Translations under genes and position numbers: made by a program
Source: Escherichia coli
GTDB taxonomy: Bacteria; Pseudomonadota; Gammaproteobacteria; Enterobacterales; Enterobacteriaceae
NCBI RefSeq assembly: GCF_030013595.1
Contig: NZ_CP122768.1
DNA: 64,000 nt
Reading direction: 5' to 3' (one strand)
Shown here: piece by piece, positions 1 through 64,000 of the stretch
Position numbering within the stretch: position 1 is the stretch's first letter
Layout: each line of letters begins with the position of its first letter
The notes under the pieces: model-generated
Told to the model about the DNA's origin: nothing
The model's input: only the letters and a program-made list of their open reading frames with translations
The model's database searches: none

Positions 1-279
1 TTTAATCACTTCCCGGGGATGGACTTCCGTGCGGTTGATGGTGCCGGTGAAGAGGGTTTCACCGGCAATCAACTGATTCTGGTTGTTCAGATACAGTACC
101 CGGAACTCTTCCCGCTCCAGTCCTGCCATGTTCAGAATCAGCCATTCCCGTGCCGCATGCGTGGAGGTGAAGGCCACACCGGGTTCATGAAGATGGCGGT
201 CCAGGGTTTTCAGGGCCCGCTGAATGAGGCTGCGCTCACCGGGCGTCATCTCTCCGGGCAGAAAGGAAAGCTGTTGCAT
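1..279 (-). CDS. RadC-like JAB-domain protein (YeeS/YfjY/YkfG paralogue family), N-terminal part only; gene runs off the window start
   Basis: Minus-strand ATG at 277-279; in-frame translation MQQLSFLPGEMTPGERSLIQRALKTLDRHLHEPGVAFTSTHAAREWLILNMAGLEREEFRVLYLNNQ...NRTEVHPREVIK reaches position 1 with no stop. Not in ORF track because it is open at the edge. Family assignment from recalled similarity to prophage RadC paralogues. Confidence 0.65.
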   Translation of the reverse strand, partial: MQQLSFLPGEMTPGERSLIQRALKTLDRHLHEPGVAFTSTHAAREWLILNMAGLEREEFRVLYLNNQNQLIAGETLFTGTINRTEVHPREVIK

Positions 280-294
280 TGTGCTTCTCTCCAT

Positions 295-780
295 TCAGTC
301 GATGATGCGCATAATGGCGCTGCATTCCGGATGCTGCAGGGCATAATCCCGCAGCCGGTAATAATGGACCGTCATGGCATAACACTCCGTACGACAGGCA
401 TGATGACTGTACGTCATCAGACAGGCAGCAATGCCGGCGGCTTCCGGGCTCATTTCAGCGCGGTTACCGTTCATGACATTGAACAGTACCCATGTTTCGT
501 CATCATCGTCATCCGGTTCGGGGGCCATAAATGCCCCGCCGTTGTTCAGGGTGTACAGATTCCAGATACCACCGCAGTAGTCTTCACACAGACGGTCCAT
601 CCAGCCGAAGACACGGGGCTCCAGGGTCACCCACTGTGGAATAAGGCCAAAATGTTGCGGCCAGAAGCTGATGCGCTGTTCATCAGGGACGAGAGTAGCA
701 ACCAGCTGAGGTGGGTTATTCCCTGATGCAGCGGTTACGGAAACAGAAGGTGTGGTGGAATTATGCGTAACGGTTGTCAT
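295..780 (-). CDS. Antirestriction protein, ArdB/KlcA-like (YfjX/YafX family)
   Basis: 161-aa ORF; acidic DDDDDE stretch and C-terminal RLRDYALQHPECSAIMRIID typical of this family; conserved position between DUF932 and RadC-like genes as in CP4-type islands. Confidence 0.7.
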   Translation of the reverse strand: MTTVTHNSTTPSVSVTAASGNNPPQLVATLVPDEQRISFWPQHFGLIPQWVTLEPRVFGWMDRLCEDYCGGIWNLYTLNNGGAFMAPEPDDDDDETWVLFNVMNGNRAEMSPEAAGIAACLMTYSHHACRTECYAMTVHYYRLRDYALQHPECSAIMRIID

Positions 781-871
781 GAGATTATTCCTTATAAAAA
801 GTAAATGAATGGAAGAATGTCCGGAGGCAGGGACGGAAGTGAGTCAGGACTGCGCTTTCAGGGAAAAGGCA

Positions 872-1690
872 TCAGCGCATGCTCTCCAGCAGCGTTTCTG
901 CCATCACCCACAATGCGCGATTGAGCTTAATGTCGGTGTCGATGCTGTGAATGGCCCGGGTGTGGATACGTTTTCCTCTGGCACTGCGACCGGAAATTCC
1001 GCCTTTCAGCATATTCTCCTGGATGGTCTGATATGCGCTCCACAGGTCCTTGCCGTAATCCTCCCTGCGTCGTGGTGTCAGAATGTCAGCAGTGGTGACG
1101 GGCTGATGTTCGTCACCATAACGGTAAGTCAGTGCCGCCTGCGCCAGTGCCTGGCGTGCCGGTGGCGGCAGGACCAGCGACTGCATGGCATCACGTTTCT
1201 CCTCAATCCGGTCAAACACGCCCACCACTTCGTAAGCCCCTTCAATAACTTTCTCCACCACGTTTCCCCGGTGCGGAACACGCACTTCCCCCAGAGACTG
1301 ACCACAGACGCAGCCGTTCTGGCAGACGAATCTGAAGTAACCCGGCAGCATCTGGTAGCTGGAGGTACCGTCATGGGAGTTGAGCAGAATAATTTCAGGG
1401 ACATGTTGTCCGGTTATCTCCCCGTCACGCCGCAGACGCAGCATGTGTTTTGTGTATTCCCGGCGACCCGGGTCACGCACACGTGTCTGGCAGGCGAAGA
1501 ATGGCTGAAAGCCTTCCCGCTGCAGACTTTCCAGTACGGTGATGGTGGGAATGTACGCATAGCGTTCACTGCGGGAGGTATGCCGGTCTTCTCCAAAAAT
1601 ACTGGGAACATAGTGCATCAGCTCTTCATGTGTCAGTGGACGTTCACGGCGTATCTGGTTTGTATAACCAAAACGACTGGCTAATCGCAT
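872..1690 (-). CDS. DUF932 family protein (YfjQ/YafZ-like), CP4-type island core gene
   Basis: 272-aa ORF starting MRLASRFGYTNQIRRERPLTHEELMHYVPSIFGED; length and N-terminus match the recalled YfjQ/YafZ paralogues; gene order DUF932 - antirestriction - RadC. Confidence 0.65.
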   Translation of the reverse strand: MRLASRFGYTNQIRRERPLTHEELMHYVPSIFGEDRHTSRSERYAYIPTITVLESLQREGFQPFFACQTRVRDPGRREYTKHMLRLRRDGEITGQHVPEIILLNSHDGTSSYQMLPGYFRFVCQNGCVCGQSLGEVRVPHRGNVVEKVIEGAYEVVGVFDRIEEKRDAMQSLVLPPPARQALAQAALTYRYGDEHQPVTTADILTPRRREDYGKDLWSAYQTIQENMLKGGISGRSARGKRIHTRAIHSIDTDIKLNRALWVMAETLLESMR

Positions 1691-2100
1691 AATTGCTCCT
1701 TATGAATGATTAAGCGGTATAAATGAAAAAACCGCGTCTCCCGGAGAAGACGCGGCCTGATGGGTGAAATGAATGAGGTTTATTGTCCGGGAAGCCCTTC
1801 ACTGGTGAGCCACGCATTAAGTTGTTTGCCTGCATAGGGTTCAGAATTCCGGCAGCGCCAGCGTCGCTGACCTTCCGCGTTGCGGATAATCCGCCGGAAA
1901 TGCATTCCTGGATAAACACATTGCGGTAAGCTGTTATGACAGCAACTGTCTGTTTGCGTGAGAAAGGATCTTCGGAAAATAAAAGTAATGTACAGCCCGT
2001 CATGTATTTTCAGGTAAAAATAAAGCCCCTGCCATTATGGCAGAGGATTTATTTACATTTGATATTAATAACGCGCAGATAAGATACTATAATTCATACA

Positions 2101-2514
2101 TTAAATTTTGATTTCGTCAAGCCCGACAATCTTATGAATCGTATTGTCGTAAAGTTTAACGCCCGGTTTACCGTTTTTTAGGGTAACGAAACCGGCGGTG
2201 ATGTTGCCTTCACAACTTTGATTGTTGTTGTATTTGATGGTCTGGGCTTTACCGGTATAGAAATTAATTACGCCGTATAAACCATCCCAGCACGCTGTAC
2301 CCCCCATGGCGTGTACCAGACCGTATTGCATGTCTTTGGATGTGCCCAGGTATTCACAACCTCCGTCGATAGTATCAGTACCCTGACACCAGAATTCTGT
2401 ACCGTCAGTAACGTCAGTCAGGTTGGTCGGTAAAGGAACGGCATTGTTTGCTGATACATTAGCAGTAAAGAAACTGATAACTGCAATCATTAAAATAGTG
2501 ATGATATTTTTCAT
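2101..2514 (-). CDS. Hypothetical secreted Cys-containing protein (signal peptide)
   Basis: 137-aa ORF with hydrophobic N-terminus MKNIITILMIAVISFFTANVSA; six Cys in mature part; lies in visibly AT-rich DNA. Confidence 0.45.
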   Translation of the reverse strand: MKNIITILMIAVISFFTANVSANNAVPLPTNLTDVTDGTEFWCQGTDTIDGGCEYLGTSKDMQYGLVHAMGGTACWDGLYGVINFYTGKAQTIKYNNNQSCEGNITAGFVTLKNGKPGVKLYDNTIHKIVGLDEIKI

Positions 2515-2783
2515 GATAAATACTCCATTGTTTCTGATGTTAAATAAAAGTATAAAAACTGTTTCTGCAATACTTATAATCCACTCGAGAGGTCAGGATT
2601 AACCCCCGACTTGTTTATTAAACACATACCTGAAGATATGACCTTCAACATGGTGATATATTTATACTATGTTTCTGACTGTCTCCTGAATCAAATAAAA
2701 TATATCCGTTCCATGATGAACATCATTTACCTGTTAAGAACACTAATAACCTGATTATTTAGCAAACTCTGCGAGAAAGAATA

Positions 2784-3323
2784 TCAGATCGTAAATAACA
2801 CCAGTATCAGCATAACCAGCCAGACCCAGAAATAAGCAGGTTTTTGCCCGAGGATCTTTGCCCGACGCCACAGATAAACCGGGATCAGCCATGCCAGCCA
2901 GCCAAATGCTGTGGTATCAACACCAGATTTACGGAGTTTTCGTTCATCCAGATATCCCAGAGCAATATTCAGAATCAGAGAGATAAACCAGTACTGGCCT
3001 TCGCTGACTGCATCATAAGCCCGTTCAAATGACATACCGTTCAGCCCGGCAGTCCACATCTCAAGTATGTACCCAATCAAAGGGGCAAATGCCAGCGTCC
3101 AGACAACGTCTCCGGGAATGCGGTGACCCGGAAGGGCCGGAGGAACTTCACTTTGTTTCAGTATTTCCGCCAGTGATGTGGCTGAAACTGGCTGCCATTC
3201 CAGCATGCCCTGTTGCCACACCAGTGTTGATGCATTCAGTTCACCACGCCGGATACGTTCGATAATATCTTCCTCTGTTACGTTATCATAACGTACACCA
3301 TTTTTTTCATAATGCCAGTTCAT
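2784..3323 (-). CDS. Membrane protein with N-terminal DUF4339 (GYF-like) domain
   Basis: 179-aa ORF; N-terminus MNWHYEKNGVRYDNVTEEDIIERIRRGELNASTLVWQQGMLEWQPV fits the W-Y-x-NG...TLVW..GM..W pattern of DUF4339; C-terminal half has hydrophobic helices. Confidence 0.5.
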   Translation of the reverse strand: MNWHYEKNGVRYDNVTEEDIIERIRRGELNASTLVWQQGMLEWQPVSATSLAEILKQSEVPPALPGHRIPGDVVWTLAFAPLIGYILEMWTAGLNGMSFERAYDAVSEGQYWFISLILNIALGYLDERKLRKSGVDTTAFGWLAWLIPVYLWRRAKILGQKPAYFWVWLVMLILVLFTI

Positions 3324-3447
3324 CTGATTCTCCTGTTAATCATTCAGTTAATAAAACATGTGACATCCAAAACAAAAATATTTTTATGATATTCATTTTC
3401 ACTCACTGTATTAAATTAAACTGAGGTGTTTTACACCACGTTATCAA

Positions 3448-3905
3448 TTATTCCTGGAACCAGGTGTTCCAGCAGCTACCGTAGAATTTGTTACCCAAAG
3501 TCTTTTTCTCATTTTTGATATTTGCGGTATAGCTGTCGACTTTCTTACCGTTTACTAAAACGTCGAGCTTCGTGGCTTCACCGATAGCATCGATAAAGTA
3601 TACCCACGCATTCTTATTCATTCGTGTTCCGTCGACAGGTGGGGCCGAATACTTTTTACCGTTGATGATAAAAATAATATCAGAATCGTACTGATTTAGC
3701 GGGGTGGGGGTATGACCGTAAATCCACTCATATGTGGTAGCAAATTGTTGTCTTCTGGATTAATCGTGCAGTTAATAGAAACACTACCGACACTGAACAT
3801 ATCGGTGCCAGCAACACTGTTACGCTTCTACAATGCCGATTCTGCTTGTGCTACGGTTGTACTTACAGTTAAAACAACAGCTAAAAGAATGTTTAACAGT
3901 TTCAT
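3448..3905 (-). pseudogene. Disrupted gene for a small secreted protein (signal peptide followed by in-frame stop, remainder in another frame)
   Basis: Minus-strand ATG at 3905 gives MKLLNILLAVVLTVSTTVAQAESAL then TAG; a ~100-codon open stretch in a different frame ends ...GSCWNTWFQE at 3448. Confidence 0.3.
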
Positions 3906-4036
3906 GAGATTTCTCCCCAAAATTAAATAAATTAATCTTAACCATCATCCGGGTAATATATATCTGAAAATATTTTCAATAACACCAGATAAGAAAAACA
4001 CCACCACAGTGGCGGTGGCGTTTCTCCGGTGTGTCT

Positions 4037-5107
4037 TTATTTAATCCGGGCCATCGCGTTTCTCAGTGCCGAATCTGCACCTTCAGTTATCTCCTGGCTT
4101 TTCTGTAATACCGCCTCTGACCGGGTCAGTGCCTGACGCGCCGCCAGTGGTTTCCGGATATGCTCCATCGTCAGCATCGTGTCCTCGTAGCCCTGCTGAC
4201 GCCAGGCGTCGATATGTGCCGACGTGAAACTGAGCAGACCGCCACTGTTGCCACCATCACCTGCATGTTTCAGCCTTTTCCGGGGACGGATTTCAAGGAT
4301 TGTGGTGTCCGGAAAAGCCCGACGATCCCATAAAGAACCGTCACTCAGATGCGTCACAATCACCATATTGCATCCGGCATCCACCAGTGGCGTCACGGGA
4401 GTATTCCCCTGCCTGTTTCGCCATCCGCCCATCCCACCATCACCGTACATTGTTCCCTGAACCTCGCGGGGACGGAACAGCAGAGGCAGCGCGGCTGACG
4501 CCAGTAAAGCTTCTTTCTGCTGCCCGCGGGGCAGACTCTGGATATGCTGAAAAACGGCGTTTTTCGTGGTTCCGGCACCCAGTTCAGCACGAATGCAGTC
4601 AATAATATCCTGCATGCCTCCTTCTGTGGGGTACAGCGACACGTACAGCGGTAGCCCGTCAGCCAGAGCATCTGTATCAAGATAATGATCCATCAGCGCT
4701 GTCAGGGGCTCATCTGACAACAGCGGCTGAATCATCGGATTGTCGAACCCGTTGATTGTCGATATATGGCGAAAAAGCGTCGTAAGCAGTGCGCCCGCAC
4801 GTCCGGGGATCTGGCAGAGGTTCATGGCCTGAACCAGTTTTTTCAGCAATGAAAAGTAAACCGATCTGTTTACCGACAGAACCTGATTATTCCCCAGATG
4901 ATCCCAGAGCGCCTCCAGGCGTAAGGTGGCTTCTGACAGATCGGGAGAGGCCGCGATAATGGCACCATTGAGAGCCCCGATACTGGCTCCTGAGACCATA
5001 CTGATCTGTGCGCCGCACTCTGCCAGTGCCTTAACCACCCCCGCCTGATAAGCGCCCACCGCTCCGCCGCCGGACAGCACCAGCCCCGTTTGCATTTCTG
5101 TACTCAT
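4037..5107 (-). CDS. Patatin-like phospholipase
   Basis: 356-aa ORF; Gly-rich oxyanion motif LSGGGAVGAYQAG, lipase serine motif GASIG (GxSxG), and a DGG aspartate motif (YGDGGMGG) near the C-terminus; ATG at 5107 overlaps stop of upstream gene (ATGA). Confidence 0.8.
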   Translation of the reverse strand: MSTEMQTGLVLSGGGAVGAYQAGVVKALAECGAQISMVSGASIGALNGAIIAASPDLSEATLRLEALWDHLGNNQVLSVNRSVYFSLLKKLVQAMNLCQIPGRAGALLTTLFRHISTINGFDNPMIQPLLSDEPLTALMDHYLDTDALADGLPLYVSLYPTEGGMQDIIDCIRAELGAGTTKNAVFQHIQSLPRGQQKEALLASAALPLLFRPREVQGTMYGDGGMGGWRNRQGNTPVTPLVDAGCNMVIVTHLSDGSLWDRRAFPDTTILEIRPRKRLKHAGDGGNSGGLLSFTSAHIDAWRQQGYEDTMLTMEHIRKPLAARQALTRSEAVLQKSQEITEGADSALRNAMARIK

Positions 5108-6009
5108 GCCTCTCCCTTCTGAAATATTTCATCAACCATACTTTCAGAGAGGCGTTCTGCAGAGCAGAGACGGGGCATACGAACCGGTAAGTGTTCTGCA
5201 GCCTGCGTGGTTGACCAGATCACAGGATGCCGCTCTTCACTGCACCAGTCCCCCAGCCAGTTAACCGCTTCATGCCATTCGTTATCAGCCTGTTCCCGGC
5301 GCTGACCACCAAGCCAGTCCAGTGTGTTCAGACGTACTGTTGCGCTACCGCCACTCTCCCGTGCCATCTGCGTTAATGCTTTATATCTGAGAATATCCAG
5401 TAACTGATTAACCTGGCCTGTTTCACCCTGACGAATCACATCACCAAACGCGCCCCAGCGAAGCTCTTCAAGCGCCACATAACAACGTCCGGCAGGGGAA
5501 AATGACGCGTATCGCCCGGCGCTCCACCACGAGAATATCTGCTCAAGATGTAACTGTGCCCGCTGAACCTGGTCAACACGGTGGAGTTTTTCCTCAAGAT
5601 GATTCAGTTTCTGATGAACCTGTTCTGCCAGAGTGAGTAACTGCTCCCGCGTGTCAGCCGAATAATGCGCCAGCCTGGCAGTATCACTGACCAGTGAACT
5701 GACCCTGTCGTTTACCCGGGTAATCGCGTAGTTTGTGGTGGCAAGTGACGTTGTCAGCTCCGTCAGCCAGCGCAGGGACGCCTCAACGCCCTGTGCAAGC
5801 GACGCATTGATGGCATTCTGCCGTGCAGCGCCTTCGCCGGTCAGCCCCTCTTTTAAACGCCGGAAGAACGTGCGCTCTCCGGCCGTGCGGATATGCTCCT
5901 GTGCAACATCGATTCCGTTTGCGAAATCAACCACAAATTTTTCAGGAAGACAGGTGAGTACCTGACATACCCGGTTATCAGCAATTTGTTGAATAAATGG
6001 TGAAGTCAC
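5104..6009 (-). CDS. Coiled-coil hypothetical protein (YjcZ-like partner of dynamin-like GTPase)
   Basis: 301-aa ORF with GTG start overlapping the dynamin stop (GTGA) and its own stop overlapping the patatin start; no catalytic motif recognised; YjcZ comparison is by size and position only. Confidence 0.55.
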   Translation of the reverse strand: MTSPFIQQIADNRVCQVLTCLPEKFVVDFANGIDVAQEHIRTAGERTFFRRLKEGLTGEGAARQNAINASLAQGVEASLRWLTELTTSLATTNYAITRVNDRVSSLVSDTARLAHYSADTREQLLTLAEQVHQKLNHLEEKLHRVDQVQRAQLHLEQIFSWWSAGRYASFSPAGRCYVALEELRWGAFGDVIRQGETGQVNQLLDILRYKALTQMARESGGSATVRLNTLDWLGGQRREQADNEWHEAVNWLGDWCSEERHPVIWSTTQAAEHLPVRMPRLCSAERLSESMVDEIFQKGEA

Positions 6010-8393
6010 AGCATTGTCTCCAGCTCTTCCCTCAGCGCCTTACTGTCAGTAATGAGCTCAGGAACCCTTTCATTTAATGCCTGAAGTCGCCCGGTAAGCC
6101 GTTCCTGCGCCTGCTGATCGCGTTTATGATCTTCAGAGCTCTGAATCAGCGTGTTACGCAGTTGTTCAACTTTCTCCCTGAATGCGCAGAAAAAGGCATC
6201 GATTTCCTGGCGGACGGGCTGGTTAATATCCTGCTCAATGGATGCCTGCAGCTCCCCGAAATATGCCCGGGTCAGTGACATAACTTCCTCTCTGGCCTTG
6301 TTGATATTGATCACGCTGCGACTCACATCCTCGTCATAGTTTTCCCAGCCCAGGTCACTGGTGCCAAACCATCGACAAACGGTTCCCCATACGCCACTCT
6401 GCCGACGGCGACGGGTGACGGTCTCCGTTCTTTCCTCCATAAGCGCACTCAGATTTATTTTTACCGCGAGCCGGGTCTGTAACTGGCTGACTGCCGGAAA
6501 ACTGATTTTTACGGTAAAGCCCTCATCCTCCAGGCGGGCATTGATGCGACCGGCAATGTTTTCTGTGGCGTACAGGGCCGTGCCACGAAAACCTGTTTCA
6601 ATCCCGCTGACGATTTTCTCCAGCTCAGGCCGGAACTGTGCTTCAGCCTCACGGTGCAGGCTGGTCACGGTCGATTCGATTTGCGTCATCAGTTCAAGGG
6701 CTGCCCTGCGATCACTGAATTTTATTTCGGGGCTGTCCGGATCAAAGTCCCGCATCCTGTCATGCTGATTTCCGGTTCCGAAAATATCGTGAAAGAAAGC
6801 GAATGCGTTTCTCTCCCGGGGCTGCGCTGAATTTTCTTCCTCCAGCATTTGCTGTTCTTTGCGTTTACCGCTTCTGAAATAGTCGTTCAGCTCCTCCTCC
6901 AGTGAGGCACAGACCTTCGTCAGTAATTCCCCGGTTTTGGTATTGATGTCCTCCATGGCCATTCTGACATCACCGGTCACCTGATTCTGACATTCCTCAA
7001 TCTCCTGGATATCCGCCAGCAGGCTGGTAATATGCGCCTGTAGTGACTGAATGCTTTGCTGCAGCCCCTGATGACGTAATGACAGATATTCGCTGACATT
7101 TTCTGCATTCTGCATCAGTTTTGCGGCGGCAGAGTCAACCGCCAGTGCCGCCGCTCTGGAATGGGAGCTCTGTATGACTTCCGTTATCAGTTGATCGATC
7201 AGAGATATATTCCAGAGTTTTTCTGCCTTTTTATTTACCTTAGTGCTGTCTTTCCAGTCGTCCTCTTCCACCATAGGTCCGAAAGCTTCCCTGATAAAAT
7301 CATCGACCCAGGCTTCATCAACCGGAAGCGCACCGTTTTTTCGTAACTCATGAAGCGCACGGTTAGCCAGGTACGCCTGACGTGATGAGCCGGGATAAAC
7401 GCGGGAGGCGGGCAGCACATCGCTGTTCAGCATTGCTGGCACCTTCTGGCGTACGGCATCCGCACCATCACCATTGCGATCTTTTTCATCGAATTTATTG
7501 ACCAGCACAAACAGACGACCGGCTGAGACGTCAGCAATGGCATTAAGCTCTTTACGAACCTCCTCATCGGCTTTCGAGTTCATCTGGGTGTAATCCATCA
7601 CCGCCAGCACCGCAGAGGCTTTCTGTAGTTGATCCCGCATCATCATTTCCATCTGTGGTTGTCCGGCTTCATTAGGGCCGGGGGTATCCAGCAGTGTGAG
7701 TGTTCCCTGACATGCATCCATTCCCACCAGGTGGCTGAACGCCACGTCGATCACCGGTAGTTTCTGCACTTCTGCGTATTCGTCAAAAGGAAATTCAGTC
7801 CCCATTGCCGCAGCAAGACGAACCAGGTCATTTAACGATGCCAGTCCGGTAAAGATTTCGTCTTCCCCGTGGTATTCATTTTTAAGCCAGACATCATCCG
7901 CCAGAATATCCAGTAGTTCGCGGGTATCCCCGGTTTGCTGCAGGGACTGTGCGACTTGCTGCCCTGCCGGGGTGGCGAGTTTTTCCTGCAGTGTGATTAA
8001 TAAATTGCGGACGGGCTGAATATGTTCCAGATGGAGGACCGGTTCCGTTTTTCCGGGAACGTGGCGGATCAATGTCGGTACCGAGGTCATGGGGCGGTTA
8101 CGGTTGGGCAGAATTTCCTGCCCCACAATGGCGTTGATGGTGGTTGATTTGCCCGCCTTCATCGTGCCGACCACAGCCAGCACCATCTCCCTGCGGGCGG
8201 TTTTGATTTGTTCGCCCTCCAGCTCCTCAATTCTTTTCAGCGCTTTCCGTTTATCAAAAAGCAGCCCGTTTTCGTTCTTACTGTCAGATAACACATCCGG
8301 CTCATCAACCATTTGCCGGAGCAGATTGATATTCAGTTGCAAAAGCCGGTCGGCTTCATCACAAAGCAGGGCGATGTTCTTTTCGTGCATCAT
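6006..8393 (-). CDS. Dynamin-like GTPase (CrfC/YjdA-like bacterial dynamin)
   Basis: 795-aa ORF; G1 P-loop VVGTMKAGKSTTINAIVG, G3 LLDTPGPNE, G4 VNKFD; long helical C-terminal region; N-terminal block closely resembles my recollection of E. coli YjdA. Confidence 0.75.
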   Translation of the reverse strand: MMHEKNIALLCDEADRLLQLNINLLRQMVDEPDVLSDSKNENGLLFDKRKALKRIEELEGEQIKTARREMVLAVVGTMKAGKSTTINAIVGQEILPNRNRPMTSVPTLIRHVPGKTEPVLHLEHIQPVRNLLITLQEKLATPAGQQVAQSLQQTGDTRELLDILADDVWLKNEYHGEDEIFTGLASLNDLVRLAAAMGTEFPFDEYAEVQKLPVIDVAFSHLVGMDACQGTLTLLDTPGPNEAGQPQMEMMMRDQLQKASAVLAVMDYTQMNSKADEEVRKELNAIADVSAGRLFVLVNKFDEKDRNGDGADAVRQKVPAMLNSDVLPASRVYPGSSRQAYLANRALHELRKNGALPVDEAWVDDFIREAFGPMVEEDDWKDSTKVNKKAEKLWNISLIDQLITEVIQSSHSRAAALAVDSAAAKLMQNAENVSEYLSLRHQGLQQSIQSLQAHITSLLADIQEIEECQNQVTGDVRMAMEDINTKTGELLTKVCASLEEELNDYFRSGKRKEQQMLEEENSAQPRERNAFAFFHDIFGTGNQHDRMRDFDPDSPEIKFSDRRAALELMTQIESTVTSLHREAEAQFRPELEKIVSGIETGFRGTALYATENIAGRINARLEDEGFTVKISFPAVSQLQTRLAVKINLSALMEERTETVTRRRRQSGVWGTVCRWFGTSDLGWENYDEDVSRSVININKAREEVMSLTRAYFGELQASIEQDINQPVRQEIDAFFCAFREKVEQLRNTLIQSSEDHKRDQQAQERLTGRLQALNERVPELITDSKALREELETML

Positions 8394-8500
8394 TCACCTT
8401 TATAAATTCAATAATTCAGAACTGCGGTGAACAGCAATGAGCGTCCTTTCCCATTACTGCATGAATTTTCCTGAAATCGTATTTCCGGGATACCGTATAA

Positions 8501-18389: not shown

Positions 18390-19028
18390 TCAGCGAACCG
18401 TCCATGCCGGGCTGAAATCCTCTTCCTGAAACAGCTCCGTCAGCCCGCTAATCTGTTTCAATCTGAGAACTTCATCCTGGTCCATACCCAGCTCCGTACC
18501 AATGCGTTCATTCGTCCAGCCCAGGCGCGACAGGTCCCTGACAATATCAGACATTGAGGTTATCTGATGTTTGCCCCTGGCCCGGTTATGTCGGATGGTC
18601 GCAGCAATACGTGAGGCCTGTCCCTTTCTCTCCGGATTAATACAGACCACCGGCAGCCAGCCCTTCAGACGTTTTCCCGTACCTGCTTCCCTGCCCAGCA
18701 CCTGGCGATGAAAACCATCCACCACCAGGTAATGGTTCTTTTCCTCAGACACCACCACCGGTTGTGTGAAACCATCTTTCTCCAGTGACTGCTTCAGCAG
18801 TTTCTTCTCACCCGGCGCCATGACATTAGGATTGTAATCATTGGCCACCACCTCATCTGCTTTTACCCACAGCACACAGTCCACTGGCTCATGTGCAAAA
18901 GGACTGACTTCATGAAGCACTCTGCGCAGGTGATTAAGGGCCTGTATGGTCTCTTCTTCTGGTCGTTCCTGGCTGAAGTACTGACGAATCATGTTGCCAA
19001 TTATCTCCGGTGTCACAGAATCCCCCAT
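18390..19028 (-). CDS. ParB-like nuclease-domain protein with DGQHR-type motif (IbrB/DndB-like)
   Basis: 212 aa; YLVVDGFHRQVLGRE (DG-F/Q-HR motif); start overlaps stop region of upstream PAPS-reductase-like gene by 16 nt. Confidence 0.65.
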   Translation of the reverse strand: MGDSVTPEIIGNMIRQYFSQERPEEETIQALNHLRRVLHEVSPFAHEPVDCVLWVKADEVVANDYNPNVMAPGEKKLLKQSLEKDGFTQPVVVSEEKNHYLVVDGFHRQVLGREAGTGKRLKGWLPVVCINPERKGQASRIAATIRHNRARGKHQITSMSDIVRDLSRLGWTNERIGTELGMDQDEVLRLKQISGLTELFQEEDFSPAWTVR

Positions 19029-20290
19029 TCCTTCCTCCTTTCTTTCATACGCTGCAGATAACGTTCATAGTGCCGGGGTTTGTTCGGACTGAAGGAGAGG
19101 GTCCGGTACCAGAAATCATTCTTTATAAGTGTCTTACAGATACGCCGCCAGGACGGAATATCCCGGCTCCCCAGGTCATTCTCCTGTTCATCCGGGATGT
19201 CATCCGGGAAGCCCCGCGTCTGATACCAGCGCAGGTAGACAGCAATTTTATTACGGTAATGTTCTGCCGTTCTTTCCGGCATCACATCCAGCAGGAACAT
19301 CGCATAGCTGCGCCAGGTATGATGGGCTGGTTTTGATATACGTTTACGCAGGGCAAAATAGGCACCGCTTTCATTGGCATAAAGCGCCCCGCTGGCAGCG
19401 CCTGACACCCGCTCACACATCCTGGCCCAGGTTTCCGGCTCCAGAACATGGTAAAGCCACAGCCCCTTACGTTGTTCAGGACCAAAAGGTTCACAGACAC
19501 GCATGTTGCGTAACGGCACGTCGGCACGGTACATCAGGTCATACAGAGGATTGTAAATGGCACAAGCTCTGGCGTTATATATCCAGATATCGCGGGCTTT
19601 CCAGTCATACAACGGATACATGGTGTAATAAAACCCTTCAGGCGATGCCGTGGTCCAGGGCTTATCATCGGCATATCTCAGTTTGCGCTGAGACACCAGC
19701 CCCATAAAGCGATTGAGGGATTCATCCGCACGAACACCGGTCAGCACTGCCACTCCACACCGGTTACCGGCAAACCAGGAAGAAAATGCCGGAACAAATT
19801 CTTCAAACGTCATGGCATACCGGAAAAAGGGAAAATATGTCATATCCGTAATGGCCTCTTCCGGTGGCTGGCGAACCCAGGTCACTCCTGGCTCCCAGCA
19901 TATCCACTCCGGCTGAAACTGCGAGACGCCGTTTACCGTGGTCAGGGGAAGTGCCACCCAGTAAAAGGTTTCCGTCACATCATGGTACATTTCCCGCATC
20001 TTCTGAATATGTTCAATGGTGCACCGATACTGGGCCTCCCAGTCAATGAACAGAACAGAGAAATGACGTTTTCTCCTGCGGGCCACCTCTGCCACAAGAT
20101 GGAAAAGCACGGTGGAATCCTTTCCACCTGAAAAAGACAGACATACCGACGGAAATGTTTCAAAAATCCACTCAATGCGGGCGATTGCAGCACGCAAAAC
20201 ATTTTCTCCGGTAAGGATTTTTTCGGTTAAAAGCGTATCACTCATTTTCCTGGCTTTATGTCGAATAATTCTGTTTATACATTCAGGCAA
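19013..20290 (-). CDS. PAPS reductase / PP-loop ATP-pyrophosphatase family protein (IbrA/DndC-like)
   Basis: 425 aa; PP-loop SFSGGKDST near N-terminus; long C-terminal extension; translationally coupled to ParB-like gene. Confidence 0.7.
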   Translation of the reverse strand: MPECINRIIRHKARKMSDTLLTEKILTGENVLRAAIARIEWIFETFPSVCLSFSGGKDSTVLFHLVAEVARRRKRHFSVLFIDWEAQYRCTIEHIQKMREMYHDVTETFYWVALPLTTVNGVSQFQPEWICWEPGVTWVRQPPEEAITDMTYFPFFRYAMTFEEFVPAFSSWFAGNRCGVAVLTGVRADESLNRFMGLVSQRKLRYADDKPWTTASPEGFYYTMYPLYDWKARDIWIYNARACAIYNPLYDLMYRADVPLRNMRVCEPFGPEQRKGLWLYHVLEPETWARMCERVSGAASGALYANESGAYFALRKRISKPAHHTWRSYAMFLLDVMPERTAEHYRNKIAVYLRWYQTRGFPDDIPDEQENDLGSRDIPSWRRICKTLIKNDFWYRTLSFSPNKPRHYERYLQRMKERRKEWGIL

Positions 20291-20745
20291 ACTTCATTAA
20301 TAACTCACCGCTTTGGGGATAAATAATAACAACAAAAATCTTCAGATATTAACCTGGTTGTTGGATTTGTTATCACATCCTTTATCCACCTGCTTCTTAC
20401 TGGTAACACACCTGGAAAATCCATGCATTTTCAACATATACTATCCTTTCAACTTGTAAATAAGAAAATATGATGCAGATGGTGAACAATTCAAATATCA
20501 TTTTGCAGGAAGTATTCACTGTAATAGAATTACCCCCTGATAAAGTTTATTCACTAAGGAATTATTCAACAGAAACATTCCCTGTTAGCTTTGAGCAATA
20601 GCACTTATTTTTATATGTATCAGGAATACGTACGTTGATGTAACCAAAACAAAGAAGCCTGTGTCCATGGGGTTCGTACAATTGTGTGTGGCACATGACC
20701 AAATCAGGTTTGAGACCTCCCGCTGCAATATTTTTTATTCAGATT

Positions 20746-23427
20746 TTAGCCTGTCAGGCCTGACAGAAACGCTCCCAACTTCCCTTCTATATCACTGTCT
20801 ATAGTACGTAATCTTAGCAATGGCAGGCCGCATTTCTTCAGTATACTGTTTTTAAGTTCATCACGTTCAGCCTGAACACTGGTCAGATGATAACCTCCAT
20901 CCACTTCAATAACCCCTAATGGAGTCTTCCCGACCTTATAGTAAACAACAAAGTCACAACTGGCCCGGTTACGCATGAATAACTGTTCACGGTGTGTAAA
21001 ATCCCCCCGCTCCAGCGACACCAACTGATTCAGCGCTATTTGTGAATGAAACATCATACTCCGATAACTATCCTGCGACAGGATATCCCGCAACAGGCAG
21101 GCCACAATCTGTTCTGACTTAAAGTGTGAATCATTTGAATTCAATCTACTATTCAGTCGTTCCAGTGATTTGTCATACTCACTGTACAGCAAATCAAATG
21201 CTGATATGACCGGGCTCTCGAAAATCTCTCCGTCATCAGCGTAGTATTTGATGTAACGAATCAGCGCCGCAATATGTCCAGCGTGGCGTTCAAATACATC
21301 ATTACCAGTCACCAGCGTAAATTTATTTCGGGCCCTTGAAACAGCGACATTCACCAGTTCAGGATTATCAACAAACGCGATGTTCCGACTGTGCTGGCTG
21401 CTGCGCTTCTTATCCAGCACAGTGGAAAACACAATTTCATCGCACTCCCGTCCCTGAAATTTATGCACCGTCGATTTCACAAAATCAGCAGGCAGCACTT
21501 TTTCAGCCAGATTAACCTGTGCATTATATGGGGCAATGTATCCCCTGCTACTTTCTTCATCCCAGTAATGACCTTCCAGAGATTCAAGCTCCCTGAGATT
21601 TGAAAAATTACGGGTATGGTTTCCTTTTGCCGTGATGACCAGAGATAATGAGGCTTCACCGGAATCAACCGTTAACGGTATCAGAGCATTATCATAAAAC
21701 TGCTTATTACAAAATTGAATGATTTTAGGATGACAACGATAATGCTCTTTAAGAAGGGTTACTGGCACCATGTTCCTGAACAACATACAAACCGAATCAA
21801 GTAGACTATATTTCTCACAATTATAGTATTCTGCCGGTGGAGATGGGCTGTTCGGGAGTAATACAGGAACATGTGGAAGTTGCTTACGATCCCCTACAAC
21901 GATTACATTACGGGCACATCCCAGTCCCAGAATGCCCGGAACAATATCCTGCTGCGAGGCTTCATCAATAATAACATAATCAAGAAGGGCCCCCTTGCCG
22001 ATAGAGTTAATAATCGAATGCGTACTGCTACCAATAATCGGAAAACGCTTTATAAAACGGTCAAATTCATCCCTGTATGTCTCTGCCGAGAATGAACTTC
22101 TTGTTGAAACATTTCTTCGCAGATGTTGCTTTAAATAAAGCATAGACCATGATGTCAGGCGCCCCAGTAAAATTTTAAAATCAGATTTTTTAAATACTTC
22201 CTCATATTCATTCAGAGAAATTTGTTTTTCCCGGATATTTTTTTCATAATAAGAAAGCTGAAGAGAAGTAAATAGCGCCAGCCTTCTCTCCGGAATCATC
22301 AATGGTTTGACTTTCAGTATCATGAAGTTTAACAACAAATCAATTCTGTTTCTGAATCCAATCCGCCTGTCAGAAAGGTAATGAATATAAGCCATCAGGT
22401 CGGTTGTTTTTTGTGAGGAAAATCGGTATTTGTGAGAAAAAAGCTCCTCCGGTCGAAGATTCTGACTCTGCCATTGCTGCAGGTATTTATACTCAATATT
22501 CAGCTCATTAATTTCTGCTTTTAACGAAGCGACCTGGTTAATGGCATTCAGGTGTTTTTTCACTTGTTGAAGTACATCATCAATCGCATTTGCAGACGGT
22601 GAGTCAGGTAAGACTTCCTCAGAACGCGAAATCGACGTTGAAAAAAACTGTTGCCTGTTCCCCGTACTCCCCAGTCGTGCCATCACATATCCCAGTTGCT
22701 GTTTGTCCATCTTTTCATAAACATTACTGACAGCTGAGTTATTATTGGACAAAATTGCCACTGTTTTATTCTGAATTAATATATTAGCAACAATATTGAG
22801 TATAGTCTGTGTTTTACCTGTTCCAGGTGGTCCTTCAATAACTGAAATCTGTGAGGAAAATGCCCGTTCGACAGCCAGCAACTGACTTTCATTAAGACCA
22901 AACGGAAAAATCAAACCCCATGGCGAATCACGTTTTTTACTCTGTCCTGAACAGTATGCATGCAAGGCGGTATCCGGATGAGGAACTATTTTCTTTATCT
23001 GCCTAAGGATATTCTCATCGATATTTCTGTTATTACCACGGGCATAAAAAATACGTTCATTAGCCACCCTACACAAGTAATTAAACACGGCATGCTCTGT
23101 AAATGCTGAACACTGTTGAAAGTCAAGGCCGGTCGTTTTCATGATGTAGGGTCGTTCACCCTCGCGGTAATAAACAGCAGCATATTTATCACCATATATA
23201 ATAACCAGTTCAGCCCGGGATGTTACAGCGTTCCCTTTCCTTTCGAGGAAAACATTTCGCAAATTTACAGTTGGCGTTATCTGACATACAGAAAGCGGAC
23301 GAGTATATTTTCTCCCGCTGCGAAAATGACAGGTCAGCATAACCTCTCTGTCGTCATTTCCAGCCCACAGCGTCCAGTCGGTAATTTTATGAGTCTTATT
23401 TTCACCGTCAACACAAATCGTGACCAT
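20746..23427 (-). CDS. Superfamily-1 (Upf1/DNA2-like) helicase with N-terminal unknown domain and C-terminal Vsr/DUF559-like endonuclease domain
   Basis: 893 aa; Walker A GPPGTGKT, Walker B IIDEASQ, motif III VVGDRKQLP, YRCHPKIIQFCNKQFY, motif V VHKFQGRECDEIVFS, motif VI VAVSRARNKF; C-terminus CDFVVYY...VIEVDGGYH...AERDELKNSILKKCGLPLLRL resembles the DUF559/Vsr-type PD-(D/E)xK fold. Confidence 0.75.
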   Translation of the reverse strand: MVTICVDGENKTHKITDWTLWAGNDDREVMLTCHFRSGRKYTRPLSVCQITPTVNLRNVFLERKGNAVTSRAELVIIYGDKYAAVYYREGERPYIMKTTGLDFQQCSAFTEHAVFNYLCRVANERIFYARGNNRNIDENILRQIKKIVPHPDTALHAYCSGQSKKRDSPWGLIFPFGLNESQLLAVERAFSSQISVIEGPPGTGKTQTILNIVANILIQNKTVAILSNNNSAVSNVYEKMDKQQLGYVMARLGSTGNRQQFFSTSISRSEEVLPDSPSANAIDDVLQQVKKHLNAINQVASLKAEINELNIEYKYLQQWQSQNLRPEELFSHKYRFSSQKTTDLMAYIHYLSDRRIGFRNRIDLLLNFMILKVKPLMIPERRLALFTSLQLSYYEKNIREKQISLNEYEEVFKKSDFKILLGRLTSWSMLYLKQHLRRNVSTRSSFSAETYRDEFDRFIKRFPIIGSSTHSIINSIGKGALLDYVIIDEASQQDIVPGILGLGCARNVIVVGDRKQLPHVPVLLPNSPSPPAEYYNCEKYSLLDSVCMLFRNMVPVTLLKEHYRCHPKIIQFCNKQFYDNALIPLTVDSGEASLSLVITAKGNHTRNFSNLRELESLEGHYWDEESSRGYIAPYNAQVNLAEKVLPADFVKSTVHKFQGRECDEIVFSTVLDKKRSSQHSRNIAFVDNPELVNVAVSRARNKFTLVTGNDVFERHAGHIAALIRYIKYYADDGEIFESPVISAFDLLYSEYDKSLERLNSRLNSNDSHFKSEQIVACLLRDILSQDSYRSMMFHSQIALNQLVSLERGDFTHREQLFMRNRASCDFVVYYKVGKTPLGVIEVDGGYHLTSVQAERDELKNSILKKCGLPLLRLRTIDSDIEGKLGAFLSGLTG

Positions 23428-23667
23428 ATTCTTACTCAGAAATTATCATTTAACTTACGGAAAATTGTTAAGGCACTCCCGATATTAGCTCCGGAGGATT
23501 TTCCACAACTCCGGGACTGTTAACATATTTCTGCCTGCCATATATACATTGAATTTAGTCATAACAGTCAATACCAGAATTACAGGAATGCGATGCCGAT
23601 ACGCTGGTTATTGAATACTGGTAGCCCCTGAGCACTAATTCATCACGATACTCTGTATTTACTGTTT

Positions 23668-24801
23668 TCACTGCTTTTTACAACCATTCCCCCAGGTAAA
23701 ATGCTGCTCCTCCGGTGATGGCTGTGTCAGAAACTGCCATCCCGGAATAGCCACGCTGACCGCCAGCAATGCCGCACAGACACCAGCCACAAACGGTTTC
23801 AGAAACGTGGGCGGGGATTTCTGAAGGGAGGGTGACTGCTCCGCCTGCACTTTCCCCTTGCGATTATCAAGGCTCAGTGCATCCAGACGCACCGCGCCAT
23901 TTGCCGCAAGCAGCCCTTCCCGGTTATCCACGCTTCCCGGCAGACTCAGCGAAAAATCCCCTGTTCCCGTCTGAATCAGACTGCCTTTACGATTTGACAG
24001 GCTTTGTGCCGATATCTGCAGTGTGTCGGCATTTATCGTACCGCCATTACTGCTGAACTGCCCGGCAGTCCGGGCGGAAAGCGTATCGGCACTCAGTTGC
24101 GCATTCTGTGTAGACAGATTTCCACTGGTTGCATTCAGCTCAGTATGTTGTCCCTGTATCCGGCTGTTACCTAAATCCAGCCCCTGCTCAATGTCCCGTA
24201 AATCCAGCAGAGAACCTTCGTGTGCCGGGAATGAGGAATACAACTGAATATAGTCATCACTGTCCGGTGTCAGACGCACATGTCGCACAACACCGGGAAT
24301 AATAACCAGCCGGAGGATACCGCTTTTTAAATCCTGCGAAGGTGCCAGAACACGGGTGGTGACATAACCATGATCGACCAGACGGTTCTGCAATGTACTC
24401 ATCAGCAGATTAATTCCTTTCGCCCCCAGGCAATGCCCGACCGCCCCGTTGGCGATTTTTTGTAAAGGCAGCCAGTGTGGTAACGCATCAGCCCCCTTCA
24501 GTTCCGTCTGTTTAATCTGAAAACAGGGCGTTTCAACAGGAAAATTAATCTTATGGGCAAAAGAGCCAGGTGCAGAAAGGCGAACATCAGGGGCTGAAGG
24601 CGTCAGTTGTTGCTCAAGGGCTTCCTGACGCTGCTGCTGAATGATAAATGCTTCATCTCCGCTACGCCGGACATCCGCTGCCTGAAGAGATAAAGGCGAT
24701 AATAAAGCAGACATCAGTGTCAGTGACAGCAAGGACGGACAGCGCCGGAATAAGCTTTGTTCCTCAGTCCTCTCGTTCCTGCAACATAATTTTCCAGTCA
24801 A
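23668..24801 (-). pseudogene. Two-partner-secretion remnant: TpsB/CdiB-like POTRA N-terminus fused to TpsA/CdiA-like repeat fragment
   Basis: Signal peptide [17 protein letters not shown]-like block ([10 protein letters not shown]...[17 protein letters not shown]), then low-complexity hemagglutinin-type repeats; no beta-barrel region, so likely an internal-deletion product. Confidence 0.4.
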
Positions 24802-25388
24802 ACGAAAAACCTTTTATTCATGTCATACCAACAATCACCAGCCTCCTGACGATACCTCCCACCATGTTTTGCGATGGCACGCTACCGCCCTTCCGGTATT
24901 TACCCGCATCAACCGGTACCAGAATGCTGAGTAACAAACCAGCTAGAATTGACTTAATTTTGATCATTATAGAATAATGATCTGAACTACAGCAACATGA
25001 CAGATTTATCGATCGATATAACACAAATGAACAGTTCTTTATTCTGACAAATATCGCAAAAACAGCACATTACAAAATTTATAACCATAATTACTGGAAA
25101 AGTGCAGAAAATTATTCCACTGAATGCTTTTAATACAGTTGGTTAGCTTAAAAAATAGCAATTTTTGATTTCAGTCATTGAAAGTTGCAATGTTTGACGA
25201 TTCAACAGCATTTAAGTGAGTTTCAGGATATGGGAAGGACATGAAAGGAGGAGCGCAATAAAATACACAGGAAGAAGGGGAAAATGTTTCGTAAAAACAG
25301 AAAATTAACAGCGCACATCAGGAAACGCAGTCTCCTGATTCAGTGCTACCACATGAAAATTTAGTTAACTGTTACCGTACTAAAATTT

Positions 25389-25580
25389 ATGTCAGAAGAT
25401 GTTCCATTACCGAAAGTCAATCAGCGATACAAAGACGATCATGGTGCGCTTGTCACCCTGACCAGTGTTGAGGAAACCCGGGTGGTGTTTATGCAGGACG
25501 GCTATCCGCATCCCTGCATGCGACCGATGTACAACTTTCTGGGAAAATTCAAACCCGAACCCCGGGAAGAAACAGAATAA
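25389..25580 (+). CDS. DUF4222-like small prophage protein
   Basis: 63 aa; pattern RYKDDHGALVTLTSVEETRVVFMQDGYPHPCMRPMYNF fits the recalled DUF4222 consensus. Confidence 0.45.
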   Translation: MSEDVPLPKVNQRYKDDHGALVTLTSVEETRVVFMQDGYPHPCMRPMYNFLGKFKPEPREETE

Positions 25581-25632
25581 AACGAAATCCCTGCCGGCAA
25601 TCACACTACCTGATAGCAGCATAATCCACTTA

Positions 25633-25941
25633 TTAATTCTCATCCCCGGAGACAAGCCCAGAAAACCACTCCGGGTGTTCACTGTATGCCGTGTTCAGCG
25701 CATCCCTGGAAACGTTTATATAAAAGCTGTCCTGCAATTTGCGGGTAACAACTTCTGCCAGGCGATTCCGGTTATCCACCAGTCCGGCATAACCTCTCTC
25801 TGCCAGCCACTCATTCAGTTCATGTTCCAGAGACAGATTGATAATATCATAATCGGACCTTGCCATTCCCGTTTCCTTAGCACATGTTTTCAGGCACGGG
25901 GATAAAGTATAAAGAATGTCATACTGCTGCTGCCAGAGCAA
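25633..25941 (-). CDS. Hypothetical small protein (true start may be the internal Met giving ~77 aa)
   Basis: ORF on same strand as the two downstream hypothetical genes; no motif recognised. Confidence 0.3.
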   Translation of the reverse strand: MLWQQQYDILYTLSPCLKTCAKETGMARSDYDIINLSLEHELNEWLAERGYAGLVDNRNRLAEVVTRKLQDSFYINVSRDALNTAYSEHPEWFSGLVSGDEN

Positions 25942-25961
25942 TATTCCCCCTGATGGTTGTA

Positions 25962-26621
25962 TCAGAGATGGTATGCCGGTACTTTGCGGGTTGTTCCCGT
26001 CAGGTTATCGTGCACCTCCACGGTCGTGGTCACCACCGGCATTCCGGCCTTTCTCAGCCTCAGAACATCAGCCGCAATACGCTGACTGCCAAACCAGAAC
26101 AGGCCGTCCAGTGCAGTCACCAGTAAACCCGCCTCCAGTGCATACTTCAGCCGTTCACGGGGCGCTTTCACTTCCCGGGCAACCTGCTGATATGGCAATG
26201 ATGTGTTTTCATTCCCAACCACGCGACGAATACGGTGAGACAGATGATACCGGTATGTATCCGGCACACCAGAAAGGCTGGCCTTCAGGCTGTACACGCA
26301 GCCAAACCGTTTATCGTTAAACACCTCATTTTTCTGGCTGATGCCCCATTCTTCACGCAGCGCGGCAATCAATTGCGGTGTACGGGTAAGCAGCAAGCGA
26401 AAAGGCAGTTCAAAACTGGTGACGTAATCCACATTCAGCAGTGCAATACGCAACCGTTCTTCTGGCCCGGCCTCTGTCTGCCGGCACTCCTCCAGAACAT
26501 CCTGCCACTGCCGGCGAAGACGGGGGGATTCGTTCCGTTCTGTAAAACAGTATTTATCCGCCAGATAGTCAATTCGTGTACGCATACTGAAAGGAATTCC
26601 GTATAAAGATTCAGCAGACAA
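25962..26621 (-). CDS. Hypothetical prophage-type protein (possibly YagK/YfjJ 'inovirus Gp2' family)
   Basis: 219-aa ORF; family suggestion rests on size and island context only. Confidence 0.35.
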   Translation of the reverse strand: MSAESLYGIPFSMRTRIDYLADKYCFTERNESPRLRRQWQDVLEECRQTEAGPEERLRIALLNVDYVTSFELPFRLLLTRTPQLIAALREEWGISQKNEVFNDKRFGCVYSLKASLSGVPDTYRYHLSHRIRRVVGNENTSLPYQQVAREVKAPRERLKYALEAGLLVTALDGLFWFGSQRIAADVLRLRKAGMPVVTTTVEVHDNLTGTTRKVPAYHL

Positions 26622-26673
26622 AACTTTATCAGCCAGTAAAAATTAACGGAAGCATTGATATTCCTCCCGACAA

Positions 26674-27183
26674 TCACCGGATGATTGTTGCAATAACCTG
26701 CGACATAAAGGACTGAACAGCCGTTTTTAACGCCACGTATTGCCCTGATGAACCAGGCCGGGCCACCCGAAAACATCTTTCCACCCGGCATTGTCCGCCA
26801 GCACTTATCACCGACCAGGTCTGTTGCAGTAAATCCACCAGTTGCGCACATTCTTCATCAGCCATGACGCCGACTCGCGGATGGCAAATACTCGTCTGGC
26901 TGAGCAGCAACAGACATCGTATCTGTGCTCCTTCATGTTGTTCCCGCAACCAGCGTAATACCACCGGCGCTGATGGGCTGACCGTGTGATTATGCTCCGT
27001 AATACGTTCGTGTACCCGTCGGTGAAAGGAACTACAAAATGTCTGAATCTGTTGACCATAGATTCCTTCTGCCGAATAGAGCGTGAAGTGAAATGCCAAC
27101 AGATTTGGCCAGTGGTCCACCGCCTGCTGAACAAAACGCCGGATTTCCCCCGGCTCTGAAATTAAGGCTTCGGTTATTTGCAC
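26674..27183 (-). CDS. Hypothetical prophage-type protein
   Basis: 169-aa ORF directly upstream of 25962-26621 on same strand; could be the N-terminal part of one split gene. Confidence 0.35.
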   Translation of the reverse strand: MQITEALISEPGEIRRFVQQAVDHWPNLLAFHFTLYSAEGIYGQQIQTFCSSFHRRVHERITEHNHTVSPSAPVVLRWLREQHEGAQIRCLLLLSQTSICHPRVGVMADEECAQLVDLLQQTWSVISAGGQCRVERCFRVARPGSSGQYVALKTAVQSFMSQVIATIIR

Positions 27184-27628
27184 GAAATGTTCCTTTTCAA
27201 CCCCTGTTGAATTTTGTCAAGCCGGTGCAGACACAGTAAAGCGCGCATCAACACCTGAAAGGTACGATACAAACACAAGTTACAAACAATAAGAACGGAA
27301 GGACAATTAATCAGTGAGGAATAATAACTAAATTAACCAAAAGAATGTTACTGACAATACTACCAATACTTAAATAGCAATATATTAATTAATGTAAGAA
27401 CAGATGCCCGGTAGGACATATACACAATACATCCACAAACACACTCTTTTCATTAAATCAATCACCTGATTAAACCATGAAAGTGTGATGTAAGTCAAAA
27501 TTACTGATACTATCAATTGATAATGATTATCTCTATCATTATCGTGAAATTCGAGAATGAAAGGAGAAGTAGTCATTATAAGCCTTTTATAAATCGTCAT
27601 CATCATAGTAAAGTAGAACACTTTTTAT

Positions 27629-28099
27629 ATGAGTTACTATATGAAAATATACTGGACAAGAAAACGTATTCCTGAACTTTCAGCACTTCCACCTTCATTA
27701 AGAAAGAAAAATTTTACTGACGCATATAATGCAGCATCTTCTCATATCGAATACTGGATAGGTGCTGGCGTCTCATTTATCTCGATGATGATTTTATCCA
27801 GAGTATATGACTTTCTTTTACCCGCCCAAGATACTTTCCCGGGTGATATCATCAGAAGTTTATGTGTTGTGTGTCCATCCATATTAATCTGGTTTCAGTT
27901 TTCGGTATATGTCATGAGGAAATATTACAGACATATTCTGGTGCGAGGAAAAGAAACCGAAACCATTTCAGAAAGGTTGATACGTGAGGCTGATACACGA
28001 GAATATGAACTATGGCGTCCGGTCCGTCGCTTTTTCTCCATTGTTTTCCTCATTGTTCTATTAGGTTGCATTCATTCACTGATAACAACTATAAAATAA
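27629..28099 (+). CDS. Hypothetical membrane protein in AT-rich DNA
   Basis: 156 aa with at least three hydrophobic segments; strongly AT-rich codon usage. Confidence 0.35.
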   Translation: MSYYMKIYWTRKRIPELSALPPSLRKKNFTDAYNAASSHIEYWIGAGVSFISMMILSRVYDFLLPAQDTFPGDIIRSLCVVCPSILIWFQFSVYVMRKYYRHILVRGKETETISERLIREADTREYELWRPVRRFFSIVFLIVLLGCIHSLITTIK

Positions 28100-28336
28100 A
28101 AGTTATGGCTGTTCTGATACAGGAAAATAAACGTTCATTCTATGGTTACCTCTTCCTGTTATATAGAAGAATTTTAAACGACAAGTAAGGGAATATAAAT
28201 GAAAATAACAAAAAATAAAAATGCAACTATAAAAAACAGTCATCAGTCGGCTGCTTTTCAATGTTTACCTTATCATTTTCTGGTAATGCTGCCAACTTAC
28301 TGATTTAGTGTATGATGGTGATTTTAAGGTGCTTGC

Positions 28337-28612
28337 GTGGCTTCCATTTCCATCAGATGTCCTTCCTGCTCCGCTACTGAAGGCGTGGTGCGTAACGGCA
28401 AAAGCACTGCCGGACATCAGCGCTATCTCTGCTCTCATTGCCGTAAAACATGGCAACTACAGTTCACTTACACCGCCTCTCAGCCCGGTAAGCACCAGAA
28501 AATCATTGATATGGCCATGAATGGCGTCGGATGTCGCGCCAGTGCACGCATTATGGGCGTTGGCCTCAACACGGTTTTACGTCACTTAAAAAACTCAGGC
28601 CGCAGTCGGTAA
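28337..28612 (+). CDS. insA: IS1 InsA
   Basis: 91 aa [40 protein letters not shown]... zinc-finger protein. Confidence 0.9.
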
Positions 28613-29034
28613 CCTCGCGCATACAACCGGGCAGTGATGTGATTGTCTGCGCTGAAATGGACGAACAGTGGGGCTACGTCGGTGCTAAATCACGTCAGCG
28701 CTGGCTGTTTTACGCGTATGACAGGATACGGAGGACGGTTGTGGCGCACGTCTTCGGTGAACGCACTCTGGCCACACTGGAGCGTCTTCTGAGCCTGCTG
28801 TCGGCCTTTGAGGTCGTGGTATGGATGACGGATGGCTGGCCGCTGTATGAATCACGCCTGAAGGGAAAGCTGCACGTTATCAGCAAGCGTTACACTCAGC
28901 GCATTGAGCGACATAATCTGAATCTGAGACAACATCTGGCAAGGCTGGGACGGAAGTCACTGTCGTTCTCAAAATCGGTGGAGCTGCATGACAAGGTCAT
29001 CGGGCATTATCTGAACATAAAACACTATCAGTAA
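28531..29034 (+). CDS. insB: IS1 InsB (transposase frame; expressed as InsAB' by frameshift)
   Basis: 167-aa ORF overlapping insA in the -1 frame, classic IS1 arrangement. Confidence 0.9.
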
Positions 29035-29050
29035 GTTGGAGTCATTACCT

Positions 29051-29311
29051 GAGAATAATACCTCCTGGGTAAGTGAGCAGATACTTTCAGCGCCTCCGAA
29101 AGATGTAAATATTCGACTTGGAGTCGGTTCTTTAGAAGGTACAACCGTCTCACATGTTCAGCGATTGCATCATTCGTTAATCGCAGCTGGTTTGGAAAGT
29201 AACCTCACTGTCTATACCGGTGGTCACGATTATGCCTGGTGGCGCGGAGCAATTATTGATGAATTAGCAAATTATAATTGCAGGAAGGTATCAAATAATA
29301 ACTCTGTGTAA
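29051..29311 (+). pseudogene. C-terminal fragment of an alpha/beta-hydrolase esterase (Fes/IroD/IroE-like), truncated by IS1
   Basis: Open frame continues straight out of the IS1 right end; ...LTVYTGGHDYAWWRGAIIDELANY resembles enterochelin-esterase-family C-termini. Confidence 0.35.
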
Positions 29312-29452
29312 AATATCGTTTTATCGTCAGATAACTCTTTCTGCAATATTATTATGGGAGACTATCTCATTTATTTAGTGATGTCCTTCATTTATGTGAT
29401 GAAGGACATTATATTACTCATAACATTTCTCGTTGAAAATTTCAGCAATACG

Positions 29453-30577
29453 CTACAATTGTTTCCCGTTGTTTTTTAATTTTCTCATCAAAACCTCTGC
29501 AATCTCTGCAGGACTGGGTTGTTCAGCCATTTCAGCGGCTACCTGATCTGAACAGAAGCGTAGTGAATCATCATAAAGAAGGCGATTTACCAAATCACTG
29601 GTCAGTCCATGCTTGTCCGGAATAATCCCACACCCACGCTTCGCAACAATTTCTGCATTAACAGAGCGATCTGCACCTTCGCCAAACACAATCTGTGGTA
29701 TTCCACTATACAGCGCTGTCAGGGTATTACCTGCGCCACCGTGATGAATAAATCCATCAGCTCCATTAAGGAATACACCCATAGGTATCCAGTCAACCAG
29801 ACGTACATTTGATGGTAGTTTTCGTAAACCAGTACGAGCATTTATTGCAAGTTGCAAAATGATATCAGCATCAACTTCATTTGCAGAATCCATAACCCAT
29901 GAAATCAGCTCCAGACCATCAACCATTGGTTTTACAGTGCCAAGGCTGATAAGTAAACGTTTCCGATCAGAATCCCTGTCCCACCATGTTTCCTTTACAG
30001 CACCTCCGTTATAAGGAATATATCTCATTGAGATAACCGGTTCTCCAGCATTTTTAAGAATGCTCATACTTGGGGGAGCAACATCAATCCATGCTAAATC
30101 ACATAGTGGACCGCTGACTCCATGCCGCCTGTAAGCATTGCTTAAAGAACGGTTTAACATCTGAATATGGGCAGATGTATGCGCGAATCCAACAGCCAGC
30201 ATCACTGAAGGAATTCTATATTTAGCAGCAACCAATGGGCCTGCCGGATCAAGAGGGGGATAGACTATTAAATCTGGCCTCCATTTTCCTGCAAAATCGA
30301 TGAGGTTATCTGCCATTTCATCGCTAAAAAAAGAGAAATGACCAATAATATTACTTTTTTTCCTCAACTCTTCCTGATGGCGATATCCAGCCTCTGAATC
30401 TAAACCTGGAACTGCATCAAAAACAACCAGTCCAGCTTCTGCTGCTTTATTCGCGAATTTGCCAGCGCTACTAATTACTACATCATGTCCAATTACACGA
30501 AAGGCCTGAGCCAGAGAAATCAATGGGTATAACAAACCGTACAGCGGTGGGCCAATAAAAAGAATACGTTTTCGCAT
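29453..30577 (-). CDS. iroB: Enterobactin C-glucosyltransferase (salmochelin synthesis), orphan copy
   Basis: 374 aa; MRKRILFIGPPLYGLLYPLISLAQAFRVIGHDVVISSAGKFANKAAEAGLVVFDAVPGLDSEAGYRHQE... and GT-B C-terminus HHGGAGNTLTAL match my recollection of IroB along the whole length; no iroCDEN nearby. Confidence 0.8.
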   Translation of the reverse strand: MRKRILFIGPPLYGLLYPLISLAQAFRVIGHDVVISSAGKFANKAAEAGLVVFDAVPGLDSEAGYRHQEELRKKSNIIGHFSFFSDEMADNLIDFAGKWRPDLIVYPPLDPAGPLVAAKYRIPSVMLAVGFAHTSAHIQMLNRSLSNAYRRHGVSGPLCDLAWIDVAPPSMSILKNAGEPVISMRYIPYNGGAVKETWWDRDSDRKRLLISLGTVKPMVDGLELISWVMDSANEVDADIILQLAINARTGLRKLPSNVRLVDWIPMGVFLNGADGFIHHGGAGNTLTALYSGIPQIVFGEGADRSVNAEIVAKRGCGIIPDKHGLTSDLVNRLLYDDSLRFCSDQVAAEMAEQPSPAEIAEVLMRKLKNNGKQL

Positions 30578-31306
30578 TAAAAAAGTCCGTCTTCTGCTTA
30601 CCTGTTTATTTTTCTATCTCTAAGAAAACATAATTAATATTATTTTTATGTGAGCTTATGCACAAAAATAACCAAGTATATTATCTTCTGGTAGAGATTC
30701 AGGATACAGTTTGTAGGAGCTTTCTTTTTTGAACAATGATTTGCAGGACAGTTATGCTAAACTAGCGGAATCAGTATCACAACAATAAATGACTGATCAT
30801 ACCTGAAATTTGAATTAACAGGCATCATGAATGTCAATAGTCTAAGCGGTGACTACTTATATCGCTTGCATAAATACTAAACACTGACTAGAAAAGTATT
30901 GGATAACCCCGTCACTAAAAGTAACGCTTCGGTTATTTGCTCGGAATGTATTAACGCCAAGATTGTTAGCCGTTACGCCTTATATCACTGGCGCTGACAA
31001 ATGTTTCTTTTCTAATTTACTGAACCGGCGCAGACACGCAGGAAAGCACGCCGGCACCGGTGTAATGCCAGTTCTAATCAATAAGAATGGAATGACGAAT
31101 CAGTCAGGAAGGGATAACAACCCGCTGCTGAACGGAAGGTATCAGCAGGAAGATGAACGGGAATATCGCCAGCACCAAGGGCAGGGCCGGGTTCCACAAT
31201 ACCAGCGCTGGCATTTTGCACATTGCCAGCGTACCGGCATTACAACACGTTTCATGCTGCTGCCCCCCAGGATTCCTCGATTCGTTGCTACATCCACTGC
31301 TCTACT

Positions 31307-31504
31307 TCACTTCCACTGCTCCACTTCACTTTTGTACCAGCGGCTGCTGCGCCCCAGTTTGATGGGTTTAGGGAAATGGCCTTCACTGATCAACTTGTAA
31401 AACCATTTGTCGGTCATACCGGTGAAACTGGTGATATAGTTCATGTCGATCAGGGAATTATCGGCACGCAGAAATACGCTGTCGTGGCTTGTTGTAGTCA
31501 ACAT
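31307..31504 (-). CDS. AlpA-family phage regulatory protein (excisionase-like DNA binding)
   Basis: 65 aa; ...YKLISEGHFPKPIKLGRSSRWYKSEVEQW matches the AlpA motif (F-P-K-P-x-K-L-G...W...EV..W). Confidence 0.65.
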   Translation of the reverse strand: MLTTTSHDSVFLRADNSLIDMNYITSFTGMTDKWFYKLISEGHFPKPIKLGRSSRWYKSEVEQWK

Positions 31505-32989
31505 GGTCAGAATGTCCTGTGAGATTTATGAAGATTGTGCGAATGCGGGAAATCTACTGAGCTGTGCTTTCAGAACTGGCCTGTTACGGGATACCAGGGA
31601 TTACCGGCGGGGTAACGGGCTTCCGGATCATACACACCACGATTATCGCGGACAAAATCACTGAACGCCCATATCACCTCTTTAAGTATGTCTTCGCAGT
31701 CCGGTAAATGACGATCCAGCGCCACATCCCGGGTGGTACAGCTTTGATGCGCCCGGTGACACAAAGCCCGGATTGTTCCAGACATCCTGAATCAAACGCC
31801 CCAGATTAGGGGCGTCGAAATATGCCTCTCTGACCATTATATTCCGGCGTATAGGTAGCAGGTCTGAAGTGACAATGCGTCACCTGACGTTAAAAGTCAC
31901 CCAAGATGACCCCAGTGGGGGCAACAAGTATAAAACCGTTTTTTGATTAAGTGGTCGGATATGAAAAGGGGAAGGTTTATGTGAAAAATACCTGTGTTTT
32001 CTTTGAAAACACACAACAGTATCAGGTTATTTATGTTTATACAGTGCGTTCCAAACTGACCTGAATAATTACGCAAGTTGCAACAATAAAACATTTTTGC
32101 CGTAGTGTGAGGTACTCCGGTAAATTGCTTCCCAGGTGCAGACAATGACTAACGAAGAACTACAGGCAATCGCATTATCCATGCTTGAGCGCCAGCGCGA
32201 AAAAGTACACCAGCAACGAGAGTCTTTGCTTAACCCATCTCCATTCACCAGGCCAAAACGATTGGAGCTTGAAGCATTCTTGGACAAATACCCACGGCGG
32301 CTTAAATCAGGCAAAACCAGACCACCAGGCTGATAGCTCACAGTTTGTTCTCCGATTCAATAAAACGGATAAGAACCATCAGCGCGGTAGCGTAAGGCAC
32401 TACAGCGCATTGCTTTACGAGTAATAACAATGGATTTATCACCAGAAGACGCAAAGTTTTTACGAGAACTGCAACATCGTATGCTCAGAGAAGCCATTAT
32501 CGAACAGCAAACGGGCATGAGCGCCATAGACCCATTGCGATACAAACGGGCCTCATCTCCTTTAGTTGACGACAATTCCAATGCGGATAAAACACGTCCA
32601 CCACACTGATTACATTTTTCATTAGCACAGTGGTGTGATGCAGCATACGAGGAAAACCGGATGAATGAGAACAAAATAAAAAGGCTGGAGCAACTGTTAC
32701 AGGCACGCCAACGGGAGTTTGCCACTAAATGGGGACGTGCCGCGCTGCCACATGAACGCCTAACCTATTTTCCACTTGAAGACCTCATTAAAAATAATGG
32801 CAAAAAAATCAGGTCTGATAAGAAACACTTCTTAGAATGCAATGAAGACAAATAACAACAATCTGCATATTGCCACCAACCACAGATGTGGCATCGTTAT
32901 CAGCGCACTTGATTTTCTTTATATCCACTGACGAGTTTGCCGGTCATTCTGGTATCATGCAGATATTTACGGCGTACAAGCACACTAGC

Positions 32990-33540
32990 ATGACATTGTA
33001 ATAAGGCCTGAGCCTAACGCTTTAATGTGTGTCATACACTCAGTGGCGTAATCGTTGACAATATGGTGCATGTAATCGTAAGCGTCCAGCGAAATCCATC
33101 TGGTCATAATCTGAAGCATCCGACAAAGTGGTGTCCACCAAATAAGTGATCTGCGCCCAATATCCTGAGCCGGAACTTTGACAAAGGCCAACGAAAAATG
33201 GGAGCGGATGTTACAGAGTTCCCGGTACAGGGGAAAAGTGGTACCTGTCGCCAGTTCTCCGATCTGTTTAACCGGGAAATTATCTCCTACAGCTTGTCAG
33301 AAAGGTCGGTGATGGAGCATCGTTAATACGATGCTATACGATGCATTCACAGTGCCCGGCCAGAGGATGCCCCGTCGCTGCATATGGATCAGGGTTGGCA
33401 ATATCGAATTGCAGGCTATAGGCAAAGTTAAAGCCCCATGGAGTAGCACAAAATATGCCGCACAAAGGAAACGGTCTGAATAACGCAGTGATGAAGAACT
33501 TCTTCAGCACACTGCTAAAACGCATAGTGATCGAGCGCTG
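32990..33540 (-). pseudogene. IS3-family transposase debris (several frames, both strands)
   Basis: Plus-strand frame ends ...NGLNNAVMKNFFSTLLKRIVIER (IS3-family C-terminus) near 33530; other short transposase-like stretches nearby; no intact ORF. Confidence 0.4.
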
Positions 33541-36205
33541 ATTCTGGCGAACAACTGAACTAATACATCAGAATCTGCATTATGTTAAATAAATATAAAA
33601 AGATGGTTTAAATACCCCGTTACTTTTGACTTACACTATACGGTATCGCATCGTTTAATATTCGCACCGGCCAGATTTTTATTTCTATTAGTTGTCACAA
33701 TACTGAATGCGTACGACCACAGTATTCTGGCTCCTGTGTGGTTATGCTTTAATTCTGCGTTCCGGGCAGATAAGCAGTTGCTTGCAGGAATCCTTCTTGT
33801 GTTAATGTCAGTTCCCCTTTTACCAGTGCTGATTTCCACATTCCGTCCAACAGAGCTTATAGCCTTTCCCTGGATTATAGCATTGTCCGGCTGAAGTTCT
33901 TTTTGAATAATAATAGAAGCACTGCTGGCAGATCCAGTCCGTTTTTCATAACCCACTGTACTGATAACCATAATCTAATCAGTAGAAATTGAGTCGAAAA
34001 TAAGCACTACTCCATACAGGATAATTAGAGGTCAGTTTGATTATTCACAATTCATCATCAGCATTTTCTATTTCTGACGAAATCAATATGAAAATAACCA
34101 TATATGATAATTATTATAATAACGGCTTTAATTGGAATACATATATTACAACGTATTATATATAATTGGTATTCTGGGAACTATATTCTCAAAATACAGT
34201 AGAAACGAGGTATGTTTCTGGTGGAAAGGACAGTGGGATTAAAAAGTAAGAATTGATAAAAAAAACGCCAGCAACACATAGTGCCGGCGGAGGGAATACC
34301 CCATGGAGAAAATGTGATGCCTAGAGCATCATGAATATATAATTAAAAATAGTTAGCGTTGTCAATACTTTCACAAAAATAATTTTCGTAGTATAGAAAG
34401 ATATTTTTATGCATGACCTACCTGAATTTGCTCCGGGTAGAGGTTATAAATAAAAATTGAATCACGACAAACACAATATTCATAGTATGGCGATGCCTAC
34501 GCCAGCAAGAATAGCGCCAATAATATTGGGAATATAATAGACACCAGACGCACAGGCATCTCACTCCTTAACAAACAACAATCAGGATATTTACTTTTAC
34601 CAAGCTAACTGTTTACACCCAAAGTACACACAATTAACCATTCAATAACAAATGGCAATATCCATAGCCATACGACTTTACCTTGTAATGTTCGGTATTT
34701 CTTTATAATTATTCTGGGAAATCTAACATTTATTTTTAAAATCAAATTATCTTGTTGTTTAAAAATAAGTTCACATACTTTATCATCTTCTTCCGCCATC
34801 AACATCTCTGCATACTTAAACATTTCAGAACGTTCCTTTAGCACAGAAGAGTAATTATATGTCCAGTTCCCAGGCAATAATGCTTATGGATATTTAATTC
34901 ATAATTTAGAGAATATTTTGCAATAATATTTGGCAGTATTCAGAAATACCTGAAAAATCATACTATACAGCCCTAGGGAATGGATAAAGATTCTAACAAA
35001 GCATTTCAACAATATATACTTGTTAAAAATCCATATCGAAATGCCGTTGCAGCATTAATATATGCCTCATTCATAAAATGTAAAAGAGCAAGCTCGTACC
35101 AGTAGGGGGGAAATTCATTGACATGTCCTGTCAATACGTACAGAGCCCTGCCATGCTTGCCAGCACGTAACAATTCCGCCCCCAGTAACCAGCGTGTTCC
35201 CTGATTATTCTCAGGGTTATATGTTAGTATTTTATCAATGAGTATAACGGCATCCTGATGACGCTGTAAATGAACATTCGCCAGAATTGCAGCATAAAGA
35301 GCGCAAATGCATATGCCAGATGAGCGTGAATATCAATGATGTCAGGAGCATGTCAGGCAAGACGCCTGAGTTTGTTGACGTAATTTGTTTCGTTTATTTC
35401 ATCACTATCGTATGCGTCAAGAGTTTTTTCAAACTCATCCCGAAATGGGCCAAGCCTGGTTTCAGGAAATAAGAAATACCCTTGGTTATTGTTCACTTAA
35501 AAGTATAATTTGTAATTCAAATCCTGAGCCTGTAAAGCGGGGAGTAACATATTCTATTCTGAAGAGAATAAAAGTCGTGATGCGATGTATCAAGCCCGGA
35601 TTGTAATCCCAGATTAACATAGATCACAAAACAACTTATTCTTCACTAACGTCAAGATAAATATCGTTGTATGCCTTATCACGACTACGAATACCAGCAA
35701 GATACAACTGACATACGGAAAGATACCACGTTTTTTACTCCCGAAAATAACGCTAAAAAGCTACTTCCCCATCGTTTGTCCTTAGTATTGCCAGCGCCAA
35801 CAATGTGGGCTGACATGATAAAGCTGTCTAGGAAATTGTTCGCCTCCTCAGCGGACAATCCAAATGGTGATTGTCTCTGTTAAACGTTTATTTTGAAGGT
35901 CGACTGAATAAGGTGATGACGCTGTAGAATTTTTCACGTGCCACAGAATTTTGAACGCTTTCTCTTACAATATTTCAATGTTTCTATCAGTATTCGCCGG
36001 AAGAAGTCATCGACCAAATCATCCCAGTCGTCTCGCATCACTGACCATTCATGGTTGACATGTGGTGGAAATCCGCTTCTACAGTAACCATTTTTTATTC
36101 GCAAAACCGAACACGCCATACGGATAGCTGTTAACTGGCATGCCGAGGCAGTCGTTATTTATATTTGGTTTTGTCAATAATCTTTATTTTTTGTAAAAGG
36201 CAAAT

Positions 36206-36224
36206 ATAAATTATTCTCATTATT
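36206..36224 (+). promoter_or_regulatory. Candidate Fur box upstream of iha
   Basis: ATAAATTATTCTCATTATT matches the 19-bp Fur consensus GATAATGATAATCATTATC at roughly 12 positions by eye; ~50 bp upstream of the iha start. Confidence 0.4.
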
Positions 36225-36275
36225 GTTTGTATTTGTGTATTGTCTTGCCGGTTAACATGATCGGAGATTAGTAAT

Positions 36276-38366
36276 ATGCGAATAACCACTCTGGCTTCCG
36301 TAGTCATTCCCTGTCTCGGATTTTCAGCCAGCAGCATAGCTGCTGCAGAGGATGTGATGATTGTCTCGGCATCCGGCTATGAGAAAAAGCTGACTAACGC
36401 AGCCGCCAGTGTTTCTGTGATTAGCCAGGAGGAATTGCAGTCCAGCCAGTACCACGATCTGGCGGAGGCTCTGAGATCAGTAGAGGGTGTGGATGTTGAA
36501 AGTGGTACGGGTAAAACCGGAGGGCTGGAAATCAGCATCCGAGGAATGCCAGCCAGTTACACGCTGATACTGATTGATGGTGTTCGTCAGGGCGGAAGCA
36601 GTGACGTGACTCCCAACGGTTTTTCTGCCATGAATACCGGGTTCATGCCCCCTCTGGCCGCCATTGAGCGTATTGAGGTTATCAGGGGGCCGATGTCCAC
36701 ACTGTATGGCTCTGATGCGATGGGCGGTGTGGTGAATATCATTACCAGAAAGAATGCAGACAAATGGCTCTCTTCCGTCAATGCAGGGCTGAATCTGCAG
36801 GAAAGCAACAAATGGGGTAACAGCAGCCAGTTTAATTTCTGGAGCAGTGGTCCCCTTGTGGATGATTCTGTCAGCCTGCAGGTACGCGGTAGCACACAAC
36901 AGCGTCAGGGTTCATCGGTCACATCACTGAGCGATACAGCAGCCACGCGTATTCCTTATCCCACGGAGTCACAGAATTATAATCTTGGTGCACGTCTTGA
37001 CTGGAAGGCGTCGGAGCAGGATGTGCTCTGGTTTGATATGGATACCACCCGGCAGCGTTATGATAACCGGGATGGGCAACTGGGGAGTCTGACGGGGGGA
37101 TATGACCGGACCCTGCGCTATGAGCGAAACAAAATTTCAGCTGGCTATGATCATACTTTCACCTTCGGAACATGGAAATCGTATCTGAACTGGAACGAGA
37201 CAGAAAATAAAGGTCGTGAGCTTGTACGCAGTGTACTGAAGCGCGACAAATGGGGGCTTGCCGGTCAGCCGCGGGAGCTTAAGGAATCGAACCTTATCCT
37301 GAATTCATTACTGCTTACCCCTCTGGGAGAATCTCATCTGGTTACGGTGGGGGGCGAGTTTCAGAGCTCGTCCATGAAAGACGGAGTTGTCCTTGCCAGC
37401 ACAGGTGAAACTTTCCGGCAGAAAAGCTGGTCGGTATTTGCTGAGGATGAGTGGCATCTCACGGATGCACTTGCGCTGACTGCGGGCAGCCGCTATGAAC
37501 ATCATGAGCAATTCGGGGGACACTTCAGTCCGCGTGCATATCTGGTCTGGGATGTGGCAGATGCCTGGACGCTGAAAGGCGGTGTGACCACGGGATATAA
37601 GGCACCCAGAATGGGGCAGCTACATAAAGGGATTAGTGGTGTGTCCGGGCAGGGAAAAACAAATCTACTTGGTAACCCCGACCTGAAGCCGGAAGAGAGC
37701 GTCAGTTATGAGGCTGGGGTGTATTACGATAACCCCGCCGGTCTGAATGCCAATGTCACAGGTTTTATGACTGACTTCTCCAACAAGATTGTCTCTTATT
37801 CCATAAATGATAACACCAATAGCTATGTAAACAGCGGAAAGGCCCGGTTGCACGGTGTGGAATTTGCCGGCACATTGCCGCTGTGGTCAGAGGATGTCAC
37901 GCTGTCACTGAATTACACCTGGACCCGAAGTGAACAACGTGATGGTGATAACAAAGGTGCGCCGCTGAGTTATACCCCTGAACACATGGTGAATGCGAAA
38001 CTGAACTGGCAGATCACCGAAGAGGTGGCATCATGGCTGGGTGCCCGTTATCGCGGGAAAACACCACGTTTCACCCAGAATTATTCGTCACTGAGCGCTG
38101 TACAGAAGAAAGTGTATGATGAGAAAGGAGAATACCTGAAAGCCTGGACGGTGGTGGATGCAGGTCTGTCGTGGAAGATGACGGATGCCCTGACGCTGAA
38201 TGCTGCGGTGAATAACCTGCTCAACAAGGATTACAGTGACGTGAGCCTGTACAGTGCCGGTAAGAGTACGCTGTATGCCGGTGATTACTTCCAGACGGGA
38301 TCATCAACAACAGGATATGTGATACCTGAGCGAAATTACTGGATGTCGCTGAACTATCAGTTCTGA
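36276..38366 (+). CDS. iha: TonB-dependent outer-membrane siderophore receptor / adhesin (IrgA homologue adhesin)
   Basis: 696 aa; signal peptide; plug-domain and 22-strand barrel features; C-terminal ...YWMSLNYQF aromatic end; length and sequence match recalled Iha. Confidence 0.8.
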   Translation: MRITTLASVVIPCLGFSASSIAAAEDVMIVSASGYEKKLTNAAASVSVISQEELQSSQYHDLAEALRSVEGVDVESGTGKTGGLEISIRGMPASYTLILIDGVRQGGSSDVTPNGFSAMNTGFMPPLAAIERIEVIRGPMSTLYGSDAMGGVVNIITRKNADKWLSSVNAGLNLQESNKWGNSSQFNFWSSGPLVDDSVSLQVRGSTQQRQGSSVTSLSDTAATRIPYPTESQNYNLGARLDWKASEQDVLWFDMDTTRQRYDNRDGQLGSLTGGYDRTLRYERNKISAGYDHTFTFGTWKSYLNWNETENKGRELVRSVLKRDKWGLAGQPRELKESNLILNSLLLTPLGESHLVTVGGEFQSSSMKDGVVLASTGETFRQKSWSVFAEDEWHLTDALALTAGSRYEHHEQFGGHFSPRAYLVWDVADAWTLKGGVTTGYKAPRMGQLHKGISGVSGQGKTNLLGNPDLKPEESVSYEAGVYYDNPAGLNANVTGFMTDFSNKIVSYSINDNTNSYVNSGKARLHGVEFAGTLPLWSEDVTLSLNYTWTRSEQRDGDNKGAPLSYTPEHMVNAKLNWQITEEVASWLGARYRGKTPRFTQNYSSLSAVQKKVYDEKGEYLKAWTVVDAGLSWKMTDALTLNAAVNNLLNKDYSDVSLYSAGKSTLYAGDYFQTGSSTTGYVIPERNYWMSLNYQF

Positions 38367-38395
38367 TAATAACAAAACGCTATCACTGACGGTAG

Positions 38396-38440
38396 AATAC
38401 GTTGCCACTGCAACTCCTGGCGGAACAGTGGCAACGTATT
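38396..38440 (+). terminator. 15-bp perfect inverted repeat 30 bp after iha stop (stem-loop, no T-tract)
   Basis: AATACGTTGCCACTG - 15 nt loop - CAGTGGCAACGTATT. Confidence 0.5.
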
Positions 38441-38879
38441 AGGTTAAGTGCATTTCCGATCCGCTAATGAGATTTCGTTACCAACAACTAATATCGTCAC
38501 AGGAAATGCACGGATTATTTTTAACTTATCATTTACATACTTGTCCAGAGTGTAAGCGCACCGTGAAGGACGTGGGGTAAAAATTAGTTTACAGAGAGAG
38601 TGACGTTCCAGGGCAACAACTCTTTCATGCGGTTGGCAGGCCAGGTGTTGATTACACTGATCACGTGGCGTAGCCACGTTTCCGGCTCGATTCCGTTAAG
38701 TTTTGCAGCTACCGATCAGGCTGTACATCACTGCCGCACTATCGCTCGTCATCTCAAAGTCCGGTCTCGTCAGCAGGAAGGTATCATTCTCTCCCGCCAT
38801 TTTTCCAGGGGCCCGGTCAGATAAGTCCCTTTGTCTATCGCTGACTCCTGACTCATAACCCGGTTAGCAGAATGCAGGG

Positions 38880-39266
38880 TCACCACCTCGCCACGACCAA
38901 ATCCAAATAAGTCAATTGCACCTTCTCAATCGCCATTTTGTCAGTAAGCGTACAGCCTGAACTGATGGTATCTTCACCATCAATGACAACGGTGATCGCA
39001 ATTTTACTGACGTTCGCCGGAACACGATCCAGTGCTATCTCAATGCTGGCCTGCTGCGAACCGGTAACGAGCCTGACTGCCCCCTCAGGAGAAGACAAAT
39101 TATTATAAAAGATAAAGTCAGAATCGCCACTGACCTTTCCCTGAGCATTAAGCATGAACAGGCAGGTATCGGGTTCGCCTTTAAAGCCGGATTTGGCAGG
39201 GTACTGAAGATTCAGCCTGATCGTAGATTGCTGAAGGGGTATGTTTTGTCCGGATTGTAAATTCAT
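38880..39266 (-). pseudogene. terF: TerF-like TerD-domain protein, truncated (N-terminal 128 codons only)
   Basis: MNLQSGQNIPLQQSTIRLNLQYP... parallels the TerA N-terminus; ORF is far shorter than a full ter-family protein of this type and is followed by non-coding debris. Confidence 0.5.
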
Positions 39267-39646
39267 ATTAACTCTCCTGATTTTTGATTATTATTAATGC
39301 GCAGCGTTTATATATGTTCCCTAGGCTTAGTTCTGGACGCTGGATATTCGGTGAGGCGTAAATATGGTATGACACCATTTTTCATAACGCTGAAGTTTCT
39401 ATACCTGTTGAATTTGAATTTTCATTGACCGGGTATCTTATTTTCCAGGGCCCGTTCCTTCATAAGTCGCAAAAGTAACATATATCCGAAGGGCATGCTG
39501 TTGATATCAGACACGGAATACTGGCTTTAACCAGCAACCACAGATAAACCCGGGGCCTGCATAAAAGGTTCATGCCAGAATTAACATAGCTCTGCTTTCT
39601 GCCCCCCCCTTTCCCATATTCACCCGTTGATAGCGGATCGATACCC

Positions 39647-39671
39647 AAAAAAAACCCCGGCATTGCCGGGG
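39647..39671 (-). terminator. Rho-independent terminator after terE
   Basis: On minus strand: GC-rich hairpin CCCCGGCAATGCCGGGG followed by TTTTTTTT, 17 bp after the terE stop. Confidence 0.7.
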
Positions 39672-39687
39672 TCAGACTCAGCGTCTT

Positions 39688-40263
39688 TTAGACATTGACG
39701 CCGTGCTGGGAAGCAAGCGCTGACAGACCACCGGCAAAACCCTGGCCAACAGCTTTAAACTTCCACTCAGTACCATGGCGATACAGTTCACCGAAGACCA
39801 TTGCGGTTTCGGTTGAGGCGTCTTCAGACAGATCGAAACGGGCAATTTCCGTCCCGTTGTCGTTGTTGTAAACGCGCATGAAGCTGTTGCTCACCATGCC
39901 GAAGTTTTGTTTACGCGCTTCTGCATCATAGATGGTAACGGCAAATACCAGTTTTTTGATGTCTGCTGAGACTTTGGTCAGATCGATTTTGACCTGCTCA
40001 TCGTCGCCGTCGCCTTCACCGGTACGGTTGTCGCCCTGGTGCTCTACTGCGCCATCAGGGCTGGTTTTATTATTGAAGAAAATGAAATGGGCATCTGACA
40101 GTACTTTACCGTCTTCACCTACTGCGAATACGGAAGCGTCCAGATCAAAACCCTGACCATCGGTTACACGGGCATCCCAGCCCAGGCCAACCATAGCGAC
40201 ATTCATGGTTGGTGCTTCTTTGGTCAGAGATACGTTGCCGCCTTTTACGAGAGAAACTGCCAT
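39688..40263 (-). CDS. terE: Tellurium resistance protein TerE (TerD domain)
   Basis: Start at [18 protein letters not shown]; TerD-domain paralogue directly after terD. Confidence 0.8.
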
Positions 40264-40331
40264 TTTTAGCTCCTGCAAACAGTTGAATGAGGCTGAATTA
40301 ACAGCCCCAGATATGAAAAGTTACTTTTCGA

Positions 40332-40910
40332 TCAGGACGCGTTAATGCCGTACTGAGCACATACAGATGCCAGACCACCAGCATAACCCTGGCCTACTGC
40401 GCGGAATTTCCACTCACCATTGTGGCGATACAGCTCGCCGAACAGCATGGCAGTCTCAGTGGACGCATCTTCGGTCAGATCGTAGCGAGCGACTTCAGTC
40501 TGGTTATCGTCATTAACCAGACGAATAAACGCACCGGATACCTGACCAAAGCTCTGGCGACGAGCCTGAGCATCGTGGATGGTCACAACGAAGATGATCT
40601 TGTCAACTTCAGACGGGACGGCGTCCAGTTTAATTTTCAGCGATTCATCATCACCATCGCCCTCACCGGTGCGGTTATCGCCGGTGTGCGTTACGGAACC
40701 GTCGGATGACGTCAGGTTGTTATAGAAGATGAAATCTGAATCGCCGCGCACTTTGCCGTTTGAGGCCAGCAGGAATGCTGAAGCATCCAGGTCAAAGTCC
40801 TGACCGTCTGTTGAACGCGCATCCCAGCCAAGGCCCACCAGGACATTTTTCATTGACGGAGCTGCTTTACTCAGGGAGACGTTCCCGCCTTTGGAAAGAG
40901 AAACACTCAT
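40332..40910 (-). CDS. terD: Tellurium resistance protein TerD
   Basis: 192 aa [32 protein letters not shown]...; canonical TerD. Confidence 0.85.
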
Positions 40911-40958
40911 AAAATAACCTCTTCGATTAGTAATTGTTCAGGTTAACACTTAAGGGGA

Positions 40959-41999
40959 TTAACTCCCCTTTTCCTCAGATTCAGGTTTGCCCGGGAACAT
41001 GACGCTTGCGAGAATGCCCAGCGCCAGTACACCCAGTACAACATACAGGCTGGTTGTTGCCGCGATGCTGTAACCATGATGCCAGATGTGATCGGTCGCA
41101 TTCAGGCCGAGTTTTGCCGCGATGAAGAACAGCAGCACGATAACGGCCTTCTCCAGATGAACCAGGTACTGTTTCAGTGCCTCAAGGACAAAATACAGAG
41201 TACGCAGGCCCAGGATAGCAAACATCATGGCACTATAGACGATAAGCGGTTCACGACTGACGGCAATGATTGCCGGTACCGAGTCAAACGCGAACATTAC
41301 GTCCGAGAGTTCAACCACAGCCACACACAGGAACAGCGGGGTCGCATACAGCGCCGCTTTTTTACCACGGCCAATGGTGACATCGCTGTTTTCTGGTTTC
41401 GCCAGTTCAGCATCCACTTCCTTCTGGTTAAGTAGGAAGGCATGCCCTCTGAGCTTCGGCCAGATAGGGAAGAAGCGTTTAACCATACGGTAAGCCAGAT
41501 GCTGGGAGTAATCCTCAATTTCATCATCGTCATCACCGCTTTTAAGCATCATGACCGCCGTCCAGGCAACGATAATAGCGAAGACAACTTCAACGTACGG
41601 CCCCAGACTCAGCAGGCTCGTACCGATGGCGACAAAGATGCCCCTGAAGACGATGGCACCAATGATCCCCCAGTAGAGAACACGGTGGCGATAACGATCC
41701 GGAACGGCGAACCAGGAGAAGATTGCCATCATGACGAACAGGTTATCGACCGACAGCACTTTCTCCAGCGCATAACCCGTGACAAACAGACTGGCAACCT
41801 CAGCACCGTGGTGGATATAGAGGAAACCGGCAAATGCCATCGCAACCACAACCCAGAATACGGACCAGAGCGCAGCACTCTTCAGCGAGATTGGCTTGTC
41901 ATCACGGTGCATAAACAGGTCAATAAAGATGGCACCGACTGAAAGCGCAATAAAAACAATGACCGTTTCAGTCGGGAAGCCGATGTGTGTGGAAACCAT
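40959..41999 (-). CDS. terC: Tellurium resistance integral membrane protein TerC
   Basis: 346-aa multi-pass membrane protein in terB-terC-terD order. Confidence 0.85.
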   Translation of the reverse strand: MVSTHIGFPTETVIVFIALSVGAIFIDLFMHRDDKPISLKSAALWSVFWVVVAMAFAGFLYIHHGAEVASLFVTGYALEKVLSVDNLFVMMAIFSWFAVPDRYRHRVLYWGIIGAIVFRGIFVAIGTSLLSLGPYVEVVFAIIVAWTAVMMLKSGDDDDEIEDYSQHLAYRMVKRFFPIWPKLRGHAFLLNQKEVDAELAKPENSDVTIGRGKKAALYATPLFLCVAVVELSDVMFAFDSVPAIIAVSREPLIVYSAMMFAILGLRTLYFVLEALKQYLVHLEKAVIVLLFFIAAKLGLNATDHIWHHGYSIAATTSLYVVLGVLALGILASVMFPGKPESEEKGS

Positions 42000-42021
42000 A
42001 TTTTACCCTTAGGGATGTGGA

Positions 42022-42477
42022 TCAGAGGCCAAATTCAGCCGGGTCGAAGCCCAACGCGATAGCGATCTCGCGGGAGGCCAGTTTCTCGTCCTGATCGAAG
42101 TTACCGTCACTTTTCGCAACGGCAATACCAACACGTAAGGCCAGCTGAGCGGCCTCAGGCTGATCTTTCAGCGCCAGGATGTATTTCATGGTTTCGCCCT
42201 TGCCAATTTCAACATCGAAATCGAAGCTTGAAACCAGTTTATTGAAGAACTCAATCACCTCATTGGTATCGAAGACCTTCAGCTCTTCTGAAGAGCGCAG
42301 AAAGCCCATCATTTTCTGCTTTTCTTCCGAACTTACGCCGTCACTCGATACGGCAATACGGGCACATACAGCAACGGTGCCCTGCATGAATTTTTTGTTT
42401 TTGAAACGGCCAACCTGGCGGGTCAGTTCGTCACGGCCTGAGTTAATGGCACCTTTAACTTTGTCGAAAAAGCTCAT
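42022..42477 (-). CDS. terB: Tellurium resistance protein TerB
   Basis: Start at MSFFDKVKGAINSGRDELTRQV (151 aa); track ORF is extended upstream into the terA 3' end. Confidence 0.8.
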   Translation of the reverse strand: MSFFDKVKGAINSGRDELTRQVGRFKNKKFMQGTVAVCARIAVSSDGVSSEEKQKMMGFLRSSEELKVFDTNEVIEFFNKLVSSFDFDVEIGKGETMKYILALKDQPEAAQLALRVGIAVAKSDGNFDQDEKLASREIAIALGFDPAEFGL

Positions 42478-42499
42478 ACCTGTTTCCTTTGTTGCTGTG

Positions 42500-43657
42500 T
42501 TATTTAGAACCGGCGCTCCAGCGAAATCCCCAGCCAAATGCCCGGTCCATTTCGTCCTGGCCTTTGAAGTACTGGTTAATTCGCTCGACTTTAATTGCGC
42601 CGTTTTCGTTTACGAGTCTGGCAATGGCGCACAATGTGCGACGGTTCTCACCTTCGGTCAGGCGGGTCTCAATGGGCGGTTGATCCGGCACATGAATGGT
42701 GACTACACCATCAGTCTTGTCCCAGCTGGGAACACCTTCATAAATAAAGGCGTAAATCAGCACTTCGCGGATATGCTTCCATTCACGTCCATTGATATGC
42801 AGCCACTCGCCGTCTGATACATCACCCGTCCGGTCATCGCCCTTGAGCTGAACATACGGTTCATCGCGATAATCACCGAATGCATTACCGAGCGCCTGAA
42901 TGACCGATTTATACCCGTCCTGAAGCTCAACAAAGGCCCCCAGATCCAGGTCGATTCCTTTGGAGCCGAACATACCTGCAAAGCCTGATTTGCTACTGCC
43001 CCGGTGCCAGTTCAGGTTGATCCGGATTTCACCGAAGTTATCCCGTTTGGTCAGGCTGATTGCAGGCTTCTCTTTTGTCAGCGATACCTTGCTCAGGCTG
43101 ATTTTTGTCTCAACTGGCGGAGGGGTTACAACCGGAGGAGTTGGGGCTGCGGGAGCCGGTTCGTCGGCAATATTTACGCCGAAATGCTCTGCCAGCGGTT
43201 TAAGTCCACCGTTGAACCCCTGCGCAACGAAGCGGAATTTCCAGTCATTATTACGACGGTAAAATTCCCCCAGAATTAAGGCTGCTTCCTGACGGCCGCT
43301 CAGTTCGACACTGCCGCTAACCAGGCCGGTAGCCCCTTGCTCCACGTCGATGGAAAGATTACGAAGACCGGACACCGTCTGCCCACCGTCACAGGTCACG
43401 GTGAACGCAATTTTCTGGACATCAGGTTTCAGCCGGTTGAGCGCGACAGTAAAGGTTGAGTACTGGCCTTCACTGACCAGGCTGACGGTACCATCATCGT
43501 TACGTGGCTGACCATAAAACACCATGTCCGCATCACCCTGCACCTTCCCGTCGGCATACAGGCGAAACGCCGAAGCATCCACCTGGCCGCCCGAGGTGAT
43601 CCGGACCCGCAACTCCTGGGCTGGAACGGGGGCATTGCCCCCCGGCGTCAGGTTCAT
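42500..43657 (-). CDS. terA: Tellurium resistance protein TerA (double TerD-domain protein)
   Basis: 385 aa; start overlaps terZ stop by 1 nt. Confidence 0.8.
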   Translation of the reverse strand: MNLTPGGNAPVPAQELRVRITSGGQVDASAFRLYADGKVQGDADMVFYGQPRNDDGTVSLVSEGQYSTFTVALNRLKPDVQKIAFTVTCDGGQTVSGLRNLSIDVEQGATGLVSGSVELSGRQEAALILGEFYRRNNDWKFRFVAQGFNGGLKPLAEHFGVNIADEPAPAAPTPPVVTPPPVETKISLSKVSLTKEKPAISLTKRDNFGEIRINLNWHRGSSKSGFAGMFGSKGIDLDLGAFVELQDGYKSVIQALGNAFGDYRDEPYVQLKGDDRTGDVSDGEWLHINGREWKHIREVLIYAFIYEGVPSWDKTDGVVTIHVPDQPPIETRLTEGENRRTLCAIARLVNENGAIKVERINQYFKGQDEMDRAFGWGFRWSAGSK

Positions 43658-44238
43658 TAGCGAATAACCGCTGAAACGATATCGGAGTGCATATCGTCAA
43701 TTGTGCGGCCGCGACAGGCATGGCCAAGGGCGGTAAAGTCCCAGTTGCCGTTATTACGGCGCAGCGAAGAAATAACGATCCCGGTATGTGAGCCCTGCTC
43801 AGTCAGCTTGTAGCGAGCCAGCTCTTTGCCGGTTTGATCGACAACGCGGCAGAAAGCGTTTTCGACGTCATTGAACGACTGACCACGGAAGCTGTTTACC
43901 GTAAACGCCAGGTATTCAACGTTTGCAGGCAGGCGGGAGAGGTTGACCTTAATCACTTCATCGTCACCGTCACCCTCACCGGTCAGGTTATCGCCACTGT
44001 GCACAACAGCGCCGCAGGTGGATTTCAGTTTGCGGAACCAGATGGTGTCAATTGTTTTACCTGTGCTGTCCATTAATACACAGCCAGCATCGAGATCGAT
44101 TGAGTCGTTGCCTCCAAACAATCCTCCAAGAAGACCTTTTTTCTTAACCGGATCCCAACCGAGACCGAAATGAAGCTGGCTTAATGCAGATGATTCTTTG
44201 CTGAGTGATACCGTCTGGTTCTTAACTAATGAAACCAT
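43657..44238 (-). CDS. terZ: Tellurium resistance protein TerZ (TerD domain)
   Basis: 193 aa MVSLVKNQTVSLSKESSALSQLHFGLGWDP...; first gene of the operon, divergent from the biosynthetic cluster. Confidence 0.8.
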   Translation of the reverse strand: MVSLVKNQTVSLSKESSALSQLHFGLGWDPVKKKGLLGGLFGGNDSIDLDAGCVLMDSTGKTIDTIWFRKLKSTCGAVVHSGDNLTGEGDGDDEVIKVNLSRLPANVEYLAFTVNSFRGQSFNDVENAFCRVVDQTGKELARYKLTEQGSHTGIVISSLRRNNGNWDFTALGHACRGRTIDDMHSDIVSAVIR

Positions 44239-44560
44239 GTTTTATTCCTTAAAATGGTAATGACCGAGACAATCAAAGGTATATTTAGTAACTGACGAAG
44301 AAAATCATATCATGATGAAGTTCTCTGACAAGGGAAATTTTTGTGGTTTTCTGTAAAAACACAAAAAGAAATCCTTTTCAGGGTGTTAGTTTTTCTATTT
44401 TTAATTTAAATATCAATGTGTTATAAGGAATCCAAAAAACACTGACGCACTCCATAACCACAGGAGTTATTAATCATATTATGATTGACATGTAGCTTAG
44501 ACACTCATAGACTCACTTCTCAATCATAAATTTGCATGGCGTTCCGGATAATTAAAAAAA

Positions 44561-45619
44561 ATGAACAAGAAAATTTGGTTTATGGAAGGTTTATCCTCCC
44601 AGCGAGATATTATTCAGGGGGTAAAATCATTTGCACAAAAAAATAATTTTGCCATTACCGTTTTTGCCTCCCACCGTAACGAAAGAAATGAAATCCTTTC
44701 CGTTGCCGATTATTCTTTGACTGAACCTGAAGATCCTCAAAAACGTCTTCAGTTTATCCAGGAAACCATTCAGACCTACGGCATCCACCATATTCATACT
44801 GGCCGTAACAGCCAGTGGTTTGAAGAACACCGTTCAGCCATTGAACCGACCGGTGCCACCCTTACTACCGGTGCAACGGGCGTCGACTGGTTAACTCTGG
44901 CTGACGAAAAAGTTACTTTTGCTCAGTTTATGGAGCAAAAGGGTCTCCCGGTCGTACCATCCTGGCGGGTGAATACGCTGGCAGAATTAAAGACACACCT
45001 CGCGGCCCCGCCGTTCACTGACAGCCCGGTATGCGTGAAGCCGGTGACGGGTATCTATGGCATGGGATTCTGGCGCTTTGATGACAGTGCTTCGCCTATG
45101 GCCGTCTTTAATCATCCCGAACATCGTCTGGTCAGTCCGCAACAGTATATTGCAGCAGCATCAGCTGCTGAGTCGTTTAAACCCCTTGTTTTGATGCCGT
45201 ACCTGCCAGGCCCGGAATTTTCCGTCGATATCCTCGCGGATAAGGGCGAAATACTCGCAGCCGTGGGACGCCGTAAGGAAGGGGCTATCCAGTATCTGGT
45301 AAACGAAGGAAGCGCCTGGGAACTGGCGTGTGACTGCGCCCGTGTTATGAAGGCCGACGGGCTGGTGAATGTTCAGACGCGAAACGATGTGAATGGCAAC
45401 CCGGTGCTGCTTGAAACCAACATGCGTCCGTCAGGGGGGGTGGGTTATACCCTTCACAGCGGTGTGAACCTTCCTGGGTTATTTGCTGCCTTTAAGCTCG
45501 GTCTGATGTCTGAAGATATGGTACGCCAGAGCGCTAAAAACACCTTTTCTCCGGTTGCGGTGAGATCCATTACGGATGTAATTGCATACCCGGAATCACT
45601 CTCTAACCTTCTGAATTAA
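44561..45619 (+). CDS. ATP-grasp family enzyme (ter-linked biosynthetic cluster)
   Basis: 352 aa; first gene of a tightly packed plus-strand cluster divergent from terZ; ATP-grasp call is from overall pattern and the ter-linked context described by comparative genomics. Confidence 0.55.
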   Translation: MNKKIWFMEGLSSQRDIIQGVKSFAQKNNFAITVFASHRNERNEILSVADYSLTEPEDPQKRLQFIQETIQTYGIHHIHTGRNSQWFEEHRSAIEPTGATLTTGATGVDWLTLADEKVTFAQFMEQKGLPVVPSWRVNTLAELKTHLAAPPFTDSPVCVKPVTGIYGMGFWRFDDSASPMAVFNHPEHRLVSPQQYIAAASAAESFKPLVLMPYLPGPEFSVDILADKGEILAAVGRRKEGAIQYLVNEGSAWELACDCARVMKADGLVNVQTRNDVNGNPVLLETNMRPSGGVGYTLHSGVNLPGLFAAFKLGLMSEDMVRQSAKNTFSPVAVRSITDVIAYPESLSNLLN

Positions 45620-45628
45620 GGCGTATTT

Positions 45629-46771
45629 ATGTCTGATATCCTCGAAGATATGATTTATCGCCGTACCCTCTCATGCGGTACGATTCAGGTAACCCGTGAC
45701 CAGGGTGAAGTTTCGCTCGATGACCTGTTTGACATCGCTGAAAGACGTAACCCGAAACGCGCCTTTCTGTTTGTCAGCAAAGTACTCGGCAGGCACATTC
45801 CCGTGCCACCCTCAGTCATGCGGCAGGCCTACAGACAGCTTGCCAGCCAGTTCCCCTCGACACTGACAGGACCCGTACTGTTTATCGGTATGGCTGAAAC
45901 CGCCGTTGGGCTTGGGGCCGGTGTATTTGATGAAGTGCGCCACCAGCATCGTGAATCTGTCTATCTGACCTCTACCCGTCACCCGGTTGATGGCACGTTG
46001 CTTTGCGAGTTCAAGGAAGAACACAGCCACGCCACCGATCATCTGATCTATCTGCCAGATGATGAAGAGAAAAGACGTCGTGTTACCAACGCACGAACGC
46101 TGGTTTTGATTGATGACGAGGCAACCACCGGTAATACCTTTATTAACCTGCTTTCTGCCCTGCGTAATACCGGCAAGCTTCAACATATTGAACAGGTTAT
46201 CGCCGTAACGCTGACCGACTGGAGTGGCAATGCCCTGTCGGAGCGCACCCCCTTGCCCGTCACTTCGGTTTCGCTTGTAAGCGGTCAGTGGGGATGGACC
46301 CCATTACCTGATGCACCTGTCCCGGACATGCCGAAAGTCAACGTAACTTCACGAGGAGAATGGGACATCCAGGGGAAACAGTCATGGGGCCGACTGGGGA
46401 TGCTCGCACCTGCGGCCGATCTCGGCCATGAGGTCTCCGTCCACAAGGGGGAACGTATTCTGGTTCTCGGGACCGGGGAATTCGTCTGGGAGCCGTTCCT
46501 GCTTGCTGAACGGCTCGAAGCTGCCGGAGCACAGGCATTTTATGGATCGACCACCCGCTCCCCTGTCGCCGTTGGTTATGCCATTGAGTCCGCCATTTCC
46601 TTTACGGATAACTACGGGCTGGGCATCCCCAATTTTGTCTATAACGTCGCCCACCAGCAGTTTGACCGCATTCTTGTGTGTACTGAGACACCCGCAGAAA
46701 GTATTGACACGCAGCTTCTTAAAGCGCTGGCTGAGGTTGCGCCCGTCGTGGAGATTGTTACCTATGAATAA
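45629..46771 (+). CDS. Phosphoribosyltransferase-like protein (ter-linked cluster)
   Basis: 380 aa; PRPP-binding-type motif LVLIDDEATTGNT. Confidence 0.6.
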   Translation: MSDILEDMIYRRTLSCGTIQVTRDQGEVSLDDLFDIAERRNPKRAFLFVSKVLGRHIPVPPSVMRQAYRQLASQFPSTLTGPVLFIGMAETAVGLGAGVFDEVRHQHRESVYLTSTRHPVDGTLLCEFKEEHSHATDHLIYLPDDEEKRRRVTNARTLVLIDDEATTGNTFINLLSALRNTGKLQHIEQVIAVTLTDWSGNALSERTPLPVTSVSLVSGQWGWTPLPDAPVPDMPKVNVTSRGEWDIQGKQSWGRLGMLAPAADLGHEVSVHKGERILVLGTGEFVWEPFLLAERLEAAGAQAFYGSTTRSPVAVGYAIESAISFTDNYGLGIPNFVYNVAHQQFDRILVCTETPAESIDTQLLKALAEVAPVVEIVTYE

Positions 46772-47537
46772 ACCCGTTGTTCTGAGCGACCTTGACGACA
46801 CGCTCTTTCAGACCCGTCGTAAAATGGTGGACGAGCTGGCCCTGGAGCCATTCCGTACCGGTGCCGTTGATCGCACCCTGAATCCACGAAGCTTTATGAC
46901 GGAAGAACAGTCCATGTTGGTGGACTGGCTCCTGGAGCAGGCTGAACTCATACCCGTTACCGCACGGGGAACTGAAGAAATCAGCCGCGTACGGATCCCT
47001 TTCCACTCCTGGGCAATCACAACGCACGGGGCCGTCATTCTCACGCCTGAAGGCAAACCCGACGAGGAGTGGAAGGCCCATATGCTCGGCCAGCTGGCTC
47101 CCTACCAGGAAAAGCTGACATCGATGCAGCGTCTGATCACTGAAATGATGGACGCAAAAGGAATCAATGCCTGGGCAAGGCTGAACTTCGAATACGGTGA
47201 AACGGCGGTTTATATGGTGATGAAACACCGCGACAGCACCCGCCTTGACGAGCTCAATGCCATTGCAGATGAGATAGAAACGGTGTTTCCGACCGAGGGC
47301 TTCTACATCCACCGCAACAGTAATAACGTGGCCTGGCTTCCCACCCCGGTTGAGAAAGGGCTGGCAGTCAGCTGGCTGCTTGAAAAACTTCGGGCTGAAC
47401 GAGGAGTTTTCCCCGTAATTGGTTTGGGCGACAGCCTGAGCGATCATCGTTTTATGAAACTGTGCAGCTGGTTTGGCATCCCGCGTCAGAGTCAGTTTGC
47501 AGATGCCATTTCACAGCGAATTTTTGGAGAAAATTAA
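46764..47537 (+). CDS. HAD-superfamily hydrolase (ter-linked cluster)
   Basis: Start MNKPVVLSDLDDTLF carries the HAD motif I (DxDxT); ATG at 46764 overlaps upstream stop; track ORF 46428-47537 is an upstream over-extension. Confidence 0.65.
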   Translation: MNKPVVLSDLDDTLFQTRRKMVDELALEPFRTGAVDRTLNPRSFMTEEQSMLVDWLLEQAELIPVTARGTEEISRVRIPFHSWAITTHGAVILTPEGKPDEEWKAHMLGQLAPYQEKLTSMQRLITEMMDAKGINAWARLNFEYGETAVYMVMKHRDSTRLDELNAIADEIETVFPTEGFYIHRNSNNVAWLPTPVEKGLAVSWLLEKLRAERGVFPVIGLGDSLSDHRFMKLCSWFGIPRQSQFADAISQRIFGEN

Positions 47538-47538
47538 A

Positions 47539-48618
47539 ATGCAGCCACATGAAACATTTACCGGCTCATACCAGCCCGGTGACGTGGAATTTCTGCTAAA
47601 GCCGGTTGTCATTGAGATGACGCCGGTTGAGAAAAAAGAAGAACTGATTCAGTCCGGGAAGAAACATTATTCGGACATGCTCAGCCAGGAGCCAGCGCCT
47701 ACACAATGGCATCTTGATTTGTTTCACCGGGCGCTGGATCGGGGCGCAGAGAGGCTTGCAAAAGAAGTCACACAGCTCGCTATTGCTCTGGCCGAACGCT
47801 TCGGTGATGAGCCCATTGTACTGGCCAGTCTTGTCAGGGCTGGCGTTCCGCTCGGCGTTATGCTGCACCAGGCCCTGCGTGACATGGGGAAAACCTCATG
47901 GCATTACGGTATCAGCATTATCCGGGATCGTGGAATTGACGGTGCAGCCCTCGACGTCATTGAAGAGCGGCATGGTACCAGCGGTATTGTCTTTGTTGAC
48001 GGATGGACAGGTAAAGGCGCAATTACCGGAGAGCTTGTACGCGCACTGAAAGATCGCCCGGGCTATCCTGAGCAGCCGCGACTGGTTGTCCTGGCCGATC
48101 CCTGTGGCTGCTCCTGGCTTGCAGCCAGTGATGATGACTGGCTCATTCCTTTTGGCATCATGGGGGCGCCGGTATCAGGCCTGATCTCCCGGTCAGTATG
48201 GTCCTCTGAAGGATTACACGGGTGCATGGTTTGCGAGCATCTCAGTGAATTCGAATGCAGCCGGATGCTTGCCGATACCGTCGCTCATTTCCGTAAGAAG
48301 TTAACACCGTCATCCCTCGCTCCCCTGAGCTGGAATACGGAATCAGCCCGGGTCTTATGGCAGACAAGTCGCGACGTTATCGCGTTCCTGGCCGATGAAT
48401 TTAAAGTGGACAGCGTCAATCGTATTAAACCCGGTATTGCTGAAGCAACCCGGGCTGTATTACGTCGGGTACCGGACCATGTATTTGTGCGTTCTATTGA
48501 CGACCCGGACGTTGCCTTGCTTGTAGGGCTTGCTCGTGAAAAGGGAATAGTTGTTACAGAAATGGGGGGAACCCTCGGCCAGTATCGGGCTGTAACCATT
48601 ATCAAGAAGGTACTCTGA
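47539..48618 (+). CDS. Second PRTase-like protein (ter-linked cluster)
   Basis: Start MQPHETFTG preceded by GGAGA; PRTase-like motif IVFVDGWTGKG; stop overlaps next start. Confidence 0.5.
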   Translation: MQPHETFTGSYQPGDVEFLLKPVVIEMTPVEKKEELIQSGKKHYSDMLSQEPAPTQWHLDLFHRALDRGAERLAKEVTQLAIALAERFGDEPIVLASLVRAGVPLGVMLHQALRDMGKTSWHYGISIIRDRGIDGAALDVIEERHGTSGIVFVDGWTGKGAITGELVRALKDRPGYPEQPRLVVLADPCGCSWLAASDDDWLIPFGIMGAPVSGLISRSVWSSEGLHGCMVCEHLSEFECSRMLADTVAHFRKKLTPSSLAPLSWNTESARVLWQTSRDVIAFLADEFKVDSVNRIKPGIAEATRAVLRRVPDHVFVRSIDDPDVALLVGLAREKGIVVTEMGGTLGQYRAVTIIKKVL

Positions 48619-49574
48619 TGAAAAATCGTCTTTCTCCCTGGAATCTGGGAGCCACGCTATACATGCCTGCAACACGGGAAGATATTGCTGATGCCGTCCT
48701 GCACGGGAAAATCCCGGGCTTGCGCTCTCTGGTGATTTGCCTGGAGGATGCTGTCAGTGAAGCAGACATCCCCGTCGCCCTCAAAAATCTGGAGCACCTG
48801 CTGCACGAGCTCAGTAACAGCATGAGTAGCCTGGGTAAAAATGACTGGCCTCTGGTGTTCATTCGCCCCCGGCATGCCGAAATGGGCAGATGGTTAAAAG
48901 CGCATTATGATCTTTCCGCTGTCGACGGGTTTGTGCTGCCTAAATTTACCCTCAGTTCGTTAGCTGAATGGTGGGATATCATGGTCGGGACTCACCTGTG
49001 CATGATGCCAACGCTGGAAACAGAAGATGTCTTTGACGTGGTTCAGATGCGCGAGCTGGCTACCCGTCTGGAGGAACATCCCTGCCACGACCGCATTATT
49101 GCGCTTCGAATCGGCGGCAACGATCTTATGAACGTTGTGTCGCTTCGCCGTCCCCGGGACCTGACGCTGTATGACAGCCCGATGGGCTACGTCATCAAAA
49201 TGCTCGTTTCGGTCTTCGGCCCGCGTGATTTTGCCCTGACCGCGCCTGTATGTGAGCATATTGACGATCATGCCGTTATGGCCAGAGAGCTGGCTCTTGA
49301 TATGGCACACGGGCTTGTTGGGAAAACGGCCATTCACCCGGGTCAGATAGAGGTCATTCAAAACGCGCTGATGGTCACTCAGGGTGAGCATTCTGACGCT
49401 CTGCGGATCCTGAACTCTACCCAGGCCGTGTTTAAGTCGCAGGGAGCAATGTGTGAACCCGCCACACATCGCCGCTGGGCGGCTGGCATTCTGGACAGGG
49501 CTCGTTTTTATGGGTTACAGAACGAGCAAAGCGCTGATGGAATCAGATTACTTACCGTGACCCAGCATCATTAA
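48618..49574 (+). CDS. HpcH/HpaI aldolase / citrate-lyase beta-subunit-like protein (ter-linked cluster)
   Basis: 318 aa; TIM-barrel lyase-like pattern; translationally coupled to upstream gene. Confidence 0.55.
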   Translation: MKNRLSPWNLGATLYMPATREDIADAVLHGKIPGLRSLVICLEDAVSEADIPVALKNLEHLLHELSNSMSSLGKNDWPLVFIRPRHAEMGRWLKAHYDLSAVDGFVLPKFTLSSLAEWWDIMVGTHLCMMPTLETEDVFDVVQMRELATRLEEHPCHDRIIALRIGGNDLMNVVSLRRPRDLTLYDSPMGYVIKMLVSVFGPRDFALTAPVCEHIDDHAVMARELALDMAHGLVGKTAIHPGQIEVIQNALMVTQGEHSDALRILNSTQAVFKSQGAMCEPATHRRWAAGILDRARFYGLQNEQSADGIRLLTVTQHH

Positions 49575-49584
49575 GGAAATCATA

Positions 49585-50793
49585 ATGGGGTTCAGGTTCA
49601 GAAAGTCGATCAACATTATTCCTGGCGTTCGCCTCAACCTGAGTAACGGTGCACCGAGCCTGAGTGTCGGGCCGAGAGGTGCTTCCGTTTCTTTTGGTAG
49701 CCGGGGGACCTATGCCAATCTGGGCTTGCCCGGTACCGGGCTGAGTTACCGTACCCGGCTTGACCGGGCCGCGCGTTCCAGAGGTGAAAACCGGACGGCA
49801 ACCGACCCGGGGCTCAGACAGGCGCTTGAGCAGAAAGCCGCTGAACTCATGTCAGCGGTAACCGCAATCCGTAATATTCACGAGCTGACGCCGGATCCAA
49901 AAACAGGCATCAGCTGGGCAGAGCTGGAAGCAGTATACCTGCATAACAGAACGTCGCCTTTTCAGGTTCCGGCACCGGTGCGTCCAGAAAAGCCAGACTA
50001 CCTTGTATTGCCGGAAAAGCCTGCCGAGAGCGAAGGCATTAGTTTTTTGGGTAAATGGTTTGAATCGGAATCAGCTAAAGCTGAGCGCCACGCCGAAAAT
50101 CTTCGCCGGTGGCAGCAGGAGCTGATTGATGTGGAGCGTGAGAATACCCTTCGACAGCACCGGTACCAGCAACAACGGACGGCCTGGGCCGAACAGTATG
50201 CAAACTGGAAGTTTGAAGCTGAAGAACATGAAAAACGGCTCGCCACGGCTCAGGCAGATGCCCGGCAGCAGTTCCGGACAGACGCCGCGTTTTTCGAATC
50301 ATACCTGGCGGGTGTGCTGGCAGAAACTGAATGGCCGCGTGAAACGCTTGTTGCATTTGAAGTAAAGCCGGAGCTATCAGCAGTCCTGCTGGACGTTGAT
50401 TTAGCTGAGATTGAAGATTTCCCTGATAAGATTTACGGCGTTAATGCCCGGGGAACGGAGCTGACGGAAAAAGCCATGACGCAAAAAGCCGTACGCGAAA
50501 ACTATGCCCACCACGTCCATGGCTGCTTGTTCCGCCTGGTCGGTATCGTTTTACATACGCTACCTTTCGACAACGTGATTGTGTCAGGCTTTACGCAACG
50601 GGTCAGTAAGCGGACCGGCTATCTGGAGGATGAGTATATCCTGTCCTGCAAATGCACTCGCAGCCAGATGTCGTCAGTAAATTTTGCAGGCATAAAACAC
50701 ATTGATCCGGTTGAAGCGTTAGGCGATCAACCGGTTATTCGAAAGATGAGCAGTACCTTCATTTTTCAGCCTATTGAACCACTAACCCTTTAA
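49585..50793 (+). CDS. DUF4236-domain protein
   Basis: 402 aa; N-terminus MGFRFRKSINIIPGVRLNLSNGAPSLSVGPRGASVSFGSRG is the DUF4236 signature. Confidence 0.6.
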   Translation: MGFRFRKSINIIPGVRLNLSNGAPSLSVGPRGASVSFGSRGTYANLGLPGTGLSYRTRLDRAARSRGENRTATDPGLRQALEQKAAELMSAVTAIRNIHELTPDPKTGISWAELEAVYLHNRTSPFQVPAPVRPEKPDYLVLPEKPAESEGISFLGKWFESESAKAERHAENLRRWQQELIDVERENTLRQHRYQQQRTAWAEQYANWKFEAEEHEKRLATAQADARQQFRTDAAFFESYLAGVLAETEWPRETLVAFEVKPELSAVLLDVDLAEIEDFPDKIYGVNARGTELTEKAMTQKAVRENYAHHVHGCLFRLVGIVLHTLPFDNVIVSGFTQRVSKRTGYLEDEYILSCKCTRSQMSSVNFAGIKHIDPVEALGDQPVIRKMSSTFIFQPIEPLTL

Positions 50794-50810
50794 GCAGGCT
50801 AAATCTTACG

Positions 50811-51278
50811 ATGCAATTAAATACCAGACAGGCCCGGATTTTTAAGCTTGCCAACTTACTGGGCACCGGCAAGCCCGTTTCCGCTGCCGACATTATAACC
50901 AGTCTGGAATGCTCTGAGCCGACATTAACCCGGGCCCTCAAAGAGCTACGCGAGTCATATTCTGCGGAGATCAAATACAGCAAGGCAGGTCATTCCTATC
51001 ATCTCGTTAATCCGGGCCAGTTGGATAAAAAGACCCTCCGCCGGATGAATGAAGCGCTCGCACAGAATGCTGAACTGAAAACCGGTGAGTCCACAGGGAA
51101 GGTCGTACTCGATAAGGATAAAAAAACAGCCGTGTCATTATCGCTACGCATGCGGATTCTAAGAAAAATTGACCGTCTGGCTGCGCTGAGTGACTCGACC
51201 CGAAGTGAAGCGGTAGAGAAGCTGGCTCTGCACTCCGTTGATGAACTGATAAAAGAATACAGCGCTAAAAAGTCCTGA
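50811..51278 (+). CDS. terW: TerW-like winged-helix regulator
   Basis: 155 aa, HTH-like N-terminus; size and position at the end of the ter-linked cluster fit recalled TerW. Confidence 0.45.
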   Translation: MQLNTRQARIFKLANLLGTGKPVSAADIITSLECSEPTLTRALKELRESYSAEIKYSKAGHSYHLVNPGQLDKKTLRRMNEALAQNAELKTGESTGKVVLDKDKKTAVSLSLRMRILRKIDRLAALSDSTRSEAVEKLALHSVDELIKEYSAKKS

Positions 51279-51360
51279 CGCTAAATCTCAGACCGGGGTG
51301 AAAACTCCGGTTTTGTCATATTTCACCTCTGTATTGGCGTGATGCAAAATGGCATCTGAA

Positions 51361-51447
51361 TCGATCATGGTTTGGCATCCATTTCCGATCACAGTTTGGC
51401 ATCACAATCGATCACGATTTGGCATGCTTCCGCTCATTGATTGGCAT
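51361..51447 (+). repeat. Array of four ~20-bp direct repeats with core TTTGGCAT (iteron-like)
   Basis: TCGATCATGGTTTGGCATCC / CCGATCACAGTTTGGCATCA / TCGATCACGATTTGGCATGC / CTCATTGATTGGCATCC, unevenly spaced (~12 to ~34 bp between cores), between terW-like stop and the IS66 orf1. Confidence 0.6.
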
Positions 51448-51538
51448 CCTGGTGTCGTTACGGGGAAGTCATCTTCACAGGGATCTTCAGTCAGTTAGCA
51501 TTACCGACATCCATTCACCAACTTACCGGAGATAATCA

Positions 51539-51868
51539 ATGTCAAAACCCCGATGGACGCTTGATCAGAAAAAACATCACGTTGCCGCATGGCGCGCCAG
51601 CGGCCTTACCCGTGAACAGTACTGTGAACTTTACGACATTCCGTTTAAATCCCTGCGCCAGTGGCCGCAGGATGTCGCAAAAGCCGAAAAACGAGCCAGA
51701 GCACCAGAAATTATTCCTGTTTCAGTATCTGGCTCTTCCGGAATGACTGATGGCAGACCATTGTCGGATGAGCCTGTCACTCTCTTCCTGCCCGGTGGTA
51801 TCCGGATGTGCTGCCAGCCTTCTCAGTTAACCGATGTTTTCCGGGCTCTTCGCCATGCTGACGCCTGA
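51539..51868 (+). CDS. IS66-family accessory protein orf1 (outer copy)
   Basis: 109 aa MSKPRWTLDQKKHHVAAWRASGLTREQYCELYDIPFKSLRQW (HTH). Confidence 0.65.
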   Translation: MSKPRWTLDQKKHHVAAWRASGLTREQYCELYDIPFKSLRQWPQDVAKAEKRARAPEIIPVSVSGSSGMTDGRPLSDEPVTLFLPGGIRMCCQPSQLTDVFRALRHADA

Positions 51869-52235
51869 TAACGTATTCCTGGTCGTAAAACCCGTCGATA
51901 TGCGCCGGGGTATCGACACACTGACACAGTACGTCCAGAACGAACTTAACGCTGCATGGCATGACGGTGCTGCTTTTGTCTTCACCAATAAAGTCCGCTC
52001 CCGCATAAAAGTTCTCCGGTGGGACAAACATGGCGTATGGCTGTGTACCCGACGACTGCACCGGGGAAGCTTCCGCTGGCCCCGGAAAGGTGATGCCACA
52101 TGGCATCTCACACAGGATGAGTTTCACTGGCTGGTCTTTGGGGTTGACTGGCAACAGGTGAAAGGGCATGACCTGGCAAAATGGGTATACCAGGAAGAAC
52201 CCGAAGATGCTCAGAGCAACGCAATAACTCAATGA
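51834..52235 (+). CDS. IS66-family TnpB-like orf2 (outer copy)
   Basis: ...LVVKPVDMRRGIDTL...VLRWDKHGVWLCTRRLHRGSFRWP parallels other IS66 orf2 copies. Confidence 0.65.
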   Translation: MFSGLFAMLTPDNVFLVVKPVDMRRGIDTLTQYVQNELNAAWHDGAAFVFTNKVRSRIKVLRWDKHGVWLCTRRLHRGSFRWPRKGDATWHLTQDEFHWLVFGVDWQQVKGHDLAKWVYQEEPEDAQSNAITQ

Positions 52236-52277
52236 AATATAATGAATATCCATGCGTGATGTCATATAATCCACCGC

Positions 52278-53108
52278 ATGGATATCTCGCTTCTCAGTAC
52301 CACCAGTGACCCTGAACAGCTTCGCGCTCTGGCAATTGCCATGGTGCAAAAAGTCATGGCTGAGAATGCAGAACTTCAGAACCGTATCCGCATCCTGGAA
52401 GAGCAGATGAAGCTCGCACGCCAGCAGCGTTTCGGTAAAAAATGCGAATCGCTGGCCGGGATGCAGCGTTCCCTGTTCGAAGAGGATGTTGACGCGGATA
52501 TCGCAGAAATCTCGGCGCATCTGGACAAACTGCTTCCTCAGACCGGGGACGAAGAAAAAACAACAACACGTCCTGTTCGTAAGCCCTTGCCTTCACCTCT
52601 TCCCCGTGCTGAAAAGGTTATCCCGCCAGCTGAGGAACGTTGTCCTGACTGTGATGCCCCCCTGCACTTCATTCGCGATGAAGTCAGCGAGAAGCTGGAA
52701 TATATTCCGGCACAGGTCGTGGTCAACCGCTATATCCGCCCGCAGTACAGCTGTCCCTGCTGTGAGAAAGTGTTCAGCGGAAAAATGCCGGCACATATCC
52801 TTCCGAAAAGTGCTGTTGAGCCATCGGTCATCGCACAGGTTGTCATCAGCAAATATACCGACCATCTGCCCCTGTATCGCCAGCAGCACATTTTCTCCCG
52901 AATGGGGGTGGAGCTCCCCGTCAGTACAATGGCGGATATGGTCGGTGTTGCTGGCGCTGCACTGGCCCCGCTGGCAAAATTGTTACGCCACGAGCTTCTG
53001 ACACGGGATGTTATTCATGCAGATGAAACGTCCCTGAGGCTCCTTGATACCCGGAAAGGCGGTAAATCCTGCTCCGGCTGGCTGTGGGCTTACGTCAGCG
53101 GAGAAAGA
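52278..53108 (+). pseudogene. IS66-family transposase TnpC, N-terminal part (interrupted by nested IS66)
   Basis: Cys-rich region CPDCDA...CPCCEK; reading frame runs into the nested element's terminal repeat at 53109. Confidence 0.7.
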
Positions 53109-53138
53109 GTAAGCGTCAACGGAGCACCGTATTGACGC

Positions 53139-54752
53139 TTATTTATTGGTGAGTACTACGTTCCATGGCAGGAGTTCATCAACTCGGTTGGAAGGCCATT
53201 CTGGCAGTACGCTCAGGATATGGCGCAGATACGCTTCCGGATCGATACCGTTCAGACGGCAGGTGCCGATCAGCCCGTACAACAGTGCTCCACGCTCGCC
53301 GCCGTGATCGCTGCCAAAGAACATAAAGTTTTTCTTTCCGAGACAGACTGCACGAAGCGCTCTTTCCGCAGCATTATTATCCGCCTCCGCCAGACCGTCA
53401 TCACTGTAATAACAGAGGGCATCCCACTGATTCAGTACATAGCTGCACGCTTCGCCCAGTCTGGATTTTTTCGACAGCGTACCATTCTTCTCCACCATCC
53501 ATTCATGCAGTGACGTCAGTAACACTTTGCTTCGCTGCTGCCTGACGGCAAGACGCTCTGACTCCGGTAATCCCCGTATTTCATCCTCGATGGCGTACAG
53601 TTCACTGATTCGCTTCAGGGCTTCTTCTGCCGTCGCACTTTTGCTGCTGATGTATACATCGTGGATTTTTCGCCGGGCATGGGCCCAGCACGCAACTTCT
53701 GTCAGTGCACCACCTTCACGTTCTGCACTGAACAGCCGATCGTAACCGCTGAACGCATCCGCCTGCAGGATACCCCGGAAGGGACGAAGGTGTTGTACCG
53801 GATGTTTTCCCTGCCTGTCTGGTGAGTAGGCGAACCAGACCGCCGGTGGCTCTGATGAGCCCGCATTCCGGTCATCCCGGACATACGTCCAGATGCGTCC
53901 TGTTTTTGCCTTTTTTCTGCCCGGTGCCAGCACTTTTACTGGTGTGTCGTCAGTGTGAACCTTGCGGGTGTTCATCACGTAACGGTACAGGGTATCATTC
54001 AGCAGAGTCATTAACTGACAACATGCGTCAACCCAGTTGGAGAGTAATGCCCGGCTCAGTTCGATGCCCTGGCGGGCAAAGATTTCACTCTGACGATACA
54101 GTGGCAGGTGTTCGCAGTATTTTCCCGTTAACACGCGGGCAAGTAATCCGGAGCCCGCGATGCCGCGCTCTATCGGGCGGGACGGCGCTGGCGCTTCAAC
54201 TATACAGTCACATTTTGTACAGGCTTTTTTTACCCGAACAGTGCGGATCACTTTCAGGGCGCTACTCACCAGTTCCAGCTGCTCAGCACTGACTTCCCCC
54301 AGATAATCCAGCTCACTGCCACACTCCGGGCAACAACTTTCTTCAGGCTCCAGACGGTGTATTTCACGGGGAAGATGTGCCGGTAACGGACGACGATGAC
54401 GTGACTGTCGCAACTGGCGGGGAACCTGCGGGTCATCCTCACGCCCACTGTAACGATCGCTTTCCTGTTCGCGTTGTTTCAGTTGGGCCTCAGCCTGTTC
54501 AACCTCACGCTGCAGTTTTTCAGAACGGGTACCGAACAACATCCGGCGCAGTTTTTCTATCTGGGCCCTCAGATGTTCTATTTCCCGCTCCTCCTCTTCG
54601 ATCTTTTCCTCGGCACGTGCCAGTGCAGAGCGCAGGAAGGCCTCCGTCTCTTCAACCAGACTCAGTTGCTGATCTTTCTGACGGAGGGCTTCAGCCTGCT
54701 CAGAGAGCAGCCTTTCCAGCTCAGTGATACGAATGAGGTATTTCCGACTCAT
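53139..54752 (-). CDS. IS66-family transposase TnpC (nested copy)
   Basis: 537 aa; CPECGSEL...CTKCDC zinc-finger-like region; DDE region. Confidence 0.85.
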   Translation of the reverse strand: MSRKYLIRITELERLLSEQAEALRQKDQQLSLVEETEAFLRSALARAEEKIEEEEREIEHLRAQIEKLRRMLFGTRSEKLQREVEQAEAQLKQREQESDRYSGREDDPQVPRQLRQSRHRRPLPAHLPREIHRLEPEESCCPECGSELDYLGEVSAEQLELVSSALKVIRTVRVKKACTKCDCIVEAPAPSRPIERGIAGSGLLARVLTGKYCEHLPLYRQSEIFARQGIELSRALLSNWVDACCQLMTLLNDTLYRYVMNTRKVHTDDTPVKVLAPGRKKAKTGRIWTYVRDDRNAGSSEPPAVWFAYSPDRQGKHPVQHLRPFRGILQADAFSGYDRLFSAEREGGALTEVACWAHARRKIHDVYISSKSATAEEALKRISELYAIEDEIRGLPESERLAVRQQRSKVLLTSLHEWMVEKNGTLSKKSRLGEACSYVLNQWDALCYYSDDGLAEADNNAAERALRAVCLGKKNFMFFGSDHGGERGALLYGLIGTCRLNGIDPEAYLRHILSVLPEWPSNRVDELLPWNVVLTNK

Positions 54753-54782
54753 GACCGTTTTTATAATCCGGCCATGACATTT

Positions 54783-55133
54783 TTACAACATTGTCAGTGC
54801 ATTAAGGCGGGATGTTTTGGGCTGACGCCAGTCCAGTTTATCGAGGAGCATTGCCAGCTGCGAGCGGGTAATGGATACCTTACCGTCACGCACCGCAGGC
54901 CAGATAAACTGGCCTTCCTCCAGACGTTTGGTGAACAGGCACAGACCATCAGCATCAGCCCACAGAATTTTAATCGTGTCACCCCGTCGGCCGCGAAAGA
55001 TAAACAGGTGACCGGAGAAGGGGTTCTCATCCAGCACATGTTGTACCTGTTCTCCCAGACCGTTGAAGGATTTACGCATATCAGTAACGCCGGCAACCAG
55101 CCAGATTCGAGTGCCTGATGGGAGCGAGATCAT
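54783..55133 (-). CDS. IS66-family TnpB-like orf2 (nested copy)
   Basis: 116 aa MISLPSGTRIWLVAGVTDMRKSFNGL... Confidence 0.8.
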   Translation of the reverse strand: MISLPSGTRIWLVAGVTDMRKSFNGLGEQVQHVLDENPFSGHLFIFRGRRGDTIKILWADADGLCLFTKRLEEGQFIWPAVRDGKVSITRSQLAMLLDKLDWRQPKTSRLNALTML

Positions 55134-55555
55134 CGTCCCCTCCCGGTCAGTTCACGGATCAACACCGTGAGCAGCTCTGGTGAAGGATTTTCCAGCGTCA
55201 TGTTACCGTGGCGGAACTCAACTTTACAGGAACTGGCACTGACTGTGCTTTGTGAAGGAGTGGATAAAAGCGGAGTAAGAGCCGCCATAGGCTCTTTCTG
55301 CTCATCAGGCGTTATCTCAACAGGTAATAATTCAACGCCAGCGCCAGAAGAGGTTGTTACCGGAAGACGCCGCGATATACGCCTTTCGTTCTGCCAGAGC
55401 CTGAGCCATTTGAACAGGAGGTTATCATTGATATCGTGTTCCCGGGCAATACGGGCAACAGAGGCTCCTGGTTGTGAAGCCAGTTTAACCATTTGAAGTT
55501 TAAACTCATTTGAAAATGATCTGCGGGGTTCTGAGGATAATATTTTCTGTTCCAT
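55130..55555 (-). CDS. IS66-family accessory protein orf1 (nested copy)
   Basis: 141 aa, near-identical to 15953-16378. Confidence 0.8.
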   Translation of the reverse strand: MEQKILSSEPRRSFSNEFKLQMVKLASQPGASVARIAREHDINDNLLFKWLRLWQNERRISRRLPVTTSSGAGVELLPVEITPDEQKEPMAALTPLLSTPSQSTVSASSCKVEFRHGNMTLENPSPELLTVLIRELTGRGR

Positions 55556-55649
55556 AACAGGTGTCCACTAGTTGAAAAGGTGGGCACCTACGTTACCAAT
55601 ACTGGCTTAATGGCTACATACGGCGGTCAGTTTACGCTTACGAGAAAGA

Positions 55650-56360
55650 AGCGGTCCGCCGGTCGTCTGTTTTGACTCGCAGACCGGACGGGCCCTCAGA
55701 TATCCTGAGGCCTGGCTGCAGGGCTGGTGTGGCGGTACGCTGGTGAGTGACGGATACAGCGTGTACAAATCTCTGGCGGATAATGACCCCGGTATTACAT
55801 CTGCCTGTTGCTGGAGCCACGCAAGGCGCGGTTTCGCAAATCTGTATAAGGCCAGCAGGGAGCCCCGTGCAGCCATGGCGCTGAGAAAAATCGCGGGTCT
55901 TTATCGCATTGAGAAGTTCATCCGTGAACGTCCTGTGGAAAAAATACGGCAATGGCGACAACGGTATTCCCGGCCGATAGTGAATGACCTGTTTGCCTGG
56001 CCTGAAGAGCAGGAGCCGTGCTGTCCGCCCGACGGACCACTAAACAAAGCGATTAATTATATCCTGAACCGGCGCGATGAACTGAGCTGCTTCCTGAGTG
56101 ACGGAGCCGTGCCCCTGGACAACAATATCTGCGAGCGTGCTATCCGCCCGGTGGTCATGGGGCGGAAAGCATGGTTATTCGCCGGTTCACTGATGGCCGG
56201 GAACCGCGCGGCACAGATAATGAGCCTTCTGGAAACGGCAAAACGTAATGGTCTGGAGCCGCATGCCTGGCTGACAGACGTTCTGACGCGTCTACCGGAG
56301 TGGCCGGAAGACCGACTGGAAGAGTTGCTGCCCCTTGAGGGATTTACCTTCTCCGGATGA
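55650..56360 (+). pseudogene. IS66-family transposase TnpC, C-terminal part (outer copy, resumes after nested IS)
   Basis: ...CWSHARRGFANLYKA...LPEWPEDRLEELLPL is the conserved TnpC C-terminus; track ORF 55743-56360. Confidence 0.7.
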
Positions 56361-56570
56361 GTGATACCTGCCATCAGGTGTTCGTGCAGCGGGCCATAAC
56401 CCGCAGTCGGGAGTTGAACGCCTGACGACAGGAAATGAGCCAGAGCAGCGACCACGCGGGCTGACAGTGAGTCAGAACCTGAATCAGCCCGGAGCCATTC
56501 CCGGGGCTGTACTTCATCACCTGCCATCAGTACCCGTGTCAGTACTTCGCGACCTGACGCAATTACCCGA

Positions 56571-56870
56571 CTCAGTTCTTCAGAACCCGCCTCCGATACC
56601 AGCCTGGCGGTCGCCCCTGTGCAACAAAATAAATCAACCATCGTCAGACGGTGATCAATCGTATGCGCTGCCAGTGGCTCGCCTGAAAAATGCGTCAATA
56701 TGAGTTCGCCGGAACAATACCTCAGTTCTTCAGAACCCGCCTCCGATACCAGCCTGGCGGTCGCCCCGGCGCAACAGAATAAATCAACCATCGTCAGACT
56801 GCGATCATTCGTATGCATCGCTGATGATGCGCCCGAAAAACGCGTCAATATGAGTTCGCCGGAATATTAC
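56571..56870 (+). repeat. Tandem direct duplication, 2 x ~150 bp, ~85-90% identical by eye
   Basis: Unit begins CTCAGTTCTTCAGAACCCGCCTCCGATACCAGCCTGGCGGTCGCCCC... at 56571 and again at 56721. Confidence 0.8.
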
Positions 56871-57243
56871 TGACGACACGGTTTGTAGTTACGTTCCTTC
56901 GGTGAGTGAGTACCTGTGCGTCAGGGTAACGCAATCAGTTCAGGTTTAGCGGGGTGTCAAGTCGGTTTGGCTAACCGACCGCAGAATTAACTGTACCTTT
57001 AAAGGTCGCCCCCGATATATCTGCCTGTCAGACATATCGCCGATTCGGTATCTCACTACATAAAACTCCTTAAAAAACAATGCGATTCTGTTGGTACGAA
57101 GCTTTCAGTAAGTCAGTCCGGAGAAGCGCCAGTACGATACAGAATGAGGTTGAAAAAAACGTTCACGTCTGGTCACTTCTTCAAATGTTAAAAAACATCT
57201 CGTAAAGAGCCAGTTTATGCGGGTTCGTTGAGTAGACGTGCGA

Positions 57244-57282
57244 GCGTCACTTTGTCAGCTTTAACGCTGACGAAAGTGACGC
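57244..57282 (+). repeat. Near-perfect 16-bp inverted repeat with 6-nt loop (strong stem-loop) in a ~1-kb ORF-free region
   Basis: GCGTCACTTTGTCAGC - TTTAAC - GCTGACGAAAGTGACGC (one bulged G). Confidence 0.6.
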
Positions 57283-57582
57283 CCGCACAGCTTCAAACTC
57301 CACATGCACACGCAAGCGACCAAATTTCAAATGGTCTTATGCCGTGCGCACAGTCATAAGAAGCGCATGCGGAAAGTCAGAAAATATCTTAAGACGCAGA
57401 TTTTAAAGGCGTTTTTATGCCAGTCTGCCGGGAATACACAGTAGTCCGGTTGTCCGGAAGCACCACGGTAATCCGAAGGAAAAATCAACGTACCTCAATC
57501 ACCGTAGTGATATCCGTTCCCAGAGGCTAAACGGATGTACCACCATAAAGGCATCCTCTTTCAGGCTACGAGGATATTGCAA

Positions 57583-57671
57583 TCACCCGAAGGCGTTTCT
57601 CTCAGATTGCTGAAACATTGGCTGGCAGTCACCCGAAGGCGTCCCTCTCAGACTGCTGGAACATTGGCTGG
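57583..57671 (+). repeat. Tandem direct repeat, 2 x 43 bp separated by 3 bp
   Basis: TCACCCGAAGGCGTTTCTCTCAGATTGCTGAAACATTGGCTGG / TCACCCGAAGGCGTCCCTCTCAGACTGCTGGAACATTGGCTGG. Confidence 0.8.
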
Positions 57672-57826
57672 TCGCAAAAGCGACAGTTAATGCAAATACA
57701 GGTTAACAAAAAGGGAAATCTGCCGTCAACCCAACCATATGAACATGTTGATTTCATTATGAATGTGATGTTCTAATATAAATTAATCAGTAACTTCATA
57801 AAAAGAATATAAGAAACAGATAATGC

Positions 57827-58564
57827 ATGTATTTACACACATATCAGCACAATGATAGATTACCACCCCAGAAACACGATAAAGGTATAATTATGGAATT
57901 TTCCGTTATTTTTTTCTGGGTTATCACTGGTCTTATTACCATCTTATTCTTAAAATCAATAATAACCGATCTAATAAAAAACCTAAACAAAACAGACATA
58001 GCGTTATATATATTGGCATTTTTATCAGCCGGATATACATTCCAGTATATTTACAATGACAATATATTTTCAGAACTATGGGGAGTTGGCCTGTTTGTTA
58101 CTCTGATAGTACTGAATATAGTATTTAATCTCTTTTTTAGACTCTTATTCATTCTCTCGAAAATGATATTAATGTCACGACATATAAGAAAGATGCAAAA
58201 AAAACTAAAACAGACGTCTGTGCCTGATTTTATTTATTATTCAATAGAAAAACACAACAAATATCCCATATATGTATTACACATGCCATCAAACAATATA
58301 ATTGAAATAGGCTACAATATAATAAACACCGATCTGGTCATTGGCGAAAAAATTCATTTCAGGACACTAAGCAATCGTTCTTTATATTTTAACCTCACCC
58401 AACCCCCATTAATCGCGACAATAAAAGATGATGTGTTTTGCACTCTTCATGATTACTATAACCACAATAATGAAACGAAATCCACTATTGACAATTACAT
58501 ATCAAAAATAAAGGATAATCATAATACCCCATGGTTATTAAACAACGAAAATGTTCAGGAATAA
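57827..58564 (+). CDS. Hypothetical membrane protein in very AT-rich DNA
   Basis: 245-aa ORF with several hydrophobic helices; start may be the internal Met (MEFSVIFFWV); extreme AT-bias makes a chance ORF less likely but not excluded. Confidence 0.35.
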   Translation: MYLHTYQHNDRLPPQKHDKGIIMEFSVIFFWVITGLITILFLKSIITDLIKNLNKTDIALYILAFLSAGYTFQYIYNDNIFSELWGVGLFVTLIVLNIVFNLFFRLLFILSKMILMSRHIRKMQKKLKQTSVPDFIYYSIEKHNKYPIYVLHMPSNNIIEIGYNIINTDLVIGEKIHFRTLSNRSLYFNLTQPPLIATIKDDVFCTLHDYYNHNNETKSTIDNYISKIKDNHNTPWLLNNENVQE

Positions 58565-58716
58565 AAAAAGAGACAATTCCCGAGATAAAACAAAAGAGCA
58601 TAAACATATGAACCGGAAATTCTATTTCAAAAATATCCTGTGGGGAATGTGCCCCATTATAATATCCATATTGCATCTGATATATGACACACCAACAGAA
58701 GGGTAATGACTCCAAC

Positions 58717-59220
58717 TTACTGATAGTGTTTTATGTTCAGATAATGCCCGATGACCTTGTCATGCAGCTCCACCGATTTTGAGAACGACAGTGACTTCCG
58801 TCCCAGCCTTGCCAGATGTTGTCTCAGATTCAGGTTATGCCGCTCAATGCGCTGAGTATAACGCTTGCTGATAACGTGCAGCTTTCCCTTCAGGCGTGAT
58901 TCATACAGCGGCCAGCCATCCGTCATCCATACCACGACCTCAAAGGCCGACAGCAGGCTCAGAAGACGCTCCAGTGTGGCCAGAGTGCGTTCACCGAAGA
59001 CGTGCGCCACAACCGTCCTCCGCATCCTGTCATACGCGTAAAACAGCCAGCGCTGACGTGATTTAGCACCGACGTAGCCCCACTGTTCGTCCATTTCAGC
59101 GCAGACAATCACATCACTGCCCGGTTGTATGCGCGAGGTTACCGACTGCGGCCTGAGTTTTTTAAGTGGCGGAAAATCGTGTTGAGGCCAACGCCAATAA
59201 TGCGTGCACTGGCGCGACAT
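58717..59220 (-). CDS. insB: IS1 InsB (transposase frame)
   Basis: 167 aa, near-identical to copy A InsB. Confidence 0.9.
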
Positions 59221-59414
59221 CCGACGCCATTCATGGCCATATCAATGATTTTCTGGTGCGTACCGGGCTGAGAGGCGGCGTAAGTGAACTGTAGTTGCCA
59301 TGTTTTACGGCAGTGAGAGCAGAGATAGCGCTGATGTCCGGCGGTGCTTTTGCCGTTACGCACCACCCCGTCAGTAGCTGAACAGGAGGGACAGCTGATA
59401 GAAACAGAAGCCAC
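59139..59414 (-). CDS. insA: IS1 InsA
   Basis: 91 aa, near-identical to copy A InsA. Confidence 0.9.
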
Positions 59415-60020
59415 TGGAGCACCTCAAAAACACCATCATACACTAAATCAGTAAGTTGGCAGCATCACCAACAGAAGCATCGATAAAAGTTGACTTATTT
59501 CTGATACTCAGTGGCCTGGCCCTTCCTTGTTCAATATACCTGACAAAAACAATCACACTAAAATACACATCCATATCATTCTGGAAAAAACCTCTTTTCT
59601 GGTCTTATGGTATATATCATTTTCATCTTGTTTATATAATGACATGTATAGTTTTAGCAATACCTTCTGCAATTATCGTTTTATTCTTTCACTTTTATCA
59701 AAACATCACCAGAAACTGGAAGTGACAACCGCAATAATGAACATAAAAAGGCAAATCAGAATGGCAGTAAATCAATAAAGTACCATTTCATATGAATCAT
59801 CAGAAAAACGGTGGACGCGACATCCAGCACGAGGCAAAACACAGCAACAAAATAAGCCGGATATCGCGCCCTGTACTTTTCTAACTCAACTCCCGGCATT
59901 GTGCAAGTTTTAATCGCAGGTGGATTCAGAGCCACGCCCCCATTGATTCAGCCTGAAGACACGTATATCCTTGGAGAAAGCAGGAATCTCATTGCTGTGA
60001 AATTCCTTACAGAATCTTCA

Positions 60021-60044
60021 GCCCCATTTTATGGGGCTTTTTTT
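60021..60044 (+). terminator. Candidate rho-independent terminator (plus strand)
   Basis: Hairpin GCCCCATTTTATGGGGC followed by TTTTTTT. Confidence 0.4.
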
Positions 60045-60651
60045 GGTGCCCCCACGCTGTTACCACACTTTCGGGATGCGAATAAAAAAGCCCACAGTTT
60101 TTACACTGCGGACTTTTGTTTTTTCTTTGTGATTTGTGTGCAAGGGTGCGACTTTCGACCGAACCTTTGGCAACCGGATAGCGGGGACTGTTGTCCCCGC
60201 TGCGGTTTCTTACGGTTTACACTGCAAGAACGCCGCAATTTCCGACCACATGAAGCTTACCCTGAATTCACACGGTGATGCGTGTAACACCCAGACGGTC
60301 AGCAACATGGTCAGGCATAACATGCCCACAATGATCGTTTTTTGCGGCATAGCACTTGCTCCTTTTACAGAGAGGCGCTAACCTTCCACTTGCTGAAGGT
60401 AGATGGTCAGGGCCTCGGGTTAACGTTTAAGTTGACTCGGGGCCTTTCCACATCCGGCCTTCAGGTAATCCTTCCAGCCGTCAGCCGAAAGGCACCCGCG
60501 CGTAATGTACTGGTTTTCAGAGAGGTCCGCAATCTTCCGGTGACGAGATCATCTGCACACGCCCCGGTGGGACGGGCTAACGGTATATTCAGGTGCAGGA
60601 TCTCTCTGTCTGGTGCGTTTTTAAATTGTCAAACGCACCCTGGCGGCAAAA

Positions 60652-60915
60652 TCAGCCACCTTTTTTCGCATCAACAAAACGCCCAAAACGCTGGGTAAAG
60701 CGTGCAACATTACCTTCTGAAGCGACAGTTCTCAGTTTACCTGTATAAAACGGATGCGACTTAGAAGAAACGTCAATTGTAACATATGGGTAAGTTACAC
60801 CATCCAGTTCAATTACCCGGTCAGTTTTGATCGTCGAACCGATCCTGAAGTACTCATCAATACTGGTATCGTGAAATACTACTGTACGGTATTCCGGATG
60901 GATATTCGGTTTCAC
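60652..60915 (-). CDS. ykgM: 50S ribosomal protein L31 type B (zinc-independent paralogue)
   Basis: 87 aa [33 protein letters not shown]...HPFYTGK; no CxxC zinc ribbon, as expected for the Zur-regulated paralogue. Confidence 0.85.
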
Positions 60916-61030
60916 AACAGTTTTCCCCCTTTAAGTGAAAATTCCGCATAAAGGTACATATTCAGACGGTCAGATTCAACTGTCTGTTCTTATAACCTCA
61001 CTCTCTTTCAGTATTACAATATGTTATATA

Positions 61031-64000: not shown

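Follow-up and report, generated by a model that had tools for sequence, protein, structure and literature searches.

The segment from position 2101 to position 3905 of the 64-kb window (the whole stretch of DNA that was analyzed) is very probably a variable slot for small exported-protein genes in an Enterobacterales island of the CP4-57/CP4-6 type. The slot lies between the GTPase/cargo side and the DUF905-DUF932-antirestriction-RadC-CbeA/CbtA side of the island and holds three separate small genes, here called A, B, and C, each with its own Shine-Dalgarno sequence and bounded by the patatin and gene A terminators. For the whole, we lean slightly toward an explanation in which this exported-protein slot carries an envelope module formed by genes B and A and having a protective role. 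The three genes are real genes, which RefSeq already lists as hypothetical, DUF4339, and YfjT/YkfB family, and the region is an ordinary one with no new system; accessory content of this sort is routine in a very common type of E. coli island.

Gene content and boundaries of the segment

The window matches E. coli UMNK88 (NC_017641.1) with 100% identity, and the segment belongs there to the tellurite/urease/Iha island at tRNA-Ser. Each of the three genes is encoded on the minus strand, and the feature positions given in the earlier note were correct throughout. The features are as follows.

2026 to 2046, minus strand: terminator after gene A, hairpin CCTCTGCCATAATGGCAGGGG then CTTTATTTTT, the 3' end of transcription of the segment
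2101 to 2514, minus strand: gene A, 137 amino acids (WP_000789535), exported protein; open reading frame and RefSeq CDS, intact
2515 to 2783, minus strand: spacer separating genes B and A (32% GC), without a predicted terminator
2784 to 3323, minus strand: gene B, 179 amino acids (WP_001104020), inner-membrane protein; intact
3324 to 3447, minus strand: spacer separating genes C and B (27% GC), with a sigma-70-like promoter match at 3414 to 3386
3448 to 3905, minus strand: gene C, an exported-protein gene of the YfjT/YkfB family, here a pseudogene
3999 to 4017, minus strand: terminator after the patatin gene, CACCGCCACTGTGGTGGTG then TTTTTCTTAT, ending the dynamin-RdcB-patatin operon
4037 to 5107, 5104 to 6009, and 6006 to 8393: patatin, RdcB-family, and dynamin genes of that operon

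The AT richness relative to the flanking genes that had been noticed earlier was borne out, with 41.3% GC in the segment versus 52 to 57% in the flanks (DUF932, 55.7%; patatin, 55.9%) and 48.9% in the whole window. Gene A (42%), gene C (41%), and the intergenic spacers (27 to 37%) are low in GC, and gene B, at 48.5%, is near the window average. The AT dip is real but not extreme, as 10.8% of the 1805-bp intervals across the mosaic 64 kb equal or exceed the segment in AT richness. Together, genes A, B, and C were found in 77 of the 5426 complete E. coli genomes, adjoining the patatin gene in 76 of these 77.

Two intact small genes with signal or membrane features had been described, and both descriptions hold, for gene A by its signal peptide and for gene B by its membrane helices; their Shine-Dalgarno sequences, read from the sequence, are GGAG (2526 to 2523) and AGGAG (3334 to 3330), respectively. 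Likewise, the gene reported to have an in-frame stop after its signal peptide is gene C, which has kept its signal peptide (MKLLNILLAVVLTVSTTVAQA/ES) and is interrupted at codon 26 by a TGG-to-TAG nonsense mutation (3830 to 3828). A second lesion, absent from the earlier note, is the loss of 1 bp between positions 3733 and 3732. No intact coding sequence is thus left in the window copy, for which RefSeq annotates only a C-terminal fragment (3448 to 3621). The intact allele is represented by E. coli E2, with a 152-amino-acid protein named YfjT/YkfB family phage-associated protein in RefSeq. In complete E. coli genomes, the TAG and TGG alleles occur 36 times each, and the TGG allele was an intact 152-amino-acid open reading frame in all three genomes in which it was translated. 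The intact protein is 31% identical to both K-12 YfjT (142 aligned positions; E value, 2.6e-21) and K-12 YkfB (144 positions; E value, 3.6e-21) and shares 34% identity with a Yersinia protein for which a PF27224 match had been precomputed; by these similarities, gene C is a true member of the YfjT/YkfB family that is broken here. Its dN/dS is 0.42 versus the intact allele. Since half of the carriers have lost the gene and a related copy in the island of strain PAR has been split independently, gene C is dispensable.

The three genes are separate from the dynamin operon, because a terminator stands between them and because the patatin/dynamin operon is found in 2589 complete E. coli genomes versus 77 for the trio. 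The alternative that the trio encodes accessory subunits or effectors of the dynamin-RdcB-patatin operon, for instance membrane-targeting partners in a LeoA-like system, is highly improbable. The trio does follow the operon directly, on the same strand, and adjoins the patatin gene in nearly all carriers, and the dynamin protein gives a weak PADLOC LeoBC match (E value, 9e-6); however, the terminator after the patatin gene is a strong intrinsic one, the operon is far more widespread, genes A and B occur without it in GPEC996, Salmonella, Citrobacter, and Yersinia, and in other islands unrelated cassettes follow the patatin gene. As components of a LeoA/LeoBC-like operon, the three genes were therefore set aside, their distribution largely refuting the idea and neither cotranscription nor co-occurrence being found. 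In the neighboring operon, PADLOC gave weak phospholipase and LeoBC matches; it gave none for gene A, B, or C. This independence of the trio matters for studies of the dynamin-RdcB-patatin operon, which is carried by half of the complete E. coli genomes.

A scan for sigma-70 promoters returned 6 matches versus 6.7 expected from shuffled sequence; as the matches are no commoner than in shuffled sequence, promoters are not established. In K-12, ykfB is expressed from a FliA promoter inside yafY (PMC4183435), and no sigma-28-like promoter was found on the coding strand of the segment. A search of the AT-rich spacers for RNA elements in Rfam returned nothing at E values up to 1.

The slot and its counterparts in other islands

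According to the UMNK88 annotation, one side of the island consists of tRNA-Ser, DUF4942, CbtA/YeeU, DUF987, JAB/RadC, antirestriction, and DUF932 genes, and the other side consists of the dynamin operon, Cah, and the GTPase. The island therefore combines insertion at a tRNA with the GTPase, DUF932, antirestriction, RadC/JAB, DUF987, CbeA/CbtA, and DUF4942 genes of the CP4-57/CP4-6 type, the same gene set as in K-12 CP4-57 and CP4-6. The equivalent K-12 slots are yfjS-yfjT in CP4-57 and yafY-ykfB-ykfF in CP4-6. They lie in islands of the same kind, with the GTPase YfjP or YkfA, the DUF932 protein YfjQ or YafZ, and likewise antirestriction, RadC/JAB, DUF987, and CbeA/CbtA genes, and they too hold genes for small lipoproteins or exported proteins followed by DUF905. 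A DUF905 remnant was also seen next to the segment. The order differs, in that the slot lies here between the cargo and DUF932, whereas it follows DUF932 in K-12. In place of a YfjS/YafY lipoprotein, the segment has gene A and a GYF_2 membrane protein (gene B), which K-12 lacks, and its gene C, only 31% identical to YfjT/YkfB, is inactivated.

Outside K-12, the slot contains YfjS, a 150-amino-acid protein, GYF_2, gene A, and DUF905 in Salmonella; GYF_2, a 145-amino-acid protein, a 136-amino-acid protein, and DUF905 in Citrobacter; and GYF_2 and then YfjT in Yersinia. Members of the same families also occupy it in E. coli PAR and BE2-5, and related islands have other cassettes of small genes in the same place. 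In the Salmonella island, genes A and B keep their collinearity with the DUF905/DUF932 block (about 75% nucleotide identity), as they do in an E. coli island without the dynamin operon, while the 5' end of gene C is shared with patatin-side sequence of other islands. Homology to PAR resumes at 2095, just beyond gene A, and homology to GPEC996 ends at 3398. Because A and B go with DUF905/DUF932 and C goes with the patatin side, the segment joins two older blocks.

The description of the segment as recently acquired cargo thus stands in one part and falls in another. The slot is variable and cargo-like, both in its low occurrence among complete genomes and in its differing cassettes, and acquisition as a single unit conflicts with the two blocks. 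As for conservation in related islands, on which the earlier note had made its reading depend, the genes are absent from most of these islands and, where present, are conserved under purifying selection. We consider it distinctly unlikely that the segment is a single recent block of AT-rich cargo whose gene A encodes a toxin-binding or adhesin-like virulence factor. Its GC content below that of the flanks, its presence in only 77 genomes, and the enrichment of ETEC, STEC, and animal isolates among the carriers are consistent with that view, but the blocks are two rather than one, and genes A and B occur in an island without the dynamin operon.

The products of genes A and B

The N terminus of gene A (MKNIITILMIAVISFFTANVSA/NN) looks like a typical signal peptide with an AxA-type signal peptidase I site and without a lipobox. 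The mature part has 4 Cys in about 115 residues, so that the earlier label "Cys-rich" was overstated; all four are conserved throughout the family. The AlphaFold2 model (pLDDT, 83.8) is all-beta, and we describe the gene A product as a four-Cys beta-protein of the periplasm. Its dN/dS values of 0.11 to 0.27 indicate purifying selection.

In searches of Pfam, NCBIfam, and PADLOC, gene A had no match, and a search of the PDB by sequence gave no relative; the suggestion that it is a toxin-binding or adhesin-like factor is left unsupported by any of them. While an exported protein with four conserved Cys would suit the virulence view, gene A is of a periplasmic type, with 115 residues and without anchor or autotransporter features, and its nearest relatives belong to lytic jumbo phages, to which a host cell adhesin would be useless. 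Among known periplasmic proteins, the lysozyme inhibitors (Ivy, MliC/PliC, and PliG) were rejected as relatives, having neither fold nor sequence similarity to it. Membership in the YfjS/YafY family of inner-membrane lipoproteins (PF20494) was rejected as well, with no Pfam match and no lipobox, and the alignment of gene A with YfjS/YafY reached an hhalign probability of 2.8%.

The relatives of gene A lie in phages and islands. Phrog_8968 matches it over its full length (E value, 9.1e-37; residues 1 to 135 against positions 1 to 134 of a 135-position profile), and tblastn found homologues in 53 phage records, with 47 of the 53 covering at least 80% of the protein. The full-length phage homologues, which include SPN3US_0182 (39%) and Asesino gp203, are 38 to 43% identical to it. 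The structure-based homology search proposed in the earlier note, made with Foldseek against viral models, arrived at the same uncharacterized jumbo-phage family and at no known fold. Only 18 representative clusters among 1.84e9 proteins match gene A, and its family is thus rare, and shared by enterobacterial islands and jumbo phages of the SPN3US/Asesino type. What had been an orphan secreted protein is thereby placed in a small family.

The phage genes SPN3US_0180 to -0183 and Asesino gp201 to gp204 encode tandem small proteins with signal peptides in phiKZ-related jumbo phages. SPN3US_0182 and Asesino gp203 resemble gene A (39 to 43% identity) in being full-length and in having a signal peptide and four Cys, and SPN3US_0181 is 49% identical to the 150-amino-acid protein of the Salmonella island, whose family is homologous to the gene A family (hhalign probability, 98%; E value, 5e-14). 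In contrast to the island genes, those of the jumbo phages belong to a lytic genome and lack a GYF_2 membrane partner, and the comparison carries over no mechanism to gene A. For genes B and C, a search for homologues in phages found none; since gene B has none, the phage link is limited to gene A. Within the phage cluster, Asesino gp204 matches YafY with an E value of 2e-6 in a tiny database, the only hint, and an indirect one, of a tie between gene A and YafY.

Gene B is predicted to have an N-terminal cytoplasmic GYF_2/DUF4339 domain followed by three or four transmembrane helices. Pfam GYF_2 (PF14237, which is DUF4339) covers residues 3 to 48 (profile positions 1 to 46 of 50) with a score of 45.8 bits versus a cutoff of 25.8 bits (E value, 5.3e-12) and is the sole match for the genes of the segment in Pfam and NCBIfam; the N terminus has the beta-beta-alpha-beta arrangement of the GYF fold, with the GYF bulge. 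Hydrophobic helices span residues 73 to 95, 111 to 126, 139 to 152, and 164 to 179, all approximately, and a PPxLxG linker directly after the GYF domain and an LDERKL loop are conserved. The AlphaFold2 model has a pLDDT of 86.9, and dN/dS values of 0.08 to 0.31 again point to purifying selection. With the known GYF proteins (eukaryotic CD2BP2/GIGYF and Myxococcus GltJ), gene B has in common its N-terminal 50 residues, matched by Pfam GYF_2; its remainder is, unlike theirs, a small membrane domain of three or four helices. It also differs from GltJ in having neither a zinc ribbon nor a long periplasmic region, and it scores 16 bits against the NCBIfam GltJ model, which has a cutoff of 450 bits. 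For the membrane domain, which is conserved across phyla, we found no Pfam family, solved structure, or structural or sequence relative.

Eighty loci related to gene B were collected from diverse bacteria. Immediately downstream of the gene B homologues, 17 of 29 gene families (59%; 9 with a signal peptide and 8 lipoproteins) are predicted to be exported, versus 100 of 556 control genes in the same loci (18%; Fisher P value, 2.8e-6), with the signal peptide and lipobox calls coming from our own heuristic and crude gene calling rather than from SignalP. The remaining 12 of 29 families are predicted to be nonexported. Immediately upstream, 14 of 71 genes are predicted to be exported, which is the background level. 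The gap between genes B and A is 269 bp, versus 20 to 110 bp in most of the other loci; this gap and the 12 nonexported families count against a module of genes B and A. A neighborhood rule for GYF_2 membrane proteins, by which an exported partner is encoded downstream, is statistically supported and makes DUF4339 a testable two-component hypothesis.

Possible functions of the segment

That these genes are remnants of an old mobile element, in decay and without function, silenced by H-NS and hitchhiking with the island, is unlikely. AT-rich DNA is expected to be silenced by H-NS, and the AT-rich spacers, the neighboring DUF905 remnant, and gene C, inactivated here and in 36 genomes and split in the related PAR copy, would all fit decay. 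Against it, the reading frames of genes A and B are intact in every carrier examined, both keep a good Shine-Dalgarno sequence, and their dN/dS stays between 0.08 and 0.31 even over the distance between E. coli and Salmonella (dS, 0.6 to 1.1); the cross-phylum conservation of the gene B membrane domain and the conservation of gene A in phages argue in the same direction.

In the explanation that we favor, genes B and A would form a two-part envelope module in which the conserved membrane part, gene B, works with a variable exported periplasmic partner. The cytoplasmic GYF domain might bind a proline motif, perhaps the invariant PPxLxG linker of gene B itself. The most likely role of such a module would be protection of the envelope, by excluding superinfecting phages or by neutralizing toxins that act in the periplasm. 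We put this protective role forward tentatively, regarding it as rather doubtful in itself and ranking an adhesin or toxin role as less likely still. It is suggested by the swapping of exported partners between islands as cassettes, by the occurrence of gene A and its paralogue in lytic jumbo phages within a tandem signal peptide cluster, and by the location of the genes on mobile islands in which conflict genes abound.

T4 Imm and Sp, T5 Llp, and Cor, superinfection exclusion or moron envelope proteins of phages or prophages, are alike in kind, being small exported, lipid-anchored, or membrane proteins that are mobile, variable, and dispensable for their element. No sequence or fold similarity to them turned up, and the likeness is one of analogy only. 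In the literature on yfjT/ykfB, on yafY/yfjS/DUF4339, on the SPN3US genes, and on the island gene set, no functional study was found. The one exception concerns YafY, described as an inner-membrane lipoprotein whose overproduction activates Cpx (PMC6538781). Of the neighboring families, it is the sole one with a recorded phenotype, and Cpx activation does not point to defense.

A more specific version of the protective reading makes genes A and C and their paralogues orphan periplasmic immunity proteins in an acquired defense array on a mobile island, directed against effectors that target peptidoglycan or membranes (type VI secretion effectors, colicins, or phage tail lysins). The small size, export, and four conserved Cys of the proteins, the few families in highly variable cassettes swapped between islands, and the NERD, AAA, HNH, PIN, and WYL genes in distant gene B loci are compatible with it, but no cognate toxin gene is nearby, and the presence of gene B as a conserved membrane partner is not explained by it; we give it little credence. 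We are equally reserved about a bolder form of the module, in which gene B and its downstream neighbor would be an undescribed, widespread two-gene envelope module, with the four-Cys beta-proteins common to CP4-type islands and SPN3US/Asesino-type jumbo phages (gene A and the 150-amino-acid family) as its periplasmic specificity subunits. The exported protein or lipoprotein partner would, in this form, be freely exchangeable. If it were true, islands would use four-Cys proteins against phages, and phages would use them against competitors. So conceived, the module spans Enterobacterales, Betaproteobacteria, Lentisphaeria, and Bacteroidota and lies for the most part on mobile or defense-type islands.

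Anatomy and island setting of the segment

The segment at 2101-3905 is a CP4-type island cassette slot holding two envelope-protein genes that are conserved and under selection, plus one dead gene, and it is ordinary accessory island content. ORF calling and reading of the sequence recovered the three ORFs of the earlier note, all on the minus strand and each with a Shine-Dalgarno sequence 6 to 8 nt ahead of its ATG. The genes and the terminators that bracket them are as follows.

Gene A: 2101-2514, minus strand, 137 aa, classic signal peptide MKNIITILMIAVISFFTANVSA/NN
Gene B: 2784-3323, minus strand, 179 aa, GYF_2 domain and three to four hydrophobic helices
Gene C: 3448-3905, minus strand, good signal peptide MKLLNILLAVVLTVSTTVAQA/ES, then TAG at 3830-3828
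Intrinsic terminator: 4017-3999, minus strand, directly after the patatin gene
Intrinsic terminator: 2046-2026, minus strand, directly after gene A

No intrinsic terminator was predicted between C, B, and A, a promoter scan gave no more matches than shuffled sequence, and an Rfam search of 1650-4100 found nothing. The AT-richness described previously was confirmed, the GC content of the segment being 41.3% versus 52 to 57% in flanking genes and 48.9% in the window (spacers, 27 to 37%; gene B, 48.5%). Because 10.8% of equal-sized windows in the mosaic region match or exceed this AT-richness, the dip is genuine yet unremarkable.

Positions 1700-4040 are 100% identical to Escherichia coli UMNK88 (NC_017641.1), a porcine ETEC strain, and the window is the reverse complement of 1210510-1274509 in that record. 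According to the RefSeq annotation, the island is integrated at a tRNA-Ser gene adjoining ghrA. One end carries a CP4-type set (DUF4942, DUF957, DUF5983, CbtA, a YeeU-type antitoxin, DUF987, JAB/RadC, antirestriction, and DUF932), followed by DUF905 remnants, genes A, B, and C, a patatin/RdcB-family/dynamin operon, the Ag43-like autotransporter Cah, and a YeeP-type GTPase. IS elements and the iha, ter, and ure genes occupy a more distant part.

8501-11350: cah, calcium-binding Ag43-like autotransporter
37320-39410: iha
39924-45282: terZABCDE-type tellurite-resistance cluster
About 62394-63011: urease accessory genes

By its cah, iha, ter, and urease content, the island of this porcine ETEC strain resembles the O157 OI-43/48 tellurite-resistance/adherence island. 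The DUF905 (YkfF-like) remnants between DUF932 and gene A (1780-1960, both strands) are annotated by RefSeq as two overlapping pseudo-CDS, labelled "missing N-terminus" and "frameshifted," and are followed by a strong terminator-like hairpin at 1758-1729 (minus strand). The DUF905 gene is frameshifted in strain E2 and intact in PAR, Salmonella, and Citrobacter. The YeeP/YfjP-type GTPase gene (11722-12595, minus strand), frameshifted per RefSeq, marks the far side of the cargo region.

The dynamin operon, the recombination junction, and gene C

The three genes are not part of the neighboring dynamin operon and are separate from it in transcription and evolution. Membership in that operon is contradicted by the distribution of the 1.87-kb segment, found in 77 of 5426 complete E. 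coli genomes versus 2589 for the patatin gene next to it (~92% identity), and by the occurrence of A and B where the operon is missing. Both genes are found together without it at a tRNA-Ile site in E. coli GPEC996 and in a Salmonella island. In Yersinia and Citrobacter the operon is again missing beside gene B, which has YfjT next in line in the former and two gene-A-type proteins in the latter. In the common arrangements, the patatin gene has different small genes behind it: PAR has a YfjT-like gene that is split and proteins of 209 aa (secreted) and 150 aa, and BE2-5 has a 227-aa protein and a 136-aa homologue of gene A (35% identity). The operon itself (4037-8393, minus strand) encodes dynamin (795 aa), RdcB-family (301 aa), and patatin (356 aa) proteins and, at about 92% identity, is carried by 2589 of the 5426 genomes, some of which have several copies. 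PADLOC gave a weak LeoBC match for the dynamin (E = 9e-6) and only weak phospholipase-effector matches for the patatin. The paralogous K-12 pair yjdA-yjcZ (rdcA-rdcB) has a FliA promoter (PMC4183435).

Breakpoints were located by pairwise blastn of the window against GPEC996, Salmonella, PAR, and BE2-5. Homology with GPEC996 spans 853-3398 and goes no further; it takes in DUF932, the DUF905 remnant, both A and B, and the 75 bp ahead of B. Salmonella is collinear over 872-3323 at 75% nucleotide identity. Homology with PAR ends at 2095 and restarts at 3844, within the signal-peptide codons of gene C, and that with BE2-5 ends at 1821 and restarts at 3952. These breakpoints show that A and B go with the DUF905/DUF932 block and C with the patatin side, so that the segment straddles a recombination junction within a cassette-swapping slot. 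The description "recently acquired cargo" in the earlier note is right in part: the slot is variable (77 of 5426 genomes, with other cassettes elsewhere), but the segment is neither one unit nor a recent one. Like slots with related content are present in K-12 CP4-57 (yfjQ-yfjR-ypjK-yfjS-yfjT) and CP4-6 (yafZ-...-yafY-ykfB-ykfF). A further recurrent cassette family of the slot (L008:4231-4878, L011:3621-4187, L004:7298-7942, and L018:3389-4018) comprises secreted proteins of 188 to 215 aa with no Pfam match, and a gene for a YfjR-like (HTH+WYL) regulator often lies ahead of them. The ending ...ELCRRTGNC is shared by the Yersinia, Salmonella, and GPEC996 members; that of PAR, a relative at 25 to 27% identity, has a different C terminus.

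Gene C is a YfjT/YkfB-family pseudogene. Alignment with the intact E. coli E2 allele confirmed the in-frame stop reported behind its signal peptide, a TGG-to-TAG change at codon 26, and revealed a second lesion absent from that report, a 1-bp deletion at 3733/3732. The intact 152-aa allele carries the RefSeq name "YfjT/YkfB family phage-associated protein"; it has 31% identity to K-12 YfjT and YkfB (E, about 3e-21) and 34% identity to a Yersinia protein with a precomputed match to Pfam PF27224 (YfjT). Allele-specific 41-mers placed the TAG and TGG alleles in 36 complete E. coli genomes each, and all three TGG genomes translated contained the intact 152-aa ORF. The dN/dS between dead and live alleles was 0.42. 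At the same position in PAR (L018:4074-4541, directly 3' of the patatin gene) lies a different YfjT-like gene, split into ORFs of 43 and 84 aa, which is a second, independent inactivation. Given this split and the 36 TAG genomes, the family is evidently dispensable and often lost. FliA control has been reported for K-12 ykfB (PMC4183435), and no counterpart FliA promoter was found here.

Gene A and its jumbo-phage relatives

Genes A and B are real, conserved, and selected. Against the E2, GPEC996, CFIA, and Salmonella alleles, dN/dS is 0.11 to 0.27 for A and 0.08 to 0.31 for B, which holds at E. coli-Salmonella dS values of 0.6 to 1.1. Both were correctly described as intact small genes with signal or membrane features, A having a signal peptide and B hydrophobic helices. 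Of the label "Cys-rich secreted" given to A, the secretion signal stands; its cysteines number four, not many, all conserved across the family.

The gene A family is rare, as phmmer, run exhaustively against 1.84 billion representative proteins, returned only 18 clusters at E < 1e-3. Gene A had no match in Pfam, NCBIfam, or PADLOC and no PDB relative by sequence. A relationship to the YfjS/YafY lipoproteins was unsupported (hhalign probability, 2.8%), the sole hint being a weak match between Asesino gp204 and YafY. Its AlphaFold2 (AF2) model is confident (pLDDT 83.8, exceeding 88 across the mature protein) and all-beta. This predicted fold offers no functional lead and counts against the known lysozyme-inhibitor, adhesin, and toxin folds; the previously suggested adhesin or toxin-binding role is unsupported.

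Gene A matches the phrog_8968 family along its whole length (E = 9e-37). Full-length homologues with 38 to 43% identity were recovered by tblastn from 53 phage records, which their organism names assign to phages of Erwinia (27), Salmonella (22), Escherichia (2), Proteus (1), and Enterobacteria (1). Every match listed is to a jumbo phage of SPN3US, Asesino, or phiEaH2 type, of roughly 200 to 250 kb. There, the homologue is one of four clustered small genes whose products all start with a signal- or lipoprotein-like sequence (SPN3US_0180-0183). SPN3US_0181 has 49% identity to the 150-aa protein preceding gene B in the Salmonella island, and the family of that protein is homologous to the gene A family (hhalign probability, 98%; E = 5e-14), so that two paralogous four-Cys proteins are common to islands and jumbo phages. 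A protein family so distributed is modestly new. The four genes are consecutive in these phiKZ-related phages (SPN3US, L006:3099-4808; Asesino gp201-gp204, L007:3093-4825); three encode paralogous four-Cys proteins, two of them with counterparts in enterobacterial CP4-type islands.

Gene B, its predicted exported neighbors, and a possible role

Residues 3 to 48 of gene B match Pfam GYF_2 (DUF4339) with 45.8 bits against a 25.8-bit cutoff, and no structural, PDB-sequence, or Pfam relative was found for its membrane domain. Yersinia, Salmonella, Citrobacter, and other genera have close homologues in their CP4-type islands. Of the distant homologues, one in Saezia adjoins an integrase, and metagenomic ones lie amid HTH, HNH, AAA, NERD, PIN, and WYL genes.

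Since the gene after B consistently looked exported, we scanned one genome per species with an alignment of the membrane domain, which yielded 80 loci from many phyla. With our own ORF calling and a simple, crude signal-peptide/lipobox heuristic, a same-strand downstream gene lay within 400 bp at 57 loci. These genes form 29 families, 17 of which were predicted to be exported (9 with signal peptides and 8 lipoproteins), compared with 100 of 556 other genes of the loci (odds ratio, 6.5; P = 2.8e-6). Lipoproteins alone gave 8/29 versus 20/556 (P = 2e-5), while genes immediately upstream of B were at background (14/71). The largest downstream family is the gene-A superfamily (17 loci, many enterobacterial genera), and a YfjT-family gene follows B in Yersinia, Mixta, one Pseudomonas strain, and one Pasteurellaceae strain. 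The B-A gap here, 269 bp, is wider than usual. From this strong downstream/upstream asymmetry, we propose that B may work with a variable periplasmic partner; the synteny of a GYF_2 membrane protein with an exported partner is likewise modestly new.

B and its exported partner would then form a module, for which the most plausible role, offered tentatively as a possibility rather than an expectation, may be envelope-level protection, by exclusion of superinfecting phages or neutralization of periplasm-acting toxins. This reading draws on partners that are swapped like cassettes, are shared with lytic jumbo phages, and ride on conflict-rich mobile DNA. We keep it tentative because the only phenotype on record among the neighboring families is that of YafY, whose overproduction activates Cpx (PMC6538781), and because the FliA promoter of K-12 ykfB lacks an equivalent here.

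In the gene B alignment, the GYF domain is also followed at once by an invariant PPxL(x)G motif, here VPPALPGHR (residues 58 to 70, window about 3114-3152), and the second helix by a conserved LDERKL loop. Eukaryotic GYF domains bind proline-rich motifs, and a contact between GYF domain and linker is thus conceivable, in which PPxL(x)G might serve as a self-ligand in cis or between subunits. VPPALPGHR resembles the PPPGHR-type ligands that CD2BP2-class GYF domains bind in eukaryotes.

Follow-up and report, generated by a model that had tools for sequence, protein, structure and literature searches.

The closest characterised relatives of the locus described here are RdcA (CrfC, YjdA) and RdcB of E. 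coli K-12, the GTPase partner system of the diguanylate cyclase DgcE (PMC6510439). RdcA binds RdcB and, when free of nucleotide, docks on a membrane enzyme and activates it; the protein was reported to be soluble and to act as a switch, not as a membrane remodeller (PMC6510439). In the Juk systems, which confer immunity to jumbo phages, the phage sensor JukA is combined with swappable effectors that include phospholipases (bioRxiv 10.1101/2022.09.17.508391; review PMC13282480), and fusions of JukA to a Ras-like GTPase, a patatin and an unknown coiled-coil domain have been described (bioRxiv 10.1101/2022.09.17.508391). Here an operon encoding a dynamin-like GTPase, a YjcZ-family protein and a patatin-like phospholipase (the trio) was analysed within a stretch of 64,000 nucleotides of E. 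coli DNA (the window).

The trio shares with Eleos (formerly 'Dynamins'; LeoA plus LeoBC) and with B. subtilis DynA a bacterial dynamin-like fold, an association with mobile or defence islands and a proposed link to phage defence. It has a single dynamin gene, however, whereas Eleos has two or three in tandem, and Foldseek ranked LeoA (6e-7) below SynDLP and BDLP for the trio dynamin. PADLOC v2 holds no model of the trio; it returned no LeoA match, a partial and sub-threshold LeoBC match (9e-6) and otherwise only weak N-terminal matches to the lipase. To our knowledge Eleos and DynA lack a lipase and a YjcZ partner, both of which are present in the trio. The kinship with DynA and LeoA assumed in a preliminary description gave way to full-length paralogy with RdcA/CrfC, a signalling GTPase. 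Its parallel with the patatins of CBASS held as an analogy, in that CapV, too, is a cytoplasmic patatin presumed to degrade membranes as the output of a multi-gene module carried on mobile DNA. The parallel went no further: no CD-NTase or any other cyclase was found within or near the operon in the window, the trio patatin scored 16.6 bits against a cut-off of 200 for the CapV model NF041079, and activation of the trio lipase would come from protein partners rather than from a cyclic nucleotide.

The operon was also described as uncharacterised, which holds for its function, as no functional test or phenotype was found in the searchable literature. It had nevertheless already been flagged as a putative defence system in a 2026 transcriptomics paper, with induction in lysogens observed in a single RNA-seq study, in which multi-mapping is named as a caveat for some of these genes (PMC12922286).

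The coupled operon and its three products

The trio forms one translationally coupled operon on the minus strand (Table 1). As first noted from the sequence, successive genes overlap by 4 nt, with GTGA at 6009-6006 and ATGA at 5107-5104, and Shine-Dalgarno-like GGAG and GGAGAGG sequences lie closely 5′ of the two internal starts. The first reading frame may open at 8393 (795 aa), but RefSeq uses the second ATG. A search of the gap between cah and the operon found no terminator-like site, and the leader contained no promoter match exceeding shuffled expectation; transcripts of cah may therefore run on into the operon. The hairpin at the operon end has an 8-bp stem (5 GC pairs) and a loop of 3, followed by TTTTTCTTAT. 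The window DNA is 100% identical to that of E. coli UMNK88, including its annotated genes, and 2612-2619 of 5426 complete E. coli genomes (about 48%) carry the trio; the reading frames are therefore not chance occurrences.

Table 1. Positions of the operon, its domains and its flanking features in the window.
Feature	Position	Strand	Remarks
cah, upstream neighbour	8501-11425		Ag43-family autotransporter gene
Leader, intergenic	8394..8500	-	cah stop to dynamin start; AGGTGA ribosome-binding site
Gene 1, bacterial dynamin-like GTPase	6006..8393	-	RdcA/CrfC/YjdA paralogue; WP_000544679, 794 aa from ATG 8390
Dynamin_N domain	7494..8180	-	Pfam PF00350, 5.4e-18; residues 72-300 of the 795-aa ORF
Stalk-tip segment	6711..6869	-	Residues ~508-560, between two long antiparallel helices (447-507, 561-622) in the AF2 model
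Gene 2, YjcZ/RdcB-family protein	5104..6009	-	WP_000203531, 301 aa; GTG start overlaps the dynamin stop
Gene 3, cytoplasmic patatin-like phospholipase	4037..5107	-	WP_000102676, 356 aa
Ser42 codon	4984-4982	-	Catalytic dyad
Asp223 codon	4441-4439	-	Catalytic dyad
Intrinsic-terminator-like hairpin and T-run	3999..4017	-	Operon end, 20 nt past the patatin stop

The gene 1 product is a GTPase of the BDLP fold with intact G motifs. The HMM search matched Dynamin_N at 5e-18, and the G1, G3 and G4 motifs read earlier as GKS, DTPG and NKFD were all recovered. In the 794-aa numbering they are G1 GTMKAGKS (75-82), G2 T102, G3 DTPG (235-238) and G4 NKFD (298-301), and the motif residues were invariant across 35 homologues. 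Foldseek matched the AF2 model (pLDDT 80) to SynDLP, BDLP, IniA, mitofusins and LeoA. The stalk tip, where pLDDT was low, comprises a Lys/Arg/Glu-rich stretch followed by a short hydrophobic and aromatic patch, FAFFHDIF. Measured over residues 500-565 of the gene 1 product, this stretch was 59-82 aa long with 9-19 Lys plus Arg in 20 trio dynamins; the matching region of 15 RdcA-clade proteins was 12-46 aa long with 0-7. The tip, which is specific to trio-type dynamins, may be a membrane-contact 'paddle'.

The middle protein had been taken for a generic coiled-coil protein, but it belongs to a defined family, matching Pfam YjcZ (PF13990) over its full length at 1.9e-69. Its AF2 model (pLDDT 83) has an N-terminal helical bundle and a compact, mainly helical C-terminal domain, and comparison of the model with PDB folds gave no informative match.

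Gene 3 encodes a cytoplasmic patatin lipase whose Ser-Asp dyad is intact. The Pfam Patatin match (5.7e-24) spans residues 9-226, and the full motif set reported previously was confirmed as GGG (13-15), GASIG (40-44, with Ser42) and DGG (223-225); across 32 homologues, conservation was at least 93% for each of GGG, GxSxG and DGG. Residues 227-275 form a conserved block specific to the family. The solved chains nearest to the lipase are PlpD, VipD and ExoU, and the island is of a pathogenicity type (OI-43/48-like, with urease, ter, iha and cah) in a diarrhoeagenic strain. These facts could suit a virulence factor, in which the patatin would be delivered to host cells like those three lipases, with the GTPase and YjcZ protein as chaperone or activator. 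We regard such a role as very remote. The similarity to secreted lipases is confined to the catalytic N-terminal motif region, and no signal peptide or secretion leader is present, the domain beginning too close to the N-terminus to leave room for a signal peptide. Moreover, the trio is common in environmental non-pathogens (Gallionella, Allochromatium, Macromonas) and occurs in commensal E. coli (PMC12922286).

Separation of the trio from the rdcAB pair

The K-12 pair matches the trio in its two protein families, in their order and in the 4-nt overlap between the genes. The proteins align over their full lengths (33% identity to RdcA, 31% to RdcB), the G1-G4 residues are identical, and the N-terminal helix and Trp-rich hairpin are conserved. 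The two systems probably also share a logic in which a GTPase switch and a YjcZ partner control an enzyme. The proposed target of the trio is encoded in cis, however, whereas RdcA/RdcB act on DgcE in trans, and the trio dynamin differs in its longer, basic and hydrophobic stalk tip.

Among 79 surveyed GTDB species loci, all had a yjcZ gene directly 3′ of a dynamin gene. In the YjcZ tree the trio clade, mobile and accompanied by patatin, did not mix with the pair clade, the fixed rdcAB of Enterobacteriaceae. The patatin gene was always present in the former and never in the latter (0/53 pair loci), in agreement with the earlier suggestion that chromosomal crfC/yjcZ has no lipase partner. Its presence thus tracked one YjcZ clade exactly, which rules out the alternative raised at the outset, a housekeeping lipase gene inherited on its own. 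Pair loci are fixed at yjdM-rdcAB-proP, with yjdM adjacent in 52/53 and proP in 37/53; this neighbourhood was found at none of the 26 trio loci, whose settings are mobile and variable.

RdcA/RdcB, the sole characterised homologues, regulate a diguanylate cyclase and have no role in immunity, which counts against a defence reading. The island pair might accordingly be a signalling module of the same kind, sensing cellular GTP and regulating either the lipase in cis (lipid signalling or remodelling, stationary phase or biofilm) or the host DgcE in trans. The established mechanism of RdcA (PMC6510439), the full-length homology with all GTPase residues conserved, and the RefSeq name of the gene 2 product (RdcB-family diguanylate cyclase regulator) all speak for this, yet it appears distinctly improbable. 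In the phylogeny the trio forms a clade of its own, and it occurs in taxa and settings that have no relation to dgcE; its mobile, patchy, multi-copy spread and defence neighbours misfit core physiology; and the full-length match of the window GTPase to the NCBIfam CrfC model (E 8e-170), at 567 bits, reached half the equivalog cut-off of 1146.

Inheritance and neighbourhood of the trio

Across beta- and gammaproteobacteria the three genes are inherited as a set, in mobile contexts that vary and are often rich in defence genes. As expected of a conserved unit, gene order was kept in all 26 trio-type loci of the survey, in Pseudomonas, Vibrio and Pectobacterium, and in relatives from metagenomes whose YjcZ is 25-26% identical; most trio loci had overlaps of 1-4 nt. 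The unit extends to Betaproteobacteria, Chromatiales and conjugative plasmids. The suggested CP4-type accessory setting was likewise found: CP4-type islands carry the trio in their cargo slot, whether Ag43 is present or not, and there it lies beside CbtA/CbeA. Elsewhere it occupies an integrative element and 46 plasmid records, including conjugative IncFII, with IS elements flanking the IncF copies. A relaxase gene lies nearby in Vibrio, and in Allochromatium the trio is inserted between ileS and lspA. A search of 50,697 phage records and of IMG/VR gave no match.

E. coli genomes that have the trio carry 1-5 copies, in several alleles; many truncated or deletion-fused alleles exist, as would be expected of costly toxic genes. 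Together with the CbtA/CbeA and IS-flanked plasmid settings and the toxin-antitoxin pairs near the Gallionella trio, this pattern could indicate selfish cargo for stabilisation or competition, the lipase being a toxin restrained by its partners so that loss of the island or plasmid kills the cell, or the module excluding rival plasmids or conjugative elements instead of phages. An addiction system built from three large proteins, one of them a 794-aa GTPase, would nonetheless be unusual, nothing points to a difference in stability among the components, and links to JukA and WYL regulators point to phage sensing. We consider such a role highly unlikely.

Defence genes adjoin several trio loci. 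BREX was found in Vibrio and Pantoea, and elsewhere McrBC with a type I RM subunit, type I RM, and viperin with its kinase; the toxin-antitoxin pairs near the Gallionella trio also belong to this neighbourhood. WYL/WCX or BrxR-like regulators lay within about 2.5 kb upstream in some 10 loci, four of them directly adjacent and co-directional. A recognised defence system within 7 kb was present at only about 9-10 of some 28 non-redundant trio loci, and several loci have none, among them those of Pseudomonas Irchel and of the window itself; the defence context is anecdotal.

The trio is also linked to Juk. JukA lies immediately downstream of the trio in a Pseudomonas lineage, and JukA(B) does so in the Erwinia/Pantoea lineage, where Erwinia has a complete JukAB on the trio's strand, 40 nt beyond it. 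JukA relatives are also fused to GTPases of the Dynamin_N/MMR_HSR1 type. In one of 57 relatives, full-length JukA (8e-74) was fused to a YjcZ domain and followed by a patatin gene of the same type, with no dynamin. The proposed design of the trio resembles that of Juk, a modular sensor plus effector aimed at membranes; the window operon differs in lacking JukA and in having the dynamin-like GTPase in the sensor position.

The dynamin-free arrangement suggests that the output, YjcZ with the lipase, stays constant, whereas the dynamin is an input that can be replaced. It thereby bears against a non-suicidal module for membrane maintenance or remodelling. In such a module the work would be done by the dynamin-like protein, which would seal, fuse or vesiculate membrane like B. 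subtilis DynA or ETEC LeoABC, with the lipase providing lysolipids or curvature or removing damaged lipid. The cell could gain tolerance to pore-formers, colicins and phage lysis, or release outer-membrane vesicles. The BDLP fold with its basic and hydrophobic stalk tip is consistent with this, as are the work cited in PMC12922286 that links bacterial dynamins with vesicles and membrane surveillance, and the location in an island of a porcine ETEC strain with many surface factors, among them cah and iha. Nonetheless, RdcA, the nearest characterised relative, is reported to be a soluble switch, and WYL regulators and defence neighbours would be unexpected for housekeeping repair. On balance, maintenance is unlikely to be the function.

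Proposed mode of action

We infer a defence role for the trio from context alone, and sensor, adaptor and effector roles by analogy. By comparison with RdcA/RdcB (PMC6510439), the dynamin-like GTPase would be a sensor or switch flipped by infection-linked changes, the candidate triggers being a fall in GTP and a disturbance of the membrane detected through the basic and hydrophobic stalk tip. As the proposed adaptor, the YjcZ protein would couple this sensor to the lipase, the proposed effector, which once activated would hydrolyse membrane phospholipids. The infected cell might then be killed or arrested (abortive infection), or a phage-made membrane structure might be destroyed locally, as proposed for Juk effectors acting on the early-infection vesicle. 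At many loci outside E. coli, expression is probably under a WYL-type regulator.

The chances seem about evenly balanced that the trio is a three-part immune module borne on mobile elements, directed most likely at phages and possibly at other kinds of invading DNA too. Because the unit travels on mobile elements, often beside anti-phage genes, it is a good candidate for a membrane-attacking immune system.

Anatomy of the operon and its products

The preliminary description had proposed a minus-strand operon of three ORFs joined by GTGA and ATGA overlaps, and the ORF table and the sequence agreed with it. The RefSeq product names are 'dynamin family protein', 'diguanylate cyclase regulator RdcB family protein' and 'patatin-like phospholipase family protein'. 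No terminator was found between the upstream autotransporter gene cah and the operon, and a promoter scan of the operon leader returned no site exceeding shuffled expectation. The operon stretch was 100% identical to that of E. coli UMNK88 (porcine ETEC).

Features of the operon and of the surrounding island, with positions in the window
Feature	Position	Strand	Details
Gene 1, dynamin-like GTPase	8393-6006	minus	795 aa; RefSeq start at the second ATG (8390), 794 aa
Gene 2, YjcZ family	6009-5104	minus	301 aa, GTG start
Gene 3, patatin lipase	5107-4037	minus	356 aa
Stop/start overlaps	GTGA 6009-6006; ATGA 5107-5104	minus	from reverse-strand sequence and ORF table
GGAG-type ribosome-binding sites	within 3' ends of the preceding genes of the operon	minus	
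Hairpin and T-run ending the operon	4017-3999	minus	
DUF4339 protein (179 aa) and 137-aa hypothetical protein	2101-3323	minus	beyond the operon terminator
Ag43-family autotransporter Cah	8501-11425	minus	immediately preceding the operon
Frameshifted YeeP-like GTPase pseudogene and complete IS66 (tnpA/tnpB/tnpC)	~11720-12640 and 12820-15410		just upstream of cah
ibrAB-type pair	~19500-21350		PAPS-reductase-family gene overlapped by IbrB-like (ParB-like) gene; PerC-family regulator adjacent
POTRA-domain protein and 893-aa AAA protein	~21850-25820		
iha	~37300-39400		
Complete ter (tellurite-resistance) cluster	~39900-52300		with TerW, ATP-grasp, phosphoribosyltransferase, StiP protease and HpcH-aldolase genes
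Urease accessory genes	far end of window		

The first protein contained a Dynamin_N domain (Pfam, 5.4e-18), and the G1 (GTMKAGKS), G2 (T102), G3 (DTPG) and G4 (NKFD) residues were invariant in an alignment of 35 homologues, in agreement with the dynamin-type G1/G3/G4 motifs originally read from the ORF. In its AlphaFold2 model (pLDDT 79.9), long antiparallel helices came after the GTPase domain. Foldseek matched the model in the PDB to SynDLP (1.2e-13), BDLP (2.5e-13) and IniA (1.5e-11), and further to mitofusins, the Campylobacter DLP1/2 pair and LeoA, with TM-scores that were low (0.2-0.3) because domain orientation differs. Together the Pfam match, the motifs, the model and the Foldseek matches, which combine a G1-G4 GTPase domain with a helical stalk and the overall BDLP fold, identify protein 1 as a genuine bacterial dynamin-like protein (BDLP/DLP superfamily). 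The alignment also revealed a stalk-tip segment between the two longest stalk helices, measured across window residues 500-565, that was longer in dynamins of the trio type (59-82 aa with 9-19 K+R and a short hydrophobic/aromatic patch) than in the clade of K-12 RdcA (12-46 aa with 0-7 K+R, no patch noted). This basic and hydrophobic insert of the trio clade, which occupies the position of the BDLP paddle and a low-confidence part of the AlphaFold2 model, may contact the membrane. RdcA has been reported to be soluble (PMC6510439).

Protein 2 was a full-length member of PF13990 (YjcZ, Pfam) with 31% identity to RdcB. The YjcZ family is small, comprising 331 clusters at 50% identity among 1.84 billion representatives. 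The model of protein 2 (pLDDT 83) showed an N-terminal helical bundle and a compact C-terminal domain, and a PDB fold search with it gave no informative match.

The full patatin set attributed to the last ORF was indeed present. Protein 3 matched Patatin (Pfam, 5.7e-24) and had the features of patatin-like phospholipases, namely a Gly-rich oxyanion motif (GGGAVG, 13-18), a GxSxG elbow (GASIG, 40-44, with Ser42) and a DG[GA] aspartate (DGG, 223-225, with Asp223). GGG 13-15, Ser42 in GASIG and Asp223-GG were kept in at least 93% of 32 sequences, and an extra block at 227-275 was also conserved among the 32 homologues. As the catalytic domain begins at residue 9, the lipase is predicted to be cytoplasmic. 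Its likeness to PlpD, VipD, ExoU, RssA and CapV was limited to the N-terminal motif region.

Conservation of the trio and its relation to rdcAB

A scan of one genome per GTDB species with the YjcZ alignment yielded 79 loci. The YjcZ gene directly followed a dynamin gene in all 79, and a patatin gene was also present in 26, from Escherichia albertii, Pantoea, Erwinia, Serratia, Budvicia, Pseudomonas, Marinospirillum, Chromatiales and six betaproteobacterial genera. The 53 loci lacking patatin all came from Enterobacteriaceae or Enterobacteriaceae-like metagenome bins. Overlaps of 1-4 nt between genes were the rule among trio loci, and the lipase was retained even in relatives at only 25-26% YjcZ identity. 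In Pseudomonas fluorescens, Vibrio vulnificus and Pectobacterium, the patatin homologues (48-64% identity) likewise stood in the order dynamin-YjcZ-patatin. Conservation of the trio as a unit, on which the preliminary description had made its case depend, therefore holds in distant taxa. No universal fourth gene was found among the trio loci, the genes 3' of patatin varying from locus to locus.

In a neighbour-joining tree of YjcZ, loci of the trio and loci of the pair (rdcAB without patatin) formed two unmixed clades. Pair loci occupied a fixed site, yjdM-rdcAB-proP (yjdM in 52 of 53, proP in 37 of 53), whereas yjdM or proP accompanied none of the 26 trio loci. The tree and the locus survey together rule out the alternative that the lipase is a separately inherited gene. 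From the wider taxonomic range of the trio clade, the lipase-less pair of Enterobacteriaceae would seem to be the derived form, a direction that is read from a midpoint-rooted tree.

The window operon resembles RdcA/RdcB in having a dynamin-like GTPase gene immediately before a YjcZ-family gene. It differs in its location, away from the yjdM-rdcAB-proP site, and in the divergence of its products. The NCBIfam CrfC equivalog model NF007368 matched protein 1 from end to end (E 8e-170) at 566.7 bits, below the cut-off of 1146, and full-length identity to K-12 RdcA/YjdA was 33%. These values and the separate YjcZ clade rule out the operon as an RdcAB orthologue. In K-12, RdcA binds RdcB, and the GTPase, when free of nucleotide, docks on DgcE at its membrane domain and activates this diguanylate cyclase, GTP being inhibitory (PMC6510439).

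Apparent gene fusions were set aside. The dynamin-patatin and YjcZ-patatin 'fusions' of E. coli were single-member clusters of 93-97% identity and were taken as deletion products, not designs. An apparent dynamin-YjcZ fusion (P0241) proved to be the core rdcAB locus with an internal deletion and is uninformative. Many E. coli strains had alleles that were truncated or had lost internal parts (protein clusters P0005, P0036, P0045, P0061 and P0076), among them the in-frame dynamin-patatin and YjcZ-patatin deletion products, alleles with IS66 insertions (H64), and short fragments labelled 'ferredoxin reductase'. These alleles hint that the operon decays often in E. coli.

Genomic islands, plasmids and defence neighbourhood

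The operon was present in 2612-2619 of 5426 complete E. coli genomes in 1-5 copies, most of them 90-95% identical to the window allele. The window island, of the OI-43/48 type, lies at tRNA-Ser (serX) beside ghrA and carries urease, ter, iha, ibrAB-like and cah genes, then a CP4-type backbone of DUF932, antirestriction, RadC/JAB and CbtA/CbeA genes; the operon sits between cah and this backbone. The commonest E. coli setting was a CP4-type cargo slot between a YeeP-like GTPase gene and the DUF932/antirestriction genes, the slot that holds flu in K-12 CP4-44. In the window the trio follows cah, whereas in the majority of other E. coli islands it came directly after the YeeP-like gene, with no Ag43; both cargoes therefore share one island slot. 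In Pseudomonas, Serratia and Pectobacterium, too, trio loci were flanked by YeeP-like GTPase genes, suggesting that one island family crosses genera. The two small proteins encoded beyond the operon terminator had no match in PADLOC or NCBIfam. Other E. coli islands carried different small genes at this spot (225 aa and 136 aa), and the published lysogen-induced 'five-gene cluster' may take in such downstream genes.

Plasmids of Klebsiella, Enterobacter and E. coli, either conjugative or mobilisable, carried a variant of the trio (YjcZ 63% identical to that of the window) flanked by IS elements. The plasmid trio was represented by 46 records and bracketed by IS1 and IS30; in the K. pneumoniae IncFII plasmid NZ_CP147596 (locus L094) the dynamin gene was 5'-shortened beside IS1. 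The plasmid search also matched two Nostoc plasmids. No phage carriage was found by tblastn against 50,697 phage records or by an IMG/VR pattern scan.

Several trio loci lay among defence genes. In Vibrio the trio had BREX beside it and a relaxase gene nearby. Elsewhere it adjoined BrxF/BrxC in Pantoea, preceded a type I RM system in P. putida, and stood beside McrBC and a type I RM subunit on a metagenome contig, near viperin and its kinase in Marinospirillum, and among PIN toxin-antitoxin pairs in Gallionella. The genes ileS and lspA usually form one conserved operon; in Allochromatium (L091:6652-13166) the trio was inserted between them with Uma2-family and Fic genes, as a very small islet with no integrase. 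WYL, WCX or BrxR-like regulators were encoded within about 2.5 kb upstream in ~10 loci, and in four of them (Gallionella, Vibrio, Marinospirillum and a metagenome contig) the regulator gene was the immediate neighbour and read in the same direction. No recognisable defence gene surrounded the trio in some loci, including Pseudomonas Irchel and the window itself. The association between the trio and defence genes is suggestive.

Membership of known defence systems was rejected in each case considered, and PADLOC-DB v2 contained no model for the trio. PADLOC gave no LeoA match in the operon and a LeoBC match (9.2e-6, 23 bits) in which no stretch passed alone; this weak and partial match, together with the single dynamin gene, rules out Eleos/LeoABC. 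The CBASS lipase model (CapV, NF041079) scored the lipase at 16.6 bits, far under its cut-off of 200, the PADLOC lipase effector models covered residues 9-52 only, and no CD-NTase cyclase was found among the operon neighbours. The missing cyclase and the CapV score rule out CBASS.

JukA partners and a proposed function

JukA (YaaW) is a sensor of ejected jumbo-phage proteins that acts by recruiting variable effectors, and fusions of it to a Ras-like GTPase, a patatin and an unknown coiled-coil domain have been noted (bioRxiv 10.1101/2022.09.17.508391). A 2026 review places phospholipases among the Juk effectors on the early-infection vesicle (PMC13282480). Neither the three proteins of the operon nor the two ORFs tested downstream of it matched JukA, and the flanks contained no annotated YaaW/DUF3944-like gene. 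The window operon is thus ruled out as a Juk system, JukA adjoining or being fused to the components of related loci only.

In those loci, the jukA gene directly followed patatin (13-58 nt, same strand) in the Erwinia/Pantoea lineage and in two Pseudomonas loci (L040:4578-10754, L020, L010 and L002). In Erwinia sp. S63 (L040), complete JukA and JukB genes overlapped by 10 nt, and the locus resembles two membrane-directed modules arrayed as five co-directional genes. A small gammaproteobacterial genome (L087:7001-9630; ENA ERZ19489111 contig_1) encoded, in the interval separating parC from a Transposase_31 gene, a 532-aa protein in which full-length JukA (8e-74) was fused to a YjcZ domain; a patatin gene came next, and dynamin was absent. 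The same spot in a related genome (L098) held a different JukA fusion and other cargo, and close JukA relatives carried fused Dynamin_N/MMR_HSR1 GTPase domains. The C-terminal domain of another JukA-fusion relative (P0271) was not YjcZ-like (hhalign probability 0.1%), so the JukA-YjcZ fusion stays a single case.

All three component types of the operon therefore occur as JukA partners. The YjcZ-patatin combination can, judging from this one fusion, be driven by a sensor other than dynamin. These arrangements provide the strongest argument that the lipase would be the output, the YjcZ protein the coupler and the dynamin the sensor or switch.

The operon is best described as a combination of parts that are already known, with the dynamin-like protein as switch, YjcZ as adaptor and the patatin as effector. 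Anatomy, conservation and context of the trio are established. We give an immune function about an even chance; the defence interpretation of the preliminary description is reasonable and now better grounded as a hypothesis. The following roles, trigger and outcome are proposed. By analogy with RdcA, the island GTPase would switch state on an infection cue, either membrane perturbation or a fall in GTP. The switched GTPase would, via the YjcZ protein, activate or recruit the lipase, which would degrade phospholipid and lead to abortive infection or to local destruction of phage-made membrane.

A transcriptomics study has described the operon as a putative defence system, reported its transcripts to be induced in lysogens and remarked that identity to RdcAB is about 30% (PMC12922286). 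Its authors came across no publication connecting bacterial dynamins with phospholipases and proposed that the dynamin is under the control of the two smaller proteins, a polarity opposite to the present model, in which the dynamin acts on the lipase (PMC12922286). The operon genes have also been listed in passing (PMC13182975). Literature searches on dynamin, patatin and defence, on YjcZ and on RdcAB found no functional study of the trio.

More tentatively, and with the balance of probability somewhat against it, the trio could represent an unrecognised and widespread immune class. The RdcA-like dynamin would read a sign of infection, for example a change in the nucleotide pool or damage to the membrane where injection occurs, and through YjcZ would unleash the patatin on membranes, with YjcZ and patatin forming a portable effector cassette that the phage sensor JukA could drive as well. 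As a corollary of this tentative reading, the housekeeping RdcA/RdcB pair, which regulates c-di-GMP signalling for biofilm in Enterobacteriaceae, would be the domesticated descendant of the immune module, having lost its lipase and been re-targeted to DgcE.

The trio module is very common, directly testable and sister to a housekeeping signalling pair. If immune, it would be a system missing from 2023-era defence catalogues, and its carriers would be roughly half of the sequenced E. coli, many Pseudomonas, plasmids of Klebsiella and Enterobacter, and a variety of proteobacteria from the environment. Well-known pathogenicity islands (OI-43/48 type, PAI-CFT073-aspV) contain the operon as 'hypothetical' cargo. 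Membrane-lipase effectors have so far been described mainly as outputs of cyclic-nucleotide signalling; the trio would join them to a dynamin-type GTPase switch, give an adaptor role to the small and otherwise opaque YjcZ family, and tie together the three partner types seen fused to JukA. Because the biofilm regulators RdcA/RdcB form the lipase-less sister clade of the trio, exaptation from immunity to signalling would be concrete and testable here.

Follow-up and report, generated by a model that had tools for sequence, protein, structure and literature searches.

Organization of the locus

The window, a 64,000-nucleotide stretch of Escherichia coli DNA, carries two minus-strand genes, read from its open reading frames, that encode a PP-loop protein and a 212-residue partner and are here called ibrA and ibrB (Table 1). 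The ibrA product contains LSFSGGKDSTV and the ibrB product contains HYLVVDGFHRQVLG; the SGGKDS and DGFHR motifs that an earlier note on this DNA had picked out were thus both read in the frames to which it had assigned them. The 16-nt overlap that it described (19013-19028) was confirmed by direct reading and by the RefSeq coordinates of identical genomes, and the ibrB ATG sits within the 3' end of ibrA with its own AGGAGG ribosome-binding site just before it. The length of 425 residues given for the larger protein is that of the longest open reading frame (19013-20290, with a TTG start), but RefSeq and homologue alignments favour the ATG at 20245 over that TTG. The alignments of homologues start near residues 8-15 of the 410-residue form, so that the ATG is preferred and is most likely the true start.

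Table 1. Features of the ibrAB region of the window
Feature	Coordinates	Strand	Description
hypothetical gene	17413..18021	(-)	202 aa, versus 214 aa in the common allele; after perC, same orientation
PerC-family transcriptional activator gene (perC)	18042..18311	(-)	78 nt downstream of ibrB; Pfam PerC E = 2.9e-37; RefSeq annotation
ibrB-like gene	18390..19028	(-)	212 aa; ParB/sulfiredoxin-fold N-domain and C-terminal sigma-region-4-like HTH
ibrA-like gene	19013..20245	(-)	410 aa; PP-loop core ~15-255 and helical DUF3440 ~258-410
upstream region of ibrA	20246..20745	(-)	0.5 kb, AT-rich, 33-36% GC; several sigma-70-like hexamer pairs (consensus matches only)

The region preceding ibrA is presumed to be the promoter/regulatory region of an ibrAB(-perC) operon, with perC probably co-transcribed with ibrB. 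The junction of perC, a hypothetical gene and ibrB occurs in 1016 genomes, roughly half of the E. coli that carry ibrAB, and perC is outside the universal core of ibrAB. Co-induction of ibrB with perC and the gene after it is described for STEC on epithelial cells (PMC7649339). The hypothetical gene that follows perC belongs to the ibrAB-perC block as an accessory gene; it is frameshifted relative to the RM12581 allele, and its product had no match in NCBIfam, PHROG or PADLOC.

On the other side, upstream of ibrA, lies a helicase-nuclease, an SF1 helicase with DUF2726 that matches the Mokosh MkoA/MkoC, PDC-S37 and Hhe helicase models of PADLOC. The earlier note had brought this adjacent gene into its proposed restriction assays. 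Its junction with ibrA occurs in 621 of the approximately 2028 ibrAB-carrying E. coli genomes; the gene has 42% GC as against 52% for ibrAB, and is set apart from ibrA by the 0.5 kb of AT-rich DNA; Nissle-type and A1_136 copies of ibrAB have no helicase-nuclease, and in A1_136 the pair instead adjoins a TerB/ATPase/helicase (Shango-like) cluster. On junction counts, alternative contexts and GC content the helicase-nuclease was rejected as an obligatory partner, and it is better described as a lineage-specific neighbour.

Family identity and published phenotype

Both genes are real genes and not chance open reading frames. They have 100% nucleotide identity to annotated IbrB-like and PAPS-reductase genes, and their products match RefSeq proteins from E. 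coli O145/O157/ETEC at 100% identity. The names given there are 'IbrB-like domain-containing protein' and, for the protein with PAPS_reduct and DUF3440, 'PAPS reductase'. In Pfam, IbrA matches PAPS_reduct in two segments followed by DUF3440 (E = 7e-24), and the PHROG matches are phrog_2159 for IbrB (E = 1.8e-82) and phrog_2302 for IbrA (E = 5.5e-81). Comparison with diverged E. coli and phage alleles gave dN/dS values of 0.05-0.10 for both genes, and more than 6000 homologue clusters were found at 90% identity. Genes of Escherichia phage PhiR5_2 that are annotated IbrA/IbrB encode proteins with 87-91% amino-acid identity to the pair, and the UniRef/SEED name for the family is 'co-activator of prophage gene expression IbrA/IbrB'. 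It is near certain that the pair is the ibrA-ibrB operon of the IbrA/IbrB (K-12 YbdN/YbdM) family, and that the element hosting it is a tRNA-Ser-inserted island of E. coli of the tellurite-resistance/adherence type. The pair is already known: its genes carry names and annotations, and hundreds of sequenced E. coli have identical copies. The resemblance to the IbrB/IbrA regulators that the earlier note mentioned is, from the RefSeq entries, the phage annotations and the identical proteins, what the genes actually are.

For the family, ibrAB is recorded to activate eib genes of prophages (Sandt et al. 2002, as cited in PMC7649339). On our survey this trans-activation of genes that are otherwise silent, a genetic result, is the family's only experimental phenotype; annotation-level mentions were found in the searchable literature, and no biochemical or mechanistic study of any IbrA/IbrB/YbdN/YbdM member. 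This strongly conserved pair of an enzyme and a putative DNA binder is known by one genetic phenotype from 2002. The alleles with which Sandt and colleagues observed trans-activation of prophage eib genes were reportedly those of ECOR-9, and the abstract of that work reportedly mentions two O157:H7 O-islands with nearly identical genes. The ibrAB genes of 2002 resemble those of the window in that a PAPS_reduct and DUF3440 gene overlaps a ParB-like gene, in the same species and the same type of island.

The IbrA and IbrB proteins

From its motifs, the core of IbrA is a canonical ATP-pyrophosphatase of the PAPS-reductase/CysD/FMN-adenylyltransferase type, with catalysis predicted, and its nearest structural relatives are CysD and FMN adenylyltransferase. 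In the homologue alignment the PP-loop, S39-G-G-K-D-S44, is invariant or nearly so, and among 78 homologues, down to 27% identity, the SGGKDS, D68/E70, GxRxDES and YPxYDW...D motifs are invariant or conserved in more than 90%. Since the PP-loop is invariant, IbrA catalysis is under selection. No invariant cysteine column was found in the same 78 homologues, the best column being 86% Cys (Cys98 in most of the family) and occupied by Ala in the window IbrA; because no cysteine column is invariant, IbrA has neither a 4Fe-4S triad nor a Cys dyad. Long homologues were considered as possible fusions of IbrA to ParB or to a helicase and proved to carry unclassified extensions at the N- or C-terminus; among them, one has an intein-like insert and one is fused to an ABC-ATPase fragment, and an 872-residue frame in locus L038 was set aside as an over-extended open reading frame in GC-rich DNA.

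The N-terminal domain of IbrB matches the ParB N-domain profile and has the fold that is shared by ParB-type regulators such as KorB, VirB, Noc and PadC. Its motifs are NDYNPN, DGF(T)QP, VVDGFHR and an almost invariant TIRHNRARGxH; NDYNPN, DGFHR and TIRHNRARG are conserved in at least 90% of 43 homologues. The invariant residues within DGFHR are D104 and G105; H107 and R108 reach at least 90%, and Phe replaces the Gln of DGQHR. The DGxHR pattern occurs in several branches of the ParB/Srx superfamily. In alignment with ParB, the GERR of box II becomes GFHR, within DGFHR, and the QPR of box I becomes NPN, so that Asn takes the place of Arg, and the protein ends about 20 residues past the HTH with no obvious C-terminal dimerisation domain. 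Because the GERR box with its catalytic Glu and an obvious dimerisation domain are both missing, a CTP clamp of the VirB/KorB type is unsupported for IbrB. KorB, VirB, Noc and PadC further differ in that none has an enzymatic partner, whereas IbrB needs IbrA. Some viral homologues of IbrB carry an additional C-terminal domain of about 150 residues, rich in Cys and His, that had no Pfam or PHROG match.

Comparison with Dnd, sulfur-assimilation and BREX proteins

The earlier note was headed by a DndB/DndC-like couple, and there is a likeness: a ParB/Srx-superfamily protein of DGxHR type is paired with a PAPS-reductase-like protein bearing SGGKDS. SGGKDS is, however, common to the whole PP-loop superfamily and so does not discriminate for DndC, and to our knowledge neither the DUF3440 of IbrA nor the TIRHNRARG motif and HTH of IbrB are features associated with DndB/DndC. 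Profile searches for DndB and DndC, which the note had proposed, reached neither family. IbrA scored 14.2 bits against a cut-off of 290.4 for the DndC model TIGR03183 and 16-19 bits (2e-4) with the PADLOC DndC models, and IbrB gave no match to the DndB (TIGR03233) or DGQHR (TIGR03187) models even at E <= 10. DndC holds a [4Fe-4S] cluster on three cysteines together with a Cys dyad (PMC10853773, PMC11662687), whereas IbrA is without any invariant Cys. The note's remark that DndA/D/E partners are absent also holds for identical genomes, in which none is annotated within +/-20 kb, and for the other contexts examined. A Dnd phosphorothioation module is ruled out by the DndC score, the lack of Fe-S cysteines and the lack of DndA/DndD/DndE, and the resemblance is one at the superfamily level only.

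Scores against curated sulfur-assimilation models were likewise far under their cut-offs, at 33 bits versus 254 (TIGR02057) and 29 versus 165 (TIGR00434) for CysH and 31 versus 195 for CysD. With no invariant cysteine in IbrA, the C-terminal catalytic Cys of CysH is missing as well, and membership of CysH or CysD was rejected. CysD, CysH and FMN adenylyltransferase differ from IbrA in that they act on small molecules, lack DUF3440 and have no DNA-binding partner. The best PADLOC match of IbrA was to BrxP of type 4 BREX (9e-8), which also has a PAPS-reductase-like PP-loop domain and whose setting is DNA modification and defence. This partial match is confined to some 80 residues at the N-terminus of a model of 779 positions, and membership was rejected; Brx neighbours, DUF4007 and the Cys-rich region are all absent for IbrA. 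No known anti-phage system in PADLOC-DB v2 covers both proteins, IbrB having no match there and IbrA only the partial BrxP and weak DndC ones.

Distribution, the K-12 paralogue and phage copies

The window-type ibrAB is accessory and island-borne, being present in approximately 2028 E. coli genomes, about 38% of strains, while its paralogue ybdNM belongs to the core genome (5418 of 5426 E. coli). YbdN/YbdM of K-12 has the same architecture and overlapping genes, with 58-59% amino-acid identity for both proteins, and YbdN also has Ala at the Cys98 position. The K-12 operon differs in having a dedicated repressor, the adjacent LysR regulator CitR (YbdO), by which it is tightly repressed, and in lacking PerC and helicase neighbours.

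The family is very common across bacteria and phages, the phage hosts including Firmicutes, Bacteroidetes, Actinobacteria, Proteobacteria and also Asgard archaea. A ParB-like partner lies within four genes and on the same strand in 61 of 77 IMG/VR loci, and directly adjacent in 53 of them; in 18 of the 77 a gene for an SNF2-type helicase is found beside ibrA, usually directly upstream. The helicase recurs in Firmicutes prophages, where an SNF2-IbrA-IbrB trio occupies the 'moron' position between lysis and att. Temperate phages carry the pair, as do strictly lytic ones (Flavobacterium phages and Pipefish-type mycobacteriophages), and phage copies adjoin antirepressors or stand at module boundaries. 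In Bacillus phage 031MP002 a methyltransferase gene comes after the pair.

Proposed role and alternatives

The most likely reading, which we hold with moderate confidence, is that IbrA and IbrB form a regulatory complex on DNA that depends on a nucleotide and turns on genes of prophages or genes gained by horizontal transfer. The two proteins would act as one unit, given the translational coupling of their genes here and the adjacency of the pair in most homologous loci. IbrB would supply DNA binding through its ParB/Srx-fold nucleotide-binding domain and HTH, and the PP-loop of IbrA would cleave ATP to AMP and PPi and adenylate a substrate, in the way of CysD and FMN adenylyltransferase. What we infer here is that the two proteins form a complex, that DNA is bound and that a substrate, which may be DNA, a protein or a small molecule, is adenylated. 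The complex would activate silent genes in the manner of the ParB-family regulators VirB and KorB, with IbrA catalysis required for the switch. Counted in favour of this is the regulatory context, namely the downstream PerC activator that is co-induced with ibrB during epithelial adherence, the CitR-repressed paralogue and the antirepressor neighbours in phages. The activation of eib could nevertheless be indirect, for example via DNA modification, prophage induction or a metabolite, and a purely regulatory role leaves unexplained both the carriage by strictly lytic phages and the need for an invariant adenylating site.

In a tentative alternative, possible but on balance improbable, the pair would be a DNA-modification couple, as the earlier note had predicted: IbrB would target DNA and IbrA would adenylate a backbone phosphate or base oxygen that is then substituted or left modified, with eib activation and a benefit to phages (restriction protection, counter-silencing) following from the mark. 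The invariant PP-loop, the relation of IbrA to DndC and BrxP at superfamily level, the presence of the pair in lytic as well as temperate phages, the SNF2-type helicases and the methyltransferase gene are consistent with it, and ParB-fold partners accompany DNA-modifying enzymes in Dnd and Dpd (PMC10853773, PMC12839542). However, the hallmarks of DndC are absent, genes for a sulfur donor, DndD/E-like proteins or restriction partners recur in none of the neighbourhoods examined, IbrB is without a PADLOC match, and the structurally closest enzymes use small molecules (sulfate, FMN, APS/PAPS) and not nucleic acids. Nearly all E. coli have ybdNM, albeit in a normally repressed operon, and we know of no unexplained modification of K-12 DNA, which also counts against such a couple. 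A more specific and similarly doubtful proposal makes IbrA/IbrB and YbdN/YbdM a phage-spread, two-component nucleic-acid-modifying enzyme that has gone unrecognised: the ParB/Srx-HTH subunit would bring the PP-loop enzyme to DNA, where cysteine-independent adenylation would produce a new, non-phosphorothioate mark. Prophage-gene activation would then follow from this mark, as would the spread of the pair among bacterial and archaeal phages, lytic and temperate. It is unlikely that the pair serves in anti-phage or inter-element conflict together with the upstream helicase-nuclease, or as a prophage-encoded exclusion module. Such a role would fit the defence-model and DUF2726 matches of that gene, the mobile island, the Shango-like cluster beside the A1_136 copy and the 'moron' position of the trio, but it is opposed by the limited number of helicase junctions, the helicase-free copies and the compositional break upstream of ibrA; known defence models miss IbrB and match IbrA weakly and in part, and core-genome ybdNM and lytic-phage copies are ill-suited to defence.

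The least probable of the readings considered is a genuine sulfur-assimilation enzyme, a PAPS/APS reductase carried as an 'auxiliary metabolic gene'. Several phage papers imply this reading. The Pfam PAPS_reduct matches and the RefSeq product name speak for it, derepression of ybdNM in a citR deletion coincides with induction of the CysB regulon (a correlation only), and surveys of viral 'cysH' take in the DUF3440 clade (10.1101/2021.01.05.425418). Apart from the CysH and CysD scores and the missing catalytic Cys, the obligatory ParB-HTH partner and DUF3440 have no part in sulfate reduction. The canonical ATP-type PP-loop, as found in IbrA, is moreover unlike the degenerate loop of CysH. The family is regularly given the wrong label cysH, a sulfur 'auxiliary metabolic gene', and finding the adenylation substrate of IbrA would correct this annotation and could reveal a new ParB-fold mode of gene activation or a new nucleic-acid modification. 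Very improbable, too, is a phage packaging or late-gene recognition factor, small-terminase-like, with the chromosomal copies as domesticated remnants. Strong purifying selection acts on the chromosomal copies of E. coli, which have no phage structural genes nearby, and in Streptococcus/Lactobacillus phages and Firmicutes prophages the pair follows the lysis module and is distant from the terminase. What suggests a packaging role is that in Pipefish-type mycobacteriophages, with no small terminase annotated, the large terminase is immediately preceded by the genes for the IbrA-like and ParB-like proteins, and that the Arthrobacter and Bacillus phage copies lie near genome ends.

Identity and distribution of the gene pair

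The overlapping PP-loop and ParB-like genes of the window are almost certainly the IbrA/IbrB pair, which has been named and annotated before. The 1.9-kb segment matches chromosomal DNA of E. coli O145:H28, O157 and porcine ETEC at 100% identity, and there the products appear as 'IbrB-like domain-containing protein' (WP_000502842.1) and 'phosphoadenosine phosphosulfate reductase' (WP_001285508.1). In Escherichia phage PhiR5_2, a pair with 87-91% protein identity bears the annotation 'IbrA / IbrB, co-activator of prophage gene expression', a name shared by UniRef and SEED. The IbrB/IbrA resemblance mentioned in the earlier note gave the right name. The name reportedly stems from Sandt, Hopper & Hill 2002 (J Bacteriol 184:3640), with overlapping ibrA and ibrB cloned from ECOR-9; the same paper reportedly already noted genes almost identical to these in two O157:H7 O-islands. 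The island in the window is of that kind: it is tRNA-Ser-associated and includes a CP4-type module together with cah, IS66, iha and ter.

At megablast sensitivity, with at least 80% of the segment covered, ibrAB is present in 2028 of 5426 complete E. coli genomes; by a more sensitive search, the paralogous ybdN-ybdM pair (63% identical) is in 5418 of the 5426. In K-12, ybdN-ybdM adjoins citR/ybdO, the gene of its LysR repressor.

Coding sequences and protein anatomy

Direct reading of the sequence bore out the two open reading frames first described, with their positions, DGFHR and SGGKDS motifs and 16-nt overlap. The ibrB ATG at 19028, with AGGAGG ahead of it, lies inside the 3' end of ibrA, whose TGA is at 19015-19013. 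RefSeq begins ibrA at an ATG at 20245, giving 410 aa, and because diverse homologues start opposite residues 8-15 of this form, the N-terminal extension of the 425-aa form is probably untranslated. Both genes are clearly genuine, with PHROG matches at E 1e-81 to 1e-82 and dN/dS of 0.05-0.10 against alleles with 5-13% protein divergence. They are inherited together as one unit, translationally coupled and under strong purifying selection.

IbrA comprises PAPS_reduct (a split match) and DUF3440 domains, in a family of 1785 clusters at 50% identity (E <= 1e-3). Across 78 aligned homologues, down to 27% identity, the PP-loop S39-G-G-K-D-S44, D68/E70, G170-x-R-x-x-E-S176 and P211-x-x-D-W215 ... D219 show no variation or exceed 90% conservation; the ATP-pyrophosphatase active site of IbrA is conserved. 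A profile alignment (E = 1e-7) matches IbrB to ParB, Noc and Spo0J from box I to box II; where they have GERR it has DGFHR, and where they have QPR it has NPN. Its predicted structure (pLDDT 85.7) is nearest to KorB, PadC, the pNOB8 ParB-N domain, sulfiredoxin and Srx-fold kinases, and ends in a sigma-region-4/LuxR-like HTH; TIRHNRARGxH is nearly invariant family-wide. IbrB joins a nucleotide-binding fold of the ParB/Srx type to an HTH. The folds originally assigned to both proteins, ParB-like and PAPS-reductase-like PP-loop, were correct.

In one IbrA homologue (P0413, 631 aa), an insert of ~240 residues resembling an intein/homing-endonuclease element separates the YDW motif from the DUF3440 part. 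In L040, L041, L044 and about 12 more IMG/VR loci, the IbrB homologue encoded immediately upstream of ibrA has an additional Cys/His-rich domain of ~150 aa at its C-terminus (WECHKAGFY...SCEHYLTN...), which has no Pfam or PHROG match.

Coordinates of features in the window and in comparison loci (handles beginning with L)
Feature	Location	Strand	Remarks
ibrB ORF, 212 aa	window 18390-19028	-	contains HYLVVDGFHRQ
ibrA, larger ORF, 425 aa	window 19013-20290	-	TTG start; contains LSFSGGKDSTV
SF1 helicase (AAA_11/AAA_12), 893 aa	window 20746-23427	-	C-terminal DUF2726 nuclease-like domain; 42% GC
IS102 RNA	window 11369-11605	-	Rfam, above gathering score
EHEC sRNA Esr41	window 34257-34330	-	Rfam, above gathering score
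STAXI RNA	window 57534-57685	-	Rfam, above gathering score
IbrB homologues with extra C-terminal domain	L040:4163-5413, L041:5815-7005, L044:5787-6998, about 12 more IMG/VR loci
SNF2 helicase-IbrA-IbrB trio	L012-L014 (6001-7816 + gene upstream), L006, L007		Firmicutes prophages/phages; lysis genes to integrase/att end
ParB-like gene, two small ORFs, PAPS-reductase-like gene, second ParB-like gene	L008:1-4474 (Mycobacterium phage Abinghost)		directly upstream of large terminase

Relation to Dnd, CysH and CysD

The earlier note had framed the pair as DndB/DndC-like and proposed profile searches, in which both family models failed: the curated DndC model gave IbrA 14.2 bits against a cut-off of 290.4, and the DndB and DGQHR models did not match IbrB. 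The PADLOC hits of IbrA were limited to BrxP, over 80 residues, and to DndC twice, weakly; IbrB had none. The [4Fe-4S] cysteines and Cys dyad that define DndC (PMC10853773, PMC11662687) have no counterpart in IbrA, and no DndA/D/E genes are annotated near ibrAB in the identical genomes. The likeness is therefore one of superfamily folds only.

IbrA was also rejected as CysH (33 vs 254 bits) and as CysD (31 vs 195 bits), and therefore both the PAPS-reductase product name and the viral-survey label 'cysH auxiliary metabolic gene' (DUF3440 clade) are misleading.

Genomic neighbourhood

The sole constant across E. coli contexts is the pair itself. The perC-hyp-ibrB junction, with a PerC-family activator gene and a hypothetical gene, occurs in 1016 genomes; in the Nissle-type allele the pair is flanked on both sides by unrelated genes. 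The upstream helicase, once suggested as a partner, did not hold up: its junction with ibrA is found in only 621 genomes, other E. coli contexts are without it, and its GC content is 42% against 52% for ibrAB, across a 0.5-kb spacer at 33-36% GC. It matches Mokosh MkoA/MkoC, PDC-S37 and Hhe helicase models and is plausibly a stand-alone defence gene. Strain A1_136 keeps ibrAB-perC-hyp with a different upstream gene, and there (L003:1-5552) the block adjoins a Shango-like three-gene cluster (TerB-N-domain protein, ATPase, DEAD/DEAH helicase), which suggests a defence-island setting. In the window, the hypothetical gene (17413-18021, minus strand) has one base fewer in an A-run near 17505 than the common allele, which E. 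coli RM12581 shares with most genomes, and the resulting frame shift gives 202 aa with a different tail rather than 214 aa.

IbrA homologues are encoded in 224 phage GenBank records. Of 77 IMG/VR loci, 61 have a ParB-like partner on the strand of the IbrA gene (immediately downstream in 30, immediately upstream in 23), and the next commonest neighbour is an SNF2-type helicase (18 of the 77, mostly immediately upstream). In Firmicutes prophages and in Streptococcus and Lactobacillus phages the helicase-IbrA-IbrB trio occupies the usual 'moron' position, flanked by the lysis genes and the attachment site. Pipefish-type mycobacteriophages carry an IbrA-like gene and two ParB-like genes immediately upstream of terminase; Abinghost has no small terminase annotated. 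Across these loci, no family of sulfur donors, nucleases or methylases comes up repeatedly.

Proposed function

According to published genetics, both genes together turn on silent prophage genes in trans; the 2002 result, restated in PMC7649339, is reportedly joint activation of prophage-borne eib genes. During STEC adherence to epithelial cells, ibrB is co-induced with perC and the gene after it (PMC7649339). The K-12 paralogue ybdNM (L004:4694-6516) is held off by CitR (PMC9068703), and citR (ybdO) deletion raises ybdN by 5.5 log2 and ybdM by 2.5 log2, together with the whole CysB sulfate-assimilation regulon and the flagellar regulon (PMC9068703 Table 1). This co-rise is a correlation only, but it hints that the family may act in regulation or in connection with sulfur.

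The reading tentatively preferred, though held at somewhat less than even chances, is that IbrB and IbrA would form a complex that sits on DNA, depends on nucleotide and regulates genes, with adenylation by IbrA needed for its action. The closest in function would be ParB-family transcription regulators; IbrB, however, has neither the GERR box nor the dimerisation domain, and therefore falls outside that class. The main rival, adenylation-based DNA modification as the earlier note proposed, draws on lytic phages carrying the pair and on the helicase association, but Dnd-like features, partner genes and a known mark are all lacking, and it is rather unlikely. Roles in sulfur metabolism (compare the CysB co-rise), defence (compare the A1_136 setting) and packaging (compare the terminase-proximal mycobacteriophage genes) are less likely still. 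The remaining interest is in the biochemistry of this very widespread family, rather than in the window locus.

Elsewhere in the window, three overlapping minus-strand genes at 4037-8393, whose annotations in the identical ETEC genome read patatin-like phospholipase, RdcB-family protein and dynamin-family protein, look like one island operon.

Follow-up and report, generated by a model that had tools for sequence, protein, structure and literature searches.

We found that a gene in a tellurite-resistance/iha island of Escherichia coli, lying within an analysed stretch of 64,000 nucleotides of contig NZ_CP122768.1 (hereafter the window), encodes a self-contained helicase-nuclease that, as a single protein, probably defends the cell against phages or other invading DNA. 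The coding sequence (20746..23427, minus strand, as are all features located below) is complete, begins with ATG and specifies 893 amino acids, arranged as an N-terminal domain, an SF1 helicase of the Upf1/DNA2-like type and a C-terminal DUF2726 (Vsr-type) nuclease. Both the intact reading frame and this architecture agree with an original prediction made from the sequence. In RefSeq the protein is labeled ‘AAA domain-containing protein’ (WP_179840170 / WP_000256231), no curated or candidate defence model spans its whole length (PADLOC 2023; NCBIfam 2026), and a literature search found no published study of the family. The original prediction had raised stand-alone defence as one possibility, and the circumstantial evidence for it (cassette-like organization, defence neighbors, patchy distribution and intact putative catalytic residues) is set out below; as for a place among the named families, none accepts the protein.

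Domain architecture of the helicase-nuclease

The helicase half is the most readily classified part of the protein. Pfam gave matches to AAA_11 (residues 178-518, E 5e-20) and AAA_12 (residues 549-583 and 625-707, E 8e-14), which together with the DUF2726 match described below are the domains that the original prediction had led us to expect. Two RecA-like domains contain Walker A, Walker B and motifs III, V and VI, placing the protein among the SF1 Upf1/DNA2-like helicases: Walker A is GPPGTGKT (aa 199-206; 22810..22833) and is invariant across 21 aligned homologs, Walker B or motif II is IDEASQ (aa 487-492, with DEAS at aa 488-491; 21952..21969), and motifs V (TVHKFQGRECD, aa 653-663, of which FQGRECD is aa 657-663) and VI (NVAVSRAR, aa 693-700, of which VAVSRAR is aa 694-700) lie in RecA domain 2 (21328..21471). 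A GDRKQLP motif occupies aa 512-518. Every motif named in the original prediction, which had considered the set complete, was found and is invariant or near-invariant in the same 21 homologs. The best PDB sequence match is IGHMBP2 (E 1.7e-14), followed by Upf1 and Dna2, and the nearest NCBIfam model is TIGR00376 (IGHMBP2 family). Although it shares the full helicase motif set with the Upf1/DNA2/IGHMBP2 family, the protein scores 142 bits against that model's cut-off of 349, lacks CH, R3H and Dna2 nuclease domains, and carries the C-terminal DUF2726 nuclease instead.

This nuclease domain, assigned to the PD-(D/E)xK fold by its Pfam family, covers aa 790-880 (20788..21060). Pfam matches DUF2726 at residues 794-879 with an E-value of 2.4e-12 in the full protein and 7e-14 in a scan of the isolated domain, with weaker matches to DUF559 (1e-3) and REase_MTES_1575 (2e-3). 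Among the nuclease domains of homologs, DUF2726 was matched in 41 of 41, MTES_1575 in 22 and DUF559 in three (21 at E<=0.1). Ten residues (D825, E841, D843, G844, H847, Q852, R855, D856, K859 and R872) do not vary between phyla, being the same in all of 41 sequences that are 31-69% identical, and the first nine of them are putatively catalytic by the DUF2726/Vsr-DUF559 family pattern; the corresponding motifs are CDF (with D825), IEVDGGYH (aa 840-847), ERD (aa 854-856) and LLRL (aa 870-873). The earlier label ‘Vsr/DUF559-like’ is fair because DUF2726, DUF559 and Vsr have been placed in one PD-(D/E)xK group (PMC3424549), with DUF2726 rather than DUF559 as the best-fitting family. A PDB search with a profile of the C-terminal domain returned chance matches only, and hhalign of the C-terminal alignment against Vsr, represented by a single sequence and therefore of low power, gave no match, so the Vsr link is drawn from Pfam and the published classification.

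The region that the original prediction had described as motif-less comprises the first 178 amino acids (22894..23427) and is predicted to form ten beta-strands, resembling a small barrel, followed by three helices. It has no Pfam match in any of 35 homologs and no match in PDB, viral models or other protein architectures; the domain is confined to this helicase-nuclease family. Fold comparison returned small barrels of the Sm, Hfq and Tudor types, with scores that are not significant (Z <=4.7). RecA domain 1 is interrupted by a long, helical, coiled-coil-like insertion (aa 279-445; 22093..22593), for which the AF2 model has long helices at aa 279-323 and 379-439. Mean pairwise identity of the insertion is 52% as compared with 70-74% for the RecA cores, and taken together the N-terminal domain and insertion average 51-52% against 68-74% for the catalytic cores, a faster evolution that would be expected of a recognition module. 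We propose a sensor or regulator role for the N-terminal domain. RecA domain 2 (aa 559-759) came out poorly in the AF2 model of the whole protein (pLDDT <50), so we drew no inference on domain packing.

A solitary cassette and its genomic surroundings

The helicase-nuclease gene is a solitary, horizontally mobile one-gene cassette. DNA homology with the Salmonella and Serratia copies extends only about 35 bp beyond the ATG on the upstream side and ends 2-13 bp past the stop codon. A sigma-70-like promoter match (TTAACA-18 nt-GATAAT, 10/12 positions; 23442..23471, minus strand), a consensus match and not functional evidence, precedes the ATG by 15-44 bp. Its -10 hexamer falls within the upstream flank that the Salmonella and Serratia copies share with the window gene, where homology extends to 23460/23464. 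A transcript separate from that of the neighboring gene, as the original prediction had suggested, is plausible on these sequence features. No Rfam family matched in positions 16000-26000, and a terminator scan gave a result no better than shuffled sequence.

Outside E. coli, we studied 79 loci from a genome collection and seven others looked up singly. Clustering of all ORFs from the 79 loci revealed no conserved operon partner: the most recurrent neighbor cluster was present at no more than nine, and the recurrent neighbors were LysR regulators, ABC proteins, guaA/guaB, pheST and recombinases. The 27 same-strand neighbors found within 120 bp of the gene are mutually unrelated; 17 of them were scanned with NCBIfam or PADLOC, yielding three defence genes from different systems and several ordinary cellular genes, with most of the scanned neighbors blank.

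Known defence genes, of types that are unrelated to each other, often lie close to the cassette. PD-Lambda-4_A is found 110 bp downstream of the helicase gene at L003/L004, at L059 a type III restriction enzyme precedes it by 66 bp, and at L073 a DrmD-like protein adjoins it. In a random sample of neighboring ORFs of at least 300 aa within 5 kb, strong defence matches were found for six of 30 (HamB, NsnB, AbiLi, a type IV restriction enzyme, a type I methyltransferase and a DpdE/ZorD-type SNF2 helicase), a share that appears well above an assumed background rate. Among the immediate neighbors in E. coli there are no known defence genes, and PADLOC found weak matches only when further genes of the island in the window were scanned; in E. 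coli STEC005, the helicase block has as neighbors a Dcm methyltransferase and a phosphorothioate-dependent restriction enzyme in fragments. Loci in Serratia, Pseudomonas agarici and Photobacterium are plain housekeeping contexts free of defence genes.

The family has roughly 4000 homologs, and full-length ones (33-82% identity) extend across Proteobacteria, Firmicutes, Bacteroidota and Actinobacteria. Within E. coli, the gene is found in 647 of 5426 complete genomes (about 12%), and among its carriers are Shiga-toxin strains of O145 and O111 as well as ETEC. O145 has an intact copy. In O157:H7 the gene is frameshifted: throughout the sampled lineage, the loss of one A from an A6 run at codons 163-165 (22933..22938, minus strand) splits it into two ORFs, 171 aa and 722 aa long. 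The GC content of the gene in the window is 41.9% versus 48.9% for the window as a whole, and across 67 loci it is more than three points below the flanks in 29 and above them in five. Only five weak, partial matches were identified in a phage collection, and full-length plasmid matches are almost all on replicons of 0.26-2 Mb, suggesting that the gene is not typical phage or plasmid cargo.

These observations bear on the best-surviving alternative, that the protein is a cellular or element-maintenance enzyme with no immune role, either a Dna2- or RecD-like enzyme of DNA repair, recombination or replication, or one that serves the replication or transfer of mobile elements. The resemblance of the helicase core to Dna2, IGHMBP2, Upf1 and RecD-type enzymes is what such an enzyme might show, as are the ordinary chromosomal contexts of some loci and the high conservation among Proteobacteria (53-82% identity). 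However, a maintenance function fits poorly with a gene carried by so small a share of E. coli genomes and reduced to a pseudogene in the sampled O157:H7 strains. It also sits uneasily with the scarcity of phage matches and the near-restriction of plasmid copies to large replicons, with the lowered GC content and cassette-like boundaries, with the number of defence genes nearby relative to the assumed expectation, and with the lack of any consistent link to conjugation, replication or integrase modules. We therefore consider a maintenance enzyme unlikely.

Comparison with named defence systems

Judged by sequence, the protein does not fit any of the named systems with which we compared it (Hhe, Mokosh, Nhi and CoCoNuT). 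Hhe (Gao et al. 2020) is a single-protein defence composed of DUF4011, an SF1 helicase and a Vsr endonuclease, and it shares with the window protein the combination of an AAA_11/AAA_12-type SF1 helicase and a Vsr-group PD-(D/E)xK nuclease in one polypeptide; in Hhe, the nuclease mutation E1731A abolishes defence (bioRxiv 10.1101/2022.06.16.496414). In contrast to Hhe, which has about 1800-1900 aa and DUF4011, the window protein has 893 aa, an unrelated N-terminal domain and a DUF2726 nuclease. The PADLOC Hhe match (E 2e-16) covers part of the profile, and we rejected the assignment on a score of 75.8 bits against a cut-off of 2000 (NF042953), with just ~75-115 residues around Walker A matching and DUF4011 absent.

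The best defence-database match of the helicase core is Mokosh MkoA (E 2.7e-43, aa 178-729), followed by MkoC (E 2e-40) and then PDC-S37 and Hhe. Type II Mokosh similarly joins a helicase to a nuclease in a single protein, but the nuclease in Mokosh systems is a phospholipase D-type enzyme. We rejected Mokosh since only the helicase half of its profiles is matched, no PLD domain is present in the window protein and there is no conserved neighbor. Nhi was also rejected, as it is absent from the 21 PADLOC families matched at E<=0.01.

A matching layout is that of CnuH from type III-B CoCoNuT, a Upf1-like SF1 helicase with a large coiled-coil helical insertion after Walker A and a fused Vsr-type nuclease (Bell et al., eLife 2024, PMC11090510). 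The window protein has the same order of helicase, insertion and Vsr-type nuclease, but CnuH has an N-terminal wHTH where the window protein has a different domain, and it is encoded with an McrB-like GTPase (CnuB), an McrC-like protein (CnuC) and a coiled-coil protein (CnuA). For the window protein, ORF clustering of the 79 loci gave no conserved neighbor cluster, and its neighbors in the window are ibrA and a POTRA-domain ORF; on these grounds we rejected type III-B CoCoNuT.

Action on RNA as helicase and RNase has been predicted for the CnuH helicase-Vsr fusion (PMC11090510), and by analogy the window protein might be an RNA-directed surveillance enzyme, its Upf1-like helicase working on RNA and its Vsr-type domain acting as an RNase, with defence coming from RNA cleavage and growth arrest. 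The Upf1-like clade includes many RNA helicases, the AF2 model of the window protein shares the CnuH layout, and the N-terminal domain weakly recalls the Sm, Hfq and Tudor barrels, although those fold matches fall below significance. Against this, Vsr, DUF559 and DUF2726 nucleases of known function act on DNA (PMC3424549), no McrB/McrC partner genes were found in the window or by ORF clustering of the 79 loci, and the protein has no HEPN, cold-shock or YTH domain. We regard an RNA-directed enzyme as distinctly unlikely.

Relation to ibrAB and proposed mode of action

The ParB/PAPS-reductase pair noted beside the gene in the original prediction proved to be an IbrB-like ParB protein and an IbrA-like PAPS-reductase protein, encoded on the same strand as the helicase, with a POTRA-domain ORF as the other immediate neighbor. 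IbrAB are regarded in the literature as virulence-associated regulators. By analogy with Dnd and Ssp, the helicase-nuclease had been suggested to act together with this pair, as the restriction component of a modification-dependent system. The likeness is that the window pairs a ParB-like and a PAPS-reductase-like protein with a nuclease-helicase gene, and the helicase-ibrA-ibrB-perC-hyp block is also intact in a second E. coli island context. IbrA does match BrxP and DndC, but weakly and partially, and no other Dnd or Ssp component (DndA/D/E included) is present. The spacing between the helicase gene and ibrA, predicted to be 456 bp, is 455 bp if ibrA is taken as its longest ORF, which begins with TTG, and 500 bp if the start given in RefSeq is used, and the conserved cassette stops at the helicase gene's own ends.

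Across species, the linkage is not conserved, contrary to the co-occurrence that a shared system would imply. When we searched the fetched loci with tblastn, IbrA/IbrB homologs within 10 kb were found outside E. coli in one Edwardsiella species only, where ibrA (61% identity) and ibrB (49%) lie 8.6-10 kb from the helicase copy in a different order and the ibrB region appears degraded; a similar search of all fetched loci for PerC was negative outside E. coli and Edwardsiella. Among complete E. coli genomes, ibrAB is found in 2159 of 5426, as against the 647 with the helicase gene, and it can occur without the helicase, for example at locus L084. The sole ibrAB allele class with a number matching that of the helicase is the one at >=95% identity, which implies the inheritance of one shared island lineage. 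The adjacency of ibrA and ibrB in E. coli is a trait of one island lineage and not a functional unit. Given a linkage confined to E. coli and Edwardsiella and the frequent presence of ibrAB without the helicase, we rejected the gene as a restriction partner of IbrAB, the restriction-arm reading being very improbable, and the analysis thereby removes a tempting but unsupported link. Recruitment to act alongside IbrAB in some Enterobacterales (E. coli and Edwardsiella) is a less likely addition to the single-protein reading.

For the single-protein defence that we favor, we propose that the N-terminal domain, possibly with the coiled-coil insertion, would hold the enzyme inactive or recognize an infection cue, candidates being single-stranded nucleic acid, an intermediate of foreign replication or a protein of the phage. 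Driven by ATP, the helicase would then translocate 5'-to-3' along the foreign nucleic acid, and the nuclease tethered to it would make the cuts, either destroying the invader directly or aborting the infection. The 5'-to-3' direction is the usual polarity of the Upf1/DNA2-like class, and we infer it for this protein, together with the substrate (DNA or RNA) and the trigger. In its fullest form, to which we give roughly even chances, this proposal describes an unnamed, multi-phylum, single-protein immune system in which the N-terminal beta-barrel is a new infection sensor that permits a Upf1-like translocase to bring in a Vsr-type nuclease.

Should the protein prove to protect its host, a compact (~900 aa) and widespread one-gene system would be added to the known bacterial defences, along with a new sensor-like domain to study. 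With an intact gene in O145 and a frameshifted one in O157:H7, it would also account for a difference between STEC lineages, a natural on/off state that bears on their susceptibility to phages and on phage-based STEC control.

Gene and domain architecture

The helicase gene lies at window positions 20746..23427 on the minus strand, exactly where the original prediction placed it, and is an uninterrupted ORF of 893 codons with an ATG start whose RefSeq product name is merely 'AAA domain-containing protein'. A Pfam scan of the full protein gave AAA_11 (aa 178-518, E 5e-20), AAA_12 (aa 549-583 and 625-707, E 8e-14) and DUF2726 (aa 794-879, E 2.4e-12), and every helicase motif listed in the prediction is present. 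When aligned with 21 homologs at 56-83% identity, GPPGTGKT, DEAS, GDRKQLP, FQGRECD and VAVSRAR were invariant or nearly so. The complete motif set, with IGHMBP2, Upf1, Dna2 and Sen1 as the closest solved structures by sequence, identifies the protein at the sequence level as a Upf1/DNA2-like SF1 helicase.

Scanned alone, the C-terminal domain matched DUF2726 (E 7e-14) and, more weakly, DUF559 and REase_MTES_1575; across 41 homologs from four phyla, DUF2726 was matched in all 41, MTES_1575 in 22 and DUF559 in 3 (21 at E<=0.1). The exact family is DUF2726, and the earlier description as 'Vsr/DUF559-like' is acceptable because Vsr, DUF559 and DUF2726 form a single group in a survey of PD-(D/E)xK nucleases (PMC3424549). 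No direct profile similarity to Vsr itself was found by a PDB profile search or by hhalign against a single approximate Vsr sequence, the latter a comparison of low power. The possibility that catalytic residues would be missing on alignment, raised in the prediction, was checked: the expected residues of the putative active site (D825, E841, D843, H847, R855, D856 and K859) are invariant even in homologs with 31-33% identity to the query, which argues that the nuclease is very probably active.

The N-terminal region, first noted as ~190 aa without a recognizable motif, spans aa 1-178 and is predicted with high confidence (pLDDT 88) to form ten beta-strands followed by three helices. It had no Pfam match at aa 1-177 in the full-protein scan or in any of 35 homologs, and no viral counterpart was found. 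Foldseek against AFDB50 returned only proteins of the same family, including distant ~900-aa 'DNA helicase' or 'DUF2726' proteins of Firmicutes, Bacteroidota and Actinobacteria in which N-terminal sequence similarity is no longer detectable. When 1.84 billion representative proteins were searched exhaustively with HMMER, just 64 hits came back, with all significant ones matching at or near the N-terminus of proteins of ~900 aa or short fragments. Thus, the three-part architecture is old and fixed, and the N-terminal domain is absent from other architectures. Together with a long, helical, coiled-coil-like insertion predicted after Walker A (aa 279-445 in the full-length model), this domain is the fastest-evolving part among proteobacterial homologs, with mean pairwise identities of 51-52% for both, compared with 70-74% in the RecA cores and 68% in the nuclease.

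A solitary, mobile gene and its neighbors

Clustering all ORFs of 79 homolog loci from species other than E. coli revealed no conserved partner family, with no neighbor family occurring in more than 9 of the 79; those that recur are LysR regulators, ABC ATPases, guaA/guaB, pheST and recombinases. Several copies have guaA directly upstream, and in six unrelated Proteobacteria (loci L005, L011, L016, L019, L034 and L089) guaA or a guaA fragment adjoins the gene within a few hundred bases, which suggests that insertion of the cassette recurs at a hotspot, the 3' end of guaA. A Paraburkholderia copy (L088) is 9.5 kb away from guaA and stands at one end of a small islet that it shares with a resolvase, an IS21 element and hipBA. 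The E. coli copy is 80% similar in DNA sequence to those of Salmonella and Serratia, a similarity that ends 33-37 bp before the ATG and 2-13 bp past the stop, and the short conserved upstream flank includes the -10 element of a sigma-70-like promoter consensus match. In 29 of 67 loci the GC content of the gene is more than 3 points below that of its flanks, and in 5 it is above; here the gene has 41.9% GC and the window overall 48.9%. Proteobacteria have full-length homologs at 53-82% identity, and those of Firmicutes, Bacteroidota and Actinobacteria share 33-49%. The gene is nearly absent from phage genomes, and nearly all full-length plasmid matches are on replicons of 0.26-2 Mb. At the Salmonella locus (L081, 2144-3970 and 8654-9922), a 422-aa LAGLIDADG_3-domain protein ends 79 bp upstream, with a NERD-UvrD helicase 6 kb away on that side and a fragment of IS66 TnpB downstream.

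No known defense genes are among the immediate neighbors in E. coli; outside this species, the gene often adjoins defense genes of unrelated kinds. The tightest association observed with a validated defense gene is in two Alkalimonas species (L003 and L004, 12795-16619), where the gene is followed, 110 bp downstream and on the same strand, by a full-length homolog of PD-Lambda-4_A (1274 aa, E=0). A type III restriction endonuclease lies 66 bp upstream in Oscillibacter, and a DrmD-like protein adjoins the gene in Bacteroides. Of 30 ORFs with a length of 300 aa or more drawn at random from within 5 kb of the gene, six had strong defense matches (Hachiman HamB, Menshen NsnB, AbiLi, a type IV restriction enzyme, a type I methyltransferase and a SNF2 helicase of the DpdE/ZorD type) and two more had weak ones, far more than a rough general expectation for random bacterial genes, used in place of a matched control. 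The Serratia, Pseudomonas agarici and Photobacterium loci have housekeeping neighbors only, with or without an IS element.

Natural inactivation was found in O157:H7, where one A is lost from the A6 run at codons 163-165 (window 22933-22938), giving two ORFs, one of 171 aa for the N-terminal part and one of 722 aa for the helicase-nuclease part, each annotated by RefSeq as a protein of its own. This 1-bp deletion was present in all O157:H7 genomes of a spread sample (for example, locus L086), and the gene is intact in O145, O111 and ETEC strains; about a quarter of an evenly spaced sample of E. coli genomes listed with the gene carry the split annotation. Loss of the gene is evidently tolerated, as for an accessory gene.

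The E. coli island and the link to IbrA and IbrB

The region is 100% identical to the chromosomes of E. coli ETEC1746 and O145:H28 strains such as RM12581, and belongs to the tellurite-resistance/iha island, with IS fragments around. The left part of this island is mosaic between strains, as the window has a complete IS66 element (tnpA, tnpB, tnpC; 12821-15409, plus strand) where an otherwise identical O145:H28 island (L001, 7021-16299) has the aerobactin operon (iucABCD-iutA) and an MFS transporter. At 4037-8393 (minus strand), three genes that overlap specify a patatin-like phospholipase, a protein of the RdcB family and a dynamin-family protein of 795 aa, and a GTPase gene stands apart at 11722-12633; these have only weak matches to the LeoBC/LeoA (Eleos) defense models (E 9e-6 and 3e-8) and could form a distinct dynamin-based module. 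The 377-aa ORF at 23668-24801 (minus strand), annotated 'POTRA domain-containing protein', also matches TIGR01731, the filamentous-haemagglutinin 20-aa repeat model (E 6e-11), and seems to be what remains of a two-partner secretion locus, a chimera of a TpsB N-terminus and TpsA repeats, rather than an intact gene.

Downstream of the helicase gene are genes for an IbrA-like PAPS-reductase protein, an IbrB-like ParB protein, a PerC-family regulator and a hypothetical protein (17413-20290, minus strand). The same five-gene block recurs in a different island of E. coli STEC005, flanked by type VI secretion remnants on one side and by a Dcm methyltransferase and restriction-enzyme fragments on the other, so these genes move as a group in one E. 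coli lineage. The original prediction saw the helicase-nuclease as a possible restriction arm for the ParB/PAPS pair, a reading that co-occurrence analysis does not support, as the linkage is not kept outside that lineage. Among 5426 complete E. coli genomes, 647 have the helicase gene and 2159 have ibrAB; alleles of at least 95% identity are the sole ibrAB class about as numerous as the helicase gene. Some loci have ibrAB without it (for example, L084), and about 1500 further E. coli genomes carry ibrAB alone, with neither perC nor the helicase gene. By tblastn, no IbrA, IbrB or PerC homologs were found within 10 kb on each side in the 79 other-species loci. Of seven loci looked up individually, Edwardsiella alone has ibrA (61% identity) and ibrB (49%, apparently degraded and broken into small ORFs), 8.6-10 kb upstream and in a different order (L090/L091; ibr region 1-1388, helicase homolog 10001-12676), with ordinary LysR, MFS, AP-endonuclease and GntR genes between. 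Either chance may have brought them together in a variable region, or they may be left over from a shared island. IbrA, with PAPS_reduct and DUF3440 domains, matches BrxP and DndC weakly and partially, and no other Dnd or Ssp genes are present beside the pair and the helicase gene. In transcriptomics, ibrB, perC and the adjacent hypothetical gene were induced on adherence to epithelial cells (PMC7649339). From the narrow linkage, unequal counts and weak DndC/BrxP matches, we concluded that the adjacency reflects shared island history, not a functional unit.

Possible role and relation to known systems

The helicase-nuclease combines an intact Upf1/DNA2-class motor, an intact Vsr-group nuclease and a private N-terminal domain with horizontal mobility, defense-gene neighbors and no partner genes, and it is probably a stand-alone immune protein. 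Cassette mobility, defense neighbors and intact motifs all favor this part of the original prediction; against it, the protein is matched by no named system. The N-terminal domain, perhaps with the coiled-coil insertion, would hold the enzyme inactive or recognize an infection cue, and ATP-driven 5'-to-3' translocation would then carry the tethered nuclease along its target, foreign DNA or, less probably, RNA, which it would cut. For this mobile, often defense-associated gene, a role in repair or element maintenance is unlikely, and an RNA-directed variant of the enzyme is a little less likely still. A modification-dependent system with IbrAB would be the more exciting reading, but it is unsupported and very improbable.

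In logic, the protein appears to resemble single-protein helicase-nuclease defenses, but it belongs to none of them. No NCBIfam model reaches its cut-off (IGHMBP2 family, 142 versus 349 bits; ProA, 110 versus 1500), and the PADLOC models MkoA (2.7e-43), MkoC (2e-40), PDC-S37 and Hhe match the helicase core only. Type II Mokosh, reportedly described by Millman et al. in 2022 as a helicase joined to a PLD nuclease, was rejected because the PLD domain is missing and the match is confined to the helicase core; Nhi gave no match. Hhe is similar in also joining a helicase and a Vsr nuclease in one protein, and its defense requires the nuclease active site (bioRxiv 10.1101/2022.06.16.496414), but the full Hhe model failed (76 versus 2000 bits). 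CnuH of type III-B CoCoNuT has the same layout of helicase, coiled-coil insertion and Vsr nuclease, but its McrBC-like partners (PMC11090510) are absent beside the helicase gene in the window and from the recurrent neighbor families of the 79 loci. Predicted abortive-infection proteins include fusions of DUF2726 nucleases to an AbiJ N-terminal domain (PMC3710099), and we found no mention of the present family in a defense context in the literature searched. It is a plausible candidate for a widespread one-gene defense with a new N-terminal domain, useful in itself and of little surprise to specialists, given that many such candidates exist.

Follow-up and report, generated by a model that had tools for sequence, protein, structure and literature searches.

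Domain organization of the ORF

The 64-kb stretch of Escherichia coli DNA analysed here (hereafter the window) has an open reading frame (ORF) of at most 377 residues at positions 23668..24801 on the minus strand, starting from a TTG codon in the ORF list. In the annotation of identical DNA, the RefSeq product is 348 residues long and starts from the ATG at 24714 (WP_001345400.1, “POTRA domain-containing protein”). The TTG at 24801 has the motif AAAGG 8 nt upstream and the frame is open from it, and the ATG start would leave a poor signal peptide. In cdiB of STEC_O31, a UUG located 18 nt upstream of the annotated start has been argued to be the true start (Halvorsen et al., mBio 2021, PMC8510554), and this start codon question of cdiB-STEC4 applies to the present ORF too. 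The STEC_O31 UUG would correspond to window position 24732, provided that its annotated start is the same ATG.

The ORF has two hydrophobic stretches in a Kyte-Doolittle plot with a 19-residue window, one at residues ~21-40 and the other centred at residues 339-350, with a maximum of 2.12. The former, a hydrophobic core followed by LQA/AD, is signal-peptide-like, and residues 1-42 share at least 90% identity with the beginning of an intact CdiB. A complete POTRA_2 domain follows at residues 94-170 (Pfam, E-value 1.3e-22), next to a POTRA_3 domain at residues 172-209 (E-value 5.4e-9) that matches only profile positions 2-40 of 56, compared to positions 2-56 in intact CdiB; the second of the two POTRA domains of a TpsB protein is thus cut off. 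The ShlB barrel (PF03865), which spans residues 230-543 of the intact 579-residue orthologue with an E-value of 8.5e-110, has no Pfam match in the ORF. Instead, residues 279-314 match the filamentous-hemagglutinin 20-residue repeat TIGR01731 above the NCBIfam cut-off (E-value 6e-11), so that the β-helix repeats of a CdiA protein are present, with 115 of ~3,050 residues. Pfam searches of the ORF gave no match to the ESPR or TPS domain (PF05860) of TpsA/CdiA proteins, to the PT-VENN domain that would mark a pre-toxin, toxin and cdiI region, or to ImpA_N and VasL of TagA proteins, of which the transmembrane segment alone is present. PADLOC likewise found no match in the ORF, and Pfam, NCBIfam and PADLOC gave no family match for the whole protein. 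Altogether, Pfam, NCBIfam and hydropathy agree with the first-pass annotation, which had described a single ORF that combines a TpsB-type signal peptide, a POTRA-like block, hemagglutinin-type repeats and a hydrophobic tail, and lacks the barrel. The homology signals are too strong to be due to chance.

Intact relatives of the locus

Uninterrupted cdiB-cdiC-cdiA ORFs were found in strains SC422 (loci L007/L010), 2015C-3905 (L006), 2012C-4431 (L004), VG35A2 (L012) and STEC17-183 (L013), all of which share the genes that flank the ORF, namely a DUF4222 gene and an ECs1377-family gene. Lower-identity matches to the ORF region, which broke off at fixed points, pointed to these strains. The intact cdiB encodes 579 residues with POTRA_2, POTRA_3 and the ShlB barrel (Pfam); cdiC encodes a 175-residue protein of the RTX-toxin acyltransferase/HlyC family (PF02794, E-value 6e-32); and cdiA encodes 2,922-3,050 residues with ESPR, TPS, FHA repeats and PT-VENN, in which Pfam places ESPR at residues 1-38 and the TPS domain at residues 68-330. 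A cdiC gene placed between the other two characterizes CDI loci of class IV (PMC8510554).

In all five intact class IV loci, the uninterrupted cdiB and cdiA are annotated as pseudogene fragments, one of which, labelled “POTRA domain-containing protein”, sits inside the cdiA repeats. Roughly 170 genomes have the cdiA fragment in a form that is not fused. Two loci carrying this label at a cdiA fragment, H90 and H91, were considered as intermediates with a single junction and rejected, being intact loci with misleading annotation. The annotated 2,228-residue “hemagglutinin repeat” CDS of the O178:H19 strain (L004) showed no more than repeat-level similarity of ~36%; as annotated, it does not include the first third of the actual cdiA, and a DNA comparison of the whole locus did match.

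The third relative is a tagA-like gene. An intact ORF of 451 residues with ImpA_N and VasL is found in strain A30, where it adjoins tssE/J/G/F/A, and the intact tagA genes of A30 and SW070919 both sit in islands bearing a type VI secretion system (T6SS). T6SS accessory proteins that combine ImpA_N, a transmembrane region and VasL form the TagA class (PMC6745524).

Three-part anatomy of the ORF

Piecewise homology covers all residues of the ORF but the last 11, and shows that it is a three-gene chimera, to which cdiB, cdiA and a type VI secretion gene of the TagA-like kind have contributed. The DNA alignments break cleanly at every junction. The cdiB-derived segment (24188..24801, minus strand) encodes residues 1-205, extending to residue 208 through a 12-bp repeat, and comprises the signal sequence, POTRA1 and a truncated POTRA2. 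BLASTP against the intact 579-residue CdiB gave 204/227 identities, with at least 90% identity over the N-terminal 208 residues of the ORF, and identity stops at “DIEQGL”. At the DNA level, window positions 24176-25951 correspond to positions 15329-17108 of SC422 (L007) with 95.8% identity, covering the 5' end of cdiB and the DNA upstream. This upstream region (24802..25951) is collinear with the intact loci of SC422, 2015C-3905 and 2012C-4431 and presumably carries the cdi promoter; a consensus scan for promoters and terminators over 23400-25400 gave no more matches than the shuffled expectation, and none on the minus strand upstream of the ORF.

The cdiA-derived segment (23833..24175, minus strand) encodes residues 209-323 in the cdiA frame, corresponding to residues 440-554 of SC422 CdiA, and consists of FHA-1-type repeats just past the TPS domain. 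Against the 3,050-residue CdiA of SC422, 110/115 residues (~96%) of this repeat block are identical in BLASTP, and window positions 23833-24187 match an internal cdiA stretch of SC422 (L007, 12001-12355) with 97.5% identity. The tagA-derived segment (23702..23832, minus strand) encodes residues 324-366, which correspond to residues 221-264 of the 451-residue ImpA_N/VasL protein of A30, with 41/53 identities to the intact protein in BLASTP and 95.5% DNA identity between window positions 23702-23834 and positions 10001-10133 of locus L008. The hydrophobic tail of the ORF includes the 19-residue transmembrane stretch of tagA, translated in its native frame. At the 3' end, a read-through tail containing the third junction (23668..23701, minus strand) adds 11 residues and the stop codon.

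Deletion junctions

Junction 1 lies at 24176..24187, where, in a three-way alignment at base level, the 12-bp direct repeat TCCAGCCCCTGC is present just once; on the coding strand it reads GCAGGGGCTGGA and spans codons E205-D209. In all five intact loci this 12-mer is found at two sites, one within cdiB and the other within cdiA, always separated by exactly 2,985 bp (995 codons). This signature pattern indicates that junction 1 is a 2,985-bp deletion between short direct repeats, and with a spacing of 995 codons such a deletion cannot shift the frame. The lost DNA encoded the CdiB barrel, the whole of CdiC, and CdiA up to codon 439, with ESPR and the TPS domain included. The alignment to intact cdi loci thereby placed the deletion to the base.

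Junction 2 (23833..23834) joins cdiA codon ~554 to tagA codon ~221, with 2 bp (TG) shared. Relative to SC422, it corresponds to a deletion of ~14.1 kb (base-level alignment, converted coordinates), in which ~2,500 cdiA codons, small ORFs at the immunity position, a DUF596 gene and an orphan VENN fragment were lost from the CDI part, in addition to ~220 tagA codons and the genes of a GIY-YIG nuclease and a 3'-5' exonuclease. The first-pass annotation had attributed the ORF to one internal deletion that fused tpsB to tpsA; the 12-bp repeat and the 2,985-bp loss bear out this fusion, whereas the tail has a different origin, being derived from tagA via the second deletion.

Junction 3, located around window positions 23688-23702, eliminated the 3' end of tagA, which encodes VasL, along with two downstream genes, and amounts to ~2.7 kb relative to SW070919 from alignments to L009 and L008. 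SC422 already has junction 3, and its tagA keeps residues 1-265 only. In searches of the complete E. coli genomes with 100-bp queries spanning each junction, junctions 1, 2 and 3 were found in 492, 496 and 626 genomes, respectively. The nearly equal counts of the first two indicate that junctions 1 and 2 travel together, and the third is more widespread. In a 554-residue variant (P0002), encoded on a single 2,195-bp contig in run ERR11010899, junctions 1 and 2 are present and the TagA C-terminus is complete, junction 3 being absent. As SC422 has junction 3 without the other two, the order of the deletions is not a simple line, and the combinations call for either recombination among variants of the island or a chimeric assembly.

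Residual CDI genes in the window

In tblastn searches of the whole 64-kb window, CdiC had no match anywhere, and the sole match of three CdiA queries was a fragment at 23821-24324. Combining blastn of four intact loci with tblastn, no relatives of CdiA, CdiB, CdiC or TagA were found in the window outside 23698-24801. The orphan cdiA-CT/cdiI modules that the first-pass annotation proposed to look for nearby were accordingly absent from the window outside this interval, in a search that is blind to toxins unrelated to its queries (three CdiA proteins, CdiB, CdiC and TagA). The intact relatives indicate that the ancestral locus was of class IV, and the domain content indicates that the present locus is not a functional member.

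Genomic context downstream of the ORF

The block at 17337..23667 (minus strand) is collinear with SC422 and encodes, by annotation and Pfam/PADLOC, an SF1 helicase with DUF2726 (20746-23427, minus strand) and a PAPS-reductase/DUF3440 protein (19013-20290, minus strand), in addition to an IbrB-like (ParB-like) protein and a PerC-family regulator. Window positions 17337-23834 match positions 12278-5782 of SC422 (L010), ~14 kb further downstream in that strain, with 96.3% identity over 6.5 kb. There, the helicase/PAPS/IbrB/PerC block follows a cdiBCA that is intact and retains the toxin, immunity and orphan region. The PAPS-reductase, IbrB and PerC genes of A30 and SW070919 are found downstream of an intact tagA, as is the helicase gene of SW070919. 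Since SC422 has the block beside an intact CDI locus, the genes on the two sides of the ORF are old neighbours that were brought together, rather than an insertion of cargo.

Distribution and probable identity with ECs1382

A 1.7-kb region containing the ORF is 100% identical in many E. coli strains of O157:H7, O145, O111 and O103, as well as in the atypical EPEC strain E110019, and at least 80% of its length is present in ~490 of 5,426 complete E. coli genomes. The ORF itself is unbroken, with no less than 99% identity, in ~490 complete genomes that represent several EHEC/EPEC serotypes. It sits in the tellurite-resistance/iha island, with ter, iha, aerobactin and cah nearby; no tRNA gene that could mark the integration site of the island was detected by a tRNA scan within the 64-kb window.

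The gene order of this island, consisting of an ECs1377-family gene, the IS pair ECs1380/1381, the ORF, a split helicase gene, PAPS reductase, IbrB and a PerC homologue (PchD, ECs1388), together with the product names, suggests that the ORF is ECs1382/Z1640, the “HecB-like protein” of O157:H7 (SpLE1, S-loop 72, O-islands 43/48). The DNA is identical save for the upstream IS: a split alignment to L001 locates IS629/IS1203 of O157:H7 at window positions 24835-24840, which are duplicated around the IS, ~36 bp upstream of the TTG. Compared to the ECs1382 region of O157:H7, the window lacks IS629/IS1203 and its helicase gene is intact rather than split.

The published mentions of ECs1382 that we found are listings as HecB-like, once as putative virulence-related. 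In that listing, the putative virulence-related genes of O157 Sakai include the “HecB-like protein”, which is also present in several non-O157 EHEC (PMC2323221). The lineage II O157 strain FRIK 920 has none of the 10.8-kb segment that contains the ORF (PMC1890555). This loss, together with the IS upstream of the gene in O157:H7, indicates that the gene is dispensable.

Homologous proteins and other collapse alleles

A search of 5.8 billion proteins yielded 1,329 matches at an E-value of at most 1e-10. Among the best 120 of these, coverage of at least 92% of the ORF was seen only in its own three clusters, which are the 377-residue and 348-residue forms (358 and 1,082 member sequences, respectively) and the single 554-residue variant. 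The other proteins among the best 120 cover at most 68% of the ORF, match the CdiB N-terminus only, and mostly possess the PF03865 barrel; the three-part architecture thus had no representative outside the own clusters of the ORF among these 120 matches. The same 120 matches include no end-to-end alignment to an intact family, the finding that would have spoken against a fusion remnant as the first-pass annotation saw it.

In addition, the same locus has collapsed in other ways. SCU-306 carries a separate allele that joins CdiB residues 1-145 to TagA residues 297-448 (CdiB1-145::TagA297-448), and P0037, P0094 and P0091 are further, differently broken fusions. At least four other independent collapse alleles show that deletional decay is recurrent at this locus.

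Comparison with known CDI and T6SS proteins

Compared to the class IV cdiBCAI locus of STEC_O31 (CdiA-STEC4; PMC8510554), residues 1-208 of the ORF and the upstream DNA are orthologous to cdiB, and the repeat block corresponds to residues 440-554 of CdiA from a cdiC-bearing locus. The intact relative of O178:H19, strain 2012C-4431, encodes an Ntox25-type toxin, like STEC4. By contrast, the barrel, cdiC, the TPS and receptor-binding domains, FHA-2, the pre-toxin/VENN region, the toxin and cdiI are all deleted here, so the locus cannot deliver a toxin. With respect to TagA (PMC6745524), 43 residues containing the membrane segment survive in the ORF, whereas ImpA_N and VasL are gone. The class IV locus of Salmonella enterica S-1643, which has a cdiB mutation and a cdiC frameshift, has likewise lost export (PMC8510554); however, the present ORF results from large deletions that created an open chimeric frame, rather than from point mutations or frameshifts.

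Origin and fate of the ORF

Altogether, the ORF is very probably a non-functional composite pseudogene, a relic of island decay. The ancestral island contained, in one orientation, a class IV cdiB-cdiC-cdiA-cdiI locus with orphan modules, two nuclease genes, a tagA-like T6SS accessory gene and the helicase/PAPS-reductase/IbrB/PerC block. In a first deletion, the two copies of the 12-bp repeat recombined, with in-frame loss of 2,985 bp. A second deletion of ~14.1 kb ran from cdiA codon ~555 to tagA codon ~220 and landed in the tagA frame by chance, and a third one eliminated two further genes together with the 3' portion of tagA that encodes VasL. The product, if made, would combine a Sec signal with one and a half POTRA domains, a stretch of 115 residues of β-helix repeats and a borrowed membrane anchor. 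Without a barrel, such a protein could not act as a TpsB transporter; without a TPS domain, receptor-binding domain or toxin, it could not act as CdiA; and with neither ImpA_N nor VasL, it could not act as TagA. The anatomy, the three junctions, the ancestral gene order and the distribution are direct results of the analysis, and loss of function and the lack of selection on the product are inferred.

Several observations sit less easily with a relic. The frame is open through all three junctions; for junctions 1 and 2, chance alone would give this in ~1 in 9 cases, which is not striking yet carries some weight. In addition, the window keeps the upstream cdi regulatory region, and the ORF is conserved in ~490 genomes. 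Such conservation is compatible with the island having spread recently, by clonal or horizontal routes, and is hardly informative about selection. The same observations, in addition to the signal-like N-terminus, the complete POTRA1, the C-terminal hydrophobic segment, and the putative virulence listing in O157 Sakai with carriers among several non-O157 EHEC (PMC2323221), would be in line with a gain of function by the fusion. Under this scenario, the protein would be expressed from the cdi promoter, exported by the CdiB signal and held by the TagA-derived anchor in the inner membrane, with POTRA1 facing the periplasm. There, it might capture or titrate the TPS domains of other two-partner-secretion substrates, or serve as an envelope or antigenic factor of EHEC. 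We consider it very unlikely, given that POTRA2 is truncated (profile 2-40 of 56), that an IS lies ~36 bp upstream in O157:H7 and the segment is lost in FRIK 920 (PMC1890555), that several other, random-looking collapse alleles exist at the locus, and that the architecture is confined to the own clusters of the ORF among the best 120 of 1,329 matches, with no family match for the whole protein.

The composite pseudogene also accounts for the neighbourhood better than the proposal of the first-pass annotation, in which a single tpsB-tpsA deletion was accompanied by insertion of a mobile helicase/ParB/PAPS-reductase cargo at the toxin/immunity tip. The toxin/immunity region is indeed absent, and the helicase block starts ~240 bp downstream of the ORF. 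Nevertheless, this proposal is contradicted by SC422, which has both an intact cdiBCA with its toxin region and the block downstream of it (96.3% identity over 6.5 kb), and it fits poorly with A30 and SW070919, in which the block genes adjoin a T6SS cluster with intact tagA. What separates the cdiA fragment from the helicase gene is a tagA fragment instead of an insertion boundary, and no IS ends or integrase were seen at the junction; we therefore give an inserted cargo hardly any credence. That the fusion arose as an artefact of assembly or sequencing, or that the ORF is an intact protein from a short TpsB-like family not yet described, would be suggested by the unusual architecture and nothing more. 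The recurrence of the junctions in 492, 496 and 626 complete E. coli genomes, mostly long-read and closed, argues against the former, and the restriction of coverage above 68% to the own three clusters among the best 120 of 1,329 matches argues against the latter, which leaves both with a negligible probability.

Implications

The composite pseudogene is an ordinary decay product of known systems that was already catalogued, with nothing mechanistically new. Its chimeric origin from three genes argues against a virulence-related role of ECs1382, and the “HecB-like protein” ECs1382/Z1640 should not count as a hemolysin activator or a secretion component. Moreover, the chimeric RefSeq protein appears to distort the annotation of intact loci elsewhere, and such misannotation would hide functional CDI systems from genome surveys. 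If the ORF did have a function after all, it would exemplify how a new gene can arise from the remains of three different inter-bacterial weapon genes. As a relic, the locus provides a base-resolved case of CDI and T6SS decay on E. coli islands, in which short-repeat and illegitimate deletions have acted together and several independent collapse alleles have arisen at one site.

Order and recurrence of the deletions

A 554-aa version of the chimera, encoded on a Logan contig from ERR11010899 (L014 333-1997), carries both the cdiB/cdiA and the cdiA/tagA junctions and keeps the full TagA C-terminus, including the VasL domain. In SC422, a truncated tagA (L010 5124-5948) is found alongside an intact cdi locus. 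Taken together, the two arrangements fit no single linear order of the three deletions. The islands may have recombined with one another, or one assembly may be chimeric.

Independent collapse alleles with different breakpoints occur at the same locus in E. coli SCU-306 and in the proteins P0037, P0094 and P0091 retrieved by the protein search. The SCU-306 allele (L003 8530-9437) fuses CdiB residues 1-145 to TagA residues 297-448 and is neighbored by a Qat anti-phage system and a KAP NTPase. Other alleles join CdiB to the TagA C-terminus (CdiB about 1-232), the VENN/Ntox25 toxin end of CdiA (about 1-130) or the CdiA TPS region (about 1-157). The 5' stub of cdiB looks like a recurrent deletion boundary within a variable region of the island.

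Annotation of the intact class IV cdi loci

The class IV cdi locus is intact in 2012C-4431 (L004 3640-14751), 2015C-3905 (L006 4690-15954) and SC422 (L007 4510-15954), as well as in VG35A2 (L012) and STEC17-183 (L013), where cdiB spans 8215-9954 and cdiA runs from 7662 downwards. All five loci examined have uninterrupted ORFs for cdiB (579 aa) and cdiA (2,922-3,050 aa), which RefSeq in every case splits into several pseudogene fragments. One 366-bp fragment, labeled 'POTRA domain-containing protein, missing N- and C-terminus', lies within the hemagglutinin repeats of cdiA. The fragment boundaries match the pieces of WP_001345400.1, the RefSeq form of the chimeric ORF (window 23668-24801), which suggests that this relic serves as annotation evidence and thereby hides functional CDI systems.

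Neighboring genes and mosaicism of the island

The neighboring SF1 helicase gene (window 20746-23427, minus strand) is intact and encodes 893 residues, with AAA_11/AAA_12 domains followed by a C-terminal nuclease-like DUF2726. Its helicase core is matched by the PADLOC Mokosh MkoA/MkoC profiles (E-values of 1e-43 to 1e-40). The TR01 strain of O157:H7 has a frameshift in this gene at residues 164/165, and the gene is annotated there as two CDSs (L001 5351-8028). Genes for a DUF3440 PAPS-reductase-like protein and a ParB-like IbrB lie at about 18100-20290 of the window and could conceivably make up a defense system with the helicase.

The IS629/IS1203 copy of O157:H7 genomes maps to window 24835-24840, about 36 bp upstream of the TTG codon of the chimeric ORF. 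It is absent from strains such as E110019, O145:NM FWSEC0002 and O111 and from the window, which therefore does not come from a typical O157:H7.

The stretches 28282-29049 and 29453-30577 of the window hold an IS1 copy (InsA/InsB frames) beside what remains of a truncated alpha/beta-hydrolase and beside a glycosyltransferase-like gene that is intact (374 aa) and labeled elsewhere 'nucleotide disphospho-sugar-binding domain-containing protein'. The GC content is strongly mosaic as well, at 0.32-0.58 per kb across the window, and the two features together show that the island is heavily rearranged. Upstream of the intact cdiBCA of VG35A2, a type I Zorya anti-phage system (zorA1, L012 11256-12348) stands in place of the DUF4222/ECs1377 genes, another sign that defense and competition modules are exchanged in this neighborhood.

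Follow-up and report, generated by a model that had tools for sequence, protein, structure and literature searches.

Two copies of IS1 lie in inverted orientation within the stretch of Escherichia coli DNA analyzed here (64,000 nucleotides, hereafter the window), and one of them abuts truncated genes. This raises the question whether the two copies moved the DNA between them as a unit, and which genes were lost where one of them now sits. Our results indicate that, very probably, a decayed microcin H47 islet inside a tellurite-resistance (ter)/iha island carries one deletion marked by the first copy (A), likely an IS1 adjacent deletion, and that the second copy (B) arrived independently and later.

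Two IS1 elements in a ter/iha island

The window is a tellurite-resistance, iha and urease island of the SpLE1 or OI-43/48 type, near-identical to that of the pig strain ETEC1747. Identity to ETEC1747 was 99.98% over positions 1-58701 and 100% over 59470-64000, with copy B as the sole structural difference. The iha gene, the ter operon and the urease genes follow in conserved order, as annotated in the collinear regions of ETEC1747 and of the O157:H7 strain NE122. The initial annotation had described two inverted IS1 copies about 29.6 kb apart, and its coordinates proved exact: each copy spans 768 bp, and 29,652 bp lie between them. The elements are as follows.

28282-29049, plus strand: IS1 copy A (IS1F-like), with IRR on the left and IRL on the right; insA at 28337-28612, insB' extending to 29034
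58694-58701, strand not applicable: left copy of the target duplication AACAGAAG of IS1 copy B, a single octamer in the ETEC1747 empty site
58702-59469, minus strand: IS1 copy B, intergenic, 137 bp downstream of a hypothetical CDS and upstream of hok/gef
59470-59477, strand not applicable: right copy of the target duplication AACAGAAG, an exact 8-bp match to the left copy

Both copies possess IS1-type terminal inverted repeats (GGTRATG...), insA and insB' frames, the frameshift motif TTAAAAAAC, ORFs of 91 and 167 aa, and the A6C motif TTAAAAAACTC. In each, the ends pair at 23-24 of 35 positions, with identities mostly in the outermost ~23 nt. The outer ends of the A-B pair are both intact and of the IRR type. 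A 24-nt inverted-repeat extension past the IS ends matched at merely 13 of 24 positions in AT-rich DNA and was taken as chance. In other genomes, the copy A element and copies identical to B are annotated by PGAP as 'IS1 family transposase, programmed frameshift', and related records type copy A as IS1F-like. Copies A and B are different isoforms: they show 27 differences over the 768 positions, of which 13 fall within the first 96 nt. Identity to an IS1A copy was 91% for A and 93% for B; hence, neither is of the K-12 IS1A type.

Simple insertion of IS1 generates a direct target duplication of 8-9 bp. Copy B is a recent, strain-specific insertion of this kind, as had been proposed: AACAGAAG is present on both sides, and the octamer occurs only once in the empty site of the ETEC1747 chromosome (...ACACCAACAGAAGCATCG...). 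Over 3,025 nt, the reconstructed empty site differed from ETEC1747 at one position. Among 5,426 complete E. coli genomes, not one has copy B at this site. Elsewhere, 100%-identical copies occur in pig-derived chromosomes and plasmids, and the isoform, common in porcine E. coli, comes mainly from pig strains. Copy B reflects a much later, unrelated event, in which a porcine-type IS1 isoform inserted into intergenic DNA in this strain only.

A microcin H47 remnant at copy A

The surroundings of copy A contain the following features.

27148-27190, strand not applicable: left imperfect direct repeat (attL-like core) of the H47 islet, repeat family D5
27642-28100, plus strand: hypothetical gene of 152 aa, adjoining the CPBP gene where the microcin H47 cluster is intact
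28199-28281, plus strand: 5' remnant of a CPBP-family intramembrane protease gene, 83 nt, frameshifted, a partial CPBP gene according to PGAP
29051-29311, plus strand: 3' remnant of mchS1, an enterobactin-esterase homologue; the final 86 of its 424 codons and the stop are left
29453-30577, minus strand: mchA, intact, 374 aa (enterobactin C-glycosyltransferase, IroB/MceC homologue), assigned by sequence identity
30907-30949, strand not applicable: right imperfect direct repeat (attR-like core) of the H47 islet, repeat family D5

Copy A sits between the 83-nt stub of the CPBP gene and the 86-codon stub of the esterase gene. Its flanks are unrelated (TCATTTTCT on the left, TGAGAATAA on the right), and comparison of the two detected no target duplication. 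The earlier view that copy A lacks a duplication and marks a deletion joint between truncated genes is therefore upheld, with the left gene newly named as a CPBP protease gene. When the left remnant was compared with the intact 228-aa gene of strains STEC2018-607 (sequence L012), FORC_069 (L016) and UPEC_U013, the alignment ended exactly at 28281. The intact protein matches CPBP families, and its gene lies at the mchF-distal end of the microcin cluster; by this position it is probably mcmM. The 152-aa gene is annotated in NE122 and ETEC1747 and has homologues at the same position in the three strains with the intact CPBP gene; protein-family searches returned no family match for it.

On the right side, the esterase remnant matches positions 341-409 of the 418-position enterochelin esterase model as well as the C-terminus of Pfam Esterase. 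The mchA product, with EryCIII-like N and C domains, is identical at 373 of 374 aa to the glycosyltransferase of an intact microcin H47 cluster (L009), the one substitution being G110D. From its position 16401 on, STEC2018-607 shares 99.5% nucleotide identity with the mchS1-mchA flank, and identity to clusters annotated with mchB, mchI, mchS3 and mchF was 98.6-99.5%.

Both flanks of copy A are collinear, on the same strand, with the intact H47 clusters of UPEC_U013, 20KM2228 and STEC2018-607. Positions 26050-28281 of the window align to 3483-5715 of the STEC2018-607 sequence, and 29050-30142 to 16401-17493. FORC_069, which has an intact cluster, shares at least 9 kb of island backbone on each side, with PAPS reductase/AAA protein genes toward one end and iha toward the other. 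Relative to STEC2018-607 the window lacks 10,685 bp, and relative to FORC_069 10,683 bp once the IS1A copy of the latter is subtracted. The missing segment starts at codon 29 in the CPBP-family gene, stops at codon 337/338 in mchS1, and comprises the remainder of the CPBP gene, a 107-aa ORF, mchF, mchE, mchD, mchC, mchB, mchI, mchS3, and most of mchS1. Gene order and functions are as published (PMC7472721, PMC6776366, PMC3191183). The 10,685-bp deletion took all genes for the microcin itself, its immunity, its maturation (mchCD) and its export (mchEF). With no microcin, immunity or export gene left, no microcin can be made; the locus is a non-functional microcin H47 remnant in which only mchA is intact.

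The H47 genomic island was described as a repeat-flanked element of 13 kb (Azpiroz et al. 2011, PMC3191183), whose attL and attR are imperfect direct repeats of 148 and 144 bp (PMC3191183); its reference sequence has the accession AJ009631. In the window, the D5 core GCTTCGGTTATTTGC occurs exactly twice, as it does in STEC2018-607 and in FORC_069, where the two copies are ~13.68 kb apart after subtraction of the IS1 copies of these strains. The D5 pair (43-nt core, 84% identity) brackets the remnant and, by its position and spacing, may correspond to the published attL/attR. The H47 remnant within the ter/iha island is an islet inside an island.

The initial annotation had regarded the glycosyltransferase gene as an orphaned iroB, left behind after IS1 removed iroC, iroD, iroE and iroN from a salmochelin locus. 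The homology behind this reading is real: the glycosyltransferase shares 71% aa identity with IroB of strain Nissle (68.5% nucleotide identity with iroB), full-length MchS1 shares 57% with IroD, and partial IroD proteins match the esterase remnant at ~63-70%. However, identity to mchA and mchS1 reaches 98.6-99.7% at the nucleotide or amino acid level. The esterase and glycosyltransferase genes are convergent, as in mch clusters, whereas the four genes iroBCDE of Nissle all lie on one strand. To the left of copy A lies the CPBP end of an mch cluster, and intact relatives carry mch rather than iro genes between the breakpoints. No iroC-like or iroE-like gene was detected near copy A. On the basis of the mch identities, the convergent orientation and the intact relatives, the salmochelin-locus reading was rejected, and the probability we leave to it is negligible. 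Of the original proposal the deletion joint stands, while its gene content does not: the gene is mchA, and the removed DNA consisted of ~10.7 kb of microcin genes.

Origin of the deletion and of the IS1 pair

A region of 5.5 kb comprising copy A and both flanks was present in 485 complete E. coli genomes (at least 80% of the region covered in one place). The best 30 of these 485 records matched over the full length at ~100% identity. Carriers of the copy A scar include O157:H7, O145, O103, O111, and porcine ETEC. It had been reasoned that related strains with the same junctions but without IS1 would speak against an IS1-mediated deletion; no such joint was found among the complete E. coli genomes searched, for which a positive control was run.

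IS1 makes adjacent deletions without target duplications. An element that had inserted at one breakpoint may later have moved to the other by intramolecular transposition, excising the DNA between and leaving one IS1 without a target duplication. The interior of the H47 islet has shrunk from ~13.7 kb to ~3 kb plus one IS1, with the flanking repeats surviving. The deletion very probably arose once, prior to the spread of the island among EHEC, aEPEC and ETEC lineages. That transposition of IS1 itself produced the deletion is most likely, as suggested by the general behavior of the element. Alternatively, directly repeated IS1 elements in the CPBP gene and in mchS1 could have recombined homologously; this route predicts the same end product, namely a single, possibly hybrid IS1 with non-matching flanks and half of each duplication. 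IS1 has struck the mch cluster repeatedly: mchA of STEC2018-607 contains a copy with a 9-bp duplication, in FORC_069 an IS1A flanked by the 9-bp repeat AACAGCGGC lies upstream of mchS1, and IS1 adjoins the CPBP gene in cM8a and CU42ET-1. Copy A also looks mosaic relative to B, given the clustering of their differences at one end. Nevertheless, we consider recombination a possible but rather unlikely route. Among complete E. coli genomes, searched for the same IS1 orientation, none had IS1 at the exact breakpoints, and no IS1 with a target duplication was found at either of them. The A-type isoform, including its distinctive left end, recurs in many copies at unrelated loci (99.0-99.5% identity), so that the mosaic was not created at this locus. 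Moreover, recombination requires two independent insertions and a crossover event, compared with one insertion and one transposition for the adjacent deletion.

With the adjacent deletion as the preferred account of copy A, the pairing of A with B remains to be considered. Tn9 and Tn1681 are IS1-flanked composite transposons, Tn1681 with inverted IS1 copies. Two full-length elements with intact outer ends around 29.6 kb, including iha and the ter operon, could accordingly be taken for a Tn1681-like transposon that brought in the iha/ter segment as one unit. Yet the outer flanks (TCATTTTCT versus AACAGAAGC) have no duplication in common, copy B has its own target duplication, and genomes without B, such as ETEC1747, are collinear with the interior and with both exteriors. 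None of the 485 genomes with copy A and the cargo carries B, the isoforms differ (27/768), and the whole IS1-cargo-IS1 unit was not found in other genomes, B being absent from all 5,426. As the origin of the ter/iha segment, a composite transposon has practically no probability and was rejected in view of the unmatched outer flanks and the lack of B in relatives, in agreement with the initial annotation. The likeness is a coincidence of two independent events. The inverted arrangement could also suggest that a single inversion-type intramolecular replicative transposition gave rise to both A and B. After such an event the copies would be identical, the interior would be inverted, and neither copy would be flanked by a direct duplication. 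Given the 27 differences, the collinear interior and the perfect direct duplication around B, this reading was rejected as well and appears more improbable still.

The survival of mchA allows some speculation. The gene has kept its upstream region, lies ~6 kb from iha, which encodes a catecholate-siderophore receptor, and is intact in the inspected island copies, where O157:H7 NE122 and ETEC1747 share one protein accession. No iroA locus was found in the examined stretches of those genomes. The converse swap occurs in Nissle, where IroB stands in for the missing McmL (PMC7472721). There is a small chance that MchA acts as an IroB-like enzyme that C-glucosylates enterobactin; if so, mchA would give EHEC and ETEC a salmochelin-like siderophore that evades lipocalin-2.

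Comparison with known systems

Overall, the finding is an ordinary one. With SpLE1, O-islands 43 and 48, and the TAI of O157:H7 and other STEC, the window has iha, terZABCDEF/terW with the genes associated with them, and urease genes in common (PMC8193136). It also shares with them the IS66-family debris and the copy A scar with identical junctions. The O157:H7 island has a CDI/hemagglutinin module in its left part, whereas the window contains the variant of ETEC1747 and FORC_069, plus the extra IS1 (B). As members of the IS1 family, A and B are unremarkable (768 bp, inverted repeats, insA/insB' with the A6C site). Copy A bears the signature of IS1 adjacent deletions: one IS, no duplication, and flanks that are collinear but 10.7 kb apart in relatives. 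The inverted arrangement of the pair resembles Tn1681, but here a common duplication is lacking, the isoforms differ, and B is missing from all relatives. The iroA locus (iroBCDE-iroN) encodes homologous enzymes that are paralogous rather than orthologous to those found here; the genes in the window are oriented differently, nothing of iroC, iroE or iroN is present, and the flanking sequence is that of an mch cluster.

The closest counterpart is the H47 genomic island (mchA-mchS1-...-mchF), with the same genes (98.6-99.7% identity), the same convergent mchS1/mchA pair, and flanking imperfect direct repeats to which the D5 pair may correspond; it likewise resides inside a larger island and decays through IS activity. 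Truncated forms of the H47 cluster were described in Nissle, CFT073, and 536 (PMC7472721). Clusters of the Nissle type are without mcmL/mchA and mcmK/mchS1 but have kept the microcin, immunity and export genes (PMC7472721). The truncation in the window is the mirror image of this type, with mchA and stubs of mchS1 and the CPBP gene remaining.

The two IS1 copies and the segment between them

Two full-length IS1 elements lie in inverted orientation 29,652 nt apart, exactly where the initial annotation had placed them:

28282-29049, inverted relative to copy B: IS1 copy A, 768 bp, full-length
58702-59469, inverted relative to copy A: IS1 copy B, 768 bp, full-length

Both have IS1-type terminal inverted repeats, insA and insB' frames of 91 and 167 aa, respectively, and the TTAAAAAAC frameshift motif. 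They share 96.5% identity, the longest perfect-match run being 164 bp. Because 27 of the 768 positions differ (13 of these within the first 96 nt), neither copy is a recent duplicate of the other. Outside the IS ends, the inverted repeat continues with 13 matches in 24 nt, which was judged to be due to chance.

Copy B is a simple insertion, as originally proposed. An 8-bp direct duplication, AACAGAAG, is found on both sides of the element (58694-58701 and 59470-59477). The empty site of the near-identical pig ETEC1747 chromosome (NZ_CP122722.1) contains a single AACAGAAG; therefore, this is a true 8-bp target duplication. The window is collinear with that chromosome (99.98% over 1-58701 and 100% over 59470-64000), copy B being the sole structural difference. 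None of the 5,426 complete E. coli genomes carried an IS1 at the copy B site, and the best empty-site matches all spanned 3,025-3,026 bp (i.e. the query minus 768 and minus 8). The insertion is intergenic, 137 bp downstream of a hypothetical CDS and upstream of a hok/gef gene. Elements 100% identical to B are present in the chromosomes and plasmids of strains from pigs, e.g. UMNF18, O139:H1, and O141:H4, which fits the view that copy B transposed recently in a porcine ETEC-like host. As a strain-specific marker, copy B could serve typing. Two tandem duplications were also noted in non-coding or IS66-debris stretches just upstream of it, of 2 × 150 nt (87%, 56571-56870) and 2 × 46 nt (89%, 57579-57670).

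An origin of the pair as an IS1 composite transposon is refuted: the pair shares no duplication, copy B is flanked by one of its own, genomes without copy B are collinear across the interior, and the copies are different isoforms. The last three facts also refute an inversion-type replicative event. The outer ends of the pair, which bound a unit of 31.2 kb, are intact. Judged from sequence, the inverted copies could in future invert the iha-ter segment, and might conceivably mobilise it.

Genes flanking copy A

The 9-bp flanks of copy A (TCATTTTCT on the left, TGAGAATAA on the right) are unrelated, in agreement with the initial description of an element without target duplication that abuts truncated genes. 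To its left, a gene for a CPBP-family intramembrane protease is reduced to its initial 83 nt and is also frameshifted. To its right, a gene of the enterochelin-esterase family retains its final 86 codons and is convergent with an intact glycosyltransferase gene of 374 aa.

This glycosyltransferase gene had been read as an orphaned iroB, an assignment that has to be replaced by mchA of the microcin H47 system. Its product is identical at 373 of 374 aa to the counterpart in the cat isolate 20KM2228, whereas identity to true iroB is only 68.5% at the nucleotide and 71% at the amino acid level. In the salmochelin locus iroA, iroB, iroC, iroD, and iroE are all on the same strand. The right flank of copy A is 98.6-99.5% identical to the esterase/glycosyltransferase pair that ends the microcin H47 clusters (inspected in UPEC_U013, 20KM2228, STEC2018-607, and FORC_069). 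The order of genes in these clusters is the CPBP gene, a 107-aa ORF, mchF, a HlyD-family gene (mchE), an acyltransferase gene (mchD), a 516-aa gene (mchC), mchB, mchI, mchS3, the esterase gene (mchS1), and the glycosyltransferase gene (mchA). It agrees with the published H47 system, where the homologues of iroB and iroD are mchA and mchS1, respectively (PMC7472721, PMC6776366).

The left flank (26050-28281) aligns to the cluster region ending 83 nt into the CPBP gene, with 96.2% identity to STEC2018-607, 96.8% to FORC_069, and 93.3% to UPEC_U013. Both flanks align to the H47 clusters on the same strand and in the same order. The initial annotation had suggested a comparison with genomes carrying an intact iroBCDEN locus; in the intact relatives, mch genes rather than iro genes lie between the breakpoints. 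The most telling genome is FORC_069, which represents the ancestor-like undeleted state: its complete cluster is set in at least 9 kb of shared island backbone on each side, which extends leftward to the PAPS reductase/AAA-protein genes and rightward to iha.

A repeat pair with a 43-nt core (27148-27190 and 30907-30949, 84% identical) encloses the 3.8-kb islet remnant, and the same pair encloses the intact clusters, about 13.68 kb apart. The H47 genomic island has been described as 13 kb long with extensive imperfect direct repeats on its flanks (Azpiroz et al., PMC3191183). By its position and spacing, our pair fits this description and may correspond to the published att repeats.

In the window, MchA (29453-30577) has a single residue change, G110D, relative to the intact-cluster copy. 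Position 110 is glycine in both MchA and IroB, and its replacement may point to relaxed constraint on an orphan gene. The sole non-trivial possibility, with a low probability, is that the surviving mchA acts as an orphan IroB-like enzyme beside iha. The best Fur box match upstream of mchA (13/19) was too weak to use.

When the 86-aa esterase remnant was used as a protein query, only short partial proteins were returned. Through one of these, a related microcin-type cluster was located in another enterobacterial genome, giving the first hint of a microcin context but no ancestral state. Clusters of this siderophore-microcin type occur in GCA_051306995.1 (L003; CP195522.1, 1-11610) and in metagenome contigs (L002, L004-L007). 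They comprise genes for a C39-peptidase ABC exporter, a HlyD-like protein, and a HlyC-like acyltransferase, as well as a 516-aa gene. Their esterase/glycosyltransferase pair is convergent and about 76.7% identical to that of the window at the nucleotide level; the esterase is either split or frameshifted, with divergent fragments of the IS1 family upstream.

Extent and origin of the deletion at copy A

At copy A, a single IS1 without duplication joins collinear flanks between which intact relatives have 10.7 kb. The deletion proposed initially is upheld, but the genes lost are those of mch rather than iroCDE(N). The missing segment was measured against two genomes:

STEC2018-607 (L012), 5716-16400: 10,685 bp
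FORC_069 (L016): 11,460 bp, or 10,683 bp net of its own IS1A and 9-bp duplication

Deleted were codons 29-228 of the CPBP gene, the 107-aa ORF, mchF, mchE, mchD, mchC, mchB, mchI, mchS3, and codons 1-337 of mchS1. The right breakpoint is uncertain by one nucleotide, since the IS1 end and mchS1 share a C.

In 485 complete genomes, a single location covered at least 80% of the 5.5-kb region comprising copy A and both flanks. The best 30 of these records, including O157:H7, O145:H28, O103, O111, and porcine ETEC, matched over the full length at about 100% identity. The scar is of single origin and common to the 485 genomes. A search for the same joint lacking IS1, the check raised initially, gave no match in 5,426 genomes (100-nt query); a local positive control demonstrated detectability, with no loss to low-complexity masking.

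IS1 would have made the deletion itself: an element already at one breakpoint would transpose intramolecularly and delete adjacent DNA, a textbook route. We lean towards this adjacent deletion. Recombination between two directly repeated IS1 copies would yield the same product, and we regard it as rather unlikely, though a serious contender; the mosaic make-up of copy A is no evidence for it, as the same isoform is found 99.0-99.5% identical at unrelated loci. The lack of a duplication speaks against insertion of IS1 at a deletion joint that already existed. A composite query (mchS1 5′ part, IS1-A, and CPBP 3′ part) recovered no precursor with IS1 in the same orientation at either exact breakpoint among complete E. 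coli genomes. An IS1 at either breakpoint of an otherwise intact gene would give 74% coverage; matches with this coverage spanned 1,662-2,261 bp, not 1,168 bp, and represent independent IS1 insertions nearby.

In intact clusters, the six bases right after the left breakpoint (L012 5716-5721) are ATTACC (CATTACC in UPEC_U013) and exactly match the final 6-7 nt of the IRL end of IS1 (window 29044-29049). This could be chance or a likeness of IS1 targets to the element's own ends, which has reportedly been observed.

FORC_069 carries a further IS1F-like copy (L016 917-1686), 98.6% identical to copy A and with an internal stop, which truncates a ParB-like gene at the position equivalent to 18936 in the window; the A-type isoform has thus been active elsewhere in the island family. 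IS elements have also struck the mchS1-mchA end of H47 clusters repeatedly and independently:

L012 17494-18261: IS1 in mchA, 9-bp duplication
L016 20002-20769: IS1A upstream of mchS1, duplication AACAGCGGC
L008 about 10268-11496 and L009 (20KM2228) about 5889-7117: IS3-family elements in or adjoining mchS1

Island context and known systems

The surrounding island is of the SpLE1 / OI-43/48 ter type (PMC8193136). Its left part (window about 7000-24800; 7065-18715 in O157:H7 NE122, L001) varies between lineages. NE122 has a CDI/filamentous-hemagglutinin two-partner secretion module and darTG inside a type I R-M locus; the window and ETEC1747 have cah, a dynamin-like gene, IS66 copies, a PAPS reductase gene, and a large AAA-domain gene. 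Diverged repeats (15883-16463 / 55060-55641 and 13470-13788 / 54816-55134; 84-87% direct, 71% inverted) represent distinct IS66-family elements and fragments dispersed across the island.

In the SpLE1-type islands of O157:H7 and other STEC/ETEC, the final remnants of a microcin H47 islet are the glycosyltransferase and partial esterase genes beside IS1. They do not derive from a salmochelin locus. The copy A scar is thus a shared single-origin marker of the island family. No paper describing an mch remnant in SpLE1-type islands was found in the literature searched. The value of the findings is in a corrected annotation and in the identification of an ancestor-like undeleted island; they leave knowledge of IS1 and of these islands unchanged. 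All parts are of known kinds (IS1, an IS1-associated deletion, a microcin H47 islet with IS-driven decay, and a ter island), and the elements are annotated in hundreds of public genomes. The H47 truncation in Nissle and CFT073 is the mirror image of the present one: these strains are without mchA/mcmL and mchS1/mcmK but have kept the toxin and export genes (PMC7472721).
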